From: Bilabrum cf. latius
Taxonomy: Eukaryota
Length of the DNA stretch: 64,000 nucleotides
NCBI GenBank assembly: GCA_965178125.1
Contig: OZ237737.1
Coordinates: 868,001 to 932,000 of the forward strand
Direction of reading: 5' to 3'
Shown here: in pieces, positions 1-64,000 of the stretch
Numbering within the stretch: position 1 is the stretch's first letter
Layout: each line of letters opens with the position of its first letter
Translations under genes and position numbers: made by a program
The notes under the pieces: model-generated
Database searches by the model: none
The model's input: the letters and a program-made list of their open reading frames with translations, nothing else
What the model was told of the DNA's origin: nothing

Positions 1-3000
1 GGTGGCGTGCAGCCAGGCTGCCATGACGAACAACTTCGTGGGCTTCAGCTCAAGCGACTGCGATGCCACCATCACCATGGACTCTGCCACCTCCGGCATG
101 GCTCGCATCACGGTGGATGCTCCTCGCGGCCAGGGCGCATACGATGAGCTGGTGCTGGTGGTGGACCACGGCCTGGGCCACGACTCTGACCCTGTGCGCT
201 TCAAGTACGAGATGCCTATGATCTCGAGCGTGGTGCTGGCCACGGAAGATGCCGGGGATGTGGAGCAGTCCATGTTCGGATCTCTGGGAGCCCGCGATGT
301 GGAGGTGGGCCAGGACAGTCAGGGCAACCCCTTCACGAACGGATACCGCATGCCCACCACTGGCATCGACCTGGATGACCAGCACTACCAGGCTCTGGAC
401 AGGTATGGCGTCAAGGCAGATCTGTGGATCGTGATCCGCGGGTCTGGTCTCGGCCAGTACCACCCCCTGGTGTACCCCGTGGACGAGTCCGCGCGCGTGT
501 ACATCGGGCGCAACGATGCCGCCGGCGAGATAGAGGTGGACAGCATGTACGTGGTGCGCGACATCACGACTGAGGGCGCGGGTGAGTCTCTGATCGCCGT
601 GCCTCTGCCCGAGGGCGGTGGTGCCGACTACTACGTGCGCGTGGTGGTAGCAGGCCAGGAGTCCAACGTCTACACGGGTGCGTTCAGCTATGCCCGGCCC
701 GTGATCCAGTCTGTGGAGGTGATCACGTCTGCCATGAGCGATGGCTCGCTGCCCGCCGTGTCGAGCAACTCCCTGACTGTGTCTGCTCAGACCCTGTCTT
801 TCAGTAGCTCTGGCGGATTCCTGGAGGCGCCCCCCACGGGAGGTGCTGTGGTGCGCATCCGTGGGCGCAACTTCGGCCGCCAGGTGCTTGCCCAGGCTGA
901 CTCGCAGGGCCGCGAGACCGGCAAGGTGCAGTGCGCGTTCCTGAGCCACATCGACCCTCCCCCGAGCTGGGTGCCTACCTCTGGTGCCAGGCCCATCCCC
1001 ACGTGCGATGGTGCCGAGACGTACATGGGCGAGGGCGAGGCCTTCACGAACAGCACTGACCCGTCTAGCCCGAGTCCCCAGTCCGTGACGTGGAGCCACA
1101 CGACCGTGGAGATGACCATCCCCGAGGGCATCGGATACCGTGTGGTGCTGCTGGCCGCTCGTGGTGGCGCACTGGCCTCTCTGGAGCCGCAGGCATCGAC
1201 CTTCACTCCTTCGGGTGTGATCATCCCTGGATGGAACGATCCAGACACGACACCTGCCTTGGTGCCCCGCGCCGTGCCTCTGCGGTTCGCGCCTCCTCAG
1301 CTGAGCGGTCTGACGTACTACGTGCCCGAGGGCGAGGCCACTGGCGAGGACGTGGGCGAGGATGCACTGACTCGCATGAGCGCCGCACATACTCGCGGAT
1401 CGACCGTGGTGCTGGAGGGCCGCAGCTTCGGCCCCGACACCGTACTGGACGAGCTGACCAACTCGGAGACCGAGGACGTGTTCCAGGAGCTGGCCCAGCC
1501 GCGCAGCCTGCCTCTGGGTGCCGCGCACCGTGCGCCCATGGACCATGTGCGTGTGCTTGTCGGTGGTGGCTGCCGCACGGACAGCATGGAGTGGTCTGCG
1601 ACGAGTGTGGACGTGCGCCGCGACGTGGTGGACGGGCTGATCCCTGCCCATTGGGCTGCCGAGGACGAGGTGATCCAGGAGGTGCGCAGCTGCATGCCTC
1701 GTGGCGTGGAGGAGCGCACTGACACGAGCATGCGTGTGGTTGTGCCGCCTGGTGTGGGAGCCAGCAAGCAGGTGTCTGTGGAGGTGGTGCGCGCTGCACC
1801 TCTCCGCCTGAGTCCGTCTCTGGTGGTGCCCATGTCGCAGGCACCCCCCCTGTCGTCGTCCAGCTCTGGCTCATCCATGGTGACGTACGAGTACCGTGAC
1901 CCGGAGCCTACCCGTGTGGATCCTGGCTACATGTACATCACGAACTCTGCCCAGATCGGAGCCGCTGCCGAGCCCGAGGACATCGTGGTGTTCGGACGGT
2001 ATCTGGGCCGCTTCGAGGACGAGCGGTCTGTGCGCAGGCCTGCGAACGATTCGTTCCAAAACGTGCGGTACGTGCAGGACGGTTGGAACCTGGAGCTGGC
2101 CATCAACGTGACCAGCATGTACACTCAGGACGACCTTGAGTTCGACATCGGTGCGCCTGAGGGCGAGGCAGCCGAGGGCAGGCGTCTGCAGGTGACCGAG
2201 AACGCCACGCTGGCGATGCACGTGAACTGCTCCGACGTGGTGGCCCGTGTGGAGAAGGGCCAGGGAGGCCGCGGGCAGCCCGAGGCGTGGGAGGATGCCA
2301 TCCGGTGCCCCACGCTTCGTACCGACCTGCTGACCGCCGGTCCCAAGGCTGTGAGCGTGCGCGTTGGCTCGCTGGAGGGCGAGCTGTCGGCCGAGAGCTC
2401 GAACAAGCTGATCGTGGGCTGCGACTTTGGGTACTTCGGTGGTGTGGGCGAGACGTGCCTGCAGTGCCCTGTGACCCGTCAGGGCGAGATGGTGGGTGCC
2501 ATGTGCGCCGGCTACGACTCTGAGACTGACTCGCACACGTACCCGGTGTCTCGCCGTGGCTGGTACGACCTGAAGACCCCTGATGAGCTGTCCATCTGCC
2601 CCGTGACTGGCGGGCAGCGCGGCGATGAGGTGGCTCGTGGTGTGTGCGTCGTACCTTGCGTGCCCGCCGAGGCTTGCATGGGCGACAACACGTGCGCCGA
2701 GGGCTACGAGTCTAAGGCTCCTTCGTTCAGGTGCGCCGCGTGCGCCGAGGGCTACTACAAGAAGGCCGGCGTGTGCGCCAAGTGCCCCGACAACCCGTGG
2801 GTGGTGATCGTGGCGTTCATCATCGCTGCTGCCTGCGCCGGTGGCATGGGTCTGTGGCTGAACTCGACCAACATCAACATCGCCATCCTGTCGATCGGTG
2901 TGGACTGGTTCCAGGTGGTGTCTCTGTTCGCCAACGCCCGCATCAAGTACCCGCCTGTGCTGGACGACCTGCTGACGTACATGTCTGCGTTCAACCTGAA

Positions 3001-4867
3001 CATCTCCCTTGCCGTGCCCGAGTGCATCAGCCCGAACGTCGGGTGGGAGCAGAAGTTCTACTTCACCATCGCATTCCCGCTGGCCGTTGGCGTCATGCTG
3101 TTCCTTGCTTTCGCCAGCTTCGCGCTGTACAAGTACCTGGTGCTGGGCCGCAGCGACAAGCACTCTACTTTCTCGCATGTGAACAAGCTGATCTCTGGCG
3201 GCATCATCGTGTGCTACTTCCTGTACCTGTTCGTGACTGCCACGCTGATGGAGGCGCTGAACTGCATCAAGGTGGACGACTCGGATCCGAACACGTACAT
3301 GCTGGTGGGTGACCTGGAGCCATGCTACGAGCCCGGGGGGCTGCACATGCGTGTGTTCCCTATCGCCATTGTGTTCATGCTGCTGTACACGTTCGGCTAC
3401 CCCGCCATCCTGGGCTACGTGCTGTGGAGCAACCGGGAGCGCATCATGGAGGACCAGCTGCTGCGCGCCAAGGGCCTGGGGTACGACCGCATCAGCAACC
3501 CCCGCGCGTACGATCTTCGCAGGTCGATCGAGCGGTCGTACTTCGCGTTCCGTCCCGAGTACGCCGCCGGCACGATGGGCTTCAACTCTTGGATCGTGGT
3601 GATCCTGGCCCGCAAGGCACTGATCGCCATCACTTCGCTTGTGTGGGCGAACAACTCGTCGCTGCAGCTGTCCGTGAGTCTGCTTGTGCTGCTGTGCGCG
3701 TACGCCATGCAGGTGTACCACCAGCCGTACATGGCCCCTGCCGACCGCGAGGAGACTCTGCGCCATACCATGATCCTGGCCCTGGAGGACGAGCACAGCA
3801 TCTGGGCCAAGCTGCAGAAGAACGTGAAGGAGGTGGAGAAGCGCCTGCAGAAGACCGGGCAGAAGACCGACTGGTCGCGCCCGAACCAGTCCGTGCGATA
3901 CTCGAACCCCGTGGCCCAGGCCATGGGCTCCGTGGCCGTGGGCATGTTCTCGTGGAACACGCTGGAGTCGGGCCTGCTGTTCTCTGCTCTGCTGATCAAC
4001 CTGTCCGGCATCTGCTTCAACGCGATCCAGACTCAGTGCGAGATCGAGAACAACTGCGACTTCTTCCAGCCTCAGGTGGACACTCTGCTTGGCCTGGTGC
4101 TGACGCTGATCTTCACGTCCATCTTCTACTTCATCTTCGTGCTGGTGACGGAGATCTCATACATGTACCAGGAGGAGATGGTGCGCCGCGGCAAGATGCG
4201 GCCGGACGAGCTTTAGACGCTGCCCGAGCAGATCATGGTGTGCTGCGGCTGCGCCGACGAGAACGCGCAGGCTCTGCTGGTGAAGCAGCGCAACATGAAG
4301 AACTCCAAGAAGGGCTCCTCCAAGCGCAAGCTCGTGGCCGATGCACTCGAGGCGCAGGAGGGCGAGCCCGCGGACGCCGACATGTCCGCCAACCCGATCT
4401 TCAAGCGCCTGGCCGAGAACGCCGAGAAGGACGCCGCCGCCAAGAAGGAGGACGCGGAAGACGGGCCCGTGATCGAGGAGATCCCCGACGCGGATGGGCG
4501 CGGCGTGACCGAGGCGGAGGCCCAGGAGATCCGGGAGCGCGCCCAGGTGGTGCTGCAGATGCGCAACCCGCCGAGCGGCGCATCGTGGGAGCAGATCCGC
4601 AGCAACTACGTGAACCTGTCCAAGCACATCGAGGAGCTGGCCCGTCAGATGCGCCGCGCAGGCGTGCAGGGACGGCGCGGATCGAGCTTGGAGACAGCCG
4701 CGGCAGGTGCTCGCCGCGGCCGCGCCGGAGGCAGGCGCGTCGGTGGCGGTGCTCGCGGTGGGGAGGGACGCAAGGCCTTTGGCCAGATGCAGACCACCTC
4801 CACCAGCGGGGCCACTGCTGACGGCGGCATGGTGAACCCCATGGCTGCCAAGAAGGGGGGCAAGTGA
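1..4867 (+). CDS. Giant IPT/TIG-cadherin 9-TM surface protein, copy 1 (5'-truncated by window edge; one in-frame TAG at 4214-4216)
   Basis: ORFs 2..4216 and 4235..4867 are in the same frame and separated only by TAG, where copy 2 has CAG (22576-22578). Ends TGA 4865-4867. Near-identical to 18363..23229 at a constant offset of 18362. Contains IPT-like GxNFG repeats, a Cys-rich stalk and nine hydrophobic segments. Confidence 0.93.
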
Positions 4868-5455
4868 GTTGAGTGCTTGTCCCGGTGCTGGCTGAGATCG
4901 ATTGGGCGCTTTGCGCTTGATCGTCGCAGCTGGGCATCAAAACCGAGGAGCGGCTAGCGTCATTGACGTTGAGCGGAGGTAGTACGACAGCGCTTGGTGA
5001 ATCAATTGCTTTATTGCTATCGGGCGTGTGTCCGATGCAGTGATCGCGATCGCCTAGAGTTGCCTGGAATCCTTTAGCTCGCGTCGGAGAATGACGCTGG
5101 CCGCCAGATGCATCCATTTTGTGTTCTGTTAGGACAGGTTTGTGGAATGCTTTGAATGTCTTGCTTGCATACTGGTACGATTTTTTGTCTTTCGAACACA
5201 TCGTGGATCGCACAAGCATTAATCCGCTACTGAAAACACTTTATCAGGGAAAAGCATAACGAGGAGCCAGAATAGCTGATTACTAGAATTTTTGTCTGGT
5301 TATATGTGGGTGTTTTGATTCAGTCGAATCCCGAGCCGTGGAGGCGCAGCCGCGGCTGCGAGGCCGGAACATAGTTGGGACAGCAGAGCAAGGCCGGGTC
5401 CGTTAGCACTAGACCGGTCTTTAACAAATACCACAGTACAAGGTATCATACTTTA

Positions 5456-8400
5456 ATGCAAATTCCTGAAACGCACGCAGCCTTCGCTGTCACATTTCTG
5501 CTGGTGGTGCTGTAGTCCAGTGACGTATTCGGTGCACCATCGATGGCATCCGCCGTGCTGAGCGGGAAACAGTCTGGTTCCATGCATGCTGTTGAGACTA
5601 TCATTTTGGGTGGCGGTCCAGCAGGCGTACAGTAGGCATTCTATATGCATGCGTCGTCGCGTTCCTATATGCTACTTGAAAAGCAACAGCACCTTGCATG
5701 GTTTTTCAGCCACTATCCAAAGTTTAGGAAGCTGATTAGCATAAACAAGAGATACACGACACGTGAGGAACCTGAATTTGAGCTTCGCCACGACTGGAAC
5801 TCGCTGCTGCAAGACTTACCAGTTGGCACTAACCGGCATGAGCGTAATCGTTCCGAGCCAGTGCTCAGCCAAACGTTCAGTTTTAGTGACGGTTAGAAGC
5901 GCTTGGAATCTCTTCTTCACGATGGAAGTATGGGCCAGCTAGAGGTTGGATCCGATCACTCAGCAGCCTTCGAAGCAGCAGGAGTCCCACTGCTTTGGAA
6001 TGGATCCTCAATCAATGGCCAAGCTGCGCCTCGTGTACTGATGAGACACATGAGCAAGGAGTTTTACCCTCACGCTGATGATATGGCACGATACATCTAG
6101 CTGTTTGCAGAGCGATACCGTCTGAATGTGGCCTACGGTGCCAGCGTTGAATCAGTCGCGAGCCTCCACGGGCAAGCAGCAACTGCGGCGCGAGACCAAG
6201 CACGCCTCGATTGGATGCCTCGGTTTGAGCTTCTCCTTGAGAACGGCTCGGCGGCATCCTTCCCCAATGACCCCGGTATCACGCCGACCATCCGGAGGTT
6301 CGTCTGTAGGCACCTGGTGGTCGCAACCGGACTGAGCGAAGGCCACCTGAGCCCCGCCCACTCGGGACTGGCCAAGCACGGCACCCGGTACGACGAGCTT
6401 AGCAGCAACCCTGACGAAGAATTCGAAGGGAAGCGCATTCTCATCGTTGGCCGCGGCAACGCAGCCTTCGAGGTGGCCGACAACGCCCTCCGTCGAGCGA
6501 GGCAGGTGCACGTGCTCGGCCGCAAGACAGGAAGGGTCAGGCTCGCGTGGGAAACGCACTACCCGGGGGATGTGAGGATGACTCACGCGGCGCTACTCGA
6601 GACGTACATGCTCAAGAGCCAGGACGGCATGCTGGAGGCCAGCAGCAGCAGCGGTGCAGTGCTGTGCAGGGACGATGCCACTGGGCTGCTCACTTTAGAC
6701 GAGAGGGGCTCGTGCGCCCATCATGACTCGCAGGGAGACCTGAAGCAGTACGACAAGGTTGTTCTGTGCTTGGGCTGGCGATTTCAAGAGGATCCTTTCA
6801 GGCGCGGTGGGATGAGGCTTGGGATGGGAGGGCAGGTCGGCTGGAAGCGGCGGCAGGTACTTGCCCGAGCGATGCGGAACGAGGGGAGGGGACCAGCCCT
6901 GCTTGATTCTGCCGCGAGCGATCCGCTCAACCTGCTGTCCCGGCGCCGTGGGTCTTTGGTAGGGTAGCAGCAATCAAACAGCGAGATGAGCGCAAGAGAC
7001 GGTAGCCATGAGGCTACAACCGGCGCCTCGGGTGTGCATGAGGACGACGATATGCATGGTACGGGCACCGAGCTTGACGATGATGCAAGCACTCACCACG
7101 CAGATGCACGTATTGCGTTCGACGGACGCGGCCTGGTCTGGCGCTCGCCACAGGGACGGCAAAAGTACCCCCCTATCGTGCCTCATGGCAAGTACCCTAC
7201 TATGGACGGTGTGTTCAGGAGCCCGAAATACGCTGGCCTCCGGTATGCTGGCACTCTGATGCACGCGGGAGACTGGAGGGTTGCAAGCGGTGGGTTTGTT
7301 CACGGGTTCAGGTATTTGATTCGGGCTCAGGACCGGGTCATGCAGGAGGAAGCAGAGCACTCGCCGCAGGCGTGGCCTCGCATGCGTCTGCAAGGGTTCG
7401 ACTCCATACTGTATGCAATTAAGCGAAGGCTGCTTGTGGGTTCTGGCCTGTATCAGATGTTTGGTCAGCTGCAAGATGTCGTGCTCCTTGACCTTGACAG
7501 CCAGCTGTGGGGCGGCCCAGCCAATGCATGGGACGGACCGCCCAAGGACGCAGAAGCGATCCTGCAGCTTCTCGCCGAGGGGCGCTATCCTGACAGTGAG
7601 GACGAATCCCTTAGCAGTGTTGGTCAGGTATGTCGCCCTGAGATCGCGAGCCAGCTGTTGCAACACTTGCGCGGCACTCTGAAGCCGTCACCTGCCTCAA
7701 TGGGTGGTTGGACGGACGATGTGGAGGAGGATGGGAAAAGTCGCAAGCCTGAGCCGGACAAGGCCTCTGTCTGGGACCCCAGCCATCACGACACTCCCGA
7801 ATATCTGGCAAGGATGCCAAGCGACTTGTAGCGCGCAGCTGGAGGGTTCTTGTTCGAGGAGGTGCCCGTGCGATAGCTGCACCTGCTCGCCAGGAGGTGG
7901 TCCTTCCAACTGCAGGCGTGCGCGAGAGCAGTCTCGTGCGGCAGTGCGGCGGGAGCTGAGGGCTAGGTGTCCTGCAAGCGGAGCGGCCCTTCTCCAGACG
8001 GGCATTCCGTGTACGCGTCCGTCTCACTCGAATACGGGAGTGGCGCGAAACGGTAGAGCGCAGCAGCCGATTAGTCGGACGTGTTCTCTCTGCACCGGGC
8101 CACATTTAGCCATGATGACGCTACTATGGGCCGTTTCCTGCACCCTGTAGTCCGCGTGTTTGTCTCAGGACACCACACGCACGGTTTCACAGGCGACTAC
8201 CATCGCAGCCCACATGGTGACGTGCTCCGTATGGCTCGAAGGCGCGCTGAAGGAGAGCTGTTTGGCATACGACACGACGACAGAGAGGACACCGCCTGGC
8301 AGCAGGGCGATCGCGATAAGCCAGCTGCGTCTACCAGCTTCCCGCCACCCGTTTCTGATGCTCCCTTGCTTGTGGCAGAGGTGCACGTGTCTGAGGATTT

Positions 8401-10186
8401 CAACGCGGAGTTCGTTCACATGGAGCCCTACGGCATGCAGATCGCGAGAGCGATACATGCAGGCGTGTCAACGCTGGTCAAGTCAGCAGCAGCCGCGAGG
8501 GTCGGAGAGATTGGCGCCGGGCTAGCTGCAGCCAAGATGGTGCAACATGTCCTGAACAATTAGCTGCGAAAGCAATTGCTGCCTCTTTTGGGCGGCGGTG
8601 TGGAGCTGACAGAAGGAGACACAGCCAGCACCGGAGCAGGCGTATTGGAGGGCACTACTAGCGGAAGGACGCCGTTGATGGATGCAGGTCCTCTCGGCAT
8701 TATGTCAGGGCTAGCGGCTGCAAGCGATGCAAGCCTGGTTCTTGCAGGTGCACTGCTTGATGGCTCTTCTCCTAGGCACCTCGAATCGTCAAGGGCAGCT
8801 GCCTACGACGCTTCGAGGTCGGTGGGAGCCGTGCTTCGAAGGTCCATGCAGCGCTTCGAGTGGTCCGTGAGGAGGCATTTACTGCCCGACCTGGCAAGGC
8901 GGCTTCCGGCTCATTTGCTGCCCCCTTCGCTGCCTGGCATCGATGATATCGCGCAGGACCACGCAAGCGGTGACGGGATGCCTGCACATGCAGGGGGGCA
9001 CTCCACGGGTGGTGACCCGCACGAGAACGGCCTGGAGGAAGCGAGAGAGGCGTTGTATGTAGCTGTGCAGCACGAAAAGGCAAAGGAAGAAGAAATTCGC
9101 GGAAGCAGTCCGAGTCGCCGTGGTAGAGGTGAATCGCATGACCACAACCAGTTGCGCTACCCTGATGATGACCGGTACGATGAGTATCCCGCCGACGCCC
9201 CTGCCACACTGGACCGCGAGCTGCATGATGTGGACCGCGTCTGGAGCCGCCCGCCCAACTGGACCCTCTCTGGCAGCCATAGCGACGGTGGTCCTGGCTT
9301 TGGCATGGGACGCGGGCGCACGCGATCGCAGCTTCATCGGCCGGAGCAGGTGCACGTGCCCTCAATGTCGCGGGACTGGCTCGCAGGGGAGTTGGCGGCC
9401 GACTGGCTCAGCTGCGCCCTGAGGCATAGCCTGGCGGCTGTTTTGTGGGCGGAGGTGGGAGTGCATCGCACGAACGTGTCGATCACGCCGGACCTCCGTT
9501 GGGCTGCCACAGGTGACGGCGGCAGCATCTCCCGCCCTGTGCAGGACCTTCTCCAGGGACTGTGGCCCTCAAGTGGGACGCAGCTGCATGTGTGGCTTAA
9601 TGAACCCTTGGACTACTCGTCGTTCAACCAGGGTGCGCGGGGGCTGGCGGCTCTGGAGGAGTCCATCCACTCGATGAGGCTCGGCCCCGCGGGCGAGCAT
9701 GAGGCTTTGGAGCAGCTGCTCGAGCTGATCCGTGCGGCGTCAGGGGTGCCCGTGGTCATAACTTCGCGGCATGCTTTGCATACGTGTCCGTAGTACCCCT
9801 TCAAGCCCCCTTCTGCAACGAGGGATGCGGAGCTTTCAGGCAACGGGCGGCCTGCGGATGTTAGCCGGTTTGCGGTCCGACTTGTTGACTTGTGGCAGCC
9901 TTGGCCTGCCAGTGGCACAGATGGAGCGTGTAGCAACATGGAAAGACGTACTGGGCGTGCGGCCACGGATGAATATATCGTGGAGGATGCGTCTTTGGCC
10001 CCCGCTCACGGCGTTGGACCCGACCACGGAGTACCGGACCATGGGGCTCCGGTGGTGAACCCAGCGGGCGCACACCATGGCGCACACCAAAGCGGCTGCG
10101 CAATTAGCCGAAATTTATTGCATGAGCGGGTATGGACAGGGCCCATTGAAGCAATGCGGCTTTTTCGTCAGCAAATCCGGAGCTGA
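5456..10186 (+). CDS. FOXRED2: FOXRED2-like FAD-dependent oxidoreductase with N-terminal hydrophobic leader and long C-terminal extension (1576 aa if TAG=Gln)
   Basis: One frame from ATG 5456 to TGA 10184-10186 with 12 in-frame TAG and no TAA/TGA. Motifs IILGGGPAG, YPKFRKLISINKRYT, LRHDWNSLL, ILIVGRGNAAFE, WETHYPGDVR, GGFVHGFRY, SGLYQMFG and FLHPV match FOXRED2/ERFAD motifs as I recall them. Confidence 0.88.
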
Positions 10187-10381
10187 AATAATATTGCGAC
10201 CAATTGTATCTTGATCCGATCCGTAAATTTTCAGCGCAAATCGGGCAAGAAACATTTCTCGGCCACCTTTGGTTGTCGTGAGCGCGGTTCTTCGCTGCGT
10301 TTTCGCTTCTTTGGGTAGTTTGTTTATAAACAGGTCAAGTACCTTGGCTTGATCCCCTTGAAAAGCTTCAGTTTCTGCTCA

Positions 10382-13300
10382 ATGCTGAGAATGACTGCTG
10401 GACTTGCGCTCGCCGCCACGCTAGTGGCGGCTGCGTTCGCTCAGCTTGTCCCTGACAAGGCTTTAGGAAGCAAAATGGTTGATTTTTGGGACAGTGAGGA
10501 CGTTAACGGCTTTCAACGCTCTGAAAATTGGGTATTTGCTGCGAGAATCGCGAGTTTTTGTTGCATCGGAACTTGAGTCTGCACACAAAGCGTACGCGCC
10601 GATTGCATCTCCACCCGCTTTCGCGACAAATTTCGCAGCGACGAAGTTCTCCAAGACTAGTACCCAGTATCCGTCCACTTGGAAGAGCTGGAGGGGGCGC
10701 ACTATGTCTTAGGTGAGTAAATTGCCCCGAATGAGATGCATCTCAGCGCTCCGCAACATCGCTTACGGCCATGGTGGTGCTTTCCTTGCCATTTGTGTCG
10801 CAGTCGAACTCCCGCAATCGCCCCCGCACCTACACGCGTCGTTTAAACTGCCAACCGTAAGTTATTTGTGCTGGGATAGCCGAAAGTCTTGCGTAATTTT
10901 GCCACAGGGCCTCAAGTGTACCAATGTTCTTGTGGACGTCACGGTCTGTTTTGACTTTTCACCGACGCATGAGACGAATGGTTTTATAATAATTTGAATC
11001 AATTATCAATTTTTATCTCGCTCGCAGGGGCATGTTTTTCGACTGGTCTGGCAACAAGTTCATGACCGCTACGAGCGACAACCAACTTGATCTCTACGGG
11101 TCTGGCACTCAAGTGAGAGTAGTCTCTTGAGCAGCTTAGCTCAATGAAAGCCTATATACATGTATAGCTCACATGGAATGTTTCCTGCCGGCTTACACTC
11201 GCAGGGGCACATCATCTATGTGGTCGGAAGCTCGTGGTACTCCACTACGCGAGGCACCATGCTGCGCAAGGGCCAGCCTGTTGGTGCTCGACGCACCTAC
11301 TGGGAGATGTTCCAGCAGCTCTCGACATCTAGCCAGCGTTTTGGCTTCGTGGCGTCCTCTGCCTACACAACTAATTCGCGTTACACGGGTGCCCAGACCC
11401 TGCCCAACTCCCCAAGCTCGGTACAGTACCATGTGTACATGGGCAGGATTTGGGTGCGCCAGTACACCGGCGGAGTGAGATGAGCTCAAGCACATCCCAG
11501 CGCTTTTTCCATTTTGTTGCTTTTTAACGCACTTGAAACTACTTGATGCCCGTCCGTCCTTCTCGCAGAGGCGGTACACGTACATTTACGCCGAGATCGA
11601 TTTCAGCACGTCCGGCCTCCAGTACGGTGGCGTTGACTACGCCGGAAGCTACTACTACTACATCTACCAGCCGTCAGCATCTACCACAGACCAAGCACGC
11701 ACTATCTCAAGCGGTAGCTCGTACCCTCTGCAGGTGGGCGCGTCCTACCGCGGGTTCGAGGGTCTCATGATGGAGTTCGGGATCATGAACTCGTCGTCCA
11801 GCACTGATGAGAACCGGCTGCGCTCGTACCTCGGCACCAAGTGGGGCACCGGAGGCTGCCCTCCTGCCAACTCGGTCGAGAATGGGCATGGTGTCATCGC
11901 TACTACTAGCTCGGACTACTACTGCCGAGTGCCATTCGAGAACAGGGACTGCTCTCAGGCGTGCGCGTCTGGCAAGGGAAAGCCCGTGGGTGGAGTGGCT
12001 ACCAAGACATGCCAAGACTCCCAGTGGACCTCCCACGACCTGATCTGCGAGAACACTTGCGAGATGACCGAGGGTCCCGCCTTCACTGCCGGCTGCTACC
12101 GCACCGTGGTGTCGGCCGACTTCAACGGCAATGACGTGCTAAATGGCCCAATGCGCACCTTCCGCCTGTTCCCTCGGACCAGTTCTGCCCTGACTGCCGC
12201 ATACATGTCTGCCTCTTCCGACGGCCGACTGAAGATGGACCCTAGGCAGTGCACTTACACCACCGTCTACTACGCCGAGGACAACCCAGCGTGGCTTGAC
12301 ACCGGCGACAGCCAGCAGACTGTGACCGTGGAGGCCACCATGCAGCTCGAATACGGCTACGGTGGCCTTGCATTCAAGATGACCGATGAGCGCACCATGA
12401 TGCGCGTGCAGTATACCTACTACGGGTCCACCTGGTGGTACCTTTACCTGATCATGCAGGTCGGTGGCAGGTACACGTATCTCGGCAGCATCTACTACTA
12501 CACTCGTGATAAGCCCCCGATCTACGTGCCCCAGCGCATTGCCGATGCTCGCTTCAATGGCTACCGCAACATCACATTCGAGCAGTTCTTCGACGACGCC
12601 AAGGAGCAGGCTCGCCTCGCTGGTCACGGCAACCGCCACGCTGAGTTCATCATCCGTGCCCGCGTGAAGGCCCAGAACGTCAAGGTGTGGCTGCTGCCCC
12701 TTGATGCCACCCACGGCATGGCCAAGGAGGGCGCCACCTCGGACACCCACGAGGTGCGCAACGACATCGACAGGTACTACGGATATGATGGGCAGTTCTC
12801 GCCGCTGTGGGGACCTCAGAATGGGCTTAGGAACAAGGATGGTGACGATACACCCGACAAGATCTTTACGGCCAACGAGGAAGAGACCCTGGACGACACG
12901 AAGCCTTTGTGGGAGTTCAACCGCAACGACATCCAGGCTGGTACTGCCGGCATGTACGTGTACGGCACTGCCTACTTCGACAACTATCGCGTCTCGACGT
13001 CATGCGGTGCCGGCAAGTCATGCCTGAATGTGCGAGGGTACAAGGGCAACGGGTGCACGTGGGGCTGCGCCGAGGGCTTCCTGCCCAAGAACGTGTCCGA
13101 GCAGAGCGCCATGTGCAACCATGAGGGCAACGGAGAGGTGGCCTGGTCGAGCCAGGGCGTTAACTGCAAGCTGATCCCGCCCACCTTTGACTCCAACCAC
13201 CCGCCGCTTGAGGTCCGCGAGGACGCCACCGCAGACACCCCGATCGGGCTGCCCATCGCTGATTCCGTGACTACCAATGCATCCGATGCTATCACGCTCA

Positions 13301-16300
13301 TCTACAACCTGACCGATGGCTACTAGGATGACAATGGCAACACGCTGTTTTACATCAGCGGCTGCAGCGGTCAGGTGTACCTGGCACGTGGACGCACCCT
13401 CGACTACGAGACTGACCCTGTCAAGTTCATCACGGTGCGTGCCACCCCCTTGCAGCAGCCCGAGCAGGGATCCGAGTTCCGCATCCCGGTGTACCTGATC
13501 GACGTGGACGAGCCCCCGCTGTTCATTGAGCAGATGAACTTCACCCAGGCGATCCGGACTGTGCCCGAGAACGCTGCCCCTGGGTCTGCCTTCCCCGACG
13601 CGAAGCTGACGGCTATTGACCCCGAGGGCAAGGACGAGGACACGGAGTACTCGATCTTCTCGATGGACCAGGACGCTGAGGTGGGTGGCCCCGATGGAGA
13701 GCCCCTGTTCACGATCGACCCTGATGACGGCACACTGCACGTGGGTCCTGCCGGCGGGCTGAGCTTCGAGCGCTTCAGCGAGTACAAGCTGCAAGTGCGG
13801 GCCACTTCGAAGGTGAATGCCGCTATCTTCTCCCAGATGGCTGTGACGATCCGCCTGGAGGACCGCAACGATGCCCCGATGTTCCCCGAGGACATCCAGG
13901 AGATCACGGCTCGCTTCTCGCAGCTGGCCGACATGGCCTGGATCGGCACCGACACGATCGCTGTGGAGGACGAGGACGTGAACTCGACTGTGTTCGTGCA
14001 GCTGCTGCAGAGCTCCACCGGAGTGGTGCATCGCGACCTTCCCGGGCCTGGCTCCGACATCACCCGCAAGAACTACGTGGGCATCGAGGGTGGAGAGCCT
14101 GGCAACGCCACCGCTGGTCGCTTCTACTGGACTGAGGCACCCAACGCGACCGCCGACATCAGTTGGACGGACCAGATCTACGATGGACAGTTCGTGCGCC
14201 TGGTGTACACCGTGAAGGTGAACGCCACTGACAACTACGGGGCCACGACGATCGGCGACGTGCGCATCATCCTGGTGTCCGACGAGAGCGGCGGCACTGA
14301 CAGGCCGCTGGTGGAGTCCGTGACTATGCCGACTGGCACCGCCTTGACCACGTCTGGTGGCGAGACCCTGCGTTTCGCCGGATCTCGCTTCTCGCGGGCC
14401 ACTGGCTTCCGTGTGGTGGGCACGAACGCGATCGGACGCAGGTACGAGACCACCAGCTGCACTGCGACCGATGACAACACCCTGGACTGCACGTCTCCCG
14501 AGGGCACTGGTTTGTGCAACTGGGTTGTGTACGCGATGGTGAATGGCGAGGAGATCCGCAGCTTTGCCATCGGGCGGATGGAGTTCACGTACCAGGCTCC
14601 CAACATCACAGCCGTGACCATGGACCAGGTGGCCATCGATGCAGGTGGGCTGAACACCAAGGGCGTGGGCTCCGGGTCTTCGCATGAGCTGAACAGCAAG
14701 TTCGTGATCACTGGCACTGACCTGGGCAGCGACCCGCAGGCTGTGATGGTGTACGTGGGGCGGGTGACCCCCTCCTCTAGCGAGTACCGGTTCGTGTCAA
14801 CATCAATCGAGAGTGCCGACCATGACTCTCTGCTTGTGGGTGCCCCTGAGGGCATCGGTGCTGAGCTGCACATCCGGGTATCTGTGGGCGGGCTCTTTGT
14901 CGATGCACCCGACAGGCAGACTGTGACGTACGCTCCTCCTCGCGTGATCAGCCTGCGCTCTGGTATCACGAGCTCGTACACGTACAACCACAACATGGAG
15001 CCGGAAGGGTGGTCGTGGGAGGCCGAGTACCAGACTAGGTACGACCAGGAGATCGCCCGTGGCGACACTCATGAGCAGGCACATGCTGATGCCACCAGCT
15101 ACGCTGACTCGAGGCGCATCTGGAACCGGTTCATCATCACCGGCGAGAACTTCGGTCCCATGCAGGTGCTTGGAGCTGAGACTAGGCCGCTCGTGTACTT
15201 CGGCCCCGACTGCTCCAGGCAGTTTGAGCTGCTGAGCTGCGAGCTGACCCAGGCGTCCACCCAGATCACGTGCGAGGGATACACGCGCGGTGCTGGCGCC
15301 CGACACGGCCTCTCTGTCACGATCACCGACAACACGAACGTGGTGCTTGCGCCTGACATCCTGCAGGACGAGCAGTGCAGCCACGAGGAGAGCACGCTGC
15401 CGTCGACCAACATCGTGTACCGGACCAGGTCGCTGTCGTACCGGCCGCCCCAGGTGTACCAGCTCATCAACCCGCCTCAGCAGGGCAACACTGCCGGTGG
15501 CGATGTGGTGCGCATCCGTGGCCGGTACTTCGGCAACCCCAGCTCCGACCTGCCCGTGACGGCGTACTACGGCCCTGACCCCGTGTACCGCTGGCCCAAC
15601 TACCCCGGCGACCAGCTGAAGGCGACTGCCGGTACTGAGTCCATCGAGGCGTCCACCTGTGTGGTGCGCAGCGATGACATCATTGACTGCCAGATGGCAG
15701 CTCTGCCTGAGTGGATGGACGCCAACGGCCCGCATGCATGGACCGTGGAGGTGGGTGGCCAGGTGGCTCTGTGGAGCCGTGGCTTCACCCGGTACGGTTT
15801 CCCCACTGTGACTGGGCTGACCGGCGAGGGTGCTGTGCGCGCCAACACCACGGGTAGCCAGAAGGTGGTGATCGATGGCCGCAACTTCGGTCCCGTGGTG
15901 CCCGACACGGTGAACTACATCGCGCAGGTGGCAGACCCGGGAGGCATGAACTCTACCTACGAGGGTCGCGTGAACGTGTCGCTGGCCCAGGGCCTGACCA
16001 TGGCCCCTGCGCCCGCTCTGGGTGATGGCTCTGGCCTGGTGGTGCTGGACCCCCGTCGCGACTGCGTGATGACACAGGCGCACTACCAGCTGGAGTGTAT
16101 GACCCTGCCTGGCGCTGGTCGCGCCCTTGAGTGGATCGTGGTGGTGAATGGCGAGCGGTCTCGTGTGCCCCAGGCATCGTACAAGGCCCCGACCGTGAAC
16201 GAGATCATGATGCCCGGCACACCCACGGACCGTCGTGTGGAGGACGCTGATTCGGCTGGTGGAACCTGGGTGCTGGTGACTGGTCAGAACTTGGGCCCCC

Positions 16301-19300
16301 CCACCCGTGAGATGTACGACCCCGAGCAGTCGTCCGGTGCGATGGTGCAGTGGGTGGAGTACGGCAAGACCGCGACTGGCGAGTGGAACAGCGCACTGAA
16401 CTACACGGTTATCTCCCATGAGCAGATCATGGTGCAGCTGGGCCCCGGCATCGGGCGTGACTTCCAGATTCGCGTGTCTGTGGCCGACCAGGTGAGCGAG
16501 GCGAGCGGTGATGGCGGCAACGACCCCCGTGGTACGTTCGACTTCAGCCTGCCCACGCCGCTGTACGTGACCCCGAATGTGGGCAATCCCAAGCCCATGC
16601 CTTGGAACTCGGAGACCCTGGTGATGTTCGCCAGGCATTTGCCGCCGGCCAGCGACCCCACTTCCGCCGTGGTTGGCCTGTGGGACCCGAGCTTCCCCCC
16701 TCGCCCTGCCTCTCTGGATGATGACTCCATCCCCGATGACGACGAGGGCAAGACTCAGGACCGCGAGCAGTACGAGCAGGCCGTGCGGAGCTACCTGGGC
16801 TCGCTGGTGCCCATCCATGCCGAGCAGCTGGTGAACGATTCCGCCGCTTGCGTGTTCGTGGACACCCTGGACCGCGGTACGGTGAACAACCTGTGGCAGC
16901 AGTACGATGTCGGTGGGAAGGTGGCTGGGTACCAGTCGGGCCAGGGCCTGCCCCTGGACGTGGGCGCTGTGCGTGTGGTGGTGCCTCCTGGGTTCGGCCG
17001 GGGCCACGTGCTTGGCCTGGGCCTCGTGGGCATGGACGCTGCGACCGGCATGGTGGCTACGAACGCCGAGGTGGAGTCCCGGTCTGACTGGGAAAGCCTG
17101 AAGCAGTTCCACTACAATGAGCCGGAGCTGGACTTCCCCGAAATGACCACCGTGGCTGTGTCTGGCGACGATGAGCTCAAGCTACAGGCCACCCGTGCCT
17201 TCGGTGGACAGCCTTCAGAAGCTGATTCGTTCTCTCGCAACATCTGGGAGGTCACGCTACGCGGCCAGAGGCTGTCGGACTGGTTCGAGCTGCTTCCCGA
17301 CCAGGACGCCGGTGCCACGGAGACCCCGTACCGGCTGATCACGCTGGAGCCCGGGCCGGATCACATGGAGCCTGTGCCTGGCGGAAACCCTGTGGCCGAG
17401 GGCCGCACGCTGATGTTCTACAAGGGCAACTTCGCCGAGGACACTGCCGGTGGCAACGTGAGCGCTTCTGGTTGGGTCTCGCACGTGCAGCAGACGCAGC
17501 TGCCCGCTGATCAGCGCGAGTTCCAGCTGATCGCGTGGCGCGATGACATGATCAGGCTGTGGGTGCGCGCCGGCACCTTCACGGTGCGTGCTGTGGTGGA
17601 GACGACGAACAAGCTGGACGAGGTGAAGGGCACCGTGCCCGCCACCGAGCACACGTACACGACCAAGGACGTGGTGGTATCTCAGGAGGCTCCCATCATC
17701 TCGGACCTCGTGGGCCAGCCCCCGGGCGGGTACCCCACGACGGGCGAGGGGCACGTGCTGGGCCTCGCCTTGCCGTTCCGGTCGCTCACATCGCAGGACG
17801 AGAAGGGCGTGCTTGCGCTGTTTGGCAACGACTGTGACGAGGTCAACTACAACGACCAGCGGATGTGCAATGGCCGTCTGCTGAACCGCCGCCAGGTCAC
17901 GACCAGCCCCATCACTGCTCCCGAGCCGGTGATCTACGCTGACCCCCTCACTGGTGTGACGTACGAGCCCGACACGACTCCTGGTGCCGAGTCTCAGTCT
18001 CGCTTCGTGGCCGAGGGCAGCGGTGCTGCCACCTTCGTGCGCGCTGCCTGCGAGGCGTACTACCAGGCAACTACCTCAGCGGCACCTCAGCTGGAGGACC
18101 TGTGCTTCTTCTGGGTACGTGTGCCGGCAGGGCAGGGCCGTGCTGTGTCCGTGCGCGTGTATGCCGGCACCCAGCTGTCTCCCGCCGTGACCATCGACTA
18201 CGCCGAGCCCGTGGTGACCGCCATCGAGGTGGATGGCACTGCCTTCGCCGGTACGTCGGCTGCCAACGCGGCCACGTTCCCGTCGACCGGTGGGGCCATC
18301 GTGCTTCAGGGCCACAACTTCGGCATGAAGGCCACCGTGACATTCGGCGATTCGTACTCGCTGGTGGCGTGCAGCCAGGCTGCCATGACGAACAACTTCG
18401 TGGGCTTCAGCTCAAGTGATTGCGATGCCACCATCACCATGGACTCTGCCACCTCCGGCATGGCTCGCATCACGGTGGATGCTCCTCGCGGCCAGGGCGC
18501 ATACGATGAGCTGGTGCTGGTGGTGGACCACGGCCTGGGCCACGACTCTGACCCTGTGCGCTTCAAGTACGAGATGCCTATGATCTCGAGCGTGGTGCTG
18601 GCCACGGAAGATGCCGGGGATGTGGAGCAGTCCATGTTCGGATCTCTGGGAGCCCGCGATGTGGAGGTGGGCCAGGACAGCCAGGGCAATCCCTTCACGA
18701 ACGGATACCGCGTGCCCACCACTGGCATCGACCTGGATGACCAGCACTACCAGGCTCTGGACAGGTATGGCGTGAAGGCAGATCTGTGGATCGTGATCCG
18801 CGGGTCTGGTCTCGGCCAGTACCACCCCCTGGTGTACCCCGTGGACGAGTCAGCGCGCGTGTACATCGGGCGCAACGATGCCGCCGGCGAGATGGAGGTG
18901 GACAGCATGTACGTGGTGCGCGACATCACGACTGAGGGCGCGGGTGAGTCTCTGATCGCCGTGCCTCTGCCCGAGGGCGGTGGTGCCGACTACTACGTGC
19001 GCGTGGTGGTGGCAGGCCAGGAGTCCAACGTCTACACGGGTGCGTTCAGCTATGCCCGGCCCGTGATCCAGTCTGTGGAGGTGATCACGTCTGCCATGAG
19101 CGATGGCTCGCTGCCCGCCGTGTCGAGCAACTCCCTGACTGTGTCTGCTCAGACCCTGTCTTTCAGTAGCTCCGGCGGATTCCTGGAGGCGCCCCCCACG
19201 GGAGGTGCTGTGGTGCGCATCCGTGGGCGCAACTTCGGCCGCCAGGTGCTTGCCCAGGCCGACTCGCAGGGCCGCGAGACCGGCAAGGTGCAGTGCGCGT

Positions 19301-22300
19301 TCCTGAGCCACATCGACCCTCCCCCAAGCTGGGTGCCTACCTCTGGTGCCAGGCCCATCCCCACGTGCGATGGTGCCGAGACGTACATGGGCGAGGGCGA
19401 GGCCTTCACGAACAGCACTGACCCGTCTAGCCCGAGTCCCCAGTCCGTGACGTGGAGCCACACGACCGTGGAGATGACCATCCCCGAGGGCATCGGATAC
19501 CGTGTGGTGCTGCTGGCCGCTCGTGGTGGCGCACTGGCCTCCCTGGAGCCGCAGGCATCGACCTTCACTCCTTCGGGTGTGATCATCCCCGGCTGGAACG
19601 ACCCGGACACGACCCCTGCCCTGGTGCCCCGCGCCGTGCCTCTGCGGTTCGCGCCTCCTCAGCTGAGCGGCCTGACGTACTACGTGCCCGAGGGCGAGGC
19701 CACTGGCAAGGACGTGGGCGAGGATGCACTGACTCGCATGAGCGCCGCACATACTCGCGGATCGACCGTGGTGCTGGAGGGCCGCAGCTTCGGCCCCGAC
19801 ACCGTACTGGACGAGCTGACCAACTCGGAGACCGAGGACGTGTTCCAGGAGCTGGCCCAGCCCCGCAGCCTGCCTCTGGGTGCCGCGCACCGTGCGCCCA
19901 TGGACCATGTGCGTGTGCTTGTCGGCGGTGGCTGCCGCACGGACAGCATGGAGTGGTCTGCGACGAGTGTGGACGTGCGCCGCGACGTGGTGGACGGGCT
20001 GATTCCCGCCCACTGGGCTGCCGAGGACGAGGTGATCCAGGAGGTGCGCAGCTGCATGCCTCGCGGTGTGGAGGAGCGCACTGACACGAGTATGCGTGTG
20101 GTTGTGCCGCCTGGTGTGGGAGCCAGCAAGCAGGTGTCTGTGGAGGTGGTGCGCGCTGCACCTCTCCGCCTGAGTCCGTCTCTGGTGGTGCCCATGTCGC
20201 AGGCACCTCCCCTGTCGTCGTCCAGCTCTGGCTCATCCATGGTGACGTACGAGTACCGTGACCCGGAGCCCACCCGTGTGGATCCTGGCTACATGTACAT
20301 CACGAACTCTGCCCAGATCGGAGCCGCTGCCGAGCCCGAGGACATCGTGGTGTTTGGCCGGTATCTGGGTCGCTTCGAGGACGAGCGGTCTGTGCGCAGG
20401 CCTGCGAACGACTCGTTCCAGAACGTGCGATACGTGCAGGACGGCTGGAACCTGGAGCTGGCCATCAACGTGACCAGCATGTACACTCAGGACGACCTTG
20501 AGTTCGACATCGGTGCGCCTGAGGGCGAGGCAGCCGAGGGCAGGCGTCTGCAGGTGACCGAGAACGCCACGCTGGCGATGCACGTGAACTGCTCCGACGT
20601 GGTGGCCCGTGTGGAGAAGGGCCAGGGAGGCCGCGGGCAGCCCGAGGCGTGGGAGGATGCCATCCGCTGCCCCGCGCTTCGCACCGACCTGCTGACCGCC
20701 GGTCCCAAGGCTGTGAGCGTGCGCGTTGGCTCGCTGGAGGGCGAGCTGTCGGCCGAGAGCTCGAACAAGCTGATCGTGGGCTGCGACTTTGGGTACTTCG
20801 GTGGTGTGGGCGAGACGTGCCTGCAGTGCCCTGTGACCCGTCAGGGCGAGATGGTGGGTGCCATGTGCGCCGGCTACGACTCTGAGACTGACTCGCACAC
20901 GTACCCGGTGTCTCGCCGTGGCTGGTACGACCTGAAGACCCCTGATGAGCTGTCCATCTGCCCCGTGACTGGTGGGCAGCGCGGCGATGAGGTGGCTCGT
21001 GGTGTGTGCGTCGTGCCTTGCGTGCCCGCCGAGGCTTGCATGGGCGACAACACGTGCGCCGAGGGCTACGAGTCTAAGGCTCCTTCGTTCAGGTGCGCCG
21101 CGTGCGCCGAGGGCTACTACAAGAAGGCCGGCGTGTGCGCCAAGTGCCCCGACAACCCGTGGGTGGTGATCGTGGCGTTCATCATCGCTGCTGCCTGCGC
21201 CGGTGGCATGGGCCTGTGGCTGAACTCGACCAACATCAACATCGCCATCCTGTCGATCGGTGTGGACTGGTTCCAGGTGGTGTCTCTGTTCGCCAACGCC
21301 CGCATCAAGTACCCGCCTGTGCTGGACGACCTGCTGACGTACATGTCTGCGTTCAACCTGAACATCTCCCTTGCCGTGCCCGAGTGCATCAGCCCGAACG
21401 TCGGGTGGGAGCAGAAGTTCTACTTCACCATCGCATTCCCGCTGGCCGTTGGCGCCATGCTGTTCCTTGCTTTCGCCAGCTTCGCGCTGTACAAGTACCT
21501 GGTGCTGGGTCGCAGCGACAAGCACTCTACTTTCTCGCATGTGAACAAGCTGATCTCTGGCGGCATCATCGTGTGCTACTTCCTGTACCTGTTCGTGACT
21601 GCCACGCTGATGGAGGCGCTGAACTGCATCAAGGTGGACGACTCGGATCCGAACACGTACATGCTGGTGGGTGACCTGGAGCCATGCTACGAGCCCGGGG
21701 GGCTGCACATGCGTGTGTTCCCTATCGCCATTGTGTTTATGCTGCTGTACACGTTCGGCTTCCCCGCCATCCTGGGCTACGTGCTGTGGAGCAACCGGGA
21801 GCGCATCATGGAGGACCAGCTGCTGCGCGCCAAGGGCCTGGGGTACGACCGCATCAGCAACCCCCGCGCGTACGATCTTCGCAGGTCGATCGAGCGGTCG
21901 TACTTCGCGTTCCGTCCCGAGTACGCCGCCGGCACGATGGGCTTCAACTCTTGGATCGTGGTGATCCTGGCCCGCAAGGCACTGATCGCCATCACATCGC
22001 TGGTGTGGGCGAACAACTCGTCGCTGCAGCTGTCCGTGAGTCTGCTTGTGCTGCTGTGCGCGTACGCCATGCAGGTGTACCACCAGCCGTACATGGCCCC
22101 CGCCGACCGCGAGGAGACTCTGCGCCATACCATGATCCTGGCCCTGGAGGACGAGCACAGCATCTGGGCCAAGCTGCAGAAGAACGTGAAGGAGGTGGAG
22201 AAGCGCCTGCAGAAGACCGGGCAGAAGACCGACTGGTCGCGCCCGAACCAGTCCGTGCGATACTCGAACCCCGTGGCCCAGGCCATGGGCTCCGTGGCCG

Positions 22301-23229
22301 TGGGCATGTTCTCGTGGAACACGCTGGAGTCGGGCCTGCTGTTCTCTGCTCTGCTGATCAACCTGTCCGGCATCTGCTTCAACGCGATCCAGACTCAGTG
22401 CGAGATCGAGAACAACTGCGACTTCTTCCAGCCTCAGGTGGACACTCTGCTTGGCCTGGTGCTGACGCTAATCTTCTCTTCCATCTTCTACTTCATCTTC
22501 GTGCTGGTGACGGAGATCTCGTACATGTACCAGGAGGAGATGGTGCGCCGCGGCAAGATGCGGCCGGACGAGCTGCAGACGCTGCCCGAGCAGATCATGG
22601 TGTGCTGCGGCTGCGCCGACGAGAACGCGCAGGCTCTGCTGGTGAAGCAGCGCAACATGAAGAACTCCAAGAAGGGCTCCTCCAAGCGCAAGCTCGTGGC
22701 CGATGCACTCGAGGCGCAGGAGGGCGAGCCCGCGGACGCCGACATGTCCGCCAACCCGATCTTCAAGCGGCTGGCCGAGAACGCCGAGAAGGACGCCGCC
22801 GCCAAGAAGGAGGACGCGGAAGACGGGCCCGTGATCGAGGAGATCCCCGACGCGGATGGGCGCGGTGTGACCGAGGCGGAGGCCCAGGAGATCCGGGAGC
22901 GCGCCCAGGTGGTGCTGCAGATGCGCAACCCGCCGAGCGGCGCATCGTGGGAGCAGATCCGCAGCAACTACGTGAACCTGTCCAAGCACATCGAGGAGCT
23001 GGCCCGTCAGATGCGCCGCGCAGGCGTGCAGGGACGGCGCGGATCGAGCTTGGAGACAGCCGCGGCAGGTGCTCGCCGCGGCCGCGCCGGAGGCAGGCGC
23101 GTCGGTGGCGGTGCTCGCGGTGGGGAGGGACGCAAGGCCTTTGGCCAGATGCAGACCACCTCCACCAGCGGGGCCACTGCTGACGGCGGTATGGTGAACC
23201 CCATGGCTGCCAAGAAGGGGGGCAAGTGA
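10382..23229 (+). CDS. Giant LamG/Sushi/cadherin/IPT-TIG 9-TM surface protein, copy 2, complete (6 exons, 4084 aa)
   Basis: Exons 10382-10493, 10639-10712, 10804-10856, 11028-11112, 11205-11474 and 11569-23229 join in frame (12255 nt), and all five intron positions and phases match copy 3. Signal peptide MLRMTAGLALAATLVAAAFAQ. Cadherin motifs LDYE, DVDEPPLF, VPEN, AIDPEG, DRNDAPMF. In-frame TAG at 10710 and 13324; ends TGA. Confidence 0.92.
10494..11568 (+). other. Five spliceosomal introns of copy 2 (10494-10638, 10713-10803, 10857-11027, 11113-11204, 11475-11568)
   Basis: GTGAG/GTAAG donors and TCGCAG acceptors, AT-richer than exons. The flanking exons align at peptide level with copy 3 (exons 2-4 are 74, 53 and 85 nt in both copies) while the intron sequences do not align. 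Confidence 0.85.
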
Positions 23230-23362
23230 GTTGAGTGCTTGTCCCGGTGCTGGCTGTGATCGATTAGGTGCTTTGCGCTTGATCGTCGCAGCTGTGCATC
23301 AAAACCGAGGAGCGGCTAGCGTCGTTGACGTTGAGCGGAGGTAGTACGACAGCGCTTGGTGA
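18363..23362 (+). repeat. Direct repeat of 1..5000 (3' part of copy 1 plus about 130 nt of 3' flank)
   Basis: Colinear at offset 18362 with scattered substitutions. Similarity continues past the TGA into the 3' flank and then decays. Confidence 0.95.
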
Positions 23363-23729
23363 ATGAAATGCCTCACTGTCTCTAACCCTGGTGGTCAGAG
23401 GCAGGCGGGCTTTCGCCTAGAGTTGCCAGGAATCTCATTGCCCGCGTCTGATTGCGACGCTAGCAAGCTCCACCCCATCGCATTGTGCTCGCTTGTGCTT
23501 GAGCCCTTGCTGTTTGCTTTCGTTTTTTGTGTGCCTTTCTGCAACCCATTAGGGATACACAGATCATTTGCTCATCACCACAGCAAGGCGCGTGCATCAT
23601 TACTGATTCCTGGACAATCCACACATGAGTTTGGTGACCGAACCGGGGCTCACTAAACGCACCTTACGTTTGGAACTATTGCTAAATCGGATCCATTGAG
23701 ATCCTAGCTTCGAAACACTATATCCGAGC

Positions 23730-26408
23730 ATGGTGGCTTCTATGGTCCCTGCTGCATTGCTCATGTTGTATGTACTCTAGGTGGTTGTATCTCTAGATGT
23801 TTTTGTGGATTCACGGGTCGGTGATCCCCTCAGTAATGGCACGTCGGAAGAAGCTCCGATTCCCTCCGCAAGGTTAGCTTGCCTTGTGCAAACTGAACAG
23901 CCTGTGCAATTACACTTCAGAAGAGACTAGAAGCATGTGTGGGATTCGTGCCTGGCTCGGCTCAATGTAGCCTCTGTCGACTCATACGGTACTGGCATCG
24001 ACGCTGTCTTGCAAGGCTCCGTTTAGCTGCAAAATTGGACATCTGTGCCTGGCAGCCTTGCCTTATGGAAGTCCAGGGTCTCAGCTCCGTCTACAATTTC
24101 AAGTAGATTGGCGCGGCCCTAGCCGCAGCTCTTTGCAAACGGTGTAGCGCTCGAATCCGCAAAACTGCCGAACACGGGAATCTTTCGGGTGTCAACTTCA
24201 GAGCCGCCACTAAGATTTACGTCTGAAAACTTAACCGGGGTGACAGCAGGATCTCTTGCTGGGGCTACGGTGAGGCTCAGGTTCAGCTCGTACTAGCATT
24301 CTTCCCCGGCAGTGAAGGACAACGACCATGACGGGACCATCGAGGTGGAGCCTGCGTCGTACCAGACCAGTGCGAGCCCTGGGTTCGGATTCTACCTGGA
24401 TGGTCTTAAGAGCTTCATCGATGTCGATGGGGAGTGGGCGATCGAACGCGTCAAGGCCGAAGCATCGGTAGGTGCGGCAGTTGACGCGGACGTCTTTCTG
24501 CAATGGCCCCACGATCCATCAGCACTCGATGTGCGGCTCACAGTGCACGATGGCATTTCCCTGCAGGCTCCGTGCAATGGAAGCAGCGTAAAGAACGTCA
24601 AACTCGAACAGTTTCTCGTGCAAGGGGTGCAGGCAGGCGTGTGCGATGCAGTCACCATCGAAAACGTGACCATGGCAAGCACTGGGTGGTACGGCGTCAA
24701 CATGTCGCGCAACGCGACGAATCCAACCATCCGAAGCGTTGCAATTGACAAAGTGCAAGCCCTCGGGGTCTTGATGGAGGGAACTGGCCTCAAGATGGCC
24801 GGCACGAATGTCACCAATGTGTCGATGGTGGAGGGCTACGGTGTCCCTGCCGGTCTCGGACTGAGCGCGATCGGGATCAACTCGGGCGAGTATTCTGACA
24901 TATCCGGCTGCAGAGTCGAGCGCATCGGATACCATGGGATCTCGATGGGGTCTCATTCGTCGTACCGGATGAACTTTATCAGTCACGTGGTCGAGCGCGG
25001 CAACGACGGGGGCGGCTTCTACCAGTGGTCCAACGCCCCTCCCTACGACGGCGGCAACCTTACAATCGAAGACAACATCGTTCTGTATGCCCTCGGTAAC
25101 ACAACGCTGATGCCTCCAAGCGGGCAGTCATATCAGTGGGGTAGAAACATCTACACGGATGATCGAATCCACGACGTTGTGGTCCGAGGCAACACGCTGG
25201 CGTTCAGCGGCAACCTCTGCTTGTTTGTGCACGGGGGATACAACATCACCGCGCAGGACAACGTGATGTTCGATTGCAAGAACGCCGGGTTCGGGCTGTA
25301 GGACGAGGTGGACGAGCCTGTGAGGCATACGCTGCTCCAATCGAATGGAATGTTCACCTTCGGGGACGCCACGGACCCCAACGGATCGCCCCTACCGCTG
25401 CAGATGACCTCGGCCAACAACCTGAGCAACTTTGATTTCGGCAACGAAGAAGGGAACCTTTTCTACTCACCTCACTCGAACGGGCTGATCGCCAGACGCA
25501 GGATTGTGGACTTCAGGTATCCGTACCGCGGGCCCATCGCGCAATACGACGGTGTCCAATGGAGCCATCCTTGGGAGCACGGTGACCCGCTGGCACGCGT
25601 GGCTCCGCCCAGCGTGTCTCGAATCGCTGGATCGTTCTCTGGGCTGGGCCCCGAGCTCCTCCCCGACGGGCTCTTCTCGTCCCCCTCTGTCGCCTCCTCG
25701 TGGAAATGCGGCGTGACCGGCACGCGTGGCTGCTCGGTGACCTACGTGAATGCCAGCACGACGGGCAGGGGGATGAGCGCTGGTAAGTTCAGCGTGGGAT
25801 ACGGCATGATTGACCTGTACGCGTACAGCGCTCCTTTGCTGTCGCAGGGGTCCTGGAACGAGGGGGAAAGTGGAGCAGTCGCGGAGATGGCGTGGACCTG
25901 GAACGCAACGGACTCAGTGCTCATCAACGGGACCTTTGAAGCAAACGTGAGGCCGCCCCCCAACGCGGCCTCGCAGACATGGCGCCTGGAGCTTTTCCAG
26001 GGCGACCCGGGGGCACCTTCGTGGAGCTCCGGTTTCTCGGCGGGGGTTTTGGCTCCCGTCGGTGGAGCCGTGCACGAGTTGTCGGCTGTGGTCGGGCTGG
26101 CAGGTGCTCAGCCGGGGCAACCGATTCGCTTCGCACTGCGACTGCCCGACTACTCGTACCAACCGCTGCTTATGTACCGGATTTCGGTCAAGAAGGTGCT
26201 GGACTACAAGCCAGAGTCTGCGTCCAGCCGAAGGGAGCAGCTGGTGTGGAACGATTCGCCACTCGAGACGCGCAGGGTGCCGCTGCCTGATAAGAACGTT
26301 GAATTCGAGTGCCTCTTCGGGAGCTGCTAGCCGGGCAAAATGGTGAGGGGGGAGATTGAACTTCCCCCGATGAAGAGCGCGGTGCTCTTACGGTCCAAGA
26401 ACACGTGA
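23730..26408 (+). CDS. Secreted right-handed parallel beta-helix protein, probably carbohydrate-active (892 aa if TAG=Gln)
   Basis: One frame from ATG 23730 to TGA 26406-26408 with 7 in-frame TAG. Signal peptide MVASMVPAALLMLYVL, then VFVDSRVGDPLSNGTSEEAP, QLFANG..AKLPN, DGGGFYQW and IYTDDRIHDVVVRGN, typical of pectin-lyase-fold beta-helix proteins. Possible CBM-like C-terminal domain. Confidence 0.82.
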
Positions 26409-26669
26409 AGCGTTGCTTCCTTGCTCGCCGCAGCAACCTGTGCTGCTTGCTCATGAATCTTCAGGCTGTTGCGACCGAATCGAAGTGAATGATGAAGACA
26501 CAAAGTGCGAAGAAGCGTGTTTGGGAACTTCCTCGAAATAATAAACTAGTTTCTGGGATTCTATTCAAGGTTACAACGCAAGAGTATGTCCTCAAGTACC
26601 ATGGACGGGCTGTCAACCAGCAGGAGCCGCTCCAAGCACAAACGATCGATACTAACTACTTCAACGTCT

Positions 26670-29600
26670 ATGCAACAGAGTTTGGCGAGAGTGGAAGAGC
26701 GCCATGCAGAAGCTTAGAAAACTGCTAAAATCACACAGCTAGCCAATTCTACGCTCGAGACGCACAAAGGGTACCAGTGAGTTTAGCTCTCACACTGCTG
26801 CACACTTGCCTCCAACGGATTCTTCGAGTGACAAAAGGTTGCACCACACTAACTTCCCACTTCCATCAAAATAACGCAGTGGCATCGAATCGGATGTTTC
26901 CATTGCGTTGGGCCATACAGGGGATCGGCTGTCGCACCTTGGGGACCTTGAGGCACGCGTTGCGAGGATGCGCGAGCGACTTCGAGGGACGATCGCACCA
27001 TCTGCGCTTGCTCGAGAGGAAGAGCGGAAAAGAGCAGTGAAGGCATCAAGATTGGATAGACTGAATGGCGTTGCTCCAACGGTGCAGAACCGCGAAGGTT
27101 TGGAGGCACGACACACTCGTGAAGACCAGGAATTCCAAGAGGAGCAGCAGATCGAAGCCGACCTGCAGCAGGGCAAGCTCGAGCTGACAGTGCACGAATC
27201 AATGGACCGAGAATTGGGTCGCTTGACAACTTCGCATCTGACACGAGCGGATGAAGACGCCAGATAGTCCCGCAGCGCCAAGATGGACTCATACGCCCAG
27301 TCTCGCGACCGCCAGAAAGTGCTCCGGATGAAGCAGGCAGAGGCCAGGCGAATGGCGCTGGGCGCGGGCGGCAATGGATTCTAGGCTCCCGGTGATGGCA
27401 TTGTGGCAGGGGCTGCAAAGCAGGTGGCTGGCAGGAGGCAGCGCGCGGCCGGGGGCCCCCTCAAGGGTATCCTGGATCGGCAGCACGCGGGCGGCGTCAA
27501 AGGGAGAGACGGGCCGCGAACCTTCGTCGACGGGAAGGAGAGCGGGCAAGATGGAGACGGTGGGCCCTCCTTGCCTGGTTCCTGGGCCCCTTTGGAGAGC
27601 GTTAGGGAGAAAGGGGCCTTGCTCAGGCCGGTGGCAGGGGGCCAGGGGGCAGCAGTGCACACGCTGTCCTCTGTGGCATTGGCCAGTCGTGCAGCGCTTC
27701 TGATGGCGACCCAGCGCAAGGAGAGGCACACGGAGATACGATTGGACGGAATCGATGGCACGCTTGGGGATGGGCGCAACGTATCTACCGCAGCGCGAGA
27801 CGAAGTCTCCATGGGCCTGCTCGTGGGTGATGCCGCAGCGCGGCGTGAGGCGCTGTTTAGAACCTCCACGGGCCACGAGCAGTTCATTGTGCAGGGGAAA
27901 GATGCGAGTGGAAGCCAGGCACCTCTCGCCACGGCCATTGGCAGGCCAGCCATCACCGGTCAGCTGCGCGTGCTCGCGTCGGGCATGTCTGGCGTGAGGG
28001 GGTCACGGGGCGAGGAGCAGCTTGACCCGTTGGAGGATGGGGCTGGCGACGGGGAGGGGAAAGAAAGCAGCGAGTTCCGACCAGCAGGTGAGGTTGTCCC
28101 TTCGGGTAGGAGCGGTCCTGCTCCCATAGAGCTGGGCCCCGATGGCAAGCCGGTTGGAATCGTTGTGGACGACTCGGCTGTCACACGGAAGCTCCCGCGG
28201 CCCCCTTCCAGGCCGGGTCTGAAGCCGCTGCCAAGCATTCGAACTGATGCAAAGAAGGGAAAAGGGGGTCCCAGTGTCCCAGCTTCAACATCGGCCGCGA
28301 ATTTATCTGCTCTCGAGAAAGGAGGCTTGAGAACTGCCAGCGTGCCTGGCATGCCAAGCGACGTCGGCAGGTCGCAGTCGATGAAGGGAATTGCTCACCG
28401 CCCACGGTCCACTACGGGCCGCCAGGGACTTGGGTTCCAGTTTGGTGGTAAGCAAGGTGGACCAGTCTCTGGCACTGTAGCGGCGGCGTCGGCTGCCGAC
28501 GACCCTGTGCCGTCGGACGCTGAAGCCGCGTCGTCGTTCTACTCCAGCGACAGCGATGGTCCAAGGGAAGGCCTCGATCCAAGAGAGCCCGTGGTGGTTG
28601 AAGAGCCGCAAGACGTCAAAGCAGCCCGATTGGCAATGGTATCTATGGGTCTGAAGAGAGTTGAGAGTTTCGAGCCGCCGATGGCCCCAAGGGACATCCG
28701 CGTGGTGGAAGTGGGGCACGATTTTCTGAGGCTGGAGTGGCAGCCGCCTGCCTTCGATGGTGGTTCCCCTGTGTACGACTACATTATCAGGTACGCAATG
28801 GTTAAACCGGAAACAGAGGAGGAACGGCGGAAGAGAAAGCGCAAAGAGAGGCGAATGCGATCGGCTGGGGAGGTTGTAGCGGACGCTGGCCCACAGATCA
28901 TCGAACCGCCACCACTGTCAACCACACGCTGGATCCTTGCCGACGATGCAATTGCCTCATCAGGCTTTACTATTGAAGGCCTTAGACCCGGCCTCGAGAT
29001 CTTTGACATCCGTGTGTCGTGCAAGACCGTGTTCGGTGGTGAGGGCGAACAAAGCGACCCCCTGCCCGTCGTGGTGCGCACACTGGACATGAACTTGCCT
29101 CTGCTGCCTTCCCCCGGATAGTTTAAGGTGATGAACGTGACAAGTCGGTCCTTTGACGTGGAGTTTGAGTATCCCTTTTTTCTCGAGGGGTAGACCGTCT
29201 CTGAGTTTGTGATCGAGTATGAAGAGCACAGCGCGACCATAGGACACGACGCCACGCCGCTAGATTCCATCAAGCGCAAGATACACGTGACTGCGCCCAA
29301 GTGGCCAAAGTGGTGGACACTGTAGGCCGAGACGCAGCAACGGGTTGCAAACGGGCAGCAGATCGAGTCAGCCCGCTCCAGCGACACTGAAAATGCCCCT
29401 GGCGGCATGGACGGGTCTGTGTTTGGCTTCAATCCATCCATAGCTAGCTCTGGATTCGGATCGGATGGTGCTGGAAGTGGGTACGACGATGCGGGACACT
29501 GGGTCTCCGGAACGCGGTACGGACGCAGACCAACTAGGCCCTGGCACCAGGTGAAGGCGGCAGACCTGATCATCCGGCACACAGTCAAAGGCTTGCGCGG

Positions 29601-32600
29601 AAACTCTCGCCACACTGGGATAGCCGTGCATTGCGTTTCTGCAGAGAGTTCAAAACCCGGTGAGAGCACCCTGCAGGTAGAAGAGGTTGTTACAAAACCG
29701 CCATCCAAGAGACAGAGCATCATTGCTGAGCTCAAGCGAATCAAGGTGATTCGAGGCGTCGCAGAGTAGCAGGCAGCGCAGGAGGGTGAGGAGGCCCAAA
29801 CTCTCATGGTTGACACAAGTCTCCTGACGAACGCCTTGCAGCGGGTGGAGCTGTCTGAGTACGAGAAGCGACTCAAGGAAGAACTAGCCAAGAAGCACGC
29901 TGATCGCGAAGACGGCGAGGACAGTGACGAGTCTGCGATTGCGGAGGAAGCCATGAGCGTTGACGGCAGCGTAGGCTCGGCTCATTACAGGCCAGAGTAG
30001 GCTGATGCTGGAGGTCTTGCTGAGCACCAGCAAAAGAGGAAACGAGGCCTTCAGCCGCTCAAGCTGGCTGATGGGTCCGCTACTAGCCCGCTAGCTCGTA
30101 GTGCTAGTCCGGCAGGGGGAGGTCTCGGCATAGCTGCACCTAGTCTCGAACTCGCTGAGCCATCGAGCCCATCCCCTACCCGCAGCCGCCGCACTGTGCC
30201 CGACTTATCGTCGCCATTAGCAGCTGCTGCACGGAGTGCAAGTGGCCCGGTTGTTGCCGAGTCTTCAATCCCGAGACCTGACTCGCAGCATGGATCTGCC
30301 AGGGCCGGAAGTGCCGCAGGAAGTGCAGCCTCCAGCGTGGAAGGCAGCGGTTCCGTGCCCCGGCTTCTCGGAGAGCCGCCGGTGCCCAGCCTTAAGGAGC
30401 CTTCTGCAGCCAAGTTTGGAGGTAGTGGGGATCTGAAGCCGTCAGCAAGGAGTGACCGGTCACTTCCGACAGATATGGAACGCTAGACCGGATCTACCAC
30501 CAGCGATGGACGAAGTGGCTAGGCCGCGTCATCCATGATGGCTGGCCGCCCGAGCACAGCTCCGTCGGGGGTGGTGCAGGAGCCATCAACGGAGCTCGGC
30601 TCGGATGTATCAATGCCGAGTATAGGACGGACTTCTGACAAGCCGATGAGGTCCGCGCTGCGGTCTAGCAGCAAGCCAAAGCGCAGAAGGGGTTCAGCGG
30701 TAAGTTTCGCCGGCGCTCCAATGTCCTCGGGAAGAGAAGAGCCACCAGGGACGCCTCCAATTCGCGGGGCGTCGCAAGCGGCTGGTGGCTCGCAAAGAGC
30801 GGTAAGCCCAATAGCACCGGGCTCTGCACTGTCGCAGCGATCGATAGGCTCTGTTGCCAAAGGACATATCGATGAGCATGTGGCCAGAAGCCAGAGCCCC
30901 GGAACTCCTAAGAAAAGGTCTAGGCGTGGAAGTGCCAATTCTATGAGTTTCTCTGTGCTGGCCGGATTCCGCCCGGGAACCGCCGAGTCTGAGGGTTCCG
31001 AGCTGGCTGGTGCCCTCCACTCTAGGAAGAAGCGCGCACGTAAAGGGCATCGCCGCCAGTCCGCCAAGACACGCAAGCTTATGGATGATGCTGAGCATTA
31101 GAATATGCTTCGGCGCGAACTGGAGCAGCACAAACGAACCGCCGAGAGAGAGCGCCGCAAGAGGCAGAGGCAGAATGTGCTGGAAGGCAGGCAGCCCGCC
31201 ACTTGGCTTACCGAAGAGCAGCGCCGGTACCTGAGAAAGAAACGGTAGTATGAGTACAGAATTGCCGAGTTGCAAAGATCACTCGATGCGGCTGCGGCCC
31301 GCCAGCATGCTGCCAAAGAGGTAGTCAGTGAAATGACGAGCAAGAGCGTGCGCGAGAGAAACCGCTTGTCACTCGTACTCACCGAGCTGACCAGAGTGAG
31401 TTCGCGGCCGGCGGACGAGCTCATCATGTCTTCCATTCGTACGGGTGCTCCCCAAGAGTTCGCTGCTTTGGAGCTGGGCCGCTAGCTAGCCGATGAGTGC
31501 GTCATGCTCAGAGGCGTGCTGTTGGCAAGATAGCGGAGGCTGTGGGCTGCCCAGCAAGACCTGAAAGACTCCTCGGCGAGAGTCATTGTATTCAGTGAGG
31601 CAGTCGGCCTGAGAAGAAGCCGCTTGCAACAGTTGACCAAGCGTGCATAGTTATCAAAGCGCATGCGTGGCGGGCTTAGCATGGGTGTCTTAAAAGAGGG
31701 GCTTGGTGCCGTGCTCCAGGATGCTGCAGATCTAGAGGGCGGGAGTGATGCTCTGCCATCTGCTCGATCGGTCGGGTCCGTGGGATCAAGTGGCAGCCGT
31801 AGTACGCTAGTGCCAAAGGAGAAGTCCAAGGCTGAAGCGCTCGCAGATCGCAAACGGGCAGTTCGTCGAATGCCACCAGTGGAGAAACGGAGACTGCTGC
31901 GGCAGTTTATGGACATTTGGTCTTCCGTTGCAATGTACAGCAAGCAGGACAAGCAGAAGTTGCGTGCTGTTATTCGAAAGATGATCCAACGCTGGCTTGC
32001 CAAGTCCTTCAGGTAGTGGCTGGCTTTTGCTCGGGAGGTGCGAGACGATTGGTGGGCCCCTGGTGTTGGACAGCGAGGCGTGCAGGACGAATCCAAGAAG
32101 CGATCTGCCGCAGAATTCGCTGCTGGGTAGGCCGCTCGTTCAGAAGCTAGACAGCAATCAAGGCTCGAAGCTTAGGAGGACAGCGTTGACCGCCTGGTTG
32201 CGAAGGATAGCTAGCTCCTCGCAAGCACGGGAGAAGATGACTTTGCACTAGTGCCTGTCGATCCAAACGACAGGAGCAAACGAGCAGCGCTCGCAATAGC
32301 CAAGGCGCAGTCCTCAAAGATGGATGGCGCCGTGACCGTGTACAAGCCCCCACCGCAGGCACCACACGACCCGTTTCAAAGACTCGTGGTTAAAATGAGG
32401 AGACGGATTGCTTCGGACGCTCTAGCTCTCATGAAGGCAGGAATCAACCCTGAATCAGTGGCAGGAAAAGGGACTATTCATCTTGCGCGAGCACAGGCAG
32501 GCCGAGAGGGCATCGTCGGTTTGACCGCGCAAATACTCGACGAGATCGCTGCACGCGACCAGGATCTGCAGCGCCAGCAAGCCTCGGAGCGTTGGAGGGA

Positions 32601-35600
32601 CCCAGCGGATGCACAGCGAGCTGCGAACGCGAAGGCTCAGGAAATTGCTGCGAAGGAGCCTGCAACGACGCCCCAGGCTGCGATCGCTAGGCTGCTTGGC
32701 TTGCCACAATCGTCCGCAGCCACCCGGTCCAAAGGTGGCAGCAGTGCCGGAACTTTGTCAGTCCTACTTGCGCTGGGGGGTAAGCAAAGCTCGGGTAAGA
32801 CTGGAGATGAAGAGGCCAGTGCAGTGCTCACTCGTATTGCTCAGGACAGGTTTGAACGCTTACAGCAGATTGCGCGCCTAGAGAGCTTGTTTGCTTCGAC
32901 GCCCCGTGATACTGTGCCGCCGCCGCCAGTGCATGGTACATTCGCCGACGTTGATTTTGATAGGGATGACAAGCGAAGGGGTGACATTGCTCTCATCGCT
33001 GGCCGTGCAATTCTACGAATGGCAAGGCGGGTGCATCAGGGGCTCAAGCAGAGCAGCTAGATCTCGGACAATTCCTTAGATCTGGGGCCACAGAACATGT
33101 CTATTGCTTCAAGTGATGTGGAGGGCTCCATCGTTGGCTTTGATCACAACGGCACGGATCCGGTGCTGTCCGCAGACGCTTCTGAGCACGGTACACCGCA
33201 GATGGTGCCGACTGTGCACCACCTCGAATCCATCTCGGTTGAGCAGTCAGAGGCGGTTATCCACGTGGCTGGGCAGGTACTGACTGCCGCAGACATGGCA
33301 GAGGCAGTTGGTTTGGCGGCCCGAGGATCGGCTGTGGTTTAGAACGATGAGCCGACGCAGGATCACCTGCACGGATTGGGTTCGAAACGCAGTGCATTAT
33401 CGAAAGCAAGAATCGGATAGGGCGAACAGCGTCGCCTTGCTGATGCCCCCCAGTATTCGGATGGGTAGTTTCCAGGCAAGCTCAAGGCAGGAATAGTCGG
33501 CGTAAAAGACGAAAGTGAAGAACCACATCCAGCTTTCTAGCACTCCGTGGATTCGCCTGCCATGCAGGCCCTCGTGCCAACCGTCGGTGCTGGCAGCGGA
33601 ATCCGTTCGAAAGGTGGTCCAGTCACGTCGCTCCCTGGCGTTCCGTTCGTACTACATGTAGTGTCTTAGGCTTTCTGGCGCCAGACGAATTCCGAGCGTG
33701 CGCTGCCTGCCTATGGCCGCCTGCTGTCTGCGTCTACATCGGTGATTGCTGAGCTTCGGGCTCGTCAAGCCGAAGCGCATCGCCAGCTGCAGTTGTGCGG
33801 TAGGCGCATCCGCCGCCGAATCGCAATGCAGAAGGCCAAAATGCAGCCAAATTTCGACAAGGCCATGACTTCTCTTCGATCCGTTGTGCACAGGCGTGCT
33901 GGAGCTGAGCTGGAGAACGAAGAGAGTCTGCTAAGCCTTTCCAGAGCCGATACCCTTGAAGGCATCAATGGAGCAATAGATGTAGGGATGCCGGAGTCAC
34001 CCAGGTCTGAGCACCGGCTCACGTCAGCATGGCTGCCCGGTGCCGGTCGCAGCTTGACGCCAAACGTCCGCAAGGCTGCCAGTGTGGCATCCGCGTTCGA
34101 AGAAGATCCCAATGCATCAGTCGTGCAGTCTGAGGCGGGGACTCCGGCGGCTTCCGGTGCGCGGCGATTTGAGTTTGGCACAGCAAGTGCGATGCGCCCA
34201 CAGGGCGGCCAAGCTGGCGGGGCCGACGGCGTTCGTGCTGCTACTGCGGGAGCCACGGCTGTGGTGCACGAAGAAGACTCGAACGGTCTCGCCATACTAC
34301 TGGACATTGAATCATTGCGGCAGGTGCAGCGACTGCTGCGCTCGCGTGTATCTTCTTTGAGGCGTGCGATTGGCCGCGAGGACTACAGGAGGAGGGCCTT
34401 GCAGCTGCGCATTGCTGACTGCTGCGCCCTAGTTGGGCGGATCAACAAGGCCGAGGATGCGTACCGACGGCTCATCACCGTATCGGCAAAGGAAGGCGAA
34501 TGGGAAGGCGTGGCAGTCGCTTCGGAGCGCCTGGCATGCATGCATTTTGGCATGAATATGCCGCTAAGCGCGGGTAAATGGCTACTCCGGGCACTTGACG
34601 CTTGGCGCGCTCTAGCTCGGCGAGATCCGAACGATGTTTTCTACTACCTTCGCACTGTTGATCAAGAGACAGAGGCAGAGTACAGGGAGGCCACCACGTT
34701 TAGAGAGAGGCTGAATCGTGCCACTCGCGGTGGCAAACTTGACGCTGGCCCCATTTCTGACCTTGCTAGCACGCTAGGTGGGGGTGAGCTCGGAGACATG
34801 CAGCCCAAGTGGCCCCCTCCGCTAGGTTTCCCACGACCTCCAGATGGTGTAATTCACCGGCATATGGCTCGGGTACTGAACGCTGCAGAAATGGTGGGCT
34901 TGCTACGCGCTGACCTGCACTTTGTGTCCAGAGCTCGCTCCCTCCGCCGCGAGCTGGGACTTGACCCGAACGACCTGCCTAGCGGTGCAAGGTTCCGAAA
35001 GAAGCACGCATCGCAGGGCGTGTTCATGCTGCCAAAGGGCATGTCTGCGAGGCAAGCCGCTGAGTCCGGACTGGTGCGTGATGCTGTTCGCAAGCAGCAG
35101 GAGGATGCTACCAAGCGAAATGAGTCCGGGAAAGGGCAAGACGGCGAGGATGGCCTAGAGGCTATGCGTGCTTCGGGGTCTATGCTGGGTGGCTCAGACA
35201 ACGGTGCAGGCAACGGCAAAAAGAAGCGCCGGAGCAGCATTGCAGAGCAAGCAGTCAGTGTGATGCAAGCAGCTCAGAGCGACAGCCTGGCAGAGGAATC
35301 TATGGTCAAGGTAAAGAAGGGTGGTATTGCATTGGAACAGGCTGCTTAGAAAGCTTTTAAACAGCTTAGTGAGCTCGAGTAGCTCCTCCACTCCGCCGTT
35401 GCAGAGAGCCTGCCTGATCTTCGCCTCGAGCAGGTGGGGCCTTCAGTACCACCTATCCGGTCCAAGATTAGAGCATGCCGCCGCCGCATCTTGAAAGAGG
35501 AGCAAGCGCGCATCACAATGCGACGCCGGAGAAAGGAGCTGGGGGAGGCTACTGATGAGGACAAGGCAACAATGAAGGTGCTTCAGTCCACTACAGCCAC

Positions 35601-38600
35601 TCATGTGGACATTCCAGTCTCCAACGGAGCACAGATCGCCTCCGAGGCTTCACTGGCGAAGGGCGTTGGAGGTGTTACCATGCAGAGGATGACGATCCGT
35701 CACGCCCGAGCCACACTCTCAGCACGCATCGAAAGAAATGAGCAGGAACGAAAAAGCCTGGACACTCGAATCAAAGCTGCAAGAGTCCGGATTGCGAACT
35801 TGCGCGACACGCTGGGTCAGCTAGAGAAGGATCTTGACGTCAACACATCTGCGCTGGCGACTGCGACTCTGGCAAACCGAGCCGTTCGATCCTTTTCGTT
35901 TTTCTTGGGGAATGAAGAGAGCGACAACGTGATGGGGCGCGGCCGCACCTGGGCTCAAGGCACCGAGGAAGCCAAGCGAGAGATTGTGTGCCCTCGATGC
36001 AAGGAGCGGAATCTGGTGGGTGGCAAGGGCGTAGGCCGGATGCCTGATAAGAAACCGCCGCCGTCGCTGATTGATGGCATATTGGACAAGAGTGATGCTG
36101 CCTAGGAGGCCGGCGACGTCGCCAAGAAACCATCGGGTCTCACAAGCACTGCAAAGAGCTCGGGGGCACGACGAGCCTCGGCCATTGCATCATCCGCAGC
36201 TGCAGCTGGAATCCCCACCTCCAAAGGGCGTGGCGAAGTGCCAGGGTCCAAGGGAACTACTGGTGGTGCATCCTCTGTTGGAGACAGCGCATTGGGCCGA
36301 AACGCTGCAGTTGTGTACGATGACGACGAGAACTCCGAGGCGGACGAGCGAGAAGGGATGGAGGACGGGTCGGTGGCTTGCTGGAACTGCCGGTACTCAA
36401 TCGGAGCAGTTGAACTAGGCCTCGTACCGTACGTTGCATGCGTGCAGGGCAGCGATGTATGCATTCATAGGATCTACAGGACACTTGAAGAGGCCCAGGG
36501 CGAGTACGCCGAGCGCGACATCCGTGAGGCTGACTACTTGGATGGCGCGGCAGATGAAGTCACCATGGCGAAGGATGCCCTCGCACGCCGTGCTGCTCGG
36601 CTGAAGCAGCTCAAGCAGAAGCGCAAGACCCGTATCCAGCAGAGTCGGGCCAAGAAGAAGGATGCTGCCGCTCGGAAGAAGGGCAAGGCTGACTCGAAGG
36701 GTAAACGAAGTCGCAAGAAGAAGGGCAAGGGCGGGAACGATGGTGACGACAGCGATGACTCCTCGTCGTCTAGCGGCAGCGACGGCGACATCCAACCAAC
36801 TGTGCTGTCCAAGTGCGTCAAAATCATTCAGTGTGACTTGCGAGCGATGGACAAGCGCGAAGTCCGTTCGCAAGTTGCTGATGCCAGCGCTGGTGGCAAA
36901 GTTCTTCAGCAGCTGGTTGACTCAGTGCAAAGGGGAGACTAGCGAGCAGTCGCTCGCATGACAGGCGACCGAAGCGTGCTGTACCCAGACGAGAAAGCAG
37001 AAGTGAGCAAGATGGACATCGCAGCAGGCCGCATTGTATTAGATCCCAGTCAGACTTTCAAAAGTATGCTGGATGACTCTAGCGACGATGGTTCCGATGA
37101 AAATGGTGACACTGGGCCTTCGAGCGGGGCAGGCAGTGGTTCTGGACCGCGGGCTGAGTACGGCGGGGGTCCTTCCCGGATCGGCATCAGCGGGCTTTTG
37201 GCAAGCCGCCGACGTGACAAGAAGAGAAAGAAGGCAAGACGGGCGGAAGCGAAGGAAATTCAGCTAAAGAAGCTACAACGAGGCCACAGTCGCGCTGTGA
37301 CCTGCATTGAAATCTCTTCGAATCGGCTGTATACCGGTTCTGCAGACTGCAGCATTCGTGCGTGGAGCTGGCGGGAAGGCAAGTGCTTGGGTGAAATGAC
37401 GGGGCACGGGGGCGCAATCCTTGCACTCTCACTCAGCTCCACTAGAACTACTCTAGCTAGCGGAAGTGCAGATGGGACGATCCGCGTGTGGGACTGTCGC
37501 ACGTTCTAGTGTACCCGAATTATCCGGAAGCACGATGCAGGTGTGACCTGTGTGTCCCTGTGGCACGATATGTTGGCAAGTGGTAGTGCAGATGGAGTGG
37601 TAGGCGTTTGGGACCTGCGCAAGCGCAACATCACAACGGAAGCTGCCATCGCAATCTAGCAGCTCCAGGAGTCGCACAAGAAGATGATTGAAGAGAACAA
37701 GGAGTAGGAGAAACGGGCGCAGCTCGGTCTGTCTGAGCTTCGCAGCGAGCGGTTAAAGGCAATTGATCGCATGAACAGTGCAGAAGGGGACGGCGAAGAT
37801 GAGGCCGAGGATAGCGGAAGCTAGGAAGGCAGCGATGAGGATGATGGCATTGGCCCAAGCAAGAGGGCAATGCGGGATGTAGAGAAGGCCAAAAAGCGTG
37901 CTGAAGAGGAACTGCGGAAGCAGTAGGCCTACAAGCTTGAGGATGATTCTGAAGCGATGGCAATTAACCCGTACAGCAGCGAGACCCCTTCATCCTCGGA
38001 GGACGAGAGCAGCGACACCAGCGACACTGCAGAGGAGATCCTGACAACCGACTCGGAGTTCACACCGGGCCCCGATGGCGTGAAGAAGCGAATCACCATG
38101 CGTCAAAAGGAGCAACGCAAGCTACGACGACTTCTGAAGGGCATGCCGAAACCGCAGCGACCCGGTGCCCGCATCATTTACACGACTCGAGGAGAAGTTG
38201 CTGGCGTTGGATTCAAGGAGTTTACCAAGAATCAGACGTACTACGATAACCTAGAAGCGCTCGCCACATCAAACCCAAAGCTGTTGGCAGAGTAGAAGGC
38301 GATTGCAGTGCAGCGTGGCAAAGACGCAATGCTGGGAGTCCTGGATCCAGAGACGTTGGACCGCCAAGAGAAAGAGGCGCTGGCTGACGCAGAGGAAGCA
38401 AACCGTGACACGCGCACTGCCCTCTTGCAGATTGCAGGAGGTCTGCTTGGTGGATCTGGCTAGCGCAAGGAAGCTCTGGAGCGGTTCGAGCGGATGGAGA
38501 GAAAACGACGGATCGAGCGGAGGCGCGAAAAAGCCCGACTTCGTCGAGAACGTGCGATCCGCCAAGCCCGCAGGCAGAGGCTGCGCGCACTGAAACGGTA

Positions 38601-40137
38601 GCAACGCGAAGCGCAGCGCAAGCTTTCTGAGCTTCGTCGGTTGATGTCGTAGTAGCAGAAAATGCGAGAAGCTGAAGGAGATGGTGTTGTTCGGGTGACA
38701 GCGGAGTCGAAGGGTTTCGATGTTTACATTGGGCACCAGAGCGATGGGCGAGCGATGGTTAAACGACTCGAGCGAAAAGAGCTTCTGCTCGATGTGCACA
38801 CCTGCAGCATTTCCTCAGTGTGCTTGAGAACTCCACAGCTAGTCAGCGGAGATCAGGGCGGCTTTGTCATCATTTGGGACGTGTACAGAGGTGTCCCTTT
38901 GCACGTGGTAGACACACAGCCGCAGACTCAGCTTCCTCGTGGAATCGCTCGCCCAGACCCGATTGCTTTGCGCAAGAATCCGGGAAAGTTGATTGGTGTG
39001 ATCGGTGTCGAGGCCAACCAGCTCGCAAAGGAAGCCGATGAAGACGGAGGGGCATCGAGCGACGAGAACAACGAGGGTCCATCCGGTGCACTTGTTGCTC
39101 GCACTCCGGCCATGAAGCAAGCCTTAGCTATTTTCCATGGCGGGTACAGCATTGCAAAAAGGAAGGAGGCTCAGGCTTCAAAGCATCAAGGTGGGAAGGT
39201 GGTTCCAATGGGCGAAAAGGATGAGACAGCGGGTGTATCCGAGATGTCCACCGACGTCTTGCAGGCAATTCGAGGCTATGATGAGACGGCGATGCTGAAA
39301 GAGGCGGCGATGGACCAACGAATGAACACTCTCAGGGCAGAGAGGGCAATGATGGCTTCCGCACTGACATTTTATCCTGCTGCACTGATTGCAGCGGATG
39401 AAGCAGGCCAAGCGGAAGAGGCACTAATGGAAGAGTACGCTCACATGGCTGGCCCATCTGCAGTGGCAGTCGCACGTCTCAAGGCAAAAACGAAGAAACT
39501 GCCGCCTGCCGAGAGCTCAGAAGGCTAGCAACTGGTTCCTTACTAGTCTCAAGGCTCGGCAAAAGGCGAAGCTGGTGAGACCGAAGCAACCGGTGCAGCT
39601 ATGCTGGCCTCTAGCGGTGTGTCACAGCTGTATGCTAGGCGAAGGGTGGCCATGAAACTCACAGAGGTCACTGCACAAGTAGCTGAGGGTGGTCTTGGCG
39701 TGCTGCCTAACATCTCTAAGGGTGGGCAGAATATTGGTCGGCGCGCCGGTAAGGTTCAGCAACCGAAAGGGTCAACAGCATCAGATCCGTTGATGTAGTC
39801 ATCAAGCGGGCAGGGTACCCGACTTGCAGCGGCCCCGGATCGCCGTTGGCCGATCAGCAAGATCACCATGTCTTCCCGGCGGTATGTGATTGGACTTGGC
39901 CACGGTGTGATCCAGGTGCTAGATGGCACTACTGCTGAGCGACTAGCATCAATTCACCCGGAGCTCGACGAAAGCGCAGAGCAGGATCCAACGTCGATTC
40001 GAGCCGGCGACTTGCGCCTACTTGGCTTAACGTTTGACACGCGCTCAGTCATGGCTAGTTTCAATGACGGCCGCATCAGGCGGTGGAAATTGAACAGCAG
40101 TGACCGCGACGATCTTGTCTTGCTCGATAGAGATTGA
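26670..40137 (+). CDS. Giant FN3 / coiled-coil / WD40 protein (~4450 aa); 5' end uncertain
   Basis: 26880..40137 is a single frame with about 41 TAG and no TAA/TGA until TGA 40135-40137, which is followed by TAA. FN3 motifs PPMAPRDIRV..LEWQPPAFDGGSPVYDYIIRY. WD40 motifs GHSRAVTC..LYTGSADCSIRAW and LASGSADGTIRVWD. Probable intron 26777-26879 (GTGAGT..CACTAAC..CGCAG). A further upstream exon is possible. Confidence 0.85.
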
Positions 40138-40196
40138 TAAATTTGTGAGAAACGTCATCAGTACCCGATGGATTATATGGTAAATTAAGTACACAA

Positions 40197-43100
40197 TCAA
40201 CCAAGGTCTTGCTCTTGCTCAGCTTCTGCATCCTAGATAAGACGAGCTACAGAGTCCATGGCCGCGTCGCCTACCTCACCGTAGGAATTCTGCCCACCAA
40301 CCACGTCATCATGGCTCCTATCTACCTCTTCTCCCAGAGAACCAGGTTCTGTGGGTGCTGCAGAAGCCCAGCTTTCGGCCGCTGCATGGCGCAGCGCAGC
40401 CAACGCTTCCACTGCCTCCTGACTTGGCCTTGTGCCCCGACGGCCTGCGGGTGATGATGCTAACGGGACCGGGGCCATGGACCCAGGCTGTGACAAACCT
40501 GATCCGCCACTCGTATGCCCCTACCTAGTTGGATCCCCAAGAATACCATTAGATCTTTGGCGCTAATGCATAACCTCATCTACTTCCCATGCACCCCCTA
40601 CGTCTGCCATGGTGATCTTTGTATCGCCAGAATTGCCTTGTCGATCAGACCGGCCGTACACACCTGATCCACCGTCCATTTCACTGCTGCTGTGCTCCAA
40701 AATCAGCGGGCTATCAGCACCAGAGGACTGAATCTGGTCATGTACTCCCAACGAGGACGATCCACGGGACGACTTTGTTGCTACAGCAGGTGATGGTCCC
40801 CGTTGCTGAGCAGCCATTCGAGGCACAATACCCTCGGCAACCCAAGCTGTCTGGCCAAACTTCACCGGTGGTATCGCATTTCGAGCGCTAGATTGCCCTG
40901 TAGTGGCACCAACAGCTTCACCAAATCGTTCTATAGGACTTCTACTTTTCTTGACGCCATGGCTCTCCACTAACTCCATGTCAGAGGCAGCATCATCGTG
41001 CTGGCCACCAGCTGCATCGGCACTAGAGGAGCCAGCCGGCAGCCTCGGAGGAGAGTCCAGGCAATCTCCGTCGTCTGAAGAGCTTGTGGAGCCAATAGAT
41101 GTTCGGCCTTTCTCCAAAGGCTTCGTTGTCGATGAACCCACGACATGACCATTTGGCCCAGGCGTAGTGGTGTCGATCATGAAGCCAGGGTCAGAGCTAC
41201 GCCTTGCATTTGAGTACGTTCCAGTCGGTAAGGGATGCAGCTTCATGCGGCAAAGAGCATTGGTCGGTGGTGCCGAGTCTTGGATGCTCAACAGTTCCGA
41301 TCTAACGTTGTTCGATACTTGTCTACGAGATTCATCAACTAGGCCGCCTGCACCGCTCTGGACGCTACCGCACATGGAGCCCTGCAAAGTTCCGGTGGCT
41401 TGATGGACCCGGTGACGACTGGCGCTCCGCCCATCAACCGACAACAGTTCTCCCATAGGCCGCTTTGAGAGCGAGTCGGCCACGACAAAAGAGTCATTCC
41501 GAACAAAAGGCATTTGAAAACCCTGGCTGTCGGCCTTCTAGGATACGTCACTGTGCCGGCCAACAACACTTGGTGCCTGGTCAGAATAGGAGCACATTCC
41601 ACTGCTCGCCCCGCCGATCACTTGCGCAAAGGTCTCATGGGCTGCCTGCTCCTCGCTACTTAGACGGCAGCGGCGAGCTCGTGACTCAAAGCCGTCGCTG
41701 GCATCTCCTTCATGATCGCTGGATCGAGTGACCGGGGTCTCTTGAATGTTGGACTCTATTTTCTTTAGACCACCAGCACGACTACCAAACCGGCTGAAGC
41801 TTGGTCGCTTGAGTCCATCCTGAGGCAACAGCGCTCCAGAGTCTCCGCAAGACTCTTCAAATGGCGTGCTGCTAGCCGAGGACCGCCCACCATCGTGCCT
41901 GTCAGTAAGATCATCGCGTTCGGTGTTTCTCAGCCAGGAATTGCCGGCAATAGCAATGGCTTGTCGTCGCACATCAGCAGCCGAGTCATGTACATGAGTG
42001 GGACTAGCATCTTCGGAGCCGGCGCACACCAAAAGAAAGGCTGGTTGAGACCGCCGACGGGTGCGGGGAGACTGACTTGCCGACCTGCCAAGCCCAGGCT
42101 TCGAGCCTCCTTTCCTTGCAATGGTGAGGCCAACAGTTCCAGTGTGTTGCAATGCTTGATCTGTAGTATTCCTTGAGACTTGCAACCCCCGCTGCAGCAG
42201 GCTCGTTGAGGATCCCAGCTGTCCTAGCATAGCTCTTCGCTGCAAAGCTGTCATGCGCGTGTCAATGCCCGCCTCACGTAGCTGCCTGCGGCTCGATCGG
42301 CGTTCCAACTGAGCAAGCGGTGCATCGATGGCGCCATCTACCGGCGCAACGAATGCTTCTTCACCTGCTACCAATCCTACTGGCCGGACAAGACTTTCTG
42401 ATTTGGGACTCAATACCCCGGCAGATCGTGCGCTGGTGAACTCGTCTGCATTCTGCCCACTAGGATAATGCCCCCCTCGCCCCTTGGGTTCGTCGTCATC
42501 CTACGTCTCGGTAGAGTGACGAGTGCTCACCATGGACATGCGACCACCTGCCTCCCATAGTGCGCTAAGCCTGCTGTCTTGGTGCTGCGTTCCCGACCCT
42601 CCGCGAACAAAGCCATGCGGCTGCCGTTTAAATCGCCCGTGCATCAGCTTGCTTTCACCTCTACTGTGCCCGACGACAGAAGGTAAATCTGTGTCTCCAG
42701 AGCCCACCCTGCTAGAGTGTTGCAGTGGCAGTAGACCCTTCGTTTCTCTGCGCTTCTCCGCGGTCAATCTGCGCGCTGCTTCGCGATCGCCATCACCCTC
42801 TCCCTCAACTTCGTCTGCGTCGGCCATTTCCTGTGCCATGCGATCTTCCTCATCCAGCTCAGCCTAAACAGCTGCAGATTGCCTTGCACTTAAGTACCAC
42901 AGACCGCCAAATACAGACCCCACACACAATGCAGTGGCACCGACAAAGATTACAATACCAATGATAAGCTCCCGCATCGTGAAATTAATTCTCTCACCGA
43001 GTTGAGACGGGTCTTGATGCCTTGTCTGATTCCCTACTGAGCCTGGGTCCGGGTCAATCGAGTCAATCAGGCGAACAGCTGCCACAATGCCAATCAGGAC

Positions 43101-46100
43101 CGCATCTGAGCCTGCACCTCGCGATTCAGAAGCCAAATATATCTGCATCACTAGCAAATAGCAATCCGGAGAATGTCTGATCAACAACAGATGCCGTAAG
43201 ATTGGCAACAAGGTCGTTCGCTACGTTGTGTTCCGCTGTTGATTGATTCTCAGACGAATTATATCTGACCATGGTGCGGTACGCAAGGGTAAACGAGGTC
43301 TACACCCTTGCTGATAGCTCCGATGGTGTGCTGTTGCTGACAAGTTCATTGTCAGCACTGTCGTCACCAGAACGGTCGTCATCGGTTGGCATAATGGTAT
43401 CATCCGTTTGCAGAGCACGCCAAGAGGTTGGGGTGTCTCCACCGTCAGGTGTTGTGCCGTTATCGAACCTGGAGCCGTGCACCCAGGAGTCTCCAGCATC
43501 GTCCAAGAGAGATGGTTCTGACAGTGTATCGGTACCTTCAATATCGACACCATGGTCACCAGAATGCAGCACTACAGTGTCACTACCGTCCAATTGGTGG
43601 CCGTACGTCCATGCTAACGCCCACATGCCCCCGTCCCCGCCATAACCACCAAAGCCTACAGTGCCATCCTGCAAACCCCACATAACTTGGCCACCTAGTG
43701 ATTGAATGATGCCACCGCCCACCAAGTGTGCTAGCCTCTGGCGCATGCTTCGGAAGTCGCTCCCGTCCTAAGGCCCACTCAGGGAGGCTGGCGCGTCTCC
43801 ATAAACTGACAATCCAATGGTACCATTGAGATCAACCTGTAGCCAGTTCATGCCCTCAACCTACAGTGGGGCCAGTGGTAATGTCTCCCGCATGGCAGGG
43901 GGAGAAGAAGGAAGGCGGCTGGGAAAGTTGCTCGGAGATGGACTCGGGCTTGGTGATGGCGAGCTGCTGCCCGTGCTTGAGGCAGTTGGTGTCGAGGAGG
44001 GTGTCCCTAACGGAGTTGGCGCTGCAGTTGCCCAAGCAGTCCCGTTCATTCTGAGCCGTATCAACCTGCCGCCAATAGATGCGCCTCGTGCTGCTCCAAG
44101 CAGAAGCTCATTGGGGTTTACAGCTGCAGCGAGTGACCCCAGGGATCCTACAGTAGCGTCTGCATCAGCTCCAGCAGCAACAGAAACGCTCATTACTGTG
44201 CTGTACTCCGTTGCACCAAGGACAAAAGCGGCCTACGACACTGCCAGTGCTTGCAACCCCGCCAACTGGCCTCCCAACACTTCAAGCACATAAACAGTAG
44301 ACGATGCCGGTCTGAGCGTGCCCGACACGGTGCCACGTCTTTCGATTGCAACGTCTGCCATAGAGTCGTTCGTTGCCCCCTCCACCGGCGCATCCACCCG
44401 ATCTACTCGCGAAGCTCCGAGCACGGCAATTGTAGCGTGAACGCCAGTGGATCCATGCGATGCGCTCGGAGATAGCACTGCAACAGACGAACCGAACCTT
44501 CCCCCCGGAGGCAGTAACGAGTTCAGCTCCTGCCCAAGACTTGAATTCGCTGAGAATCCAAGAACTTCACTGCTGACAGCAGTTCCATCAGCAGCATTCA
44601 AATGGAGGAGAGCCACCGATCCGAGCGCCCCTTCGAGCGTCCAAGTCCCGCTGCTGTTCTGCGATGAGGCAGTTCCATCGCCGGGCTAACCAACGACCAG
44701 CCAGATGGCGCACGGGTCGCCTCCCTCCACAGGAAGATACGAGCTCCAGGCAAGGTGGTCTCCATGCCGGAGGGCTGCGGCTGCTTCATTGGATGCAACA
44801 CAGCTAGACGGACCCATACGACCGATGCTTGCCCCAAATCCAACCCCAGAAGCCATACTAGCTGGAGGATCAACACGAAGAAACTGAGCCACCGTCATGT
44901 TTCTCGACAGCATTGCGATCCCAAGCCATCCAGCGCTGGGCCCAGGAGCACCAACTACAACATCTGGGATTCCGTCTCCATTAAGATCGATTTCAGGCCC
45001 GCCGAGGACAGCTGCCCCGAAGTCAGAGGCTACTGATAGAGCAACTGCTAGCCCCCCACTGCGGGAGCCTACCGTGACAACCTTCCGGATGCTATTGGAA
45101 TGCATGCTCCCAAGTCTGACCAGGAAAACAGCACCTTCTGATGCCATGGCACCAGGAGCACCAATTACTGCATCTGCATGCCCGTCCCCGTCAATGTCCC
45201 CAGCGAACGAAACGCTAGCTCCGAAGCGAAGTGGACTCACAGCCACCTGATTGGCAACAGCCTCTCCCATCCCAGCAGCATTCTCATCGAGCACCGACCG
45301 TGCAGAGAAGGATACATTGCCATCCGAGCCAGACTTGGCCTCCAGTACAGCCACAACTCCAATTTCACTAGCATCGGGAAGTCCTATCAGCATGTCCGCC
45401 AATCGATCTCCGGGCAGCAGGCCTGGCCCCGACAGAATTGTCGTGGCATTCGTACCAGTAAGATATCTGAGCAGTGCAGAGCCACTAGAAAACTCAACTT
45501 CAACAGGCTGAACTCCTTCTAGCCGAACGCTTGCCACCCCCGGCGATGGCGATGGCGATGGCGATGGCGACATCGACGGCGAAGGCTTTACGGTGTTAGA
45601 AGCAGTCGAAGATGGCGTGGCAGAATTTGTTGACGTGGGAGTTGGTGTTGCAGTTGAGGTCGAAGTGGCGCTTGCTGTGGATGACGGAGACACCGAAGGC
45701 GAACGGCTCCCCGTAGCCGATGCTGTGGGGGACGGCGTAATCGAAGATGTAGTCGACGGAGTTGGTGTAGGAGTCGGGGACGCGCTCGGTATTGCGCCTC
45801 CGAGGTGCAGGAGCATCACAGCGCCTCCTCCATCTGCATTGATTATTCCTACAGCCAGATCAAGCCTACCATCCCCACCAACGTCAGGCAAGCTAGCAAG
45901 CGCGGAACCAAACCGATCGCCAGTGCTGAGAGTGCTTGCCAAGAAAGCGTGCTGGGACAAGACTGTCATGTGAGACTGCACCGAAACCTCTCCATCATTT
46001 CGATCCAGCAAGAGCAGATAGACCTCCCCACGAGCCGAAGCACTCAATACATCTCCCACAGCAAGATCTGTCCAGCCATTACCATCAATATCACCAACAG

Positions 46101-49100
46101 CAGCAACAGAATAGCCAAACTCGTCGGAGTCGGAGAACATGTTGGAAGCGAAGCTATTCAGTCCATCGTCCGTTATCAGAGTGGCTGAGCCAGGATTGAC
46201 GCTGCCGTTCCGAGTGAGACTAGCAACAATGATTCTATCGCCATTGTTCATGCCTATAACTAAGTCTACCGGAAACTCGCTGCCAACTGGTGGGGGTAGC
46301 ACGGCAAGATCAAGACCCAAGTTATGGAGGAAGGAGCCATCAAGACCGTACAGTCCGCACCCTACCGCCTATTCAAGTACAGAGTACGATCGTACCGTAT
46401 CATTCCCATTCATGAAAAGCACAAAAATTCCGCCTCCAAATAGAACAAGCCTGTGTAGCTGAGGAGCAGAGGCAATGATGTCATTGATACCATCTGAGTC
46501 AATGTCTCCGGCATCACCAACGACAGCCGTGCCAAACCAGCCATTCTTCTGCCACAAATCACTCGATAGCAGCGGAATGCTTCCATCAATGGATACCTAG
46601 TGCGAAATAGAGCCATTTTTTTGCAAACGAAGTACCCAAATCCGGCCACCTGAACTGAGACGGGGTTCCCCAACGATCAGCCTCGGCAAGGTAGGATCAT
46701 CTCCGAGTGGCTGGGAGGCCATGAAGCCCAAAGAATCTCCGAACTGCGCACCAGTTTGACCTTCATAATTAAATTGTGAGGAATCTGATTGTTTCAGCTG
46801 AACGATCTGCCTGACGGTGCCTTCAGGTCGCAAAAACACCACCGCGACGTCTCCTTCACGTGTGGCCGTGGCGGTATGGAGCCCCATTCCTATTGCAACA
46901 TCGTTCACCCCGTCTCCATCCAAATCTCCGATAGTCGTGATTGATACACCAAAATCAGAATTGGATCCAAGGACGTCGTTGGGAAATCCCCCGGTTCCAT
47001 TCGAGATTATCTAGAACTGTGTGACGTTACCAGCACCAAGCGGCGATGGAGTCACGCTTGGGGTGGTTGTGCTTGCAGTAGTCGATGGTGTAGCAGACAG
47101 GGAGGGCGTAGGACTTGGGCTTAAGGACGGCGGCAGCATCGACCCTCCCATGAATAGGACCAAGACCGACCCAGTTTGCTAGCCACCAGCAGAATTTGCG
47201 TTCGGACCTCCAACTACTAGATCATTACGCCCATCTAAGTCGAAATCTGCCGATGTCACGAAGCCAAACTCATCATTGTCGCCAAGCAACCCCCCCATGA
47301 CAAGGTGCTTGGAATCCAGCACGACGTGATCCAGCACCCAAGTGTCTGTTGCATTCGCCTACAGGAACAAGATGAAGATTGCGCCGGCCCAAGTCTGCTG
47401 CACACTGTCTCTTCGCGCACCAACTGCTAGATCTTCGTGACCATCACCGTTGGAATCACCAATACTCGACATGGACCTGCCAAAGCCGTCAGCGTAGACA
47501 CCGCGCGCCCCTGCTAGGACGTCACCAAAGCCAAGCATGGAGGTTGAGCCAGCAATCCGACCGTCTTGACCTATGTGCTATACTAGGATAGACTTGTTGC
47601 CCGTTGAGCCGACAGCAAGCCTTGCAGCAGACCGTACTGCTGAACTTGGAAATGCTGCGAGCCCTCCTCCCAACTTGAATCCGAATTGGAATGTCGCCCC
47701 CGATTCAGCGAACAAGCGAACGTGCTCACGCACGGTGTCGTTAGCGTTGAGGAATAGGATGAAAACCTCACCGCCATTGAACACGGGGTCGTCAACTCGG
47801 TTCGCCCCCACTGCCAAGTCATTGAGGCCATCAGAGTCAACGTCACCCAGCCCACCTTCGATGCCAATACCGAAAGCATCGCCAGCCTGCAGACCAAAGG
47901 TATCGGAGCTGCTTAGTACCTGGTGTTCGACCCTTCCGCTTGGTTCAAGCCGTAGAAGCCAGAATCGCCCCGTGTCATGGACACCGTCCTACATCCAAGG
48001 TGCACCTACAGCTAATCTCAACTTCTACGGCTCGACTCCATTCGGCTGCTTCAGCGACGACAGGCCAATTCCGAAGCCAGAATAGCTCTCATTTGGAGCT
48101 GTCCATCCACCCTAGGTTCCGCTAATCTTCTGGAATGCCTTCACGGTTCCATTGCGTCGCATAAACAGGATCCACACGGCTCCTTGCTACGTTGCACCAT
48201 CGCTGTCCTCATTCGCACCCACGGCCAGGTCCGGTACGCCATCATTATCCAGGTCTCCAAGTGACTCTACGTCCCAACCAAACTTTGTGTTGGGCAGAAG
48301 CGTTGGATATGCAGCCCCAGAGTTGTTAGCACCCAATTGCACAGCCCGTGCTACGCCACCGGCGGACGCGGGGCTGGGGCTGGAGCTTGGGCTTGGGCTG
48401 GAGCTTGGGCTGGGGCTAGGATAAAGCGCTTCCTGATTGACATGAATCGACATCATTACAAGGCTTCCTGCGTGAATAGCACCGCTAGGATCAGATAGAG
48501 GCATTCCTACTGCCACAAGTGCCTCGTCACCGGGAGCAGCCAGCTAGGATAATCGACGCAAAACAGTAATGGAGGCACCCAGCCGAACCTAGCCGCTGGC
48601 CACAGCACCAAGCGTGGCATTGTTAGTTGCCGCATCCAGTCGCACAGACCGGTACACGGTGCCATTTTCCGGGTGGAGGGTCAGGGTGTACACCGCCCCT
48701 GCCCGTACGCCGTCGACGATTGCCGCGTCGCTGCCAACGAGCACCTCGGGGCGGCCATCGCCGTCAATGTCGCCTAGGAAGCCAGCTGCGCTGCCAAACG
48801 ACTCATTCTGGCTGGATCCCTGGCTTTGCATGCCTCCCTGGCCTGATCCGACCATAAGGCTAGACACGACTCGAATGCCACCATGCAGTGCGCCCTGCGT
48901 GCCGTTGTGAGCTAGCCGAACCAGCACGAGGGCTCCCTGGCCGGGTTTGTGAATTGCCGTGGCCGGAGCCCCTACCAGCAACTCTGAAACGCATTCGGCT
49001 CCGAATTCGTGGCCGATACACGGCGACACCGCATTCATGCTGGCGCCGAAACGGAGGGGAGTGCCACCGAACCCAACTATCGGTAGACCGCCAGTGGAGA

Positions 49101-50101
49101 ACTGTCCTAACCAGCGGCTGCTCTTGATTGTCCGATTGGGGTGGAGGAGGCACACGAGTACTGCTCCAGTGCTGCTGCTTTCGGTATTGGCCCTGCCAGG
49201 AGCCCCCACGGCCAGGCCCTCCTCGCCGTCCGCGTCGAGATCATGGAGGGATGCCACTGAGGACCCGAATGCGTCCCCGTCCTGCAAATCAATGCCGACC
49301 AAACCGCCCTGATTGCTTGCCCATACATTGAAAGAGATCACCCTGATCGCAGCGGAAGCGTTAACCTGAAGCCAGAAGAGAGCGCCAGAGCGTGTTCCAG
49401 GCGCCGCATAGTACCCTGGAGCGCCAACTAGGAGGTACGGGCGTCCTCGGTTTAAGCCCATCATCGCAAGGCTTGCGCCAAACATGCTTTCTGTTCCAGG
49501 ATCACCTTCAAACCCATGGCTGTTCTGTTCAATCACCGAGAGTTCCTTAACTGTGCCGTTGCTGTGCAGCATGAGCACTGCAACTGCACCTGAGGACTAG
49601 TTTCGATGTGCTGCTCCGATAGCTATATCTTGCACTCCATCCATGTTAACATCACCCAATGAAGCTGAGGCAGAGCCGAACAGATCTCCTGAATTGAACA
49701 GTCCCAGTGGAATACCACCTTCACCATTCCCGATCTGCAAAGCTGCACTTACCTCTCCTACGGCAACCTGTGAAAGAACGAAGCATCCAACGAAAAATAT
49801 ACAAATTTGGCAGTTTCAAGCATTCGCTGGTTTGTGTCCAGGCCGACGGAATCGGCGATCGTGAATACTTCGGGAGAGCAGGTATGGCGACTAGTAGTCG
49901 GAATCGAGCTCCACCGAACTCTCGCAAACACCAACAAGAAATAGTAGAACCGTAGTGCAGCCCTGCCGACAGCGCATGCAAAGTATCTTCAACCCTAAGG
50001 TAGTAACTTCCGCAGTTGAGCACCCTCACTGCATTCGTCATACGGCATGCTTTCAGCAGAACTACGGCGGCTATCAAGATAAAAGCTCCACTGATATTCA
50101 T
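40197..50101 (-). CDS. FG-GAP (integrin-alpha-like beta-propeller) repeat type I membrane protein with Ser/Pro/Thr linkers and long disordered tail (~3200 aa); frame break near 43126-43210
   Basis: Exon 1 50101-50030 encodes a signal peptide (MNISGAFILIAAVVLLKAC), followed by intron 50029-49768 (GTGAGG..TTCACAG). Many FGxS..GDxDxDG..DLAVGAP repeats. TM segment LIIGIVIFVGATALCVGSVFGGLWYL. About 24 in-frame TAG; ends TGA 40199-40197. One change of frame is needed before the TM segment. Confidence 0.8.
45541..45790 (-). repeat. Low-complexity Ser/Pro/Thr coding linker including (GATGGC)4 microsatellite
   Basis: Encodes PSASPTPTPTPSTTSS...SPSPSPSPSPG. Similar linkers at about 43900-44010, 47041-47135 and 48371-48420. 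Confidence 0.85.
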
Positions 50102-50652
50102 ATTGATCGTCGAAGGCAGATCGCTAGACCGCATGACTGCGCAAGTCGAATGGTTGCCGATGCCAGTGCTTTTAATCTTCTTCTTCAAGTTCAACAACTT
50201 GAAGCGGTCGCAACAACTGCAAATCGATCGAGAGGATAAGACAGATACACGATGAGTCTTCAAATATTGTAAAACTGAGAGCATCAACTGTTTGTTCCGT
50301 TCAAGCACCAGCAATAAGCCGATACAGTGGAGGGGCCTTGCGCCAGCAAGCTGCAATCCGTAGGAAACCTAGGCTGCAACTGCTGCGATCCGCCACCAGC
50401 ACTCCCGGAAGAGGCAAACAAATAAGTGCACAAATAGCAATGAAAACGAAAATGAAGTAGGGGTCGACTTCGGCTCCCATTCGAGGGCTACAAGCTCCGA
50501 TTGCTTGGCGCTAGCCACACTAGGGCCGTCTCCGGATCTACTGATCAACAGAGGCAGCCAGTTGGCCATTTAACGCACCAATCCAACCATCTTCAAGCGC
50601 CCAGCGAATATACCTACTCATCGACCCAGGAAGAGAGTACCAGTGATGACAA

Positions 50653-53600
50653 TCACTGGCCCCCCTTCTTGGCAGCCATGGGGTTCACCATGCCGCCGTC
50701 AGCAGTGGCCCCGCTGGTGGAGGTGGTCTGCATCTGGCCAAAGGCCTTGCGTCCCTCCCCACCGCGAGCACCGCCACCGACGCGCCTGCCTCCGGCGCGG
50801 CCGCGGCGAGCACCTGCCGCGGCTGTCTCCAAGCTCGATCCGCGCCGTCCCTGCACGCCCGCGCGGCGCATCTGACGGGCCAGCTCCTCGATGTGCTTGG
50901 ACAGGTTCACGTAGTTGCTGCGGATCTGCTCCCACGATGCGCCGCTCGGCGGGTTGCGCATCTGCAGCACCACCTGGGCGCGCTCCCGGATCTCCTGGGC
51001 CTCCGCCTCGGTCACACCGCGCCCATCCGCATCCGGGATCTCCTCGATCACGGGCCCGTCCTCCGCGTCCTCCTTCTTGGCGGCGGCGTCCTTCTCGGCG
51101 TTCTCGGCCAGGCGCTTGAAGATCGGGTTGGCGGACATGTCGGCGTCCGCGGGCTCGCCCTCCTGCGCCTCGAGTGCATCGGCCACCAGCTTGCGCTTGG
51201 AGGAGCCCTTCTTGGAGTTCTTCATGTTGCGCTGCTTCACCAGCAGAGCCTGCGCGTTCTCGTCGGCGCAGCCGCAGCACACCATGATCTGCTCGGGCAG
51301 CGTCTAAAGCTCGTCCGGCCGCATCTTGCCGCGGCGCACCATCTCCTCCTGGTACATGTACGAGATCTCCGTCACCAGCACGAAGATGAAGTAGAAGATG
51401 GAAGTGAAGATCAGCGTCAGCACCAGGCCAAGCAGAGTGTCCACCTGAGGCTGGAAGAAGTCGCAGTTGTTCTCGATCTCGCACTGAGTCTGGATCGCGT
51501 TGAAGCAGATGCCGGACAGGTTGATCAACAGAGCAGAGAACAGCAGGCCCGACTCCAGCGTGTTCCACGAGAACATGCCCACGGCCACGGAGCCCATGGC
51601 CTGGGCCACGGGGTTCGAGTATCGTACGGACTGGTTCGGGCGCGACCAGTCGGTCTTCTGCCCGGTCTTCTGCAGGCGCTTCTCCACATCCTTCACGTTC
51701 TTCTGCAGCTTGGCCCAGATGCTGTGCTCGTCCTCCAGGGCCAGGATCATGGTACGGCGCAGAGTCTCCTCGCGGTCGGCGGGGGCCATGTACGGCTGGT
51801 GGTACACCTGCAGGGCGTACGCGCACAGCAGCACAAGCAGACTCACGGACAGCTGCAGCGACGAGTTGTTCGCCCACACCAGCGACGTGATGGCGATCAG
51901 TGCCTTGCGGGCCAGGATCACCACGATCCAAGAGTTGAAGCCCATCGTGCCGGCGGCGTACTCGGGACGGAACGCGAAGTACGACCGCTCGATCGACCTG
52001 CGAAGATCGTACGCGCGGGGGTTGCTGATGCGGTCGTACCCCAGGCCCTTGGCGCGCAGCAGCTGGTCCTCCATGATGCGCTCCCGGTTGCTCCACAGCA
52101 CGTAGCCCAGGATGGCGGGGAAGCCGAACGTGTAGAACAGCATGAACACAATGGCGATAGGGAACACACGCATGTGCAGCCCCCCGGGCTCGTAGCATGG
52201 CTCCAGGTCACCCACCAGCATGTACGTGTTCGGATCCGAGTCGTCCACCTTGATGCAGTTCAGCGCCTCCATCAGCGTGGCAGTCACGAACAGGTACAGG
52301 AAGTAGCACACGATGATGCCGCCAGAGATCAGCTTGTTCACATGCGAGAAAGTAGAGTGCTTGTCGCTGCGGCCCAGCACCAGGTACTTGTACAGCGCGA
52401 AACTGGCGAAAGCAAGGAACAGCATGACGCCAACGGCCAGCGGGAATGCGATGGTGAAGTAGAACTTCTGCTCCCACCCGACGTTCGGGCTGATGCACTC
52501 GGGCACGGCAAGGGAGATGTTCAGGTTGAACGCAGACATGTACGTCAGCAGGTCGTCCAGCACAGGCGGGTACTTGATGCGGGCGTTGGCGAACAGAGAC
52601 ACCACCTGGAACCAGTCCACACCGATCGATAGGATGGCGATGTTGATGTTGGTCGAGTTCAGCCACAGACCCATGCCACCGGCGCAGGCAGCAGCGATGA
52701 TGAACGCCACGATCACCACCCACGGGTTGTCGGGACACTTGGCGCACACACCAGCCTTCTTGTAGTAGCCCTCGGCGCACGCGGCGCACCTGAACGAAGG
52801 AGCCTTAGACTCGTAGCCCTCGGCGCACGTGTTGTCGCCCATGCAAGCCTCGGCGGGCACGCAAGGCACGACGCACACACCACGAGCCACCTCATCGCCG
52901 CGCTGCCCGCCAGTCACAGGGCATATGGACAGCTCATCAGGGGTCTTCAGGTCGTACCAGCCACGGCGAGACACCGGGTATGTGTGCGAGTCAGTCTCAG
53001 AGTCGTAGCCGGCGCACATGGCACCCACCATCTCGCCCTGACGGGTCACAGGGCACTGCAGGCACGTCTCGCCCACACCACCGAAGTACCCAAAGTCGCA
53101 GCCCACGATCAGCTTGTTCGAGCTCTCGGCCGACAGCTCGCCCTCCAGCGAGCCAACGCGCACGCTCACAGCCTTGGGACCGGCGGTCAGCAGGTCGGTG
53201 CGAAGCGCGGGGCAGCGGATGGCATCCTCCCACGCCTCGGGCTGCCCGCGGCCTCCCTGGCCCTTCTCCACACGGGCCACCACGTCGGAGCAGTTCACGT
53301 GCATCGCCAGCGTGGCGTTCTCGGTCACCTGCAGACGCCTGCCCTCGGCTGCCTCGCCCTCAGGCGCGCCGATGTCGAACTCAAGGTCGTCTTGAGTGTA
53401 CATGCTGGTCACGTTGATGGCCAGCTCCAGGTTCCAGCCGTCCTGCACGTATCGCACGTTCTGGAACGAGTCGTTCGCAGGCCTGCGCACAGACCGCTCG
53501 TCCTCGAAGCGGCCCAGATACCGTCCAAACACCACGATGTCCTCGGGCTCAGCAGCGGCTCCGATCTGGGCAGAGTTCGTGATATACATGTAGCCAGGAT

Positions 53601-56600
53601 CCACACGGGTAGGCTCCGGGTCACGGTACTCGTACGTCACCATGGATGAGCCAGAGCTGGACGACGACAGGGGAGGTGCCTGCGACATGGGCACCACCAG
53701 AGACGGACTCAGGCGGAGAGGTGCAGCGCGCACCACCTCCACAGACACCTGCTTGCTGGCTCCCACACCAGGCGGCACAACCACACGCATGCTCGTATCA
53801 GTGCGCTCCTCCACGCCACGAGGCATACAGCTGCGCACCTCCTGGATCACCTCGTCCTCGGCAGCCCAGTGGGCGGGGATCAGCCCGTCCACCACGTCGC
53901 GGCGCACGTCCACACTCGTCGCAGACCACTCCATGCTGTCCGTGCGGCAGCCACCGCCGACAAGCACACGCACATGGTCCATGGGCGCACGGTGCGCGGC
54001 ACCCAGAGGCAGGCTGCGGGGCTGGGCCAGCTCCTGGAACACGTCCTCGGTCTCCGAGTTGGTCAGCTCGTCCAGCACGGTGTCGGGGCCGAAGCTGCGG
54101 CCCTCCAGTACCACGGTCGATCCGCGAGTATGTGCGGCGCTCATGCGAGTCAGTGCATCCTCGCCCACGTCCTCGCCAGTGGCCTCGCCCTAGGGCACGT
54201 AGTACGTCAGCCCGCTCAGCTGAGGAGGCGCGAACCGCAGAGGCACGGCGCGGGGCACCAGGGCAGGGGTCGTGTCTGGGTCGTTCCAGCCGGGGATGAT
54301 CACACCCGAAGGAGTGAAGGTCGATGCCTGCGGCTCCAGGGAGGCCAGTGCGCCACCACGAGCGGCCAGCAGCACCACACGGTATCCGATGCCCTCGGGG
54401 ATGGTCATCTCCACGGTCGTGTGGCTCCACGTCACGGACTGGGGACTCGGGCTAGACGGGTCAGTGCTGTTCGTGAAGGCCTCGCCCTCGCCCATGTACG
54501 TCTCGGCACCATCGCACGTGGGGATGGGCCTGGCACCAGAGGTAGGCACCCAGCTTGGGGGAGGGTCGATGTGGCTCAGGAACGCGCACTGCACCTTGCC
54601 GGTCTCGCGGCCCTGCGAGTCGGCCTGGGCAAGCACCTGGCGGCCGAAGTTGCGCCCACGGATGCGCACCACAGCACCTCCCGTGGGGGGCGCCTCCAGG
54701 AATCCGCCAGAGCTACTGAAAGACAGGGTCTGAGCAGACACGGTCAGGGAGTTGCTCGACACGGCGGGCAGCGAGCCATCGCTCATGGCAGACGTGATCA
54801 CCTCCACAGACTGGATCACGGGCCGGGCATAGCTGAACGCACCCGTGTAGACGTTGGACTCCTGGCCTGCCACCACCACGCGCACGTAGTAGTCGGCACC
54901 ACCGCCCTCGGGCAGAGGCACGGCGATCAGAGACTCACCTGCGCCCTCAGTCGTGATGTCGCGCACCACGTACATGCTGTCCACCTCCATCTCGCCGGCG
55001 GCATCGTTGCGCCCGATGTACACGCGCGCTGACTCGTCCACGGGGTACACCAGGGGGTGGTACTGGCCGAGACCAGACCCGCGGATCACGACCCACAGAT
55101 CTGCCTTGACGCCATACCTGTCCAGAGCCTGGTAGTGCTGGTCATCCAGGTCGATGCCAGTGGTGGGCATGCGGTATCCGTTCGTGAAGGGATTGCCCTG
55201 GCTGTCCTGGCCCACCTCCACATCGCGGGCTCCCAGAGATCCGAACATGGACTGCTCCACATCCGCGTCATCTTCCGTGGCCAGCACCACGCTCGAGATC
55301 ATAGGCATCTCGTACTTGAAGCGCACAGGGTCAGAGTCGTGGCCCAGGCCGTGGTCCACCACCAGCACCAGCTCATCGTATGCGCCCTGGCCGCGAGGAG
55401 CATCCACCGTGATGCGAGCCATGCCGGATGTGGCAGAGTCCATGGTGATGGTGGCATCGCAGTCGCTTGAGCTGAAGCCCACGAAGTTGTTCGTCATGGC
55501 AGCCTGGCTGCACGCCACCAGCGAGTACGAATCGCCGAATGTCACGGTGGCCTTCATGCCGAAGTTGTGGCCCTGAAGCACGATGGCTCCACCGGTCGAC
55601 GGGAACGTGGCCGCGTTGGCAGCCGATGTACCGGCGAAGGCAGTACCATCCACCTCGATGGCGGTCACCACGGGCTCGGCGTAGTCGATGGTCACGGCGG
55701 GAGACAGCTGGGTGCCGGCATACACGCGCACGGACACATCGCGGCCCTGCCCTGCAGGCACACGTACCCAGAAGAAGCACAGGTCCTCCAGCTGAGGTGC
55801 CGCTGAGGTAGTTGCCTGGTAGTACGCCTCGCAGGCAGCGCGCACGAAGGTGGCAGCACCGCTGCCCTCGGCCACGAAGCGAGACTGAGACTCGGCGCCA
55901 GGAGTCGTGTCGGGCTCGTACGTCACACCAGTGATGGAACCAGTGTAGATCGCCGGCTCGGGAGCAGTGATGGAGCTAGTACTGAGCTGGCGGCGGTTCA
56001 GCAGACGGCCATTGCACATCCGCTGGTCGTTGTAGTTGACCTCGTCACAGTCGTTGCCAAACAGAGCAAGCACGCCCTTCTCGTCCTGCGATGTGAGCGA
56101 CCGGAACGGCAAGGCGAGGCCCAGCACGTGCCCCTCGCCCGTCGTGGGGTACCCGCCCGGGGGCTGGCCCACAAGGTCCGAGATGATGGGAGCCTCCTGA
56201 GAGACCACCACGTCCTTGGTCGTGTACGTGTGCTCGGTGGCGGGCACGGTGCCCTTCACCTCGTCCAGCTTGTTCGTCGTCTCCACCACAGCGCGCACCG
56301 TGAAGGTACCGGCGCGCACCCACAGCCTGATCATGTCATCGCGCCACGCGATCAGCTGGAACTCCCGCTGATCAGCGGGCAGCTGCGTCTGCTGCACGTG
56401 CGAGACCCAGCCAGAAGCGCTCACGTTGCCACCGGCAGTGTCCTCGGCGAAGTTGCCCTTGTAGAACATCAGCGTGCGGCCCTCGGCCACAGGGTTCCCG
56501 CCAGGCACAGGCTCCATGTGATCCGGCCCGGGCTCCAGCGTGATCAGCCGGTACGGGGTCTCCGTGGCACCAGCGTCCTTGTCGGGAAGCAGCTCGAACC

Positions 56601-59600
56601 AGTCCGACAGCCTCTGGCCGCGTAGCGTGACCTCCCAGATGTTGCGAGTGAAAGTGTTCGCTTGGGATGGCTGTCCACCGAAGGCACGGGTGGCCTGCAG
56701 CTTGAGCTCATCGTCGCCAGACACAGCCACGGTGGTCATCTCGGGGAAGTCCAGCTCCGGCTCATTGTAGTGGAACTGCTTCAGGCTTTCCCAGTCAGAC
56801 CGAGACTCCACCTCGGCGTTTGTTGCCACCATGCCGGTCGCAGCGTCCATGCCCACGAGGCCCAGGCCAAGCACGTGGCCCCGGCCGAACCCAGGAGGCA
56901 CCACCACACGCACAGCGCCCACGTCCAGGGGCAGGCCCTGGCCCGACTGGTACCCAGCCACCTTCCCACCCACATCGTACTGCTGCCACAGGTTGTTCAC
57001 AGTACTGCGGTCCAGGGTGTCCACGAACACGCAAGCGGCGGAATCGTTCACCAGCTGCTCGGCATGGATGGGCACCAGCGAGCCCAGGTAGCTCCGCACG
57101 GCCTGCTCGTACTGCTCGCGGTCCTGAGTCTTGCCCTCGTCGTCATCGGGGATGGAGTCATCATCCAGAGAGGCGGGGCGAGGGGGGAAGCTGGGGTCCC
57201 ACAGGCCAACCACGGCGGAAGTGGGGTCGCTGGCCGGCGGCAAATGCCTGGCGAACATCACCAGAGTCTCCGAGTTCCAAGGCATGGGCTTGGGGTTGCC
57301 CACATTCGGGGTCACGTACAGCGGCGTGGGCAGGCTGAAGTCGAACGTACCGCGGGGGTCGTTGCCGCCGTCACCGCTCGCCTCGCTCACCTGGTCGGCC
57401 ACAGACACGCGGATCTGGAAATCACGCCCGATGCCGGGGCCCAGCTGCACCATGATCTGCTCGTGGGAGATCACCGTGTAGTTCAGCGCGCTGTTCCACT
57501 CGCCAGTCGCGGTCTTGCCGTACTCCACCCACTGCACCATCGCACCGGACGACTGCTCGGGGTCGTACATCTCACGGGTGGGGGGGCCCAAGTTCTGACC
57601 AGTCACCAGCACCCAGGTGCCGCCAGCCGAATCAGCGTCCTCCACACGACGGCCCATGGGTGTGCCGGGCATCATGATCTCGTTCACGGTCGGGGCCTTG
57701 TACGATGCCTGGGGCACCCGAGACCGCTCACCATTCACCACCACGATCCACTCAAGGGCGCGACCAGCGCCAGGCAGGGTCATGCACTCCAGCTGGTAGT
57801 GCGCCTGTGTCATCACGCAGTCGCGACGGGGGTCCAGCACCACCAGGCCAGAGCCATCACCCAGAGCGGGCGCAGGGGCCATGGTCAGGCCCTGGGCCAG
57901 CGACACATTCACGCGACCCTCGTAGGTTGAGTTCATGCCTCCCGGGTCTGCCACCTGCGCGATGTAGTTCACCGTGTCAGGTACCACGGGACCGAAGTTG
58001 CGGCCATCGATCACCACCTTCTGGCTACCCGTGGTGTTGGCGCGCACAGCACCCTCGCCGGTCAGCCCAGTCACAGTGGGGAAACCGTACCGGGTGAAGC
58101 CACGGCTCCACAGAGCCACCTGGCCACCCACCTCCACGGTCCATGCATGCGGGCCGTTTGCGTCCATCCACTCAGGCAGAGCTGCCATCTGGCAGTCGAT
58201 GATGTCATCGCTGCGCACCACACAGGTGGACGCCTCGATGGACTCAGTACCGGCAGTCGCCTTCAGCTGGTCGCCGGGGTAGTTGGGCCAGCGGTACACA
58301 GGGTCAGGGCCGTAGTACGCCGTCACGGGCAGGTCGGAGCTGGGGTTGCCGAAGTACCGGCCACGGATGCGCACCACATCGCCACCGGCAGTGTTGCCCT
58401 GCTGAGGCGGGTTGATGAGCTGGTACACCTGGGGCGGCCTGTACGACAGCGACCTGGTCCGGTACACGATGTTGGTCGACGGCAGCGTGCTCTCCTCGTG
58501 GCTGCACTGCTCGTCTTGCAGGATGTCAGGCGCAAGCACCACGTTCGTGTTGTCGGTGATCCTCACGCTGAGGCCGTGCCGGGCGCCAGCACCGCGCGTG
58601 TATCCCTCGCACGTGATCTGGGTGGACGCCTGGGTCAGCTCGCAGCTCAGCAGCTCAAACTGCCTGGAGCAGTCGGGGCCGAAGTACACAAGCGGCCTGG
58701 TCTCAGCTCCAAGCACCTCCATGGGACCGAAGTTCTCGCCGGTGATGATGAACCGGTTCCAGATGCGCCTTGAATCAGCGTAGCTGGTGGCATCAGCATG
58801 TGCCTGCTCATGAGTGTCGCCACGGGCGATCTCCTGGTCGTACCTGGTCTGGTACTCGGCCTCCCACGACCACCCCTCCGGCTCCATGTTGTGGTTGTAC
58901 GTGTACGAGCTCGTGATGCCAGAGCGCAGGCTGATCACGCGAGGAGGAGCGTACGTCACGGTCTGTAGCTCGGGGGCCTAAGCAAACTGCCCACCCACAG
59001 ACACTCGGATCTGAAGGTCAGCACCGATGCCCTCAGGGGCACCCACAAGCAGAGAGCCATGGTCGGCGCTCTCGATCGACGTTGACACGAACCGGTACTC
59101 GCTAGAGGTAGGGGTCACCCGGCCCACGTACACCATCACAGCCTGCGGGTCGCTGCCCAGGTCAGTGCCAGTGATTACGAACTTGCTGTTCAGCTCATGC
59201 GAAGACCCGGAGCCCACGCCCTTGGTATTCAGCCCACCTGCATTGATGGCCACCTGGTCCATGGTCACGGCCGTGATGTTGGGAGCCTGATAGCCAAACT
59301 CCATCCGCCCGATGGCAAAGCTGCGGATCTCCTCGCCATTCACCATCGCGTACACCACCCAGTTGCACAGACCAGTGCCCTCGGGTGCTGCGCAGTTCAG
59401 GGTGTTGTCGTCGGGGGCAGTGCAGCTGGTGGTCTCGTACCTGCGTCCGATCGCGTTCGTGCCCACCACACGGAAGCTAGTGGCCCGCGAGAAGCGAGAT
59501 CCGGCGAAACGCAGGGTCTCGCCACCAGACGTGGTCAAGGCGGTGCCAGTCGGCATAGTCACGGACTCCACCAGCGGCCTGTCAGTGCCGCCGCTCTCGT

Positions 59601-60558
59601 CGGACACCAGGATGATGCGCACGTCGCCGATCGTCGTGGCCCCGTAGTTGTCAGTGGCGTTCACCTTCACGGTGTACACCAGGCGCACGAACTGTCCATC
59701 GTAGATCTGGTCCGTCCAGCTGATATCGGCGGTCGCGTTGGGCGCCTCAGTCCAGTAGAAGCGACCAGCGGTGGCGTTGCCAGGCTCTCCACCCTCGATG
59801 CCCACGTAGTTCTTGCGGGTGATGTCGGAGCCAGGCCCGGGAAGGTCGCGATGTACCACTCCGGTGGAGCTCTGCAGCAGCTGCACGAACACAGTCGAGT
59901 TCACGTCCTCGTCCTCCACAGCGATCGTGTCGGTGCCGACCCAGGCCATGTCGGCCAGCTGCGAGAAGCGAGCCGTGATCTCCTGGATGTCCTCGGGGAA
60001 CATCGGGGCGTCGTTGCGGTCTTCCAGGCGGATCGTCACAGCCATCTGGGAGAAGATAGCGGCATTCACCTTCGAAGTGGCCCGCACTTGCAGCTTGTAC
60101 TCGCTGAAGCGCTCGAAGCTCAGCCCGCCGGCAGGACCCACGTGCAGTGTGCCGTCATCCGGGTCGATCGTGAACAGTGGCTCTCCATCCGGGCCACCCA
60201 CCTCAGCGTCCTGGTCCATCGAGAAGATCGAGTACTCCGTGTCCTCGTCCTTGCCCTCAGGGTCGATAGCCGTCAGCTTCGCGTCGGGGAAGGCAGACCC
60301 AGGGGCAGCGTTCTCGGGCACAGTCCGGATCGCCTGGGTGAAGTTCATCTGCTCAATGAACAGCGGGGGCTCGTCCACATCGATCAGGTACACCGGAATG
60401 CGGAACTCGGCTCCCTGCTCGGGCTGCTGCAGGGGGGTGGCACGCACCGTGATGAACTTGACAGGGTCCGTCTCGTAGTCGAGGGTGCGTCCACGAGCTA
60501 GGTACACCTGACCGCTGCAGCCGCTGATGTAAAACAGCGTGTTGCCATTGTCATCCTA
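50653..60558 (-). repeat. Inverted repeat of 13324..23229 (about 9.9 kb, no net indel)
   Basis: Homologous coordinates sum to 73882 at both ends (23229+50653, 13375+60507, 13326+60556). Confidence 0.95.
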
Positions 60559-63460
60559 GTAGCCATCGGTTAAGTTATAAATAAGCGTGATGGCATCGGA
60601 TGCGTTGGTAGACACGGAATCAGCGATGGGCAGCCCGATCGGGGTGTCTGCGGTGGCGTCCTCGCGGACCTCAAGCGGCGGGTGGTTGGAGTCAAAGGTG
60701 GGCGGGATCAGCTTGCATTGCACGCCCTGGCTCGACCAGGCTACCTCTCCGTTGCCTTCATGGTTGCACATGGCAGACTGCTCGGACACGTTCTTGGGCA
60801 GGAAGCCCTCGGCGCAGCCCCACGTGCACCCGTTGCCCTTGTACCCTCGCACGTTCAGGCATGACCTGCCAGCACCGCATGAGGTCGAGACGCGATAGTT
60901 GTCGAAGTAGGCAGTGCCGTACACGTACATGCCGGCAGTGCCAGCCTGAATGTCGTTGCGGTTGAACTCCCACAAAGGCTTCGTGTCGTCTAGAGTCTCT
61001 TCCTGGTTCGCCGTGAAGATGTTGTCGGGTGCATCATCACCATCCTTGTTGCGGTAGCCATTCTGGGGTCCCCACAGCGGCGAGAACTGCCCATCATATC
61101 CGTAGTACCTTTCGATGTCGTTGCGCACCTCGTGGGTGTCCGAGGTGGCGCCCTCCTTGGCCATGCCGTGGGTGGCATCCAGGGGCAGCAGCCACACGCG
61201 CACATTTTGGGCCTTCACGCGGGCACGGATGATGAACTCGGGGTACCTCTGGTCGTGACCAGCAAGGCGAGCCTACTCCTTGGCATCGTCGAAGAATTGG
61301 GTGAGGGTGATGTTGCGGAAGCCGTTGAAGCGAGCATCGGCAATGCGCTGGGGGACGTAGATGGGCGGTAGGTTGTTGCTGAACGAGTTGATGTTGCCGA
61401 GGTAGTTCCACCGGCCGTTCACCTGCATGATCAGGTATAGGTACCACCAGGTGGACCCGTAGTTCGTGTAATCGACACGGAAGTTGGTGCGGTCGTCAGT
61501 CATCTTGAAGGTCAGGCCACCTCGGCCCCACTCGAGCTGCATGGTGGCCTCCACGGTCACCACCTGCTAGCTGTCGCCGATGTCTAGCCACGCGGGATTG
61601 TCCTCGGCGTAGAACACAGTCGCCCAAGTGCAGGCACGAGGATCCACCTTGAGGCGGCCGTCGGTCGTGGTCGACATGTAGACGCTAGTAAGGGCAGGGT
61701 TCTGCCTCGGCCAGAAGCGGAAGGTGCGCAGCGGACCCGAGAGGGTGCTTGCCGTGTCGCCATTGAAGTCGGCCGACACCACGGTGCGGTAGCAGCCGGC
61801 AGTGAAGGCGGGACCCTCGGTCATCTCGCACGTCTTCTCGCAGATCAGGTCGTGGGCAGACCACACGGCATTCTAGCAAGTCTTGGTGGCCACGCCGCCC
61901 ACAGGCTTGCCCTGTCCTGACGCGCAGGATTGTGTGCAGTCCCTGTTCTCGAATGGCACTCGGCACCAGTAGTCCGTGCTCGTGGTTGCGACAACCCCAT
62001 GACCGTTTGTGACAGCGTCAGCTGGAGGGCAGCCTCCGGTGCCCCACTTATTGCCGAGGTAAGAGCGCAGTCGGTTCTCATCGTTGAAGTTTGACGAGTT
62101 CATGATCCCAAACTCCATGATCAATCCTTCGAAAGCATTGAAGCTCGCTCCGACCTGGAGTGGGTAGGAGCTGCCACTTGATAGCACGTTGGCTTTGTTT
62201 GCAGCAGAAGTGCCGGTGGGTTGGTCGATGTAGTAATACCAGCTCAACGCATTGTCGACGCTGCCGTACTGGAGGCCGGACGTGCTGAAATCGATCTCAG
62301 CGTAGATCCACACGCGACGCAACTGCGATATATCTTGTTGAGAGGATTAATACTTCAGAGTATTACTTGCAGCAGTGACTAGCGCATGCAACTGGGAGCG
62401 GCTACTCACTCCAGACGAGTAGTCGGTAACCCTTGTGTACCCGATGTACGTCTTGTACAGAGCCGACGACGGGCTGTTTGGCAAGGACATGCCGCCGGTG
62501 TAGCGGAAATTGGTTGTCTTCGAAGTCGACGCGACGAACGCGAATCGGCTGTTCGAGGAGGTGATGGACTGCATCATCTCCCAGTACGTGCGACGCTGCC
62601 CAGAGGCGAATGGTTCACCCTTCCGGAGCATGGTGCCCCGGTTCACACTGTACCAAGAGCTGCCGACGATGTAGATCATGTGCCCCTGCGATTAAATAGG
62701 TGACAAAAAAGGAGTTGAATCCCGTGTATCGCGCTAGTGCCGTCGCAGGCCACTTTCGCGACGTGTCGCAGCGAGGCGATGGTCGTCTTAAACTCACCCC
62801 CGTGCCCATGTTCGCGAAATCGAGCTGGGCATCACTGGGTGCGGTCATGAAGTCACGTCCAGACCAGTCGAAGAACATACCGCTGCGTGGGGGAATCGAT
62901 ACTGGAAGGGAACAAAAATACCGCGCTGCGGCGACTTATAAGCTCATTCTGACTACTCCTTGGGTGGTGCTCTCACGGTTGGCACATCAGCCTCCTAGTC
63001 ATAGTGTAGGGCTGGTTGGTTCTACTAGTCTGTGATTTGTCGTGATAAGGGATACGTTAAGGCAGGGAGGATGCACATACTTACCGGATACCACGGACAC
63101 TCGTTCGCGATCACAATTTGAGGCTACGCCGAAGCTCACCTACGTCAAAGTGCGACCCCTCCAGCTCTTCCAGGTCGATGGGTACGTCGTAGCCGTCTTA
63201 CTGAAGCTAGTAGCTGCGTATTCAAGGGCGGGAAGTTACCACAGGCATCAAATTATGCAGAAGCACAGAATGGCGCGTGCCACATGTCACAGCGCTTTGT
63301 GAGTCCTTCGGCAGCCTTCAGCGGCAGTCTCGATGAACCAGTGTTTGCAGTGGTACTCACTGTCCCAAAAATCGATCAGCTTGGAGCCAAGGGTCTGGTC
63401 TGGAACCATTTGAGCTGCAGCGCATGCTGCCACGATGCACGAGACAGCCACTGACAGCAT
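50653..63460 (-). CDS. Giant LamG/Sushi/cadherin/IPT-TIG 9-TM surface protein, copy 3, complete, inverted (6 exons, 4085 aa)
   Basis: Exons 63460-63361, 63213-63140, 63029-62977, 62882-62798, 62685-62410 and 62322-50653 join in frame (12258 nt). Signal peptide MLSVAVSCIVAACAAAQ. Eight in-frame TAG (63140, 61873, 61567, 61273, 60556, 58978, 54190, 51304); ends TGA 50655-50653. Confidence 0.92.
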
Positions 63461-63926
63461 TGCGTTGAATGTTGACCCACTCGGAAAAGCAGAGTCAATG
63501 CAATGGGGTTTGATACAGTCAACAAGTCAAACTTGCAAAATATGCACCAAATTCCAGACCTTGTGCGGATTTCTCCACAGTAAAAGTGCCAAACATCCGG
63601 ACAGCGATCATCCAAAACATTTTAACTCGTCGCGACGTGCACAATTCGGAGTCTTAAAATGCGCTAGTGGGGCTAGTGGTCGCAACTTTCTCAAGAATGT
63701 TTGGATTAAATGCATGGTATAAGCATTCAAAACATGAAAAATATATAGGCCAATACGATAAATGTGTAGTCGATTGCGCATTATGCGGCCATTCTCAAAA
63801 AAATCGCAATTTGGAGTACATCATGATCCTTCTCAAGTCTTGTTAGTGAGGCATGTACAATGTGTAATCTCACAGCTAGAGTACCGGCTGTTTGGCCCTC
63901 CAAAACAATATGACCATTACCTCCGC

Positions 63927-64000
63927 TTACACGCTCTCAAGTTTGACCTGCTGCTACTAGCGGATCTCGTCAAGCCGCCGCCCGCTGCCAGTCGCTAGCG
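63927..64000 (-). CDS. Possible 3' end of a further minus-strand gene truncated by the window edge
   Basis: Minus strand reads CTT GAC GAG ATC CGC TAG TAG CAG CAG GTC AAA CTT GAG AGC GTG TAA (LDEIRQQQQVKLESV-stop), where GC-rich sequence gives way to AT-richer intergenic DNA. Only 74 nt are visible and the frame is not established. Confidence 0.3.

What the first reader, a model, noticed from the sequence alone, without database searches (positions are those of the whole stretch)
1..64000. Variant nuclear genetic code: UAG is a sense codon, most likely glutamine
Seen: all seven genes are cut into same-frame ORF fragments almost exclusively by TAG (about 95 by hand count: 1, 12, 2, 7, ~42, ~24, 8). 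Domains such as the Rossmann fold, FN3, WD40, FG-GAP and cadherin run straight through these TAGs. The 13.2-kb exon 26880-40137 has about 41 TAG, no TAA/TGA and no frameshift, which random pseudogene decay would not produce. Established: UAG-only reassignment is rare in nuclear genomes (UAG=Gln in the fornicate Iotanema spirale and some phyllopharyngean ciliates; UAG=Leu in an uncultured rhizarian). Inference: this GC-rich genome with ~90-260-nt introns does not look like a ciliate, so it may be an independent origin. I do not know of a stramenopile case but cannot search.
Basis: partly seen in the sequence, partly recalled or inferred. Interest (0 to 1): 0.95.

Follow-up and report, generated by a model that had tools for sequence, protein, structure and literature searches.

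The report
UAG encodes glutamine in a protist
This GC-rich nuclear DNA, from a protist whose closest named relative is the stramenopile flagellate Cafeteria, reads the stop codon UAG as glutamine while UAA is not read as an amino acid, a rare genetic-code change that our literature searches did not find reported for this group.

Summary
With TAG read through, eight long frames open: 101 in-frame TAG, 0 TAA and 0 internal TGA in 19,828 codons, and all eight end in TGA. About 94 TAG lie in plausible coding sequence.

A contig from an independent run is spliced across a canonical 103-nt GT..AG intron (26777-26879). It carries all 41 TAGs of the 13.3-kb exon unchanged. This rules out editing, splicing-out and sequencing error there.

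Three metagenome contigs encode 66-75% identical relatives that also carry in-frame TAG. In X-masked alignments, 46 of 85 informative TAG-versus-canonical pairs are Gln codons. Canonical Gln is conserved at 57%. Gln beats the runner-up, Lys, by 116.8 log-likelihood units. The same method recovers 58 of 59 standard codons.

UAA is not Gln: 0 seen against 22 expected in the window and 45 in the relatives.

The closest named relative is Cafeteria roenbergensis, which has a full-length orthologue. Nine literature searches found no stramenopile nuclear code change.

The tRNA and eRF1 basis could not be tested. Verdict: a new lineage using a known variant code.

The parts
2..4867 (+). Paralogue C of a giant TIG/DUF7630 membrane protein (5' end cut by the window). 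It has 1 in-frame TAG (codon 1405 of the frame) and ends in TGA.
5234..10186 (+). Flavoprotein-like ORF (Pyr_redox_3/Pyr_redox_2). It has 14 TAG stop-to-stop and 12 from the likely start Met at 5456. It ends in TGA.
11479..23229 (+). Paralogue A of the giant membrane protein. It has 1 in-frame TAG, shared with paralogue B, and ends in TGA.
23700..26408 (+). Right-handed beta-helix protein ORF with 7 in-frame TAG, ending in TGA. Its orthologue lies in the same position upstream in metagenome locus L001.
26554..26776 (+). Exon 1 of the FN3/WD40 giant gene, as far as the RNA contig reaches. The first in-frame ATG is at 26586 and there is 1 in-frame TAG at 26715-26717.
26777..26879 (+). A 103-nt GT..AG intron, removed in the contig of run X5. 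The donor position is conserved in L001.
26880..40137 (+). The 13.26-kb exon 2 of the FN3/WD40 giant gene. It has 41 in-frame TAG, no TAA or TGA, a TGA stop at 40135-40137, and TAA directly after it.
40197..43778 (-). ORF with a transmembrane segment and a long disordered tail. It has 12 TAG stop-to-stop, 6 of them from the transmembrane Met onward, and ends in TGA. It may be the 3' part of the FG-GAP gene.
43126..49815 (-). FG-GAP repeat ectodomain ORF with 18 in-frame TAG. The frame ends in TGA at 43126-43128.
50653..62346 (-). Paralogue B of the giant membrane protein, inverted relative to A. It has 7 in-frame TAG and ends in TGA.

Best explanation
The window is nuclear DNA of a GC-rich protist whose closest named relative is the bicosoecid stramenopile Cafeteria roenbergensis. 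In this organism UAG is an ordinary glutamine codon, making up about 12% of Gln codons in these genes. UAA is not a sense codon, and UGA ends every gene seen. Shown: UAG lies in frame in conserved genes, stays in spliced mRNA, behaves in comparisons like CAG and CAA, and has the same use in related environmental organisms. Inferred from established knowledge of other UAG=Gln lineages (passages of PMC5304391): a tRNA-Gln with anticodon CUA, one mutation away from tRNA-Gln(CUG), reads UAG but not UAA, and eRF1 has lost or weakened its recognition of UAG. Also inferred: because TGA dominates as terminator in this GC-rich genome, UAG stops may have become rare enough to be captured.
For: (1) There are 101 TAG, 0 TAA and 0 internal TGA in 19,828 in-frame codons. 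All 8 frames end in TGA. Off-frame stops are mostly TGA. (2) A contig of run X5, from a different study and organism label than the probable source run X1, matches 26880-40150 with 0 differences. Its 223 loose letters end in the exact 30-mer at 26747-26776. This removes a GT..AG intron, and the frame stays open across the junction. (3) Relatives L001, L002 and L003 (66-75% identity) carry 38+7, 12 and 8 in-frame TAG with no TAA or TGA. Their two visible ORF ends are TGA. (4) In X-masked alignments, 46 of 85 informative TAG-versus-canonical pairs are Gln. A canonical Gln's partner is Gln in 57% of cases, and no other residue's partner is Gln in more than 4.2% of cases. Log-likelihood ranks Gln best, with Lys at -116.8. 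(5) Control: the same method recovers 58 of 59 testable standard codons. TAG's per-site margin is 1.37, against 1.53 for CAA and 1.65 for CAG. (6) In the paralogues, 6 TAG sites of copy B face a canonical codon in copy A: CAG x3, CAA x1, GAG x1 and GAT x1. Gln is best, with Lys at -4.9 and Glu at -8.4. (7) Against the Cafeteria orthologue, Leu (-17.5), Ser (-5.4), Tyr (-30) and Trp (-31) are rejected. (8) UAA: 0 observed against 21.9 expected in the window (P = 3e-10) and 45.4 in the relatives (P = 2e-20), if TAA:TAG followed CAA:CAG.
Against: No tRNA gene was found in the window or in the three loci, and no whole genome is held, so the decoding tRNA and eRF1 are unseen. There is no peptide evidence. 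Against the distant Cafeteria orthologue alone, Lys scores marginally above Gln over all 34 aligned sites (Gln -0.72). Gln leads only in the better-aligned subset of 22 sites. The beta-helix orthologue pair gave 1 Gln among 8 informative sites, although Gln is still ranked first there. The FG-GAP repeat test had no power: His, Ser, Glu and Asn were within 0.5 of Gln. Flavoprotein homologue columns are variable, and two TAGs (residue 94 of P0001 and residue 27 of P0002) sit in hydrophobic, signal-peptide-like stretches where Gln is unusual. No gene end using TAA was seen (0 of 10), so UAA's role as a terminator is inferred rather than observed. X5 is recorded only as 'RNA? (probably DNA)'; its RNA nature rests on the single splice junction. 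The taxonomic placement rests on two proteins.
Confidence: 0.93

Rival explanations
1. Both UAA and UAG encode glutamine (the ciliate/Hexamita-type code, NCBI table 6), and TAA is merely rare because the genome is GC-rich.
For: UAR=Gln is the most common nuclear variant (passages of PMC11687900). No TAA terminator was seen at any of the 10 gene ends.
Against: There are 0 in-frame TAA among 19,828 window codons, where 21.9 are expected from the CAA:CAG ratio. In the more AT-rich relatives there are 0 where 45.4 are expected (P = 3e-10 and 2e-20). A TAA directly follows the TGA stop of the large gene.
Confidence: 0.01
2. UAG is a sense codon for another amino acid, such as Lys, Glu or Leu, as in other UAG-only lineages.
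For: Lys scores 0.72 log units above Gln against Cafeteria over all 34 sites. Two paralogue pairs are GAG and GAT. Two TAGs lie in hydrophobic N-terminal stretches, and one flavoprotein column is mostly Met/Leu/Val.
Against: With close relatives Gln wins by 116.8 log units over Lys and 147.7 over Glu across 85 sites. Leu is at -17.5 against Cafeteria. TAG never pairs with AAG in the paralogues.
Confidence: 0.01
3. The TAGs are not translated. They would reflect pseudogenes, assembly or base-calling error, U-to-C editing, or removal by splicing.
For: None beyond the prior that in-frame stops usually mean broken genes.
Against: The stop spectrum is TAG only and there are no frameshifts in a 13.3-kb exon. 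Contigs from four runs in three studies show 0 differences where they cover the stretch. A spliced contig keeps all 41 TAGs. Orthologues 66-75% identical in other samples keep long open frames with TAG at mostly different sites. The paralogues show more synonymous than non-synonymous codon differences (259 against 154, 52 against 7, 58 against 12).
Confidence: 0.01
4. UAG is context-dependent. It would be Gln inside genes but still a terminator near mRNA 3' ends, as described for some ciliates (recalled, not checked here).
For: Only 10 gene ends were seen. 0 of 10 using TAG is weak evidence against this if TAG stops were uncommon anyway.
Against: All 10 visible ORF ends use TGA. TAG occurs up to codon 4,308 of 4,420 in the large gene and codon 1182 of 1193 in the tail ORF, close to the 3' ends.
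Confidence: 0.05

Closest known systems
UAG=Gln with UAA kept as stop: the fornicate Iotanema spirale, the ciliate Protocruzia tuzeti and some phyllopharyngean ciliates (passages of PMC5304391 and PMC11687900). The same mapping as NCBI table 15 (recalled).
   Same: UAG alone is reassigned, to glutamine. UAA is not a sense codon and UGA terminates. The expected mechanism is tRNA-Gln(CUA), one mutation from tRNA-Gln(CUG), together with altered eRF1.
   Different: The host lineage differs: the closest named relative here is a stramenopile (Cafeteria), not a metamonad or a ciliate. The genome is GC-rich (55-66% per 4-kb window) with spliceosomal introns. The tRNA and eRF1 were not seen here.
UAR=Gln codes (NCBI table 6: many ciliates, Hexamita, Streblomastix, ulvophytes, Amoeboaphelidium; passages of PMC11687900)
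   Same: A stop codon becomes glutamine, and UGA is the remaining terminator actually seen.
   Different: UAA is not used as a sense codon here: 0 observed against 22 and 45 expected.
Other UAG-only reassignments: an uncultured rhizarian (Leu), Scotinosphaera (Ser), and ciliate PL0344 (UAG=Glu, UAA=Lys) (passages of PMC11687900)
   Same: The meanings of UAG and UAA are decoupled in a nuclear genome.
   Different: The amino acid differs. Leu, Ser and Glu are rejected here.
Cafeteria roenbergensis nuclear genome (abstract and passages of PMC6972860)
   Same: It is the closest named homologue of two window proteins and has a full-length orthologue of the 4,420-aa FN3/WD40 protein. It is also GC-rich and has few introns per gene.
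   Different: Its orthologue is filed as an uninterrupted 4,331-aa protein. The paper reports a non-standard code only for the mitochondrion (UGA=Trp). Identity to the window protein is only about 34% (1,301 of 3,831 aligned residues), so it is a distant relative.

Membership tests
UAG=Gln-only nuclear code (table 15-like) | UAG occurs in frame inside conserved protein-coding genes | tested here: met
   101 in-frame TAG in 8 frames. Pfam domains and orthologue alignments run through them.
UAG=Gln-only nuclear code (table 15-like) | UAG is kept in mature mRNA, neither edited nor spliced out | tested here: met
   A spliced contig of run X5 covers 26880-40150 with 0 differences, so 41 of 41 TAG are kept. 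This is a single junction in a single gene.
UAG=Gln-only nuclear code (table 15-like) | UAG columns correspond to glutamine in homologues | tested here: met
   46 of 85 informative pairs are Gln, against 57% conservation for canonical Gln. Gln is best by 116.8 log units. The control recovered 58 of 59 codons. The paralogues agree.
UAG=Gln-only nuclear code (table 15-like) | UAA is not a sense codon | tested here: met
   0 in-frame TAA against 21.9 expected in the window and 45.4 in the relatives.
UAG=Gln-only nuclear code (table 15-like) | UGA terminates | tested here: met
   8 of 8 window frames and 2 of 2 visible ORF ends in the relatives end in TGA. In the large gene, TGA lies about 15 residues after the last block conserved with Cafeteria, and the mRNA contig ends 13 nt later.
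UAG=Gln-only nuclear code (table 15-like) | UAA terminates | tested here: inconclusive
   0 of 10 gene ends use TAA. There is one TGA-TAA tandem.
UAG=Gln-only nuclear code (table 15-like) | A tRNA-Gln gene with anticodon CUA | not testable with these tools
   No tRNA was found in the window or in L001-L003, and no whole genome is held.
UAG=Gln-only nuclear code (table 15-like) | eRF1 N-domain changes that weaken UAG recognition | not testable with these tools
   eRF1 is not in the window and there is no genome.
UAG=Gln-only nuclear code (table 15-like) | Peptides with Gln at UAG positions | not testable with these tools
   No proteomics tool is available.
Stramenopiles (bicosoecid neighbourhood) | Closest named homologues are from the group | tested here: met
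   Cafeteria roenbergensis is the only named organism among the 9 hits to P0001. It accounts for the top 2 of 3 hits to P0004, at 872 and 841 bits. Names were missing for 8 other close hits.
Stramenopiles (bicosoecid neighbourhood) | Placement by 18S rRNA or multi-gene phylogeny | not testable with these tools
   There is no rRNA or conserved marker gene in the window and no genome.

The most novel reading that the evidence does not exclude
This is the first nuclear codon reassignment in the stramenopiles. It would be an independent origin of UAG=Gln with UAA left out, in a GC-rich clade related to Cafeteria that includes at least two environmental relatives. In that clade TGA had become nearly the only terminator, so UAG was captured. 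That would make it a natural test of the codon-capture route and of how UAG and UAA become decoupled.
Probability: 0.55. Interest if true: 0.8.

Novelty: new member of a known kind. Interest (0 to 1): 0.78.

Why it matters
Nuclear code changes are rare, and changes that separate UAG from UAA are rarer still. Passages of PMC11687900 list only a handful of lineages. A case in a stramenopile would add an independent origin in a supergroup where nine searches of the held library found none. Because the genome is GC-rich and every gene end seen uses TGA, it bears on whether loss of a rare stop codon precedes its capture. There is also a practical consequence. Gene callers using the standard code cut these genes into pieces. 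Public protein collections already hold fragments of the relatives' genes as separate proteins, for example a 347-aa and a 151-aa piece matching an 844-codon ORF. Annotation and phylogenomics of this lineage need the right code.

Tried and rejected
- **Adjacency of TAG to Gln, Glu or Leu residues:** no discrimination.
- **FG-GAP internal repeats:** the first anchor motif found only 1 repeat. With a looser motif, TAGs fall in variable loops.
- **FG-GAP HSP profile test:** 13 of 18 sites were covered. Gln ranked first but with no usable margin.
- **Flavoprotein homologue columns:** variable and not decisive.
- **First Cafeteria alignment:** TAG was pre-translated as Q, which biases towards Gln. 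It was replaced by the X-masked alignment.
- **tRNA and ncRNA scans:** ARAGORN on the window and on the loci and Rfam at gathering threshold found nothing.
- **Whole genome:** none is held.
- **Cluster look-up for names:** no organism names for the 8 proteins asked.
- **Sequencing runs:** no RNA holder is listed as such.
- **Join between the FG-GAP ORF and the tail ORF:** many GT..AG candidates fit, and the X5 contig runs through unspliced, so it is unresolved.
- **Leave-one-out control:** the first script crashed on the single-codon amino acids and was fixed. Its one miss (TAC→Phe) arises because leaving out TAC removes nearly all Tyr calibration.
- **Supplementary files of papers:** not consulted. 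They could hold code surveys that mention this lineage.
Full report
**Observation.** The window is GC-rich, 55-66% per 4-kb window. Under the standard code its long genes break into same-frame pieces. With TAG read as sense, eight long frames open:
- 2-4867(+)
- 5234-10186(+)
- 11479-23229(+)
- 23700-26408(+)
- 26875-40137(+)
- 40197-43778(-)
- 43126-49815(-)
- 50653-62346(-)

They hold 1, 14, 1, 7, 41, 12, 18 and 7 TAG, which makes 101. There is no TAA, and TGA appears only as the final codon of all eight. That is 101 TAG, 0 TAA and 0 TGA in 19,828 in-frame codons. The two other frames of the same ORFs hold 983 TGA, 241 TAG and 98 TAA. After trimming to plausible starts the count is 93, plus one TAG in an RNA-supported upstream exon.

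Pfam confirms a pyridine-nucleotide oxidoreductase fold, WD40 and FG-GAP running through TAGs. The best FN3 stretch holds no TAG. No cadherin family was detected in the giant paralogue at E<=0.01; only TIG and DUF7630 were.

**Are the TAGs real, and are they in the mRNA?** Thirteen public runs hold at least part of a 10-kb stretch, and five of them, from two studies, hold all of it. I laid contigs of four runs from three studies on 26875-46874.
- **X1**, probably the source, covers the whole stretch in one contig with 0 differences.
- **X6 and X7** cover parts of it with 0 differences.
- **X5**, from another study and under another organism label, has a contig matching 26880-40150 with 0 differences, plus 223 letters that do not match the DNA just upstream.

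The last 30 of those letters occur exactly once in the window, at 26747-26776. That site is followed by GTGAGT, and the skipped DNA ends in CAG at 26879. This is a canonical 103-nt intron, so the contig is spliced mRNA. The frame stays open across the junction into exon 1, which has an ATG at 26586 and one more TAG at 26715-26717. All 41 TAGs of the 13.26-kb exon are therefore kept in mature mRNA. That excludes editing, splicing-out and base-call error for this gene. The caveat is that it rests on one junction in one gene, and the run's record does not say it is RNA.

**Which amino acid: evidence within the window.** Three near-identical paralogues of a roughly 3,900-aa membrane protein allow a direct test. 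Between copies A and B, seven aligned sites carry TAG in B. One is TAG in both copies. At the other six, A has CAG three times, CAA once, GAG once and GAT once. At one of the CAG sites copy C also has TAG. At the GAG site copy C has GAG as well. An empirical likelihood using local A-B substitution tables ranks Gln first, with Lys at -4.9 and Glu at -8.4. Adjacency statistics and the internal FG-GAP repeats were uninformative.

**Distant homologues.** The flavoprotein has 9 homologues, and the only one with an organism name is from Cafeteria roenbergensis. Its TAG columns are variable.

The 4,420-aa FN3/WD40 protein has full-length orthologues in C. roenbergensis, scoring 872 and 841 bits. A first alignment with TAG written as Q was biased, so I repeated it with X at every TAG. 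Thirty-four sites aligned. The Cafeteria residues there are A7, E5, Q5, R5, K3, S2, W2 and one each of D, G, V, P and L. A likelihood calibrated on the window's canonical codons in the same alignment gives Lys 0, Gln -0.72, Glu -1.48, Ser -5.4, Leu -17.5, Tyr -30 and Trp -31. In the 22 better-aligned sites Gln leads Lys by 3.1 and Glu by 3.3.

At this distance (1,301 of 3,831 residues identical) the test excludes Leu, Ser, Tyr and Trp, but does not separate Gln, Lys and Glu. The FG-GAP protein finds mainly bacterial repeat proteins, and the profile test on them had no power.

**Close relatives settle it.** A scan of metagenome contigs with the large protein found three loci encoding relatives at 66-75% identity. 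All use the same code:

| Locus | Frame | In-frame TAG | In-frame TAA or TGA | Visible ORF end |
|---|---|---|---|---|
| L001, main ORF | 3,100 codons | 38 | 0 | runs off the contig |
| L001, upstream ORF | 844 codons | 7 | 0 | TGA |
| L002 | 1,093 codons | 12 | 0 | runs off the contig |
| L003 | 697 codons | 8 | 0 | TGA |

The upstream ORF of L001 is the orthologue of the window's beta-helix gene (60% identity), so gene order is conserved. The exon-1 donor site is conserved too.

In alignments masked with X on both sides, I counted every site where one sequence has TAG and the other a canonical codon:

| Alignment | Informative sites | Gln |
|---|---|---|
| P0004 vs L001 | 59 | 31 |
| P0004 vs L002 | 18 | 14 |
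| Beta-helix pair | 8 | 1 |
| Total | 85 | 46 |

L003 overlaps L002 and was left out of the sum. On its own it gave 12 Gln of 15. In the same alignments a canonical Gln's partner is Gln in 57% of cases, and no other residue's partner is Gln in more than 4.2% of cases. The likelihood puts Gln first, with Lys at -116.8, His at -141.6 and Glu at -147.7.

As a control, I treated each standard codon in turn as unknown. The method recovered 58 of 59. ATG and TGG cannot be tested by leave-one-out. The one miss, TAC→Phe, arises because removing TAC removes almost all Tyr calibration. TAG's per-site margin (1.37) is close to those of CAA (1.53) and CAG (1.65).

**UAA and UGA.** If UAA shared UAG's meaning and TAA:TAG followed CAA:CAG, 21.9 in-frame TAA would be expected in the window and 45.4 in the relatives. 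None is seen (P = 3e-10 and 2e-20).

All 10 visible ORF ends use TGA. In the large gene, TGA lies about 15 residues after the last block conserved with Cafeteria. The mRNA contig ends 13 nt after it, and a TAA follows it directly. UAA as a terminator was not observed. Context-dependent termination at UAG is not excluded by only ten gene ends.

**What organism.** No rRNA, tRNA or other Rfam family is in the window, and no genome is held. The only named relative is the bicosoecid stramenopile Cafeteria roenbergensis, and it is distant. The Cafeteria genome paper (abstract and passages of PMC6972860) reports about 70% GC, 1.67-1.89 introns per gene, and a non-standard code only for the mitochondrion. 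Its orthologue is filed as one uninterrupted protein. I therefore place the organism in the neighbourhood of Cafeteria with moderate confidence, and infer that the code change came after the split from Cafeteria.

**Mechanism.** Shown: the sense use of UAG, its Gln meaning, its retention in mRNA, the exclusion of UAA, and sharing by relatives. Inferred from passages of PMC5304391: only an anticodon CUA reads UAG without reading UAA. A tRNA-Gln(CUA) is one mutation from tRNA-Gln(CUG). eRF1 is expected to be altered, as Iotanema shows with a change in the GTS motif. My own further inference is that in a GC-rich genome where TGA dominates as terminator, UAG stops may have been rare enough to be captured.

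TAG makes up 0.6-4% of Gln codons in the three GC3-rich paralogues and 12-24% in the other genes. In the relatives it is 57 of 251.

**Novelty.** The code itself is known. UAG=Gln with UAA kept as stop is reported for Iotanema, Protocruzia tuzeti and some phyllopharyngean ciliates (passages of PMC11687900). Nine searches of the held library found no nuclear code change in any stramenopile; for these I saw listings and abstract starts only. The library lacks most subscription journals, and supplements were closed, so an existing report cannot be excluded. I class this as a new member of a known kind, of high interest to specialists in genetic-code evolution and protist genomics.

Noticed in passing
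2-4867(+), 11479-23229(+), 50653-62346(-): There are three copies of a roughly 3,900-aa TIG/DUF7630 membrane protein, two direct and one inverted. Nucleotide identity is 95.5-98.8%. A and B are only 75% identical in the first 400 alignment columns but 96-100% identical in every later 400-column bin, and the sequence just after the stop is nearly the same in A and C. This suggests recent segmental duplication or gene conversion that spares the N-terminus.
   Followed up: partly
42900-43330(-): The FG-GAP ectodomain frame ends in TGA at 43126. The frame with the transmembrane segment and tail overlaps it, shifted by one base. A type I membrane protein would need an intron here, but the X5 contig runs through 40201-45532 unspliced, and many GT..AG candidates fit. 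This could be one gene or two; it is unresolved.
   Followed up: partly
40137-40201: The stop codons of two convergent genes lie 59 nt apart (40135-40137 and 40197-40199). The X5 contigs end at 40150 and begin at 40201, leaving 50 nt that only the DNA run covers. This hints at very short 3' UTRs, but contigs cannot fix transcript ends.
   Followed up: no
whole window: TAG's share of Gln codons is 0.6-4% in the three GC3-rich paralogues (GC3 about 0.83-0.85) and 12-24% in the other five ORFs (GC3 0.50-0.70). Spearman rho is -0.67 with p = 0.07, and the paralogues are not independent points.
   Followed up: partly
5513-5515 (residue 94 of P0001) and 23778-23780 (residue 27 of P0002): Two TAGs sit in hydrophobic, signal-peptide-like N-terminal stretches (…FLLVVL-TAG-SSDVFG and …LMLYVL-TAG-VVVSL). 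Gln is unusual there. The start or the exon structure may differ from the simple ORF reading.
   Followed up: no
L001 1-2535; proteins P0141 and P0147: Public protein collections hold fragments cut at TAG by standard-code gene calling. One is a 347-aa protein whose record contig has the same length (13,449 bp) as L001's contig. Another is a 151-aa protein matching residues 750-898 of the window's beta-helix protein. Cluster members from other sources (ENA, Logan) suggest further environmental occurrences of this lineage.
   Followed up: partly
26875-46874 (runs X1, X5, X6, X7): Runs filed under three different coded organism labels, in three studies of 2025, hold sequence identical to the window. 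Either the labels name the same organism differently, or this protist travels in cultures or samples labelled as something else. I did not pursue this.
   Followed up: no

Follow-up and report, generated by a model that had tools for sequence, protein, structure and literature searches.

The codon counts given for the window (the whole 64,000-nucleotide stretch of DNA analyzed) cover eight coding stretches, 58,359 nt in total. These stretches, and a stop triplet behind one of them, are as follows:

2..4867 (+): TIG-domain giant multi-pass membrane protein, paralog A, 3' part; 1 in-frame TAG; end TGA 4865-4867
5456..10186 (+): flavin-dependent oxidoreductase-like gene; 12 in-frame TAG; end TGA 10184-10186
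11479..23229 (+): TIG-domain paralog B, last exon, 3,916 codons; 1 TAG; end TGA 23227-23229
23730..26408 (+): right-handed beta-helix protein; 7 TAG; end TGA 26406-26408
26968..40137 (+): Fn3/WD40 protein, 4,389 codons; 41 TAG; end TGA 40135-40137
40138..40140 (+): TAA behind TGA
40197..42974 (-): membrane anchor with low-complexity tail; 6 TAG; end TGA 40197-40199
43126..49815 (-): FG-GAP repeat protein; 18 TAG; frame closed by TGA 43126-43128
50653..62346 (-): TIG-domain paralog C, last exon; 7 TAG; end TGA 50653-50655

No Pfam family was found for the protein at 40197..42974 (-). A preliminary description of this DNA listed seven gene ends (4865, 10184, 23227, 26406, and 40135 on the forward strand; 40197 and 50653 on the reverse), and all seven are indeed TGA, each ending a long frame that is open once TAG is read through. 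Three of the seven come from paralogs, as had been noted: the near-identical TIG-domain proteins. That list omits a further in-frame TGA, the eighth, at 43126-43128 (-), which may be a true end, a small intron, or a frameshift into the 40197 frame. The statement that every visible end is TGA is true for the window but not for the genome, where 45 of 53 ends are TGA; at that rate, five TGA among five independent ends have a probability of ∼0.44, so the uniformity is a small-sample effect. The TAA at 40138-40140 does lie immediately 3' of a TGA. However, the proposed check for tandem-stop enrichment detected none behind the 53 ends (10 TAA/TGA in frame within the first five codons, compared with 7 and 10 in the two alternative frames), and this TAA is therefore probably incidental.

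In-frame TAA is absent from the coding sequence of the window, as had been reported (0 TAA, 93 TAG, 130 CAA, and 624 CAG). CAA had been described as freely used, which fits the total but not the three TIG paralogs, where it is rare (15 CAA versus 371 CAG). If the TAA:TAG ratio matched CAA:CAG, 19 TAA would be expected, so their absence is not due to chance, although delimiting the frames at TAA and TGA makes the count circular in part. When TAA was read through as well, all 3' ends stayed the same and two frames extended, on the 5' side only, one of them into a GTGAG...GCAG intron. The in-frame TAA upstream of the paralog C exon sits inside an intron. Among the window paralogs, TAG/CAR exchange was found at four of seven TAG columns. 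The single TAG of paralog A is CAG in paralog B, and in paralog C four of seven TAG are CAG or CAA in a paralog.

Dynein heavy chains aligned to a 41-sequence profile gave the meaning of TAG. Their 55,203 codons include 202 TAG, no TAA, and 1 TGA, the last coinciding with an intron donor. By log-likelihood, TAG is best decoded as Q (-61) versus E (-218), and it makes up 202 of 2,678 glutamine codons (7.5%; CAA, 308). TAG occupies 29 of 745 Gln-conserved positions and none of 930 Tyr-conserved ones; at eRF1 position 48, a TAG codon aligns with Gln in 82 of 85 homologs. Glu is the conserved residue in 10 of 59 conserved TAG columns, but CAA and CAG fall in Glu columns equally often. Codons with coding signal on both sides in a 470-kb sample comprised 59 TAG, 0 TAA, and 0 TGA; when thresholds were loosened, this internal-codon test, based on model scores, let through 1 TAA and up to 10 TGA. 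Two TGA were seen within Ras matches. TGA occurs at 0 of 773 Trp-conserved positions; UGA is not sense.

Introns occur in this genome and account for some of the stops found in frame inside domain matches, as would be expected if TAG were an artefact of sequencing error, pseudogenes, tiny introns, or RNA editing. We give this explanation practically no weight, since essential genes carry hundreds of TAG versus almost no TAA or TGA, and a cognate tRNA exists. Moreover, among contigs from four runs, those of two presumed-RNA runs, from two studies, are spliced; they confirm the three introns of eRF1 and retain TAG and TAA without editing. A separate organism, a 92%-identical relative from a metagenome, shows the same, with an in-frame TAG in eRF1 where this genome has CAG; the metagenome scan detected a close relative at 1 of 70 loci.

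Gene ends fixed by a conserved C-terminus (n = 35: dynein heavy chains, prenylated small GTPases, and eRF1) comprised 27 TGA, 8 TAA, and 0 TAG, in agreement with the earlier expectation that UAA and UGA close genes and UAG does not. Dyneins end in TGA in 13 of 16 cases and in TAA in 3; the codon after Cys prenylation motifs is TGA in 14 of 18 and TAA in 4; and the eRF1 gene ends in DDDDFI-TAA, which agrees with the Cafeteria end. In the larger set of 53 ends, 45 were TGA and 8 were TAA. UGA is thus the preferred stop, at ∼80 to 85% of ends. UAA, which the preliminary description had left as either a working stop or nearly unused, is a working one, a normal minority stop at 8 of 53 ends.

Under a UAR=Gln code (table 6), TAA would be a glutamine codon avoided only through high GC, which would suit a GC content of ∼60% and a window without a TAA end. 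The probability of this alternative is close to nil: given 308 CAA in the dyneins, ∼29 TAA would be expected beside the 202 TAG and none was seen. In-frame TAA at conserved Gln, named earlier as a sign of this code, is absent (0 of 745 Gln-conserved positions). In addition, eight genes have TAA after terminal motifs, the eRF1 end shows TAA/TGA exchange (TGA in the 92%-identical metagenome relative, TAA here), and two pattern scans did not find a tRNA(UUA).

A context-dependent code of the Condylostoma or Blastocrithidia type, with UAG as Gln internally but still able to act as a stop close to the poly(A) tail, seems very unlikely, though less remote than the two preceding alternatives. It would be compatible with an eRF1 that retains GTS with T32, unlike that of Iotanema, and for TAG the statistical end test gave no clean separation: the model-based count over 470 kb gave 14 to 33 TGA, 1 to 4 TAA, and 9 to 33 TAG among candidates. 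Since this test also let through TAG close to ends or within repeats, it was used neither for nor against UAG termination. Against such a code, genes terminating at TAG are absent among the 35 homology-fixed ends, a sample that leaves room for rare UAG termination up to ∼8%. TAG also accounts for 2 of 30 Gln codons within the final 30 codons of the 53 genes, resembling the dynein share, and one TAG sits 11 codons upstream of the end at 40197. Across the dyneins, prenylated GTPases, and 53 ends, which offer few ends, no codon was found in both an internal and a terminator role.

The CUA-anticodon tRNA predicted in the preliminary description exists as a single nuclear gene (G000:C23:907607-907679(-)). 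Two pattern scans that found tRNA(CUA) detected no tRNA(UUA), although a gene with non-canonical boxes could have escaped them. With 63 of 780 candidates scored, the inventory of tRNAs is incomplete; the scans recovered no His, Leu, or Glu(UUC) tRNA. Over all four stems (21 pairs), tRNA(CUA) matches Tyr(GUA) at 14, Gln(CUG) at 11, and Gln(UUG) at 10; 6 of 292 pairs of unrelated tRNAs also attain the level of the Tyr match. It shares C1-G72 with the genome's own tRNA-Tyr and 10 of 12 acceptor and anticodon stem pairs, a figure picked after looking at the data. It departs from tRNA-Tyr in G73 and a Gln-type D arm, having G73 and all 4 D-arm pairs in common with Gln(UUG). We consider it an even chance that tRNA(CUA) came from tRNA-Tyr(GUA) rather than tRNA-Gln(CUG). 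On the former route, G34C in tRNA-Tyr(GUA) would have produced the CUA anticodon, and A73G with the Gln-type D arm would have changed the identity. A73G in supF is a known case of Gln mischarging. Ordinary GlnRS would charge tRNA(CUA) with Gln; the anticodon-domain motifs of GlnRS align to human GlnRS with no obvious change. Because C34 does not read A, tRNA(CUA) would read UAG alone, and UAA would face no competing UUA-anticodon tRNA. The C1-G72 pair and Tyr-like stems, like the Glu columns above, could also suggest that UAG specifies another residue (Tyr, or Glu) or is ambiguous. This is highly improbable in view of the empty Tyr-conserved positions, the Glu columns shared with CAA and CAG, and the replacement of A73, which the PMC9976931 table includes among the Tyr determinants of eukaryotes (its entries for eukaryotic Gln are empty). 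Glutamine charging of tRNA(CUA) is the reading we infer.

The eRF1 N domain is divergent throughout. It carries G29A, N30D, I35V, S60V, L69Q, N129S, and K130H and retains T32, S33, E55, S70, NIKS, and Y125/C127/F131 (human numbering); L69Q and N129S are present also in sister-clade eRF1s. The human-numbered positions had no match in an eRF1 screen preprint (PMC12440015). Such a remodelled domain may have lost recognition of G at the third position and kept UGA and UAA, and this eRF1 would accordingly be predicted to reject UAG. Autoregulation of eRF1 through its two TAG was considered and dropped because their share of its Gln codons (2 of 16) is not above the dynein rate. In the protein collection, the eRF1 of this genome is present as a C-terminal fragment only (P0002).

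Taken on sequence evidence, the nuclear code is table 15 (UAG=Gln). Very probably, UAG is Gln everywhere, read by tRNA(CUA), with UAA and UGA as stops, UGA preferred, and a remodelled eRF1. The trees place the host as a bicosoecid related to Cafeteria, its best named matches (support 97/90 in the eRF1 tree, 0.99 in the dynein tree); this placement covers two genes with sparse named sampling, the dynein tree using 550 residues. The host is a Cafeteria-like, marine-type flagellate with a near-complete genome. Our literature searches turned up no stramenopile case of a UAG=Gln code, and the main text of a Halocafeteria genome preprint makes no mention of genetic code, UAG, or tRNA. Tentatively, at somewhat less than even odds, this may be the first nuclear code change of a stramenopile, with a former tRNA-Tyr suppressor now carrying Gln (G34C, A73G, D arm) and UAA at about one-sixth of ends. 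If so, the lineage would represent a living stage on the way from the standard code to UAR=Gln, free of the UAA lock that has been argued to hold other UAG-only codes in place; given a tRNA-Tyr origin, it would also show that Gln reassignments need not begin with a Gln tRNA. Reassignment of UAG alone is rare and informs the question of why the two codons UAA and UAG generally shift as a pair; the present example extends it to another eukaryotic branch. It also offers a natural eRF1 with GTS intact that apparently ignores UAG, relevant to amber suppression. Annotation of this genome and its relatives requires table 15.

The preliminary description stressed that UAA and UAG usually change together. 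The split is real here, but it has precedents in Iotanema spirale, Hartmannula sinica, and Trochilia petrani, all from other groups of protists, to which reports of it have so far been confined. Iotanema spirale likewise has UAG=Gln with UAA and UGA as stops and no UAG end seen (Panek et al. 2017, PMC5304391). It is, however, a fornicate in which UAA dominates (104 UAA, 15 UGA, versus 8 TAA and 45 TGA here), and its eRF1 has T32G where T32 is intact here (PMC5304391). For this species, a tRNA(CUA) derived from tRNA-Gln(CUG) was predicted but not sequenced (PMC5304391). Hartmannula sinica and Trochilia petrani, which share table 15, are ciliates in which no suppressor tRNA was detected; UAA closes 86.9 to 98.3% of genes in five reassigned ciliate species (McGowan et al. 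2024, PMC11687900). Relative to these UAG=Gln cases, the stop preference is reversed here, UGA over UAA, and a candidate is now available for the predicted but so far missing tRNA(CUA). The rhizarian exLh and three TARA phyllopharyngean ciliates also reassign UAG alone, with a CUA-anticodon tRNA (in two ciliate assemblies), and exLh eRF1 is altered at L69 too (to Ala; L69Q here); they differ in UAG=Leu, tRNA-Leu ancestry, and dominant UAA. The table 6 codes of ciliates, hexamitids, and ulvophytes share UAG=Gln, tRNA(CUA), and UGA as main stop, but there UAA is Gln, whereas here it is a stop. In Escherichia coli, tRNAs that carry a CUA anticodon but have a different origin, among them variants of yeast tRNA-Tyr, can accept Gln, and GlnRS determinants include G73 and U35 (PMC1483225). 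Those Gln-mischarged amber suppressors are laboratory mutants acting with a bacterial enzyme, whereas the tRNA(CUA) described here is natural and eukaryotic.

With TAG read through, eight long frames cover ~58 kb of the window, and five of the six frames scanned have Pfam matches (flavin oxidoreductase, TIG, beta-helix, Fn3/WD40, and FG-GAP). All seven TGA ends assigned in the preliminary description were found in place, as was the TAA at 40138-40140. Its claim that TAA is absent from coding sequence also held: the eight frames contain 624 CAG, 130 CAA, 93 TAG, and no TAA; use of TAA as a Gln codon on a par with CAA would predict 19. Reading TAA through as well left every 3' end unchanged. One additional in-frame TGA (43126-43128, reverse strand), not listed previously, may mark the end of a gene, an intron, or a frameshift joining an FG-GAP region and a membrane anchor. 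The FG-GAP frame stops there and a plausible membrane-anchor frame starts just upstream in another phase; this phase change may reflect a small intron, an assembly indel, or two genes. Three of the window genes are paralogs:

2-4867, forward strand: TIG-domain gene
11479-23229, forward strand: TIG-domain gene
50653-62346, reverse strand: TIG-domain gene

These belong to a near-identical family of TIG/cadherin-like giants (>3,900 aa) with a multi-pass membrane C-terminus, whose copies differ only close to their N-termini. The family has at least one further member (L106), ~39 kb downstream of the window.

The meaning of UAG was examined in the window paralogs and across the genome. Among seven TAG columns in the paralogs, another copy carried CAG or CAA in four, TAG stood in both in one, and GAG or GAT appeared in two. 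For dynein heavy chains, a profile was built from 41 of 120 homologs, and ~10 kb of sequence preceding each of 18 C-terminal loci was aligned to it. The 55,203 aligned codons included 202 TAG, no TAA, and a single TGA, located at a GTGAGT donor. Summed log-likelihoods for TAG favored Gln (-61) over Glu (-218), and CAA and CAG likewise favored Gln. Among conserved positions, TAG stood at 29 of 745 for Gln, 10 of 1,442 for Glu, and none of 930 for Tyr. Stops within Pfam matches were also predominantly TAG. The 25 Dynein_C matches contained 13 TAG and the 19 proteasome matches 6; in 65 Ras matches we counted 48 TAG, 2 TGA (raw count), and 1 TAA, which is intronic. Stop-type codons flanked on both sides by coding signal were also counted in a further 470 kb: 59 TAG, 0 TAA, and 0 TGA at the main threshold, and 151, 1, and 10 at the loosest, where weak ones are raw candidates.

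Contigs from four sequencing runs, two of them presumed RNA and from two studies, were placed on the eRF1 region. Both presumed-RNA runs span all three predicted GT-AG introns (209, 92, and 256 nt). Their contigs over exons 3 and 4 carry one TAG and the terminal TAA with no letter changes, and the other TAG, at the exon 2/3 join, is also retained; RNA editing and micro-introns are therefore unlikely sources of the TAGs. One run also shows, at L257:5383-5531, a minor alternative acceptor in intron 3 that would shift the frame. The eRF1 of a second, metagenomic species (L187:2-709) has an in-frame TAG at a Gln position where our genome has CAG, so the code predates a single species. The protein P0001 may represent a third species with the code.

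Homology-fixed gene ends were used to assign UAA and UGA. Of the 18 dynein loci, 16 extend to the conserved terminus, closed by TGA in 13 and by TAA in 3. CC, CXC, and CaaX-type motifs are necessarily terminal, and 18 of 20 small GTPase ends fetched out of 65 matches have one immediately before the stop (14 TGA, 4 TAA). The eRF1 C-terminus, DDDDFI-TAA, is in register with the Cafeteria end, and the eRF1 of the metagenomic relative described above (92% identical) has TGA in place of this TAA. In total, 35 such ends comprise 27 TGA, 8 TAA, and 0 TAG; adding 18 ends defined as the first TAA or TGA behind a domain, a definition that excludes TAG, gives 45 TGA and 8 TAA (n = 53). Because TAA closes 8 of 53 genes, UAA is a working stop. 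The preliminary description had left its role undecided from the window, where five successive TGA ends have a probability of ~0.44 at 45/53 TGA; the ends from the rest of the genome settle that point. Tandem-stop enrichment, one of the checks proposed there, was not seen behind the 53 ends. The code suggested earlier is thus retained: UAG very probably encodes Gln, with UAA and UGA as stops.

The genome (48.6 Mb, 111 contigs) contains spliceosomal introns. The best named match is Cafeteria roenbergensis for both eRF1 (69%) and axonemal dynein (65%). The eRF1 protein clusters with Cafeteria and relatives (35-row tree taking in 34 of 120 matches; support 97/90), and in the dynein tree (25 rows, 550 residues) a clade of Cafeteria and one metagenome protein forms its sister group (support 0.99). 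From these matches and trees, we infer that the organism is a Cafeteria-related bicosoecid stramenopile. Cafeteria presumably uses the standard nuclear code. An eRF1 labeled Symbiodinium sp. KB8 (P0008), probably a bicosoecid contaminant, groups with other proteins next to this genome and Cafeteria.

Against 85 full-length homologs (human numbering, GTS = 31-33), this eRF1 carries G29A, N30D, I35V, S60V, L69Q, N129S, and K130H, along with T99E and E107Q; G29 is present in 84 of the 85 homologs and I35 in all. In the motifs singled out for inspection, T32 and S33 of GTS, NIKS, Y125, C127, and F131 are kept, as are E55 and S70. L69A raises read-through most at UAG, S33 and S70 serve UGA, N30A has no effect, and N129 is cited as a proposed contact for a third-position G (Blanchet et al., PMC4381064). 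The changes would thus fit loss of UAG with retention of UGA. Since L69Q and N129S also occur in sister-clade eRF1 proteins, they are only a candidate cause. The P0008 clade has both.

The CUA-anticodon tRNA that this code requires is encoded by one nuclear gene with a canonical cloverleaf (C23:907607-907679, reverse strand). In an Rfam search, 63 of 780 candidates were scored and 48 matches resulted. Two independent pattern scans, one spanning the anticodon through the T loop and the other the A box through the anticodon, both recovered tRNA(CUA) and found no UUA-anticodon tRNA; UUA-like matches did not fold. Among 25 other nuclear tRNAs, a set without His, Leu, and Glu(UUC), the closest is tRNA-Tyr(GUA), identical at 6 of 7 acceptor and 4 of 5 anticodon-stem pairs vs 3 and 3 for Gln(CUG). 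Only tRNA(CUA) and tRNA-Tyr(GUA) have C1-G72. None of 292 unrelated tRNA pairs exceeds 8/12 in acceptor plus anticodon stems, although these stems were picked post hoc, and 6 of the 292 reach the four-stem total of 14. The D arm (4/4) and G73 agree instead with Gln(UUG). Eukaryotic Tyr determinants are A73 and C1-G72, and bacterial Gln determinants G73/U35 (PMC9976931); in E. coli, amber suppressors of other origin can accept Gln (PMC1483225). We prefer descent from tRNA-Tyr with an identity switch, a proposal that stands at about an even chance; a diverged Gln tRNA is the somewhat less likely alternative. GlnRS shows no obvious change from the human enzyme.

Other tRNA genes were also observed. 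Eukaryotic nuclear tRNA-Ile usually has the anticodon AAU; here, two nuclear tRNA-Ile(GAU) genes lie at C32:91173-91245 and C4:952092-952164, with Ala(AGC) and Thr(AGT) also present. Near-identical, AT-rich tRNA-Met(CAU)-like copies are dispersed (L026, L069, L073, L080, L081, and L082), one adjoining a similar tRNA-Pro(UGG). The mitochondrial-type contig C111 (L005, L020) carries tRNA(UCA), which suggests mitochondrial UGA=Trp, as in Cafileria and Cafeteria (PMC6723347).

In the literature within reach, which excluded most subscription journals and preprint supplements, we found no nuclear code change in stramenopiles or bicosoecids; the accessible text of the Cafileria paper treats the mitochondrial code only (PMC6723347). 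The same codon table is used by Iotanema spirale (PMC5304391; PMC9161772) and by Hartmannula sinica and Trochilia petrani (PMC11687900), and this organism is a new, apparently independent member of this rare class. Stop usage differs: UAA ends 104 of 119 genes in Iotanema (PMC5304391) and 86.9-98.3% in the Hartmannula/Trochilia study, where its dominance is argued to fix UAA (McGowan et al., PMC11687900), whereas in this genome it closes roughly every sixth gene. GC-richness would be enough to explain the UGA preference. The accessible accounts of those three systems report no tRNA(CUA) for Gln, in contrast to the one found here. UGA dominance and a tRNA(CUA) perhaps descended from tRNA-Tyr are two features of this system worth following.

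Follow-up and report, generated by a model that had tools for sequence, protein, structure and literature searches.

TAG almost certainly encodes glutamine in the nuclear genome from which this DNA derives, and TAA and TGA are kept as stops, the assignment of NCBI translation table 15. The 64,000-nucleotide stretch that we analysed (the window) would be nuclear DNA, with cytosolic ribosomes that read UAG as glutamine and terminate at UAA and UGA. A first-pass annotation of the window had proposed this meaning for TAG, and the proposal is upheld by conserved dynein columns, the switch-II glutamine of small GTPases, a tRNA with a CUA anticodon, unedited TAG codons in spliced contigs and gene ends made up of TAA and TGA only. 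UAA and UAG nearly always shift meaning jointly, and only a handful of nuclear genomes separate them.

In-frame TAG codons across the window

Long frames that contain TAG, and end in TGA where the end is given, occupy much of the window:

2 to 4867, forward strand: 3' part of copy 1 of a giant membrane protein; one in-frame TAG (4214), end TGA
5234 to 10186, forward strand: flavin-dependent oxidoreductase-like frame; 14 TAG, 12 of them past the first Met
11479 to 23229, forward strand: last-exon open frame of giant-protein copy 2; one in-frame TAG (13324), end TGA; exon-end TAG at 10710
23700 to 26408, forward strand: beta-helix protein frame; 7 TAG
26875 to 40137, forward strand: 4,421-codon frame with FN3 and WD40; 41 TAG, no TAA, one terminal TGA
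40197 to 43778, reverse strand: frame read through 12 TAG; the piece scanned gave no Pfam match
43126 to 49815, reverse strand: FG-GAP repeat protein frame; 18 TAG
50653 to 62322, reverse strand: last exon of giant-protein copy 3; 7 in-frame TAG, end TGA

The window frame translates stop-free with table 15 (TAG = Q). In the 26875–40137 region, TAA and TGA codons together number 94 in one off frame and 153 in the other. Two other codes were tried on the window: opening TAA as well (TAR = Gln) yielded no extra long gene frame, and reading TGA as Trp left the TAG-broken frames unjoined.

Paralogous copies as a codon key

The giant membrane protein has a cadherin-like/IPT-TIG ectodomain, with a TIG domain match in copy 2, and C-terminal hydrophobic segments. 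There are five copies: copy 1 runs on upstream of the window, small 5' exons extend copy 3 to an ATG at 63460, and two more copies lie just beyond the window. Homologs occur in Cafeteria, Phytophthora, Hondaea and MAST-4, but at 24–39% identity they are too distant to serve as a key to TAG and provided no conserved columns.

The first-pass annotation had compared the copies with each other, and all 16 codons that it cited, with their flanking peptides, lie at the coordinate and on the strand that it gave. In copy 3 (reverse strand), TAG at 61873, 61567 and 61273 faces CAA 12013, CAG 12313 and CAG 12607 of copy 2; TAG 51304, like TAG 4214 of copy 1, faces CAG 22576; TAG 54190 faces GAG 19690; TAG 58978 faces GAT 14902; and TAG 60556 is opposite TAG 13324, so that both copies have TAG. 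A second TAG pair, 10710/63140, is real, but the site is the last codon of a small upstream exon, before a GT donor. With all five copies, the sites of copy 3 are as follows:

51304 to 51306, reverse strand: TAG in four copies, CAG in copy 2
54190 to 54192, reverse strand: TAG in two copies, GAG in three; a Gln/Glu exchange if TAG is Gln
58978 to 58980, reverse strand: TAG in two copies, GAT in three; diverged patch
60556 to 60558, reverse strand: TAG in five of five copies
61273 to 61275, reverse strand: TAG in three copies, CAG in two
61567 to 61569, reverse strand: TAG; CAG in all four other copies
61873 to 61875, reverse strand: TAG; CAA, CAA, CAG and CAG in the other four copies
63140 to 63142, reverse strand: last codon of the small exon, then the GT donor; TAG in copies 1–3, CAA in copy 4

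Nine columns contain TAG; six pair it with CAG or CAA, one with GAG and one with GAT, and one is invariant. Glutamine codons therefore face TAG in six of the eight variable columns, the exon-end site being among the six. If TAG is a minor third glutamine codon, swaps among CAG, CAA and TAG would be silent. Of 169 CAG columns, 5 show a C/T exchange at the first position; the figures are 8 of 233 for synonymous CTG/CTA columns and 5 of 624 for non-synonymous ones. Fisher tests of CAG against the latter two gave p = 1.0 and 0.041, values that treat as independent copies that are not. In a second paralog pair, that of the flavin oxidoreductase, the sole variable site among 12 TAG sites faces TGG. 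TAG pairing equally with all its neighbours, which the first-pass annotation had named as the mark of nonsense mutations, was not seen in the data examined. Taken alone, the paralog key points to glutamine, with weak significance.

TAG at conserved columns elsewhere in the genome

Stronger discrimination came from 19 dynein heavy-chain stretches (62,836 codons, 273 TAG), in which 177 TAG codons had at least 40 aligned homologs. Where the homologs were at least 60% conserved, the residue was Gln in 25 of 35 TAG columns, and at 80% or more it was Gln in 15 of 16. The ten non-Gln columns comprise six Glu, two Arg, one Leu and one Val. Columns of CAG and CAA leak alike (Gln in 323 of 429; Fisher p = 0.68 against TAG). 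The log-likelihood ratio was +133 for Gln and −67 for Glu, the next best; Tyr, Leu, Glu, Trp and Lys were rejected as meanings of TAG, their likelihoods being negative or far lower. Mean homolog Gln frequency was 0.204 at TAG, 0.238 at CAG and 0.208 at CAA, and the means for Tyr, Leu and Trp at TAG were 0.016, 0.054 and 0.004. Across 20 pieces, the TAG share of Gln codons dropped as GC3 rose (Spearman −0.87), as expected of a minor synonymous codon.

Similar results were obtained with other proteins. At the switch-II Gln of small GTPases, whose motif was located in 21 of 30 Ras loci, the codon is TAG in 8 loci, CAG in 9 and CAA in 4. All 20 stops within 28 dynein Pfam matches are TAG, without TAA or TGA, as are 48 of 51 within 65 Ras matches. 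Against Gln stand single TAGs at Leu-type columns, one in BiP, where three paralogs carry Leu, and one in eRF1. In a metagenome relative (L097; eRF1 92% identical), TAG occupies a site that is CAG in this genome.

TAG codons could also arise as pseudogene nonsense mutations, sequencing errors or splice acceptors (YAG), or be edited to CAG in RNA. TAG/CAG interchange does mark 3' splice sites as well, and two of the TAGs are at exon ends adjoining a donor. We consider such artefacts highly improbable, because all 19 dyneins bear TAG, with frames intact over more than 3,200 codons in 18 of them, as does the sole eRF1 gene found, and there is no like tolerance of TAA and TGA.

A tRNA with a CUA anticodon resembles tRNA-Tyr

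We found a single gene for a tRNA(CUA) (C23:907607-907679, 69.8 bits). The tRNA inventory came from an Rfam search and two exact patterns, which miss genes with introns, and is incomplete, as 63 of 780 candidates were scored; none of the 30 distinct nuclear tRNAs in this partial set has a UUA anticodon. The tRNA(CUA) would pair with UAG and not with UAA, which would keep the two codons uncoupled.

This tRNA matches tRNA-Tyr at 45 of 63 positions and tRNA-Gln at 36–37 of 63, and the tRNA-Gln family was rejected as its closest kin on that count. In the acceptor stem, it shares 12 of 14 positions with Tyr and 6 and 2 of 14 with the two Gln tRNAs; of the 386 control pairs, which share 4.6 positions on average, 3 reach 12. 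It differs from tRNA-Tyr by one compensatory pair in the acceptor stem and one in the anticodon stem. Among the 30 tRNAs, C1:G72 is restricted to these two, and both have a variable loop of 5 nt, against 4 nt in both Gln tRNAs. These features make a duplicated tRNA-Tyr(GUA) the probable ancestor of the body of tRNA(CUA), although its G73, G2:C71 and D-stem are Gln-like. In a less likely scenario that nonetheless carries some weight, a single anticodon change turned tRNA-Gln(CUG) into this tRNA, the route predicted for Iotanema, and the Tyr likeness is due to chance or drift: the D-stem is identical to that of tRNA-Gln(UUG), the T-loop and G73 are the same as in tRNA-Gln, 11 of 386 other-isotype pairs equal the overall CUA/Tyr score, and the tRNA list is incomplete. 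The stems, C1:G72 and the variable loop favour the Tyr origin over it.

Eukaryotic Tyr determinants are A73, C1:G72, G34 and U35 (PMC9976931). tRNA(CUA) retains C1:G72 and U35, whereas G73 and C34 replace A73 and G34. The excerpted text of that source gives no eukaryotic Gln identity set. With two Tyr determinants present, UAG might be ambiguous, mostly Gln with some Tyr. This seems very unlikely, given the loss of the other two and the dynein columns, in which Tyr was the conserved residue in 0 of 35 and its mean frequency at TAG was close to the 0.012–0.015 at CAG/CAA. On the preferred reading, an ordinary GlnRS would charge tRNA(CUA), aided by U35, G73, G2:C71 and the Gln-type D-stem. One GlnRS gene was found, and in its overall alignment with the human and E. 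coli enzymes no diagnostic feature was recognised.

Release factor and transcripts

The only eRF1 gene found itself bears TAG. Its codon at the Leu69 position, Leu in 111 of 112 homologs, is TAG. Most of the affinity of eRF1 for UAG would have been lost, and candidate changes are Leu69 to Gln (itself TAG-encoded), TASNIKS to TAVNIKS and Ile35 to Val. In yeast eRF1, L69A increases read-through at all stops, UAG slightly most (PMC4381064). Some standard-code eRF1s, those of Zostera P0001 and several green-alga-like loci, likewise have Gln at position 69; L69Q is therefore insufficient by itself to account for the recoding.

Contigs from two studies (X8 and X9) have the three eRF1 introns joined at GT..AG, and we presume for that reason that they derive from RNA. 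Both eRF1 TAG codons are letter-identical to the DNA in these contigs, that is, unedited and inside an exon, within the limit that rare variants drop out of contigs. An independent, DNA-like run (X5) matched the eRF1 stretch with no differences. Both observations speak against editing, splicing and sequencing error as sources of TAG.

TAA and TGA at gene ends

The 42 defined gene ends comprise 31 TGA and 11 TAA, with no TAG (upper bound about 7%). TAA terminates eRF1, histones H4 and H2A, HSP70s and four GTPases; a ciliate-type code with UAR as Gln (table 6) was rejected, since TAA was found as a terminator and not as Gln.

TAG might still be dual, read as Gln within genes yet terminating some, or be a stop leakily read through in competition with eRF1. 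eRF1 retains GTS, NIKS, E55, S70 and YxCxxxF, the search turned up just one gene for a CUA tRNA, and in five Ras loci (L193, L196, L200, L201 and L203) TAG lies in a tail without a terminal Cys motif, for which reason their true ends are not fixed. We regard a dual role as unlikely, because TAG is absent from the 42 defined ends, at L205 a TAG 11 codons ahead of the stop must be read through to give the CITS end, and weak read-through could not yield dyneins that hold 22–48 TAG each.

The host

The host is most likely a single-celled, marine-type flagellate, a bicosoecid stramenopile, judging from the eRF1 tree and mitochondrial features. Its genome is 48.6 Mb and GC-rich (60%). In the eRF1 tree it falls in a clade with Bicosoecida sp. 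CB-2014, the one named member, with 99% support. Its mitochondrion uses table 4 and has the gene order atp8-atp1-atp6, both common to Cafeteria and Cafileria (PMC6723347). A giant-protein tree, unfinished and unresolved, did not group the query with Cafeteria, and in a cox1 search and cluster look-up none of the hits closer than 80% bore a name. The wider bicosoecid clade may share this nuclear code, or the code may have arisen in it twice (L097, L139).

Relation to known codes

The UAG = Gln code is itself known, and rare, in Iotanema and three ciliates, and NCBI table 15 denotes the same assignment as a label that is silent on mechanism. The nuclear code of Iotanema spirale (Fornicata), like that found here, has UAG as Gln and UAA as a stop (PMC5304391), but this organism belongs to a different supergroup. 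There, a tRNA derived from tRNA-Gln(CUG) is no more than predicted and eRF1 carries T32G (PMC5304391), whereas here a Tyr-like gene was found and GTS is intact; among the 42 ends sampled here, UGA and not UAA is the main stop. The ciliates Hartmannula sinica, Trochilia petrani and Protocruzia tuzeti have the same UAG-only table by independent origins; no suppressor tRNA was detected in the first two, in which 87–98% of genes end in UAA (PMC11687900). The case list in the excerpted text of that source contains no stramenopile. In the rhizarian exLh, eRF1 is also altered at Leu69, to Ala instead of the TAG-encoded Gln, and UAG is Leu, not Gln (PMC5304391).

It is possible, at slightly less than an even chance in our estimate, that this is at once the first stramenopile nuclear stop reassignment and one that arose through a recruited tRNA-Tyr, which G34C turned into an amber reader and which passed from TyrRS to GlnRS. 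In the open literature searched, we found neither a nuclear reassignment in a stramenopile or bicosoecid nor any natural code that employs a Gln suppressor derived from tRNA-Tyr, although prior reports of either may exist. The synthetase switch would take few changes: A73G, the G2:C71 pair and the Gln-type D-stem. Amber suppressors made from Trp, fMet, Ser, Asn, Lys (G73) and yeast Tyr tRNAs take Gln from E. coli GlnRS (PMC9976931, PMC1483225), and the recruited Tyr tRNA would be the natural counterpart of such laboratory suppressors. Organellar sense-to-sense recoding likewise recruits a tRNA from another amino-acid family, but in organelles and for a sense codon.

Implications

In the published UAG = Gln cases compared, the tRNA had not previously been found, whereas one well-assembled genome here unites code, tRNA, release factor and synthetase. 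Two questions become testable: the source of a new stop-reading tRNA, and which eRF1 changes drop UAG yet keep UAA and UGA. With its GC content of 60% and UGA as the main stop, this case contrasts with the AT-rich ciliates. Annotation with the standard code would fragment most of the host's long genes.

Reading frames and paralogous copies

When TAG is read through and TAA and TGA are taken as stops, eight long frames cover 92% of the window. The longest spans 4,421 codons with 41 TAG, no TAA and a single terminal TGA; its off frames contain 94 and 153 TAA+TGA. Two long minus-strand frames overlap by ~650 bases at 43126-43778, and the true start of the downstream gene probably lies further 3' than the open frame implies.

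The giant gene encodes a membrane protein with IPT/TIG domains and named homologs in Cafeteria, Phytophthora, Hondaea and MAST-4. Five copies, each encoding 3,900 residues, three direct and two inverted and 96-99% identical, lie within 105 kb (C3:842748-945279); the window itself spans C3:868001-932000. The edges of the array hold two more paralogs, distant ones (about 28%). The five copies differ from one another in patches, a pattern suggestive of gene conversion.

The first-pass annotation claimed that TAG swaps with CAG and CAA between copies of this gene and hence means Gln. All 16 codons that it cited are present in the context described, and the interchange was confirmed across the five copies: the nine TAG columns are opposite CAG/CAA (six), GAG (one) or GAT (one), or are invariant (one). 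CAG/TAG exchange in these copies affects 5 of 169 columns. That rate is similar to the one for CTG/TTG, a synonymous exchange (8 of 233), and higher than for first-position C/T exchanges that change the residue (5 of 624; p = 0.041). A second paralog pair, of a flavin oxidoreductase, has 11 invariant TAG and one TAG/TGG. The paralog key is genuine, yet weak taken by itself.

Conserved columns and gene ends

From 13 contigs we took 19 dynein heavy-chain genes, 10 kb apiece, and in-frame TAG occurred in every one (1-48 each; 273 among 62,836 codons). A single frame exceeded 3,200 codons in 18 of them, and the remaining one was split by a TGA that presumably sits at an intron. Against 150 external dyneins, we kept the 177 TAG sites with at least 40 aligned homologs and dropped 96. 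At columns conserved at 60% (n=35), TAG faced Gln in 25, Glu in 6, Arg in 2, Leu in 1 and Val in 1; at 80%, it faced Gln in 15 of 16. Control codons recovered their standard residues, and the residue profile of TAG was indistinguishable from that of CAG+CAA (p = 0.68). TAG accounts for about 9% of dynein Gln codons, with a higher share where GC3 is lower. In Ras-family genes, the motif holding the switch-II Gln (Gln61 of Ras) was found at 21 of 30 loci; the Gln codon there is TAG in 8, CAG in 9 and CAA in 4. Both gene families thus support the proposed meaning.

Gene ends were counted only where a family motif fixes the end. Of the 30 GTPase loci, 20 have a terminal Cys motif, and these end in TGA (16) or TAA (4); together with 8 distinct histones, 6 dyneins whose C terminus was seen, 4 HSP70s, eRF1, GlnRS, GluRS and the giant gene, the total is 31 TGA, 11 TAA and no TAG. 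TAG may still act as an occasional, rarely used terminator, as five GTPase tails carry TAG without the Cys motif, but none of the motif-fixed ends uses it. TAG is almost certainly read as Gln, with TAA and TGA as stops.

At two further genes, Gln is not the obvious residue in comparison with the genome's own proteins: BiP (L091) has one TAG where three HSP70 paralogs have Leu, and GluRS (L089) has one where GlnRS has Trp.

The release factor

We recovered a single eRF1 gene, on contig C35; the remaining Pfam match resembles Pelota. The eRF1 gene terminates in TAA and holds two in-frame TAG. One falls where 110 of 112 homologs have Gln; the other occupies the position of human Leu69, where 111 of 112 have Leu. 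Two sequencing runs from two studies, X8 and X9, whose RNA nature is only a guess, yielded contigs that join the eRF1 exons across all three introns at GT..AG and show no changed letters over the eRF1 stretch, including both TAG codons, one of which is the final codon of exon 2. Because these contigs are spliced yet unchanged at TAG, wholesale editing and hidden introns are unlikely, although the contigs are blind to partial editing.

The protein has TAVNIKS in place of TASNIKS and Val in place of Ile35, and retains GTS, E55, S70 and YxCxxxF. Leu69 has been highlighted in a rhizarian with UAG = Leu (PMC5304391) and in yeast mutants (PMC4381064). Gln is also found at position 69 in standard-code species, so Gln69 is only a candidate cause of the loss of UAG recognition. 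Synthesis of eRF1 would require its own UAG as a sense codon, which would lock the change in.

The tRNA with anticodon CUA

One tRNA gene with anticodon CUA was found (C23:907607-907679), and none with UUA among the nuclear tRNAs recovered, an incomplete inventory. Its short variable loop indicates that it is not of the Leu/Ser type. Compared with the 29 other distinct nuclear tRNAs, it is closest to tRNA-Tyr(GUA), at 45 of 63 comparable positions (runner-up, 37). The two acceptor stems agree at 12 of 14 positions (control pairs average 4.6, and 3 of 386 reach 12); the tRNAs are one compensatory pair apart there and one in the anticodon stem, and among 30 distinct nuclear tRNAs only these two start with C1:G72.

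For Iotanema, PMC5304391 predicts derivation from tRNA-Gln(CUG). The D-stem, T-loop and G73 are those of tRNA-Gln(UUG), the overall CUA/Tyr score is matched by 11 of 386 control pairs, and Leu, His and Asp tRNAs were not recovered. However, overall identity to tRNA-Gln(CUG) and tRNA-Gln(UUG) is 37 and 36 of 63, below that to tRNA-Tyr. Judged by sequence likeness, recruitment of tRNA(CUA) from tRNA-Tyr is the more likely reading. Eukaryotic Tyr identity is described as A73, C1:G72, G34 and U35, bacterial Gln determinants include G73, G2:C71, G10 and U35, and several amber suppressors on record accept Gln (PMC9976931); E. coli GlnRS charges a yeast Tyr amber suppressor variant with trace Gln (PMC1483225).

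Separately, several nuclear tRNA-Met(CAU) genes (in the L032-L059 set) are unusually near tRNA-Pro(UGG), at 46-49 of 63 positions, perhaps another between-family recruitment.

Source organism and related lineages

The source is a eukaryote (48.6 Mb, 111 contigs) with spliceosomal introns and an rDNA array with an SSU of 1,700 bases. Its 38.4-kb mitochondrial contig has TGA = Trp and consecutive atp8-atp1-atp6, both shared with two bicosoecid mitogenomes described in PMC6723347. The best named eRF1 match is Bicosoecida sp. CB-2014 (67%), with which the source groups at 99% support in trees of both 113 and 39 rows. It is near certain that the organism is a stramenopile, and it is probably a bicosoecid.

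ARAGORN called only 11 tRNA genes on the mitochondrial contig (C111; L061-L064), below a full set, so tRNA import may be needed. A 17.9-kb contig bears a second SSU rRNA (C95:6099-7900; L066) only 77-83% identical to the array on C12, probably DNA of another eukaryote inside the assembly.

A metagenome eRF1 92% identical to that of the source (L097, a single short contig) has TAG where the source has CAG. A more divergent one, also on a single short metagenome contig, falls in the clade of the source and Bicosoecida sp. CB-2014:

L139:497-1297, divergent eRF1 with QIKS for NIKS, an altered YxC motif and two in-frame TAG

The sister sequence L134, free of TAG over its 449 codons, carries Gln opposite both; L139 may be a pseudogene or may mark another bicosoecid-like lineage in which TAG = Gln. 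Two other metagenome contigs (L153, L157), with a long-branched eRF1, two in-frame TAG, a TGA end and a tree position unrelated to the source, represent another organism with a changed code.

A literature search covering the main texts of mostly open-access papers turned up no stramenopile nuclear case, though one may have been reported earlier. UAG = Gln itself is already known, from Iotanema (PMC5304391) and three ciliates (PMC11687900). Although the source shares their code, it differs in its lineage, its UGA-dominated gene ends and, above all, its Tyr-like tRNA.
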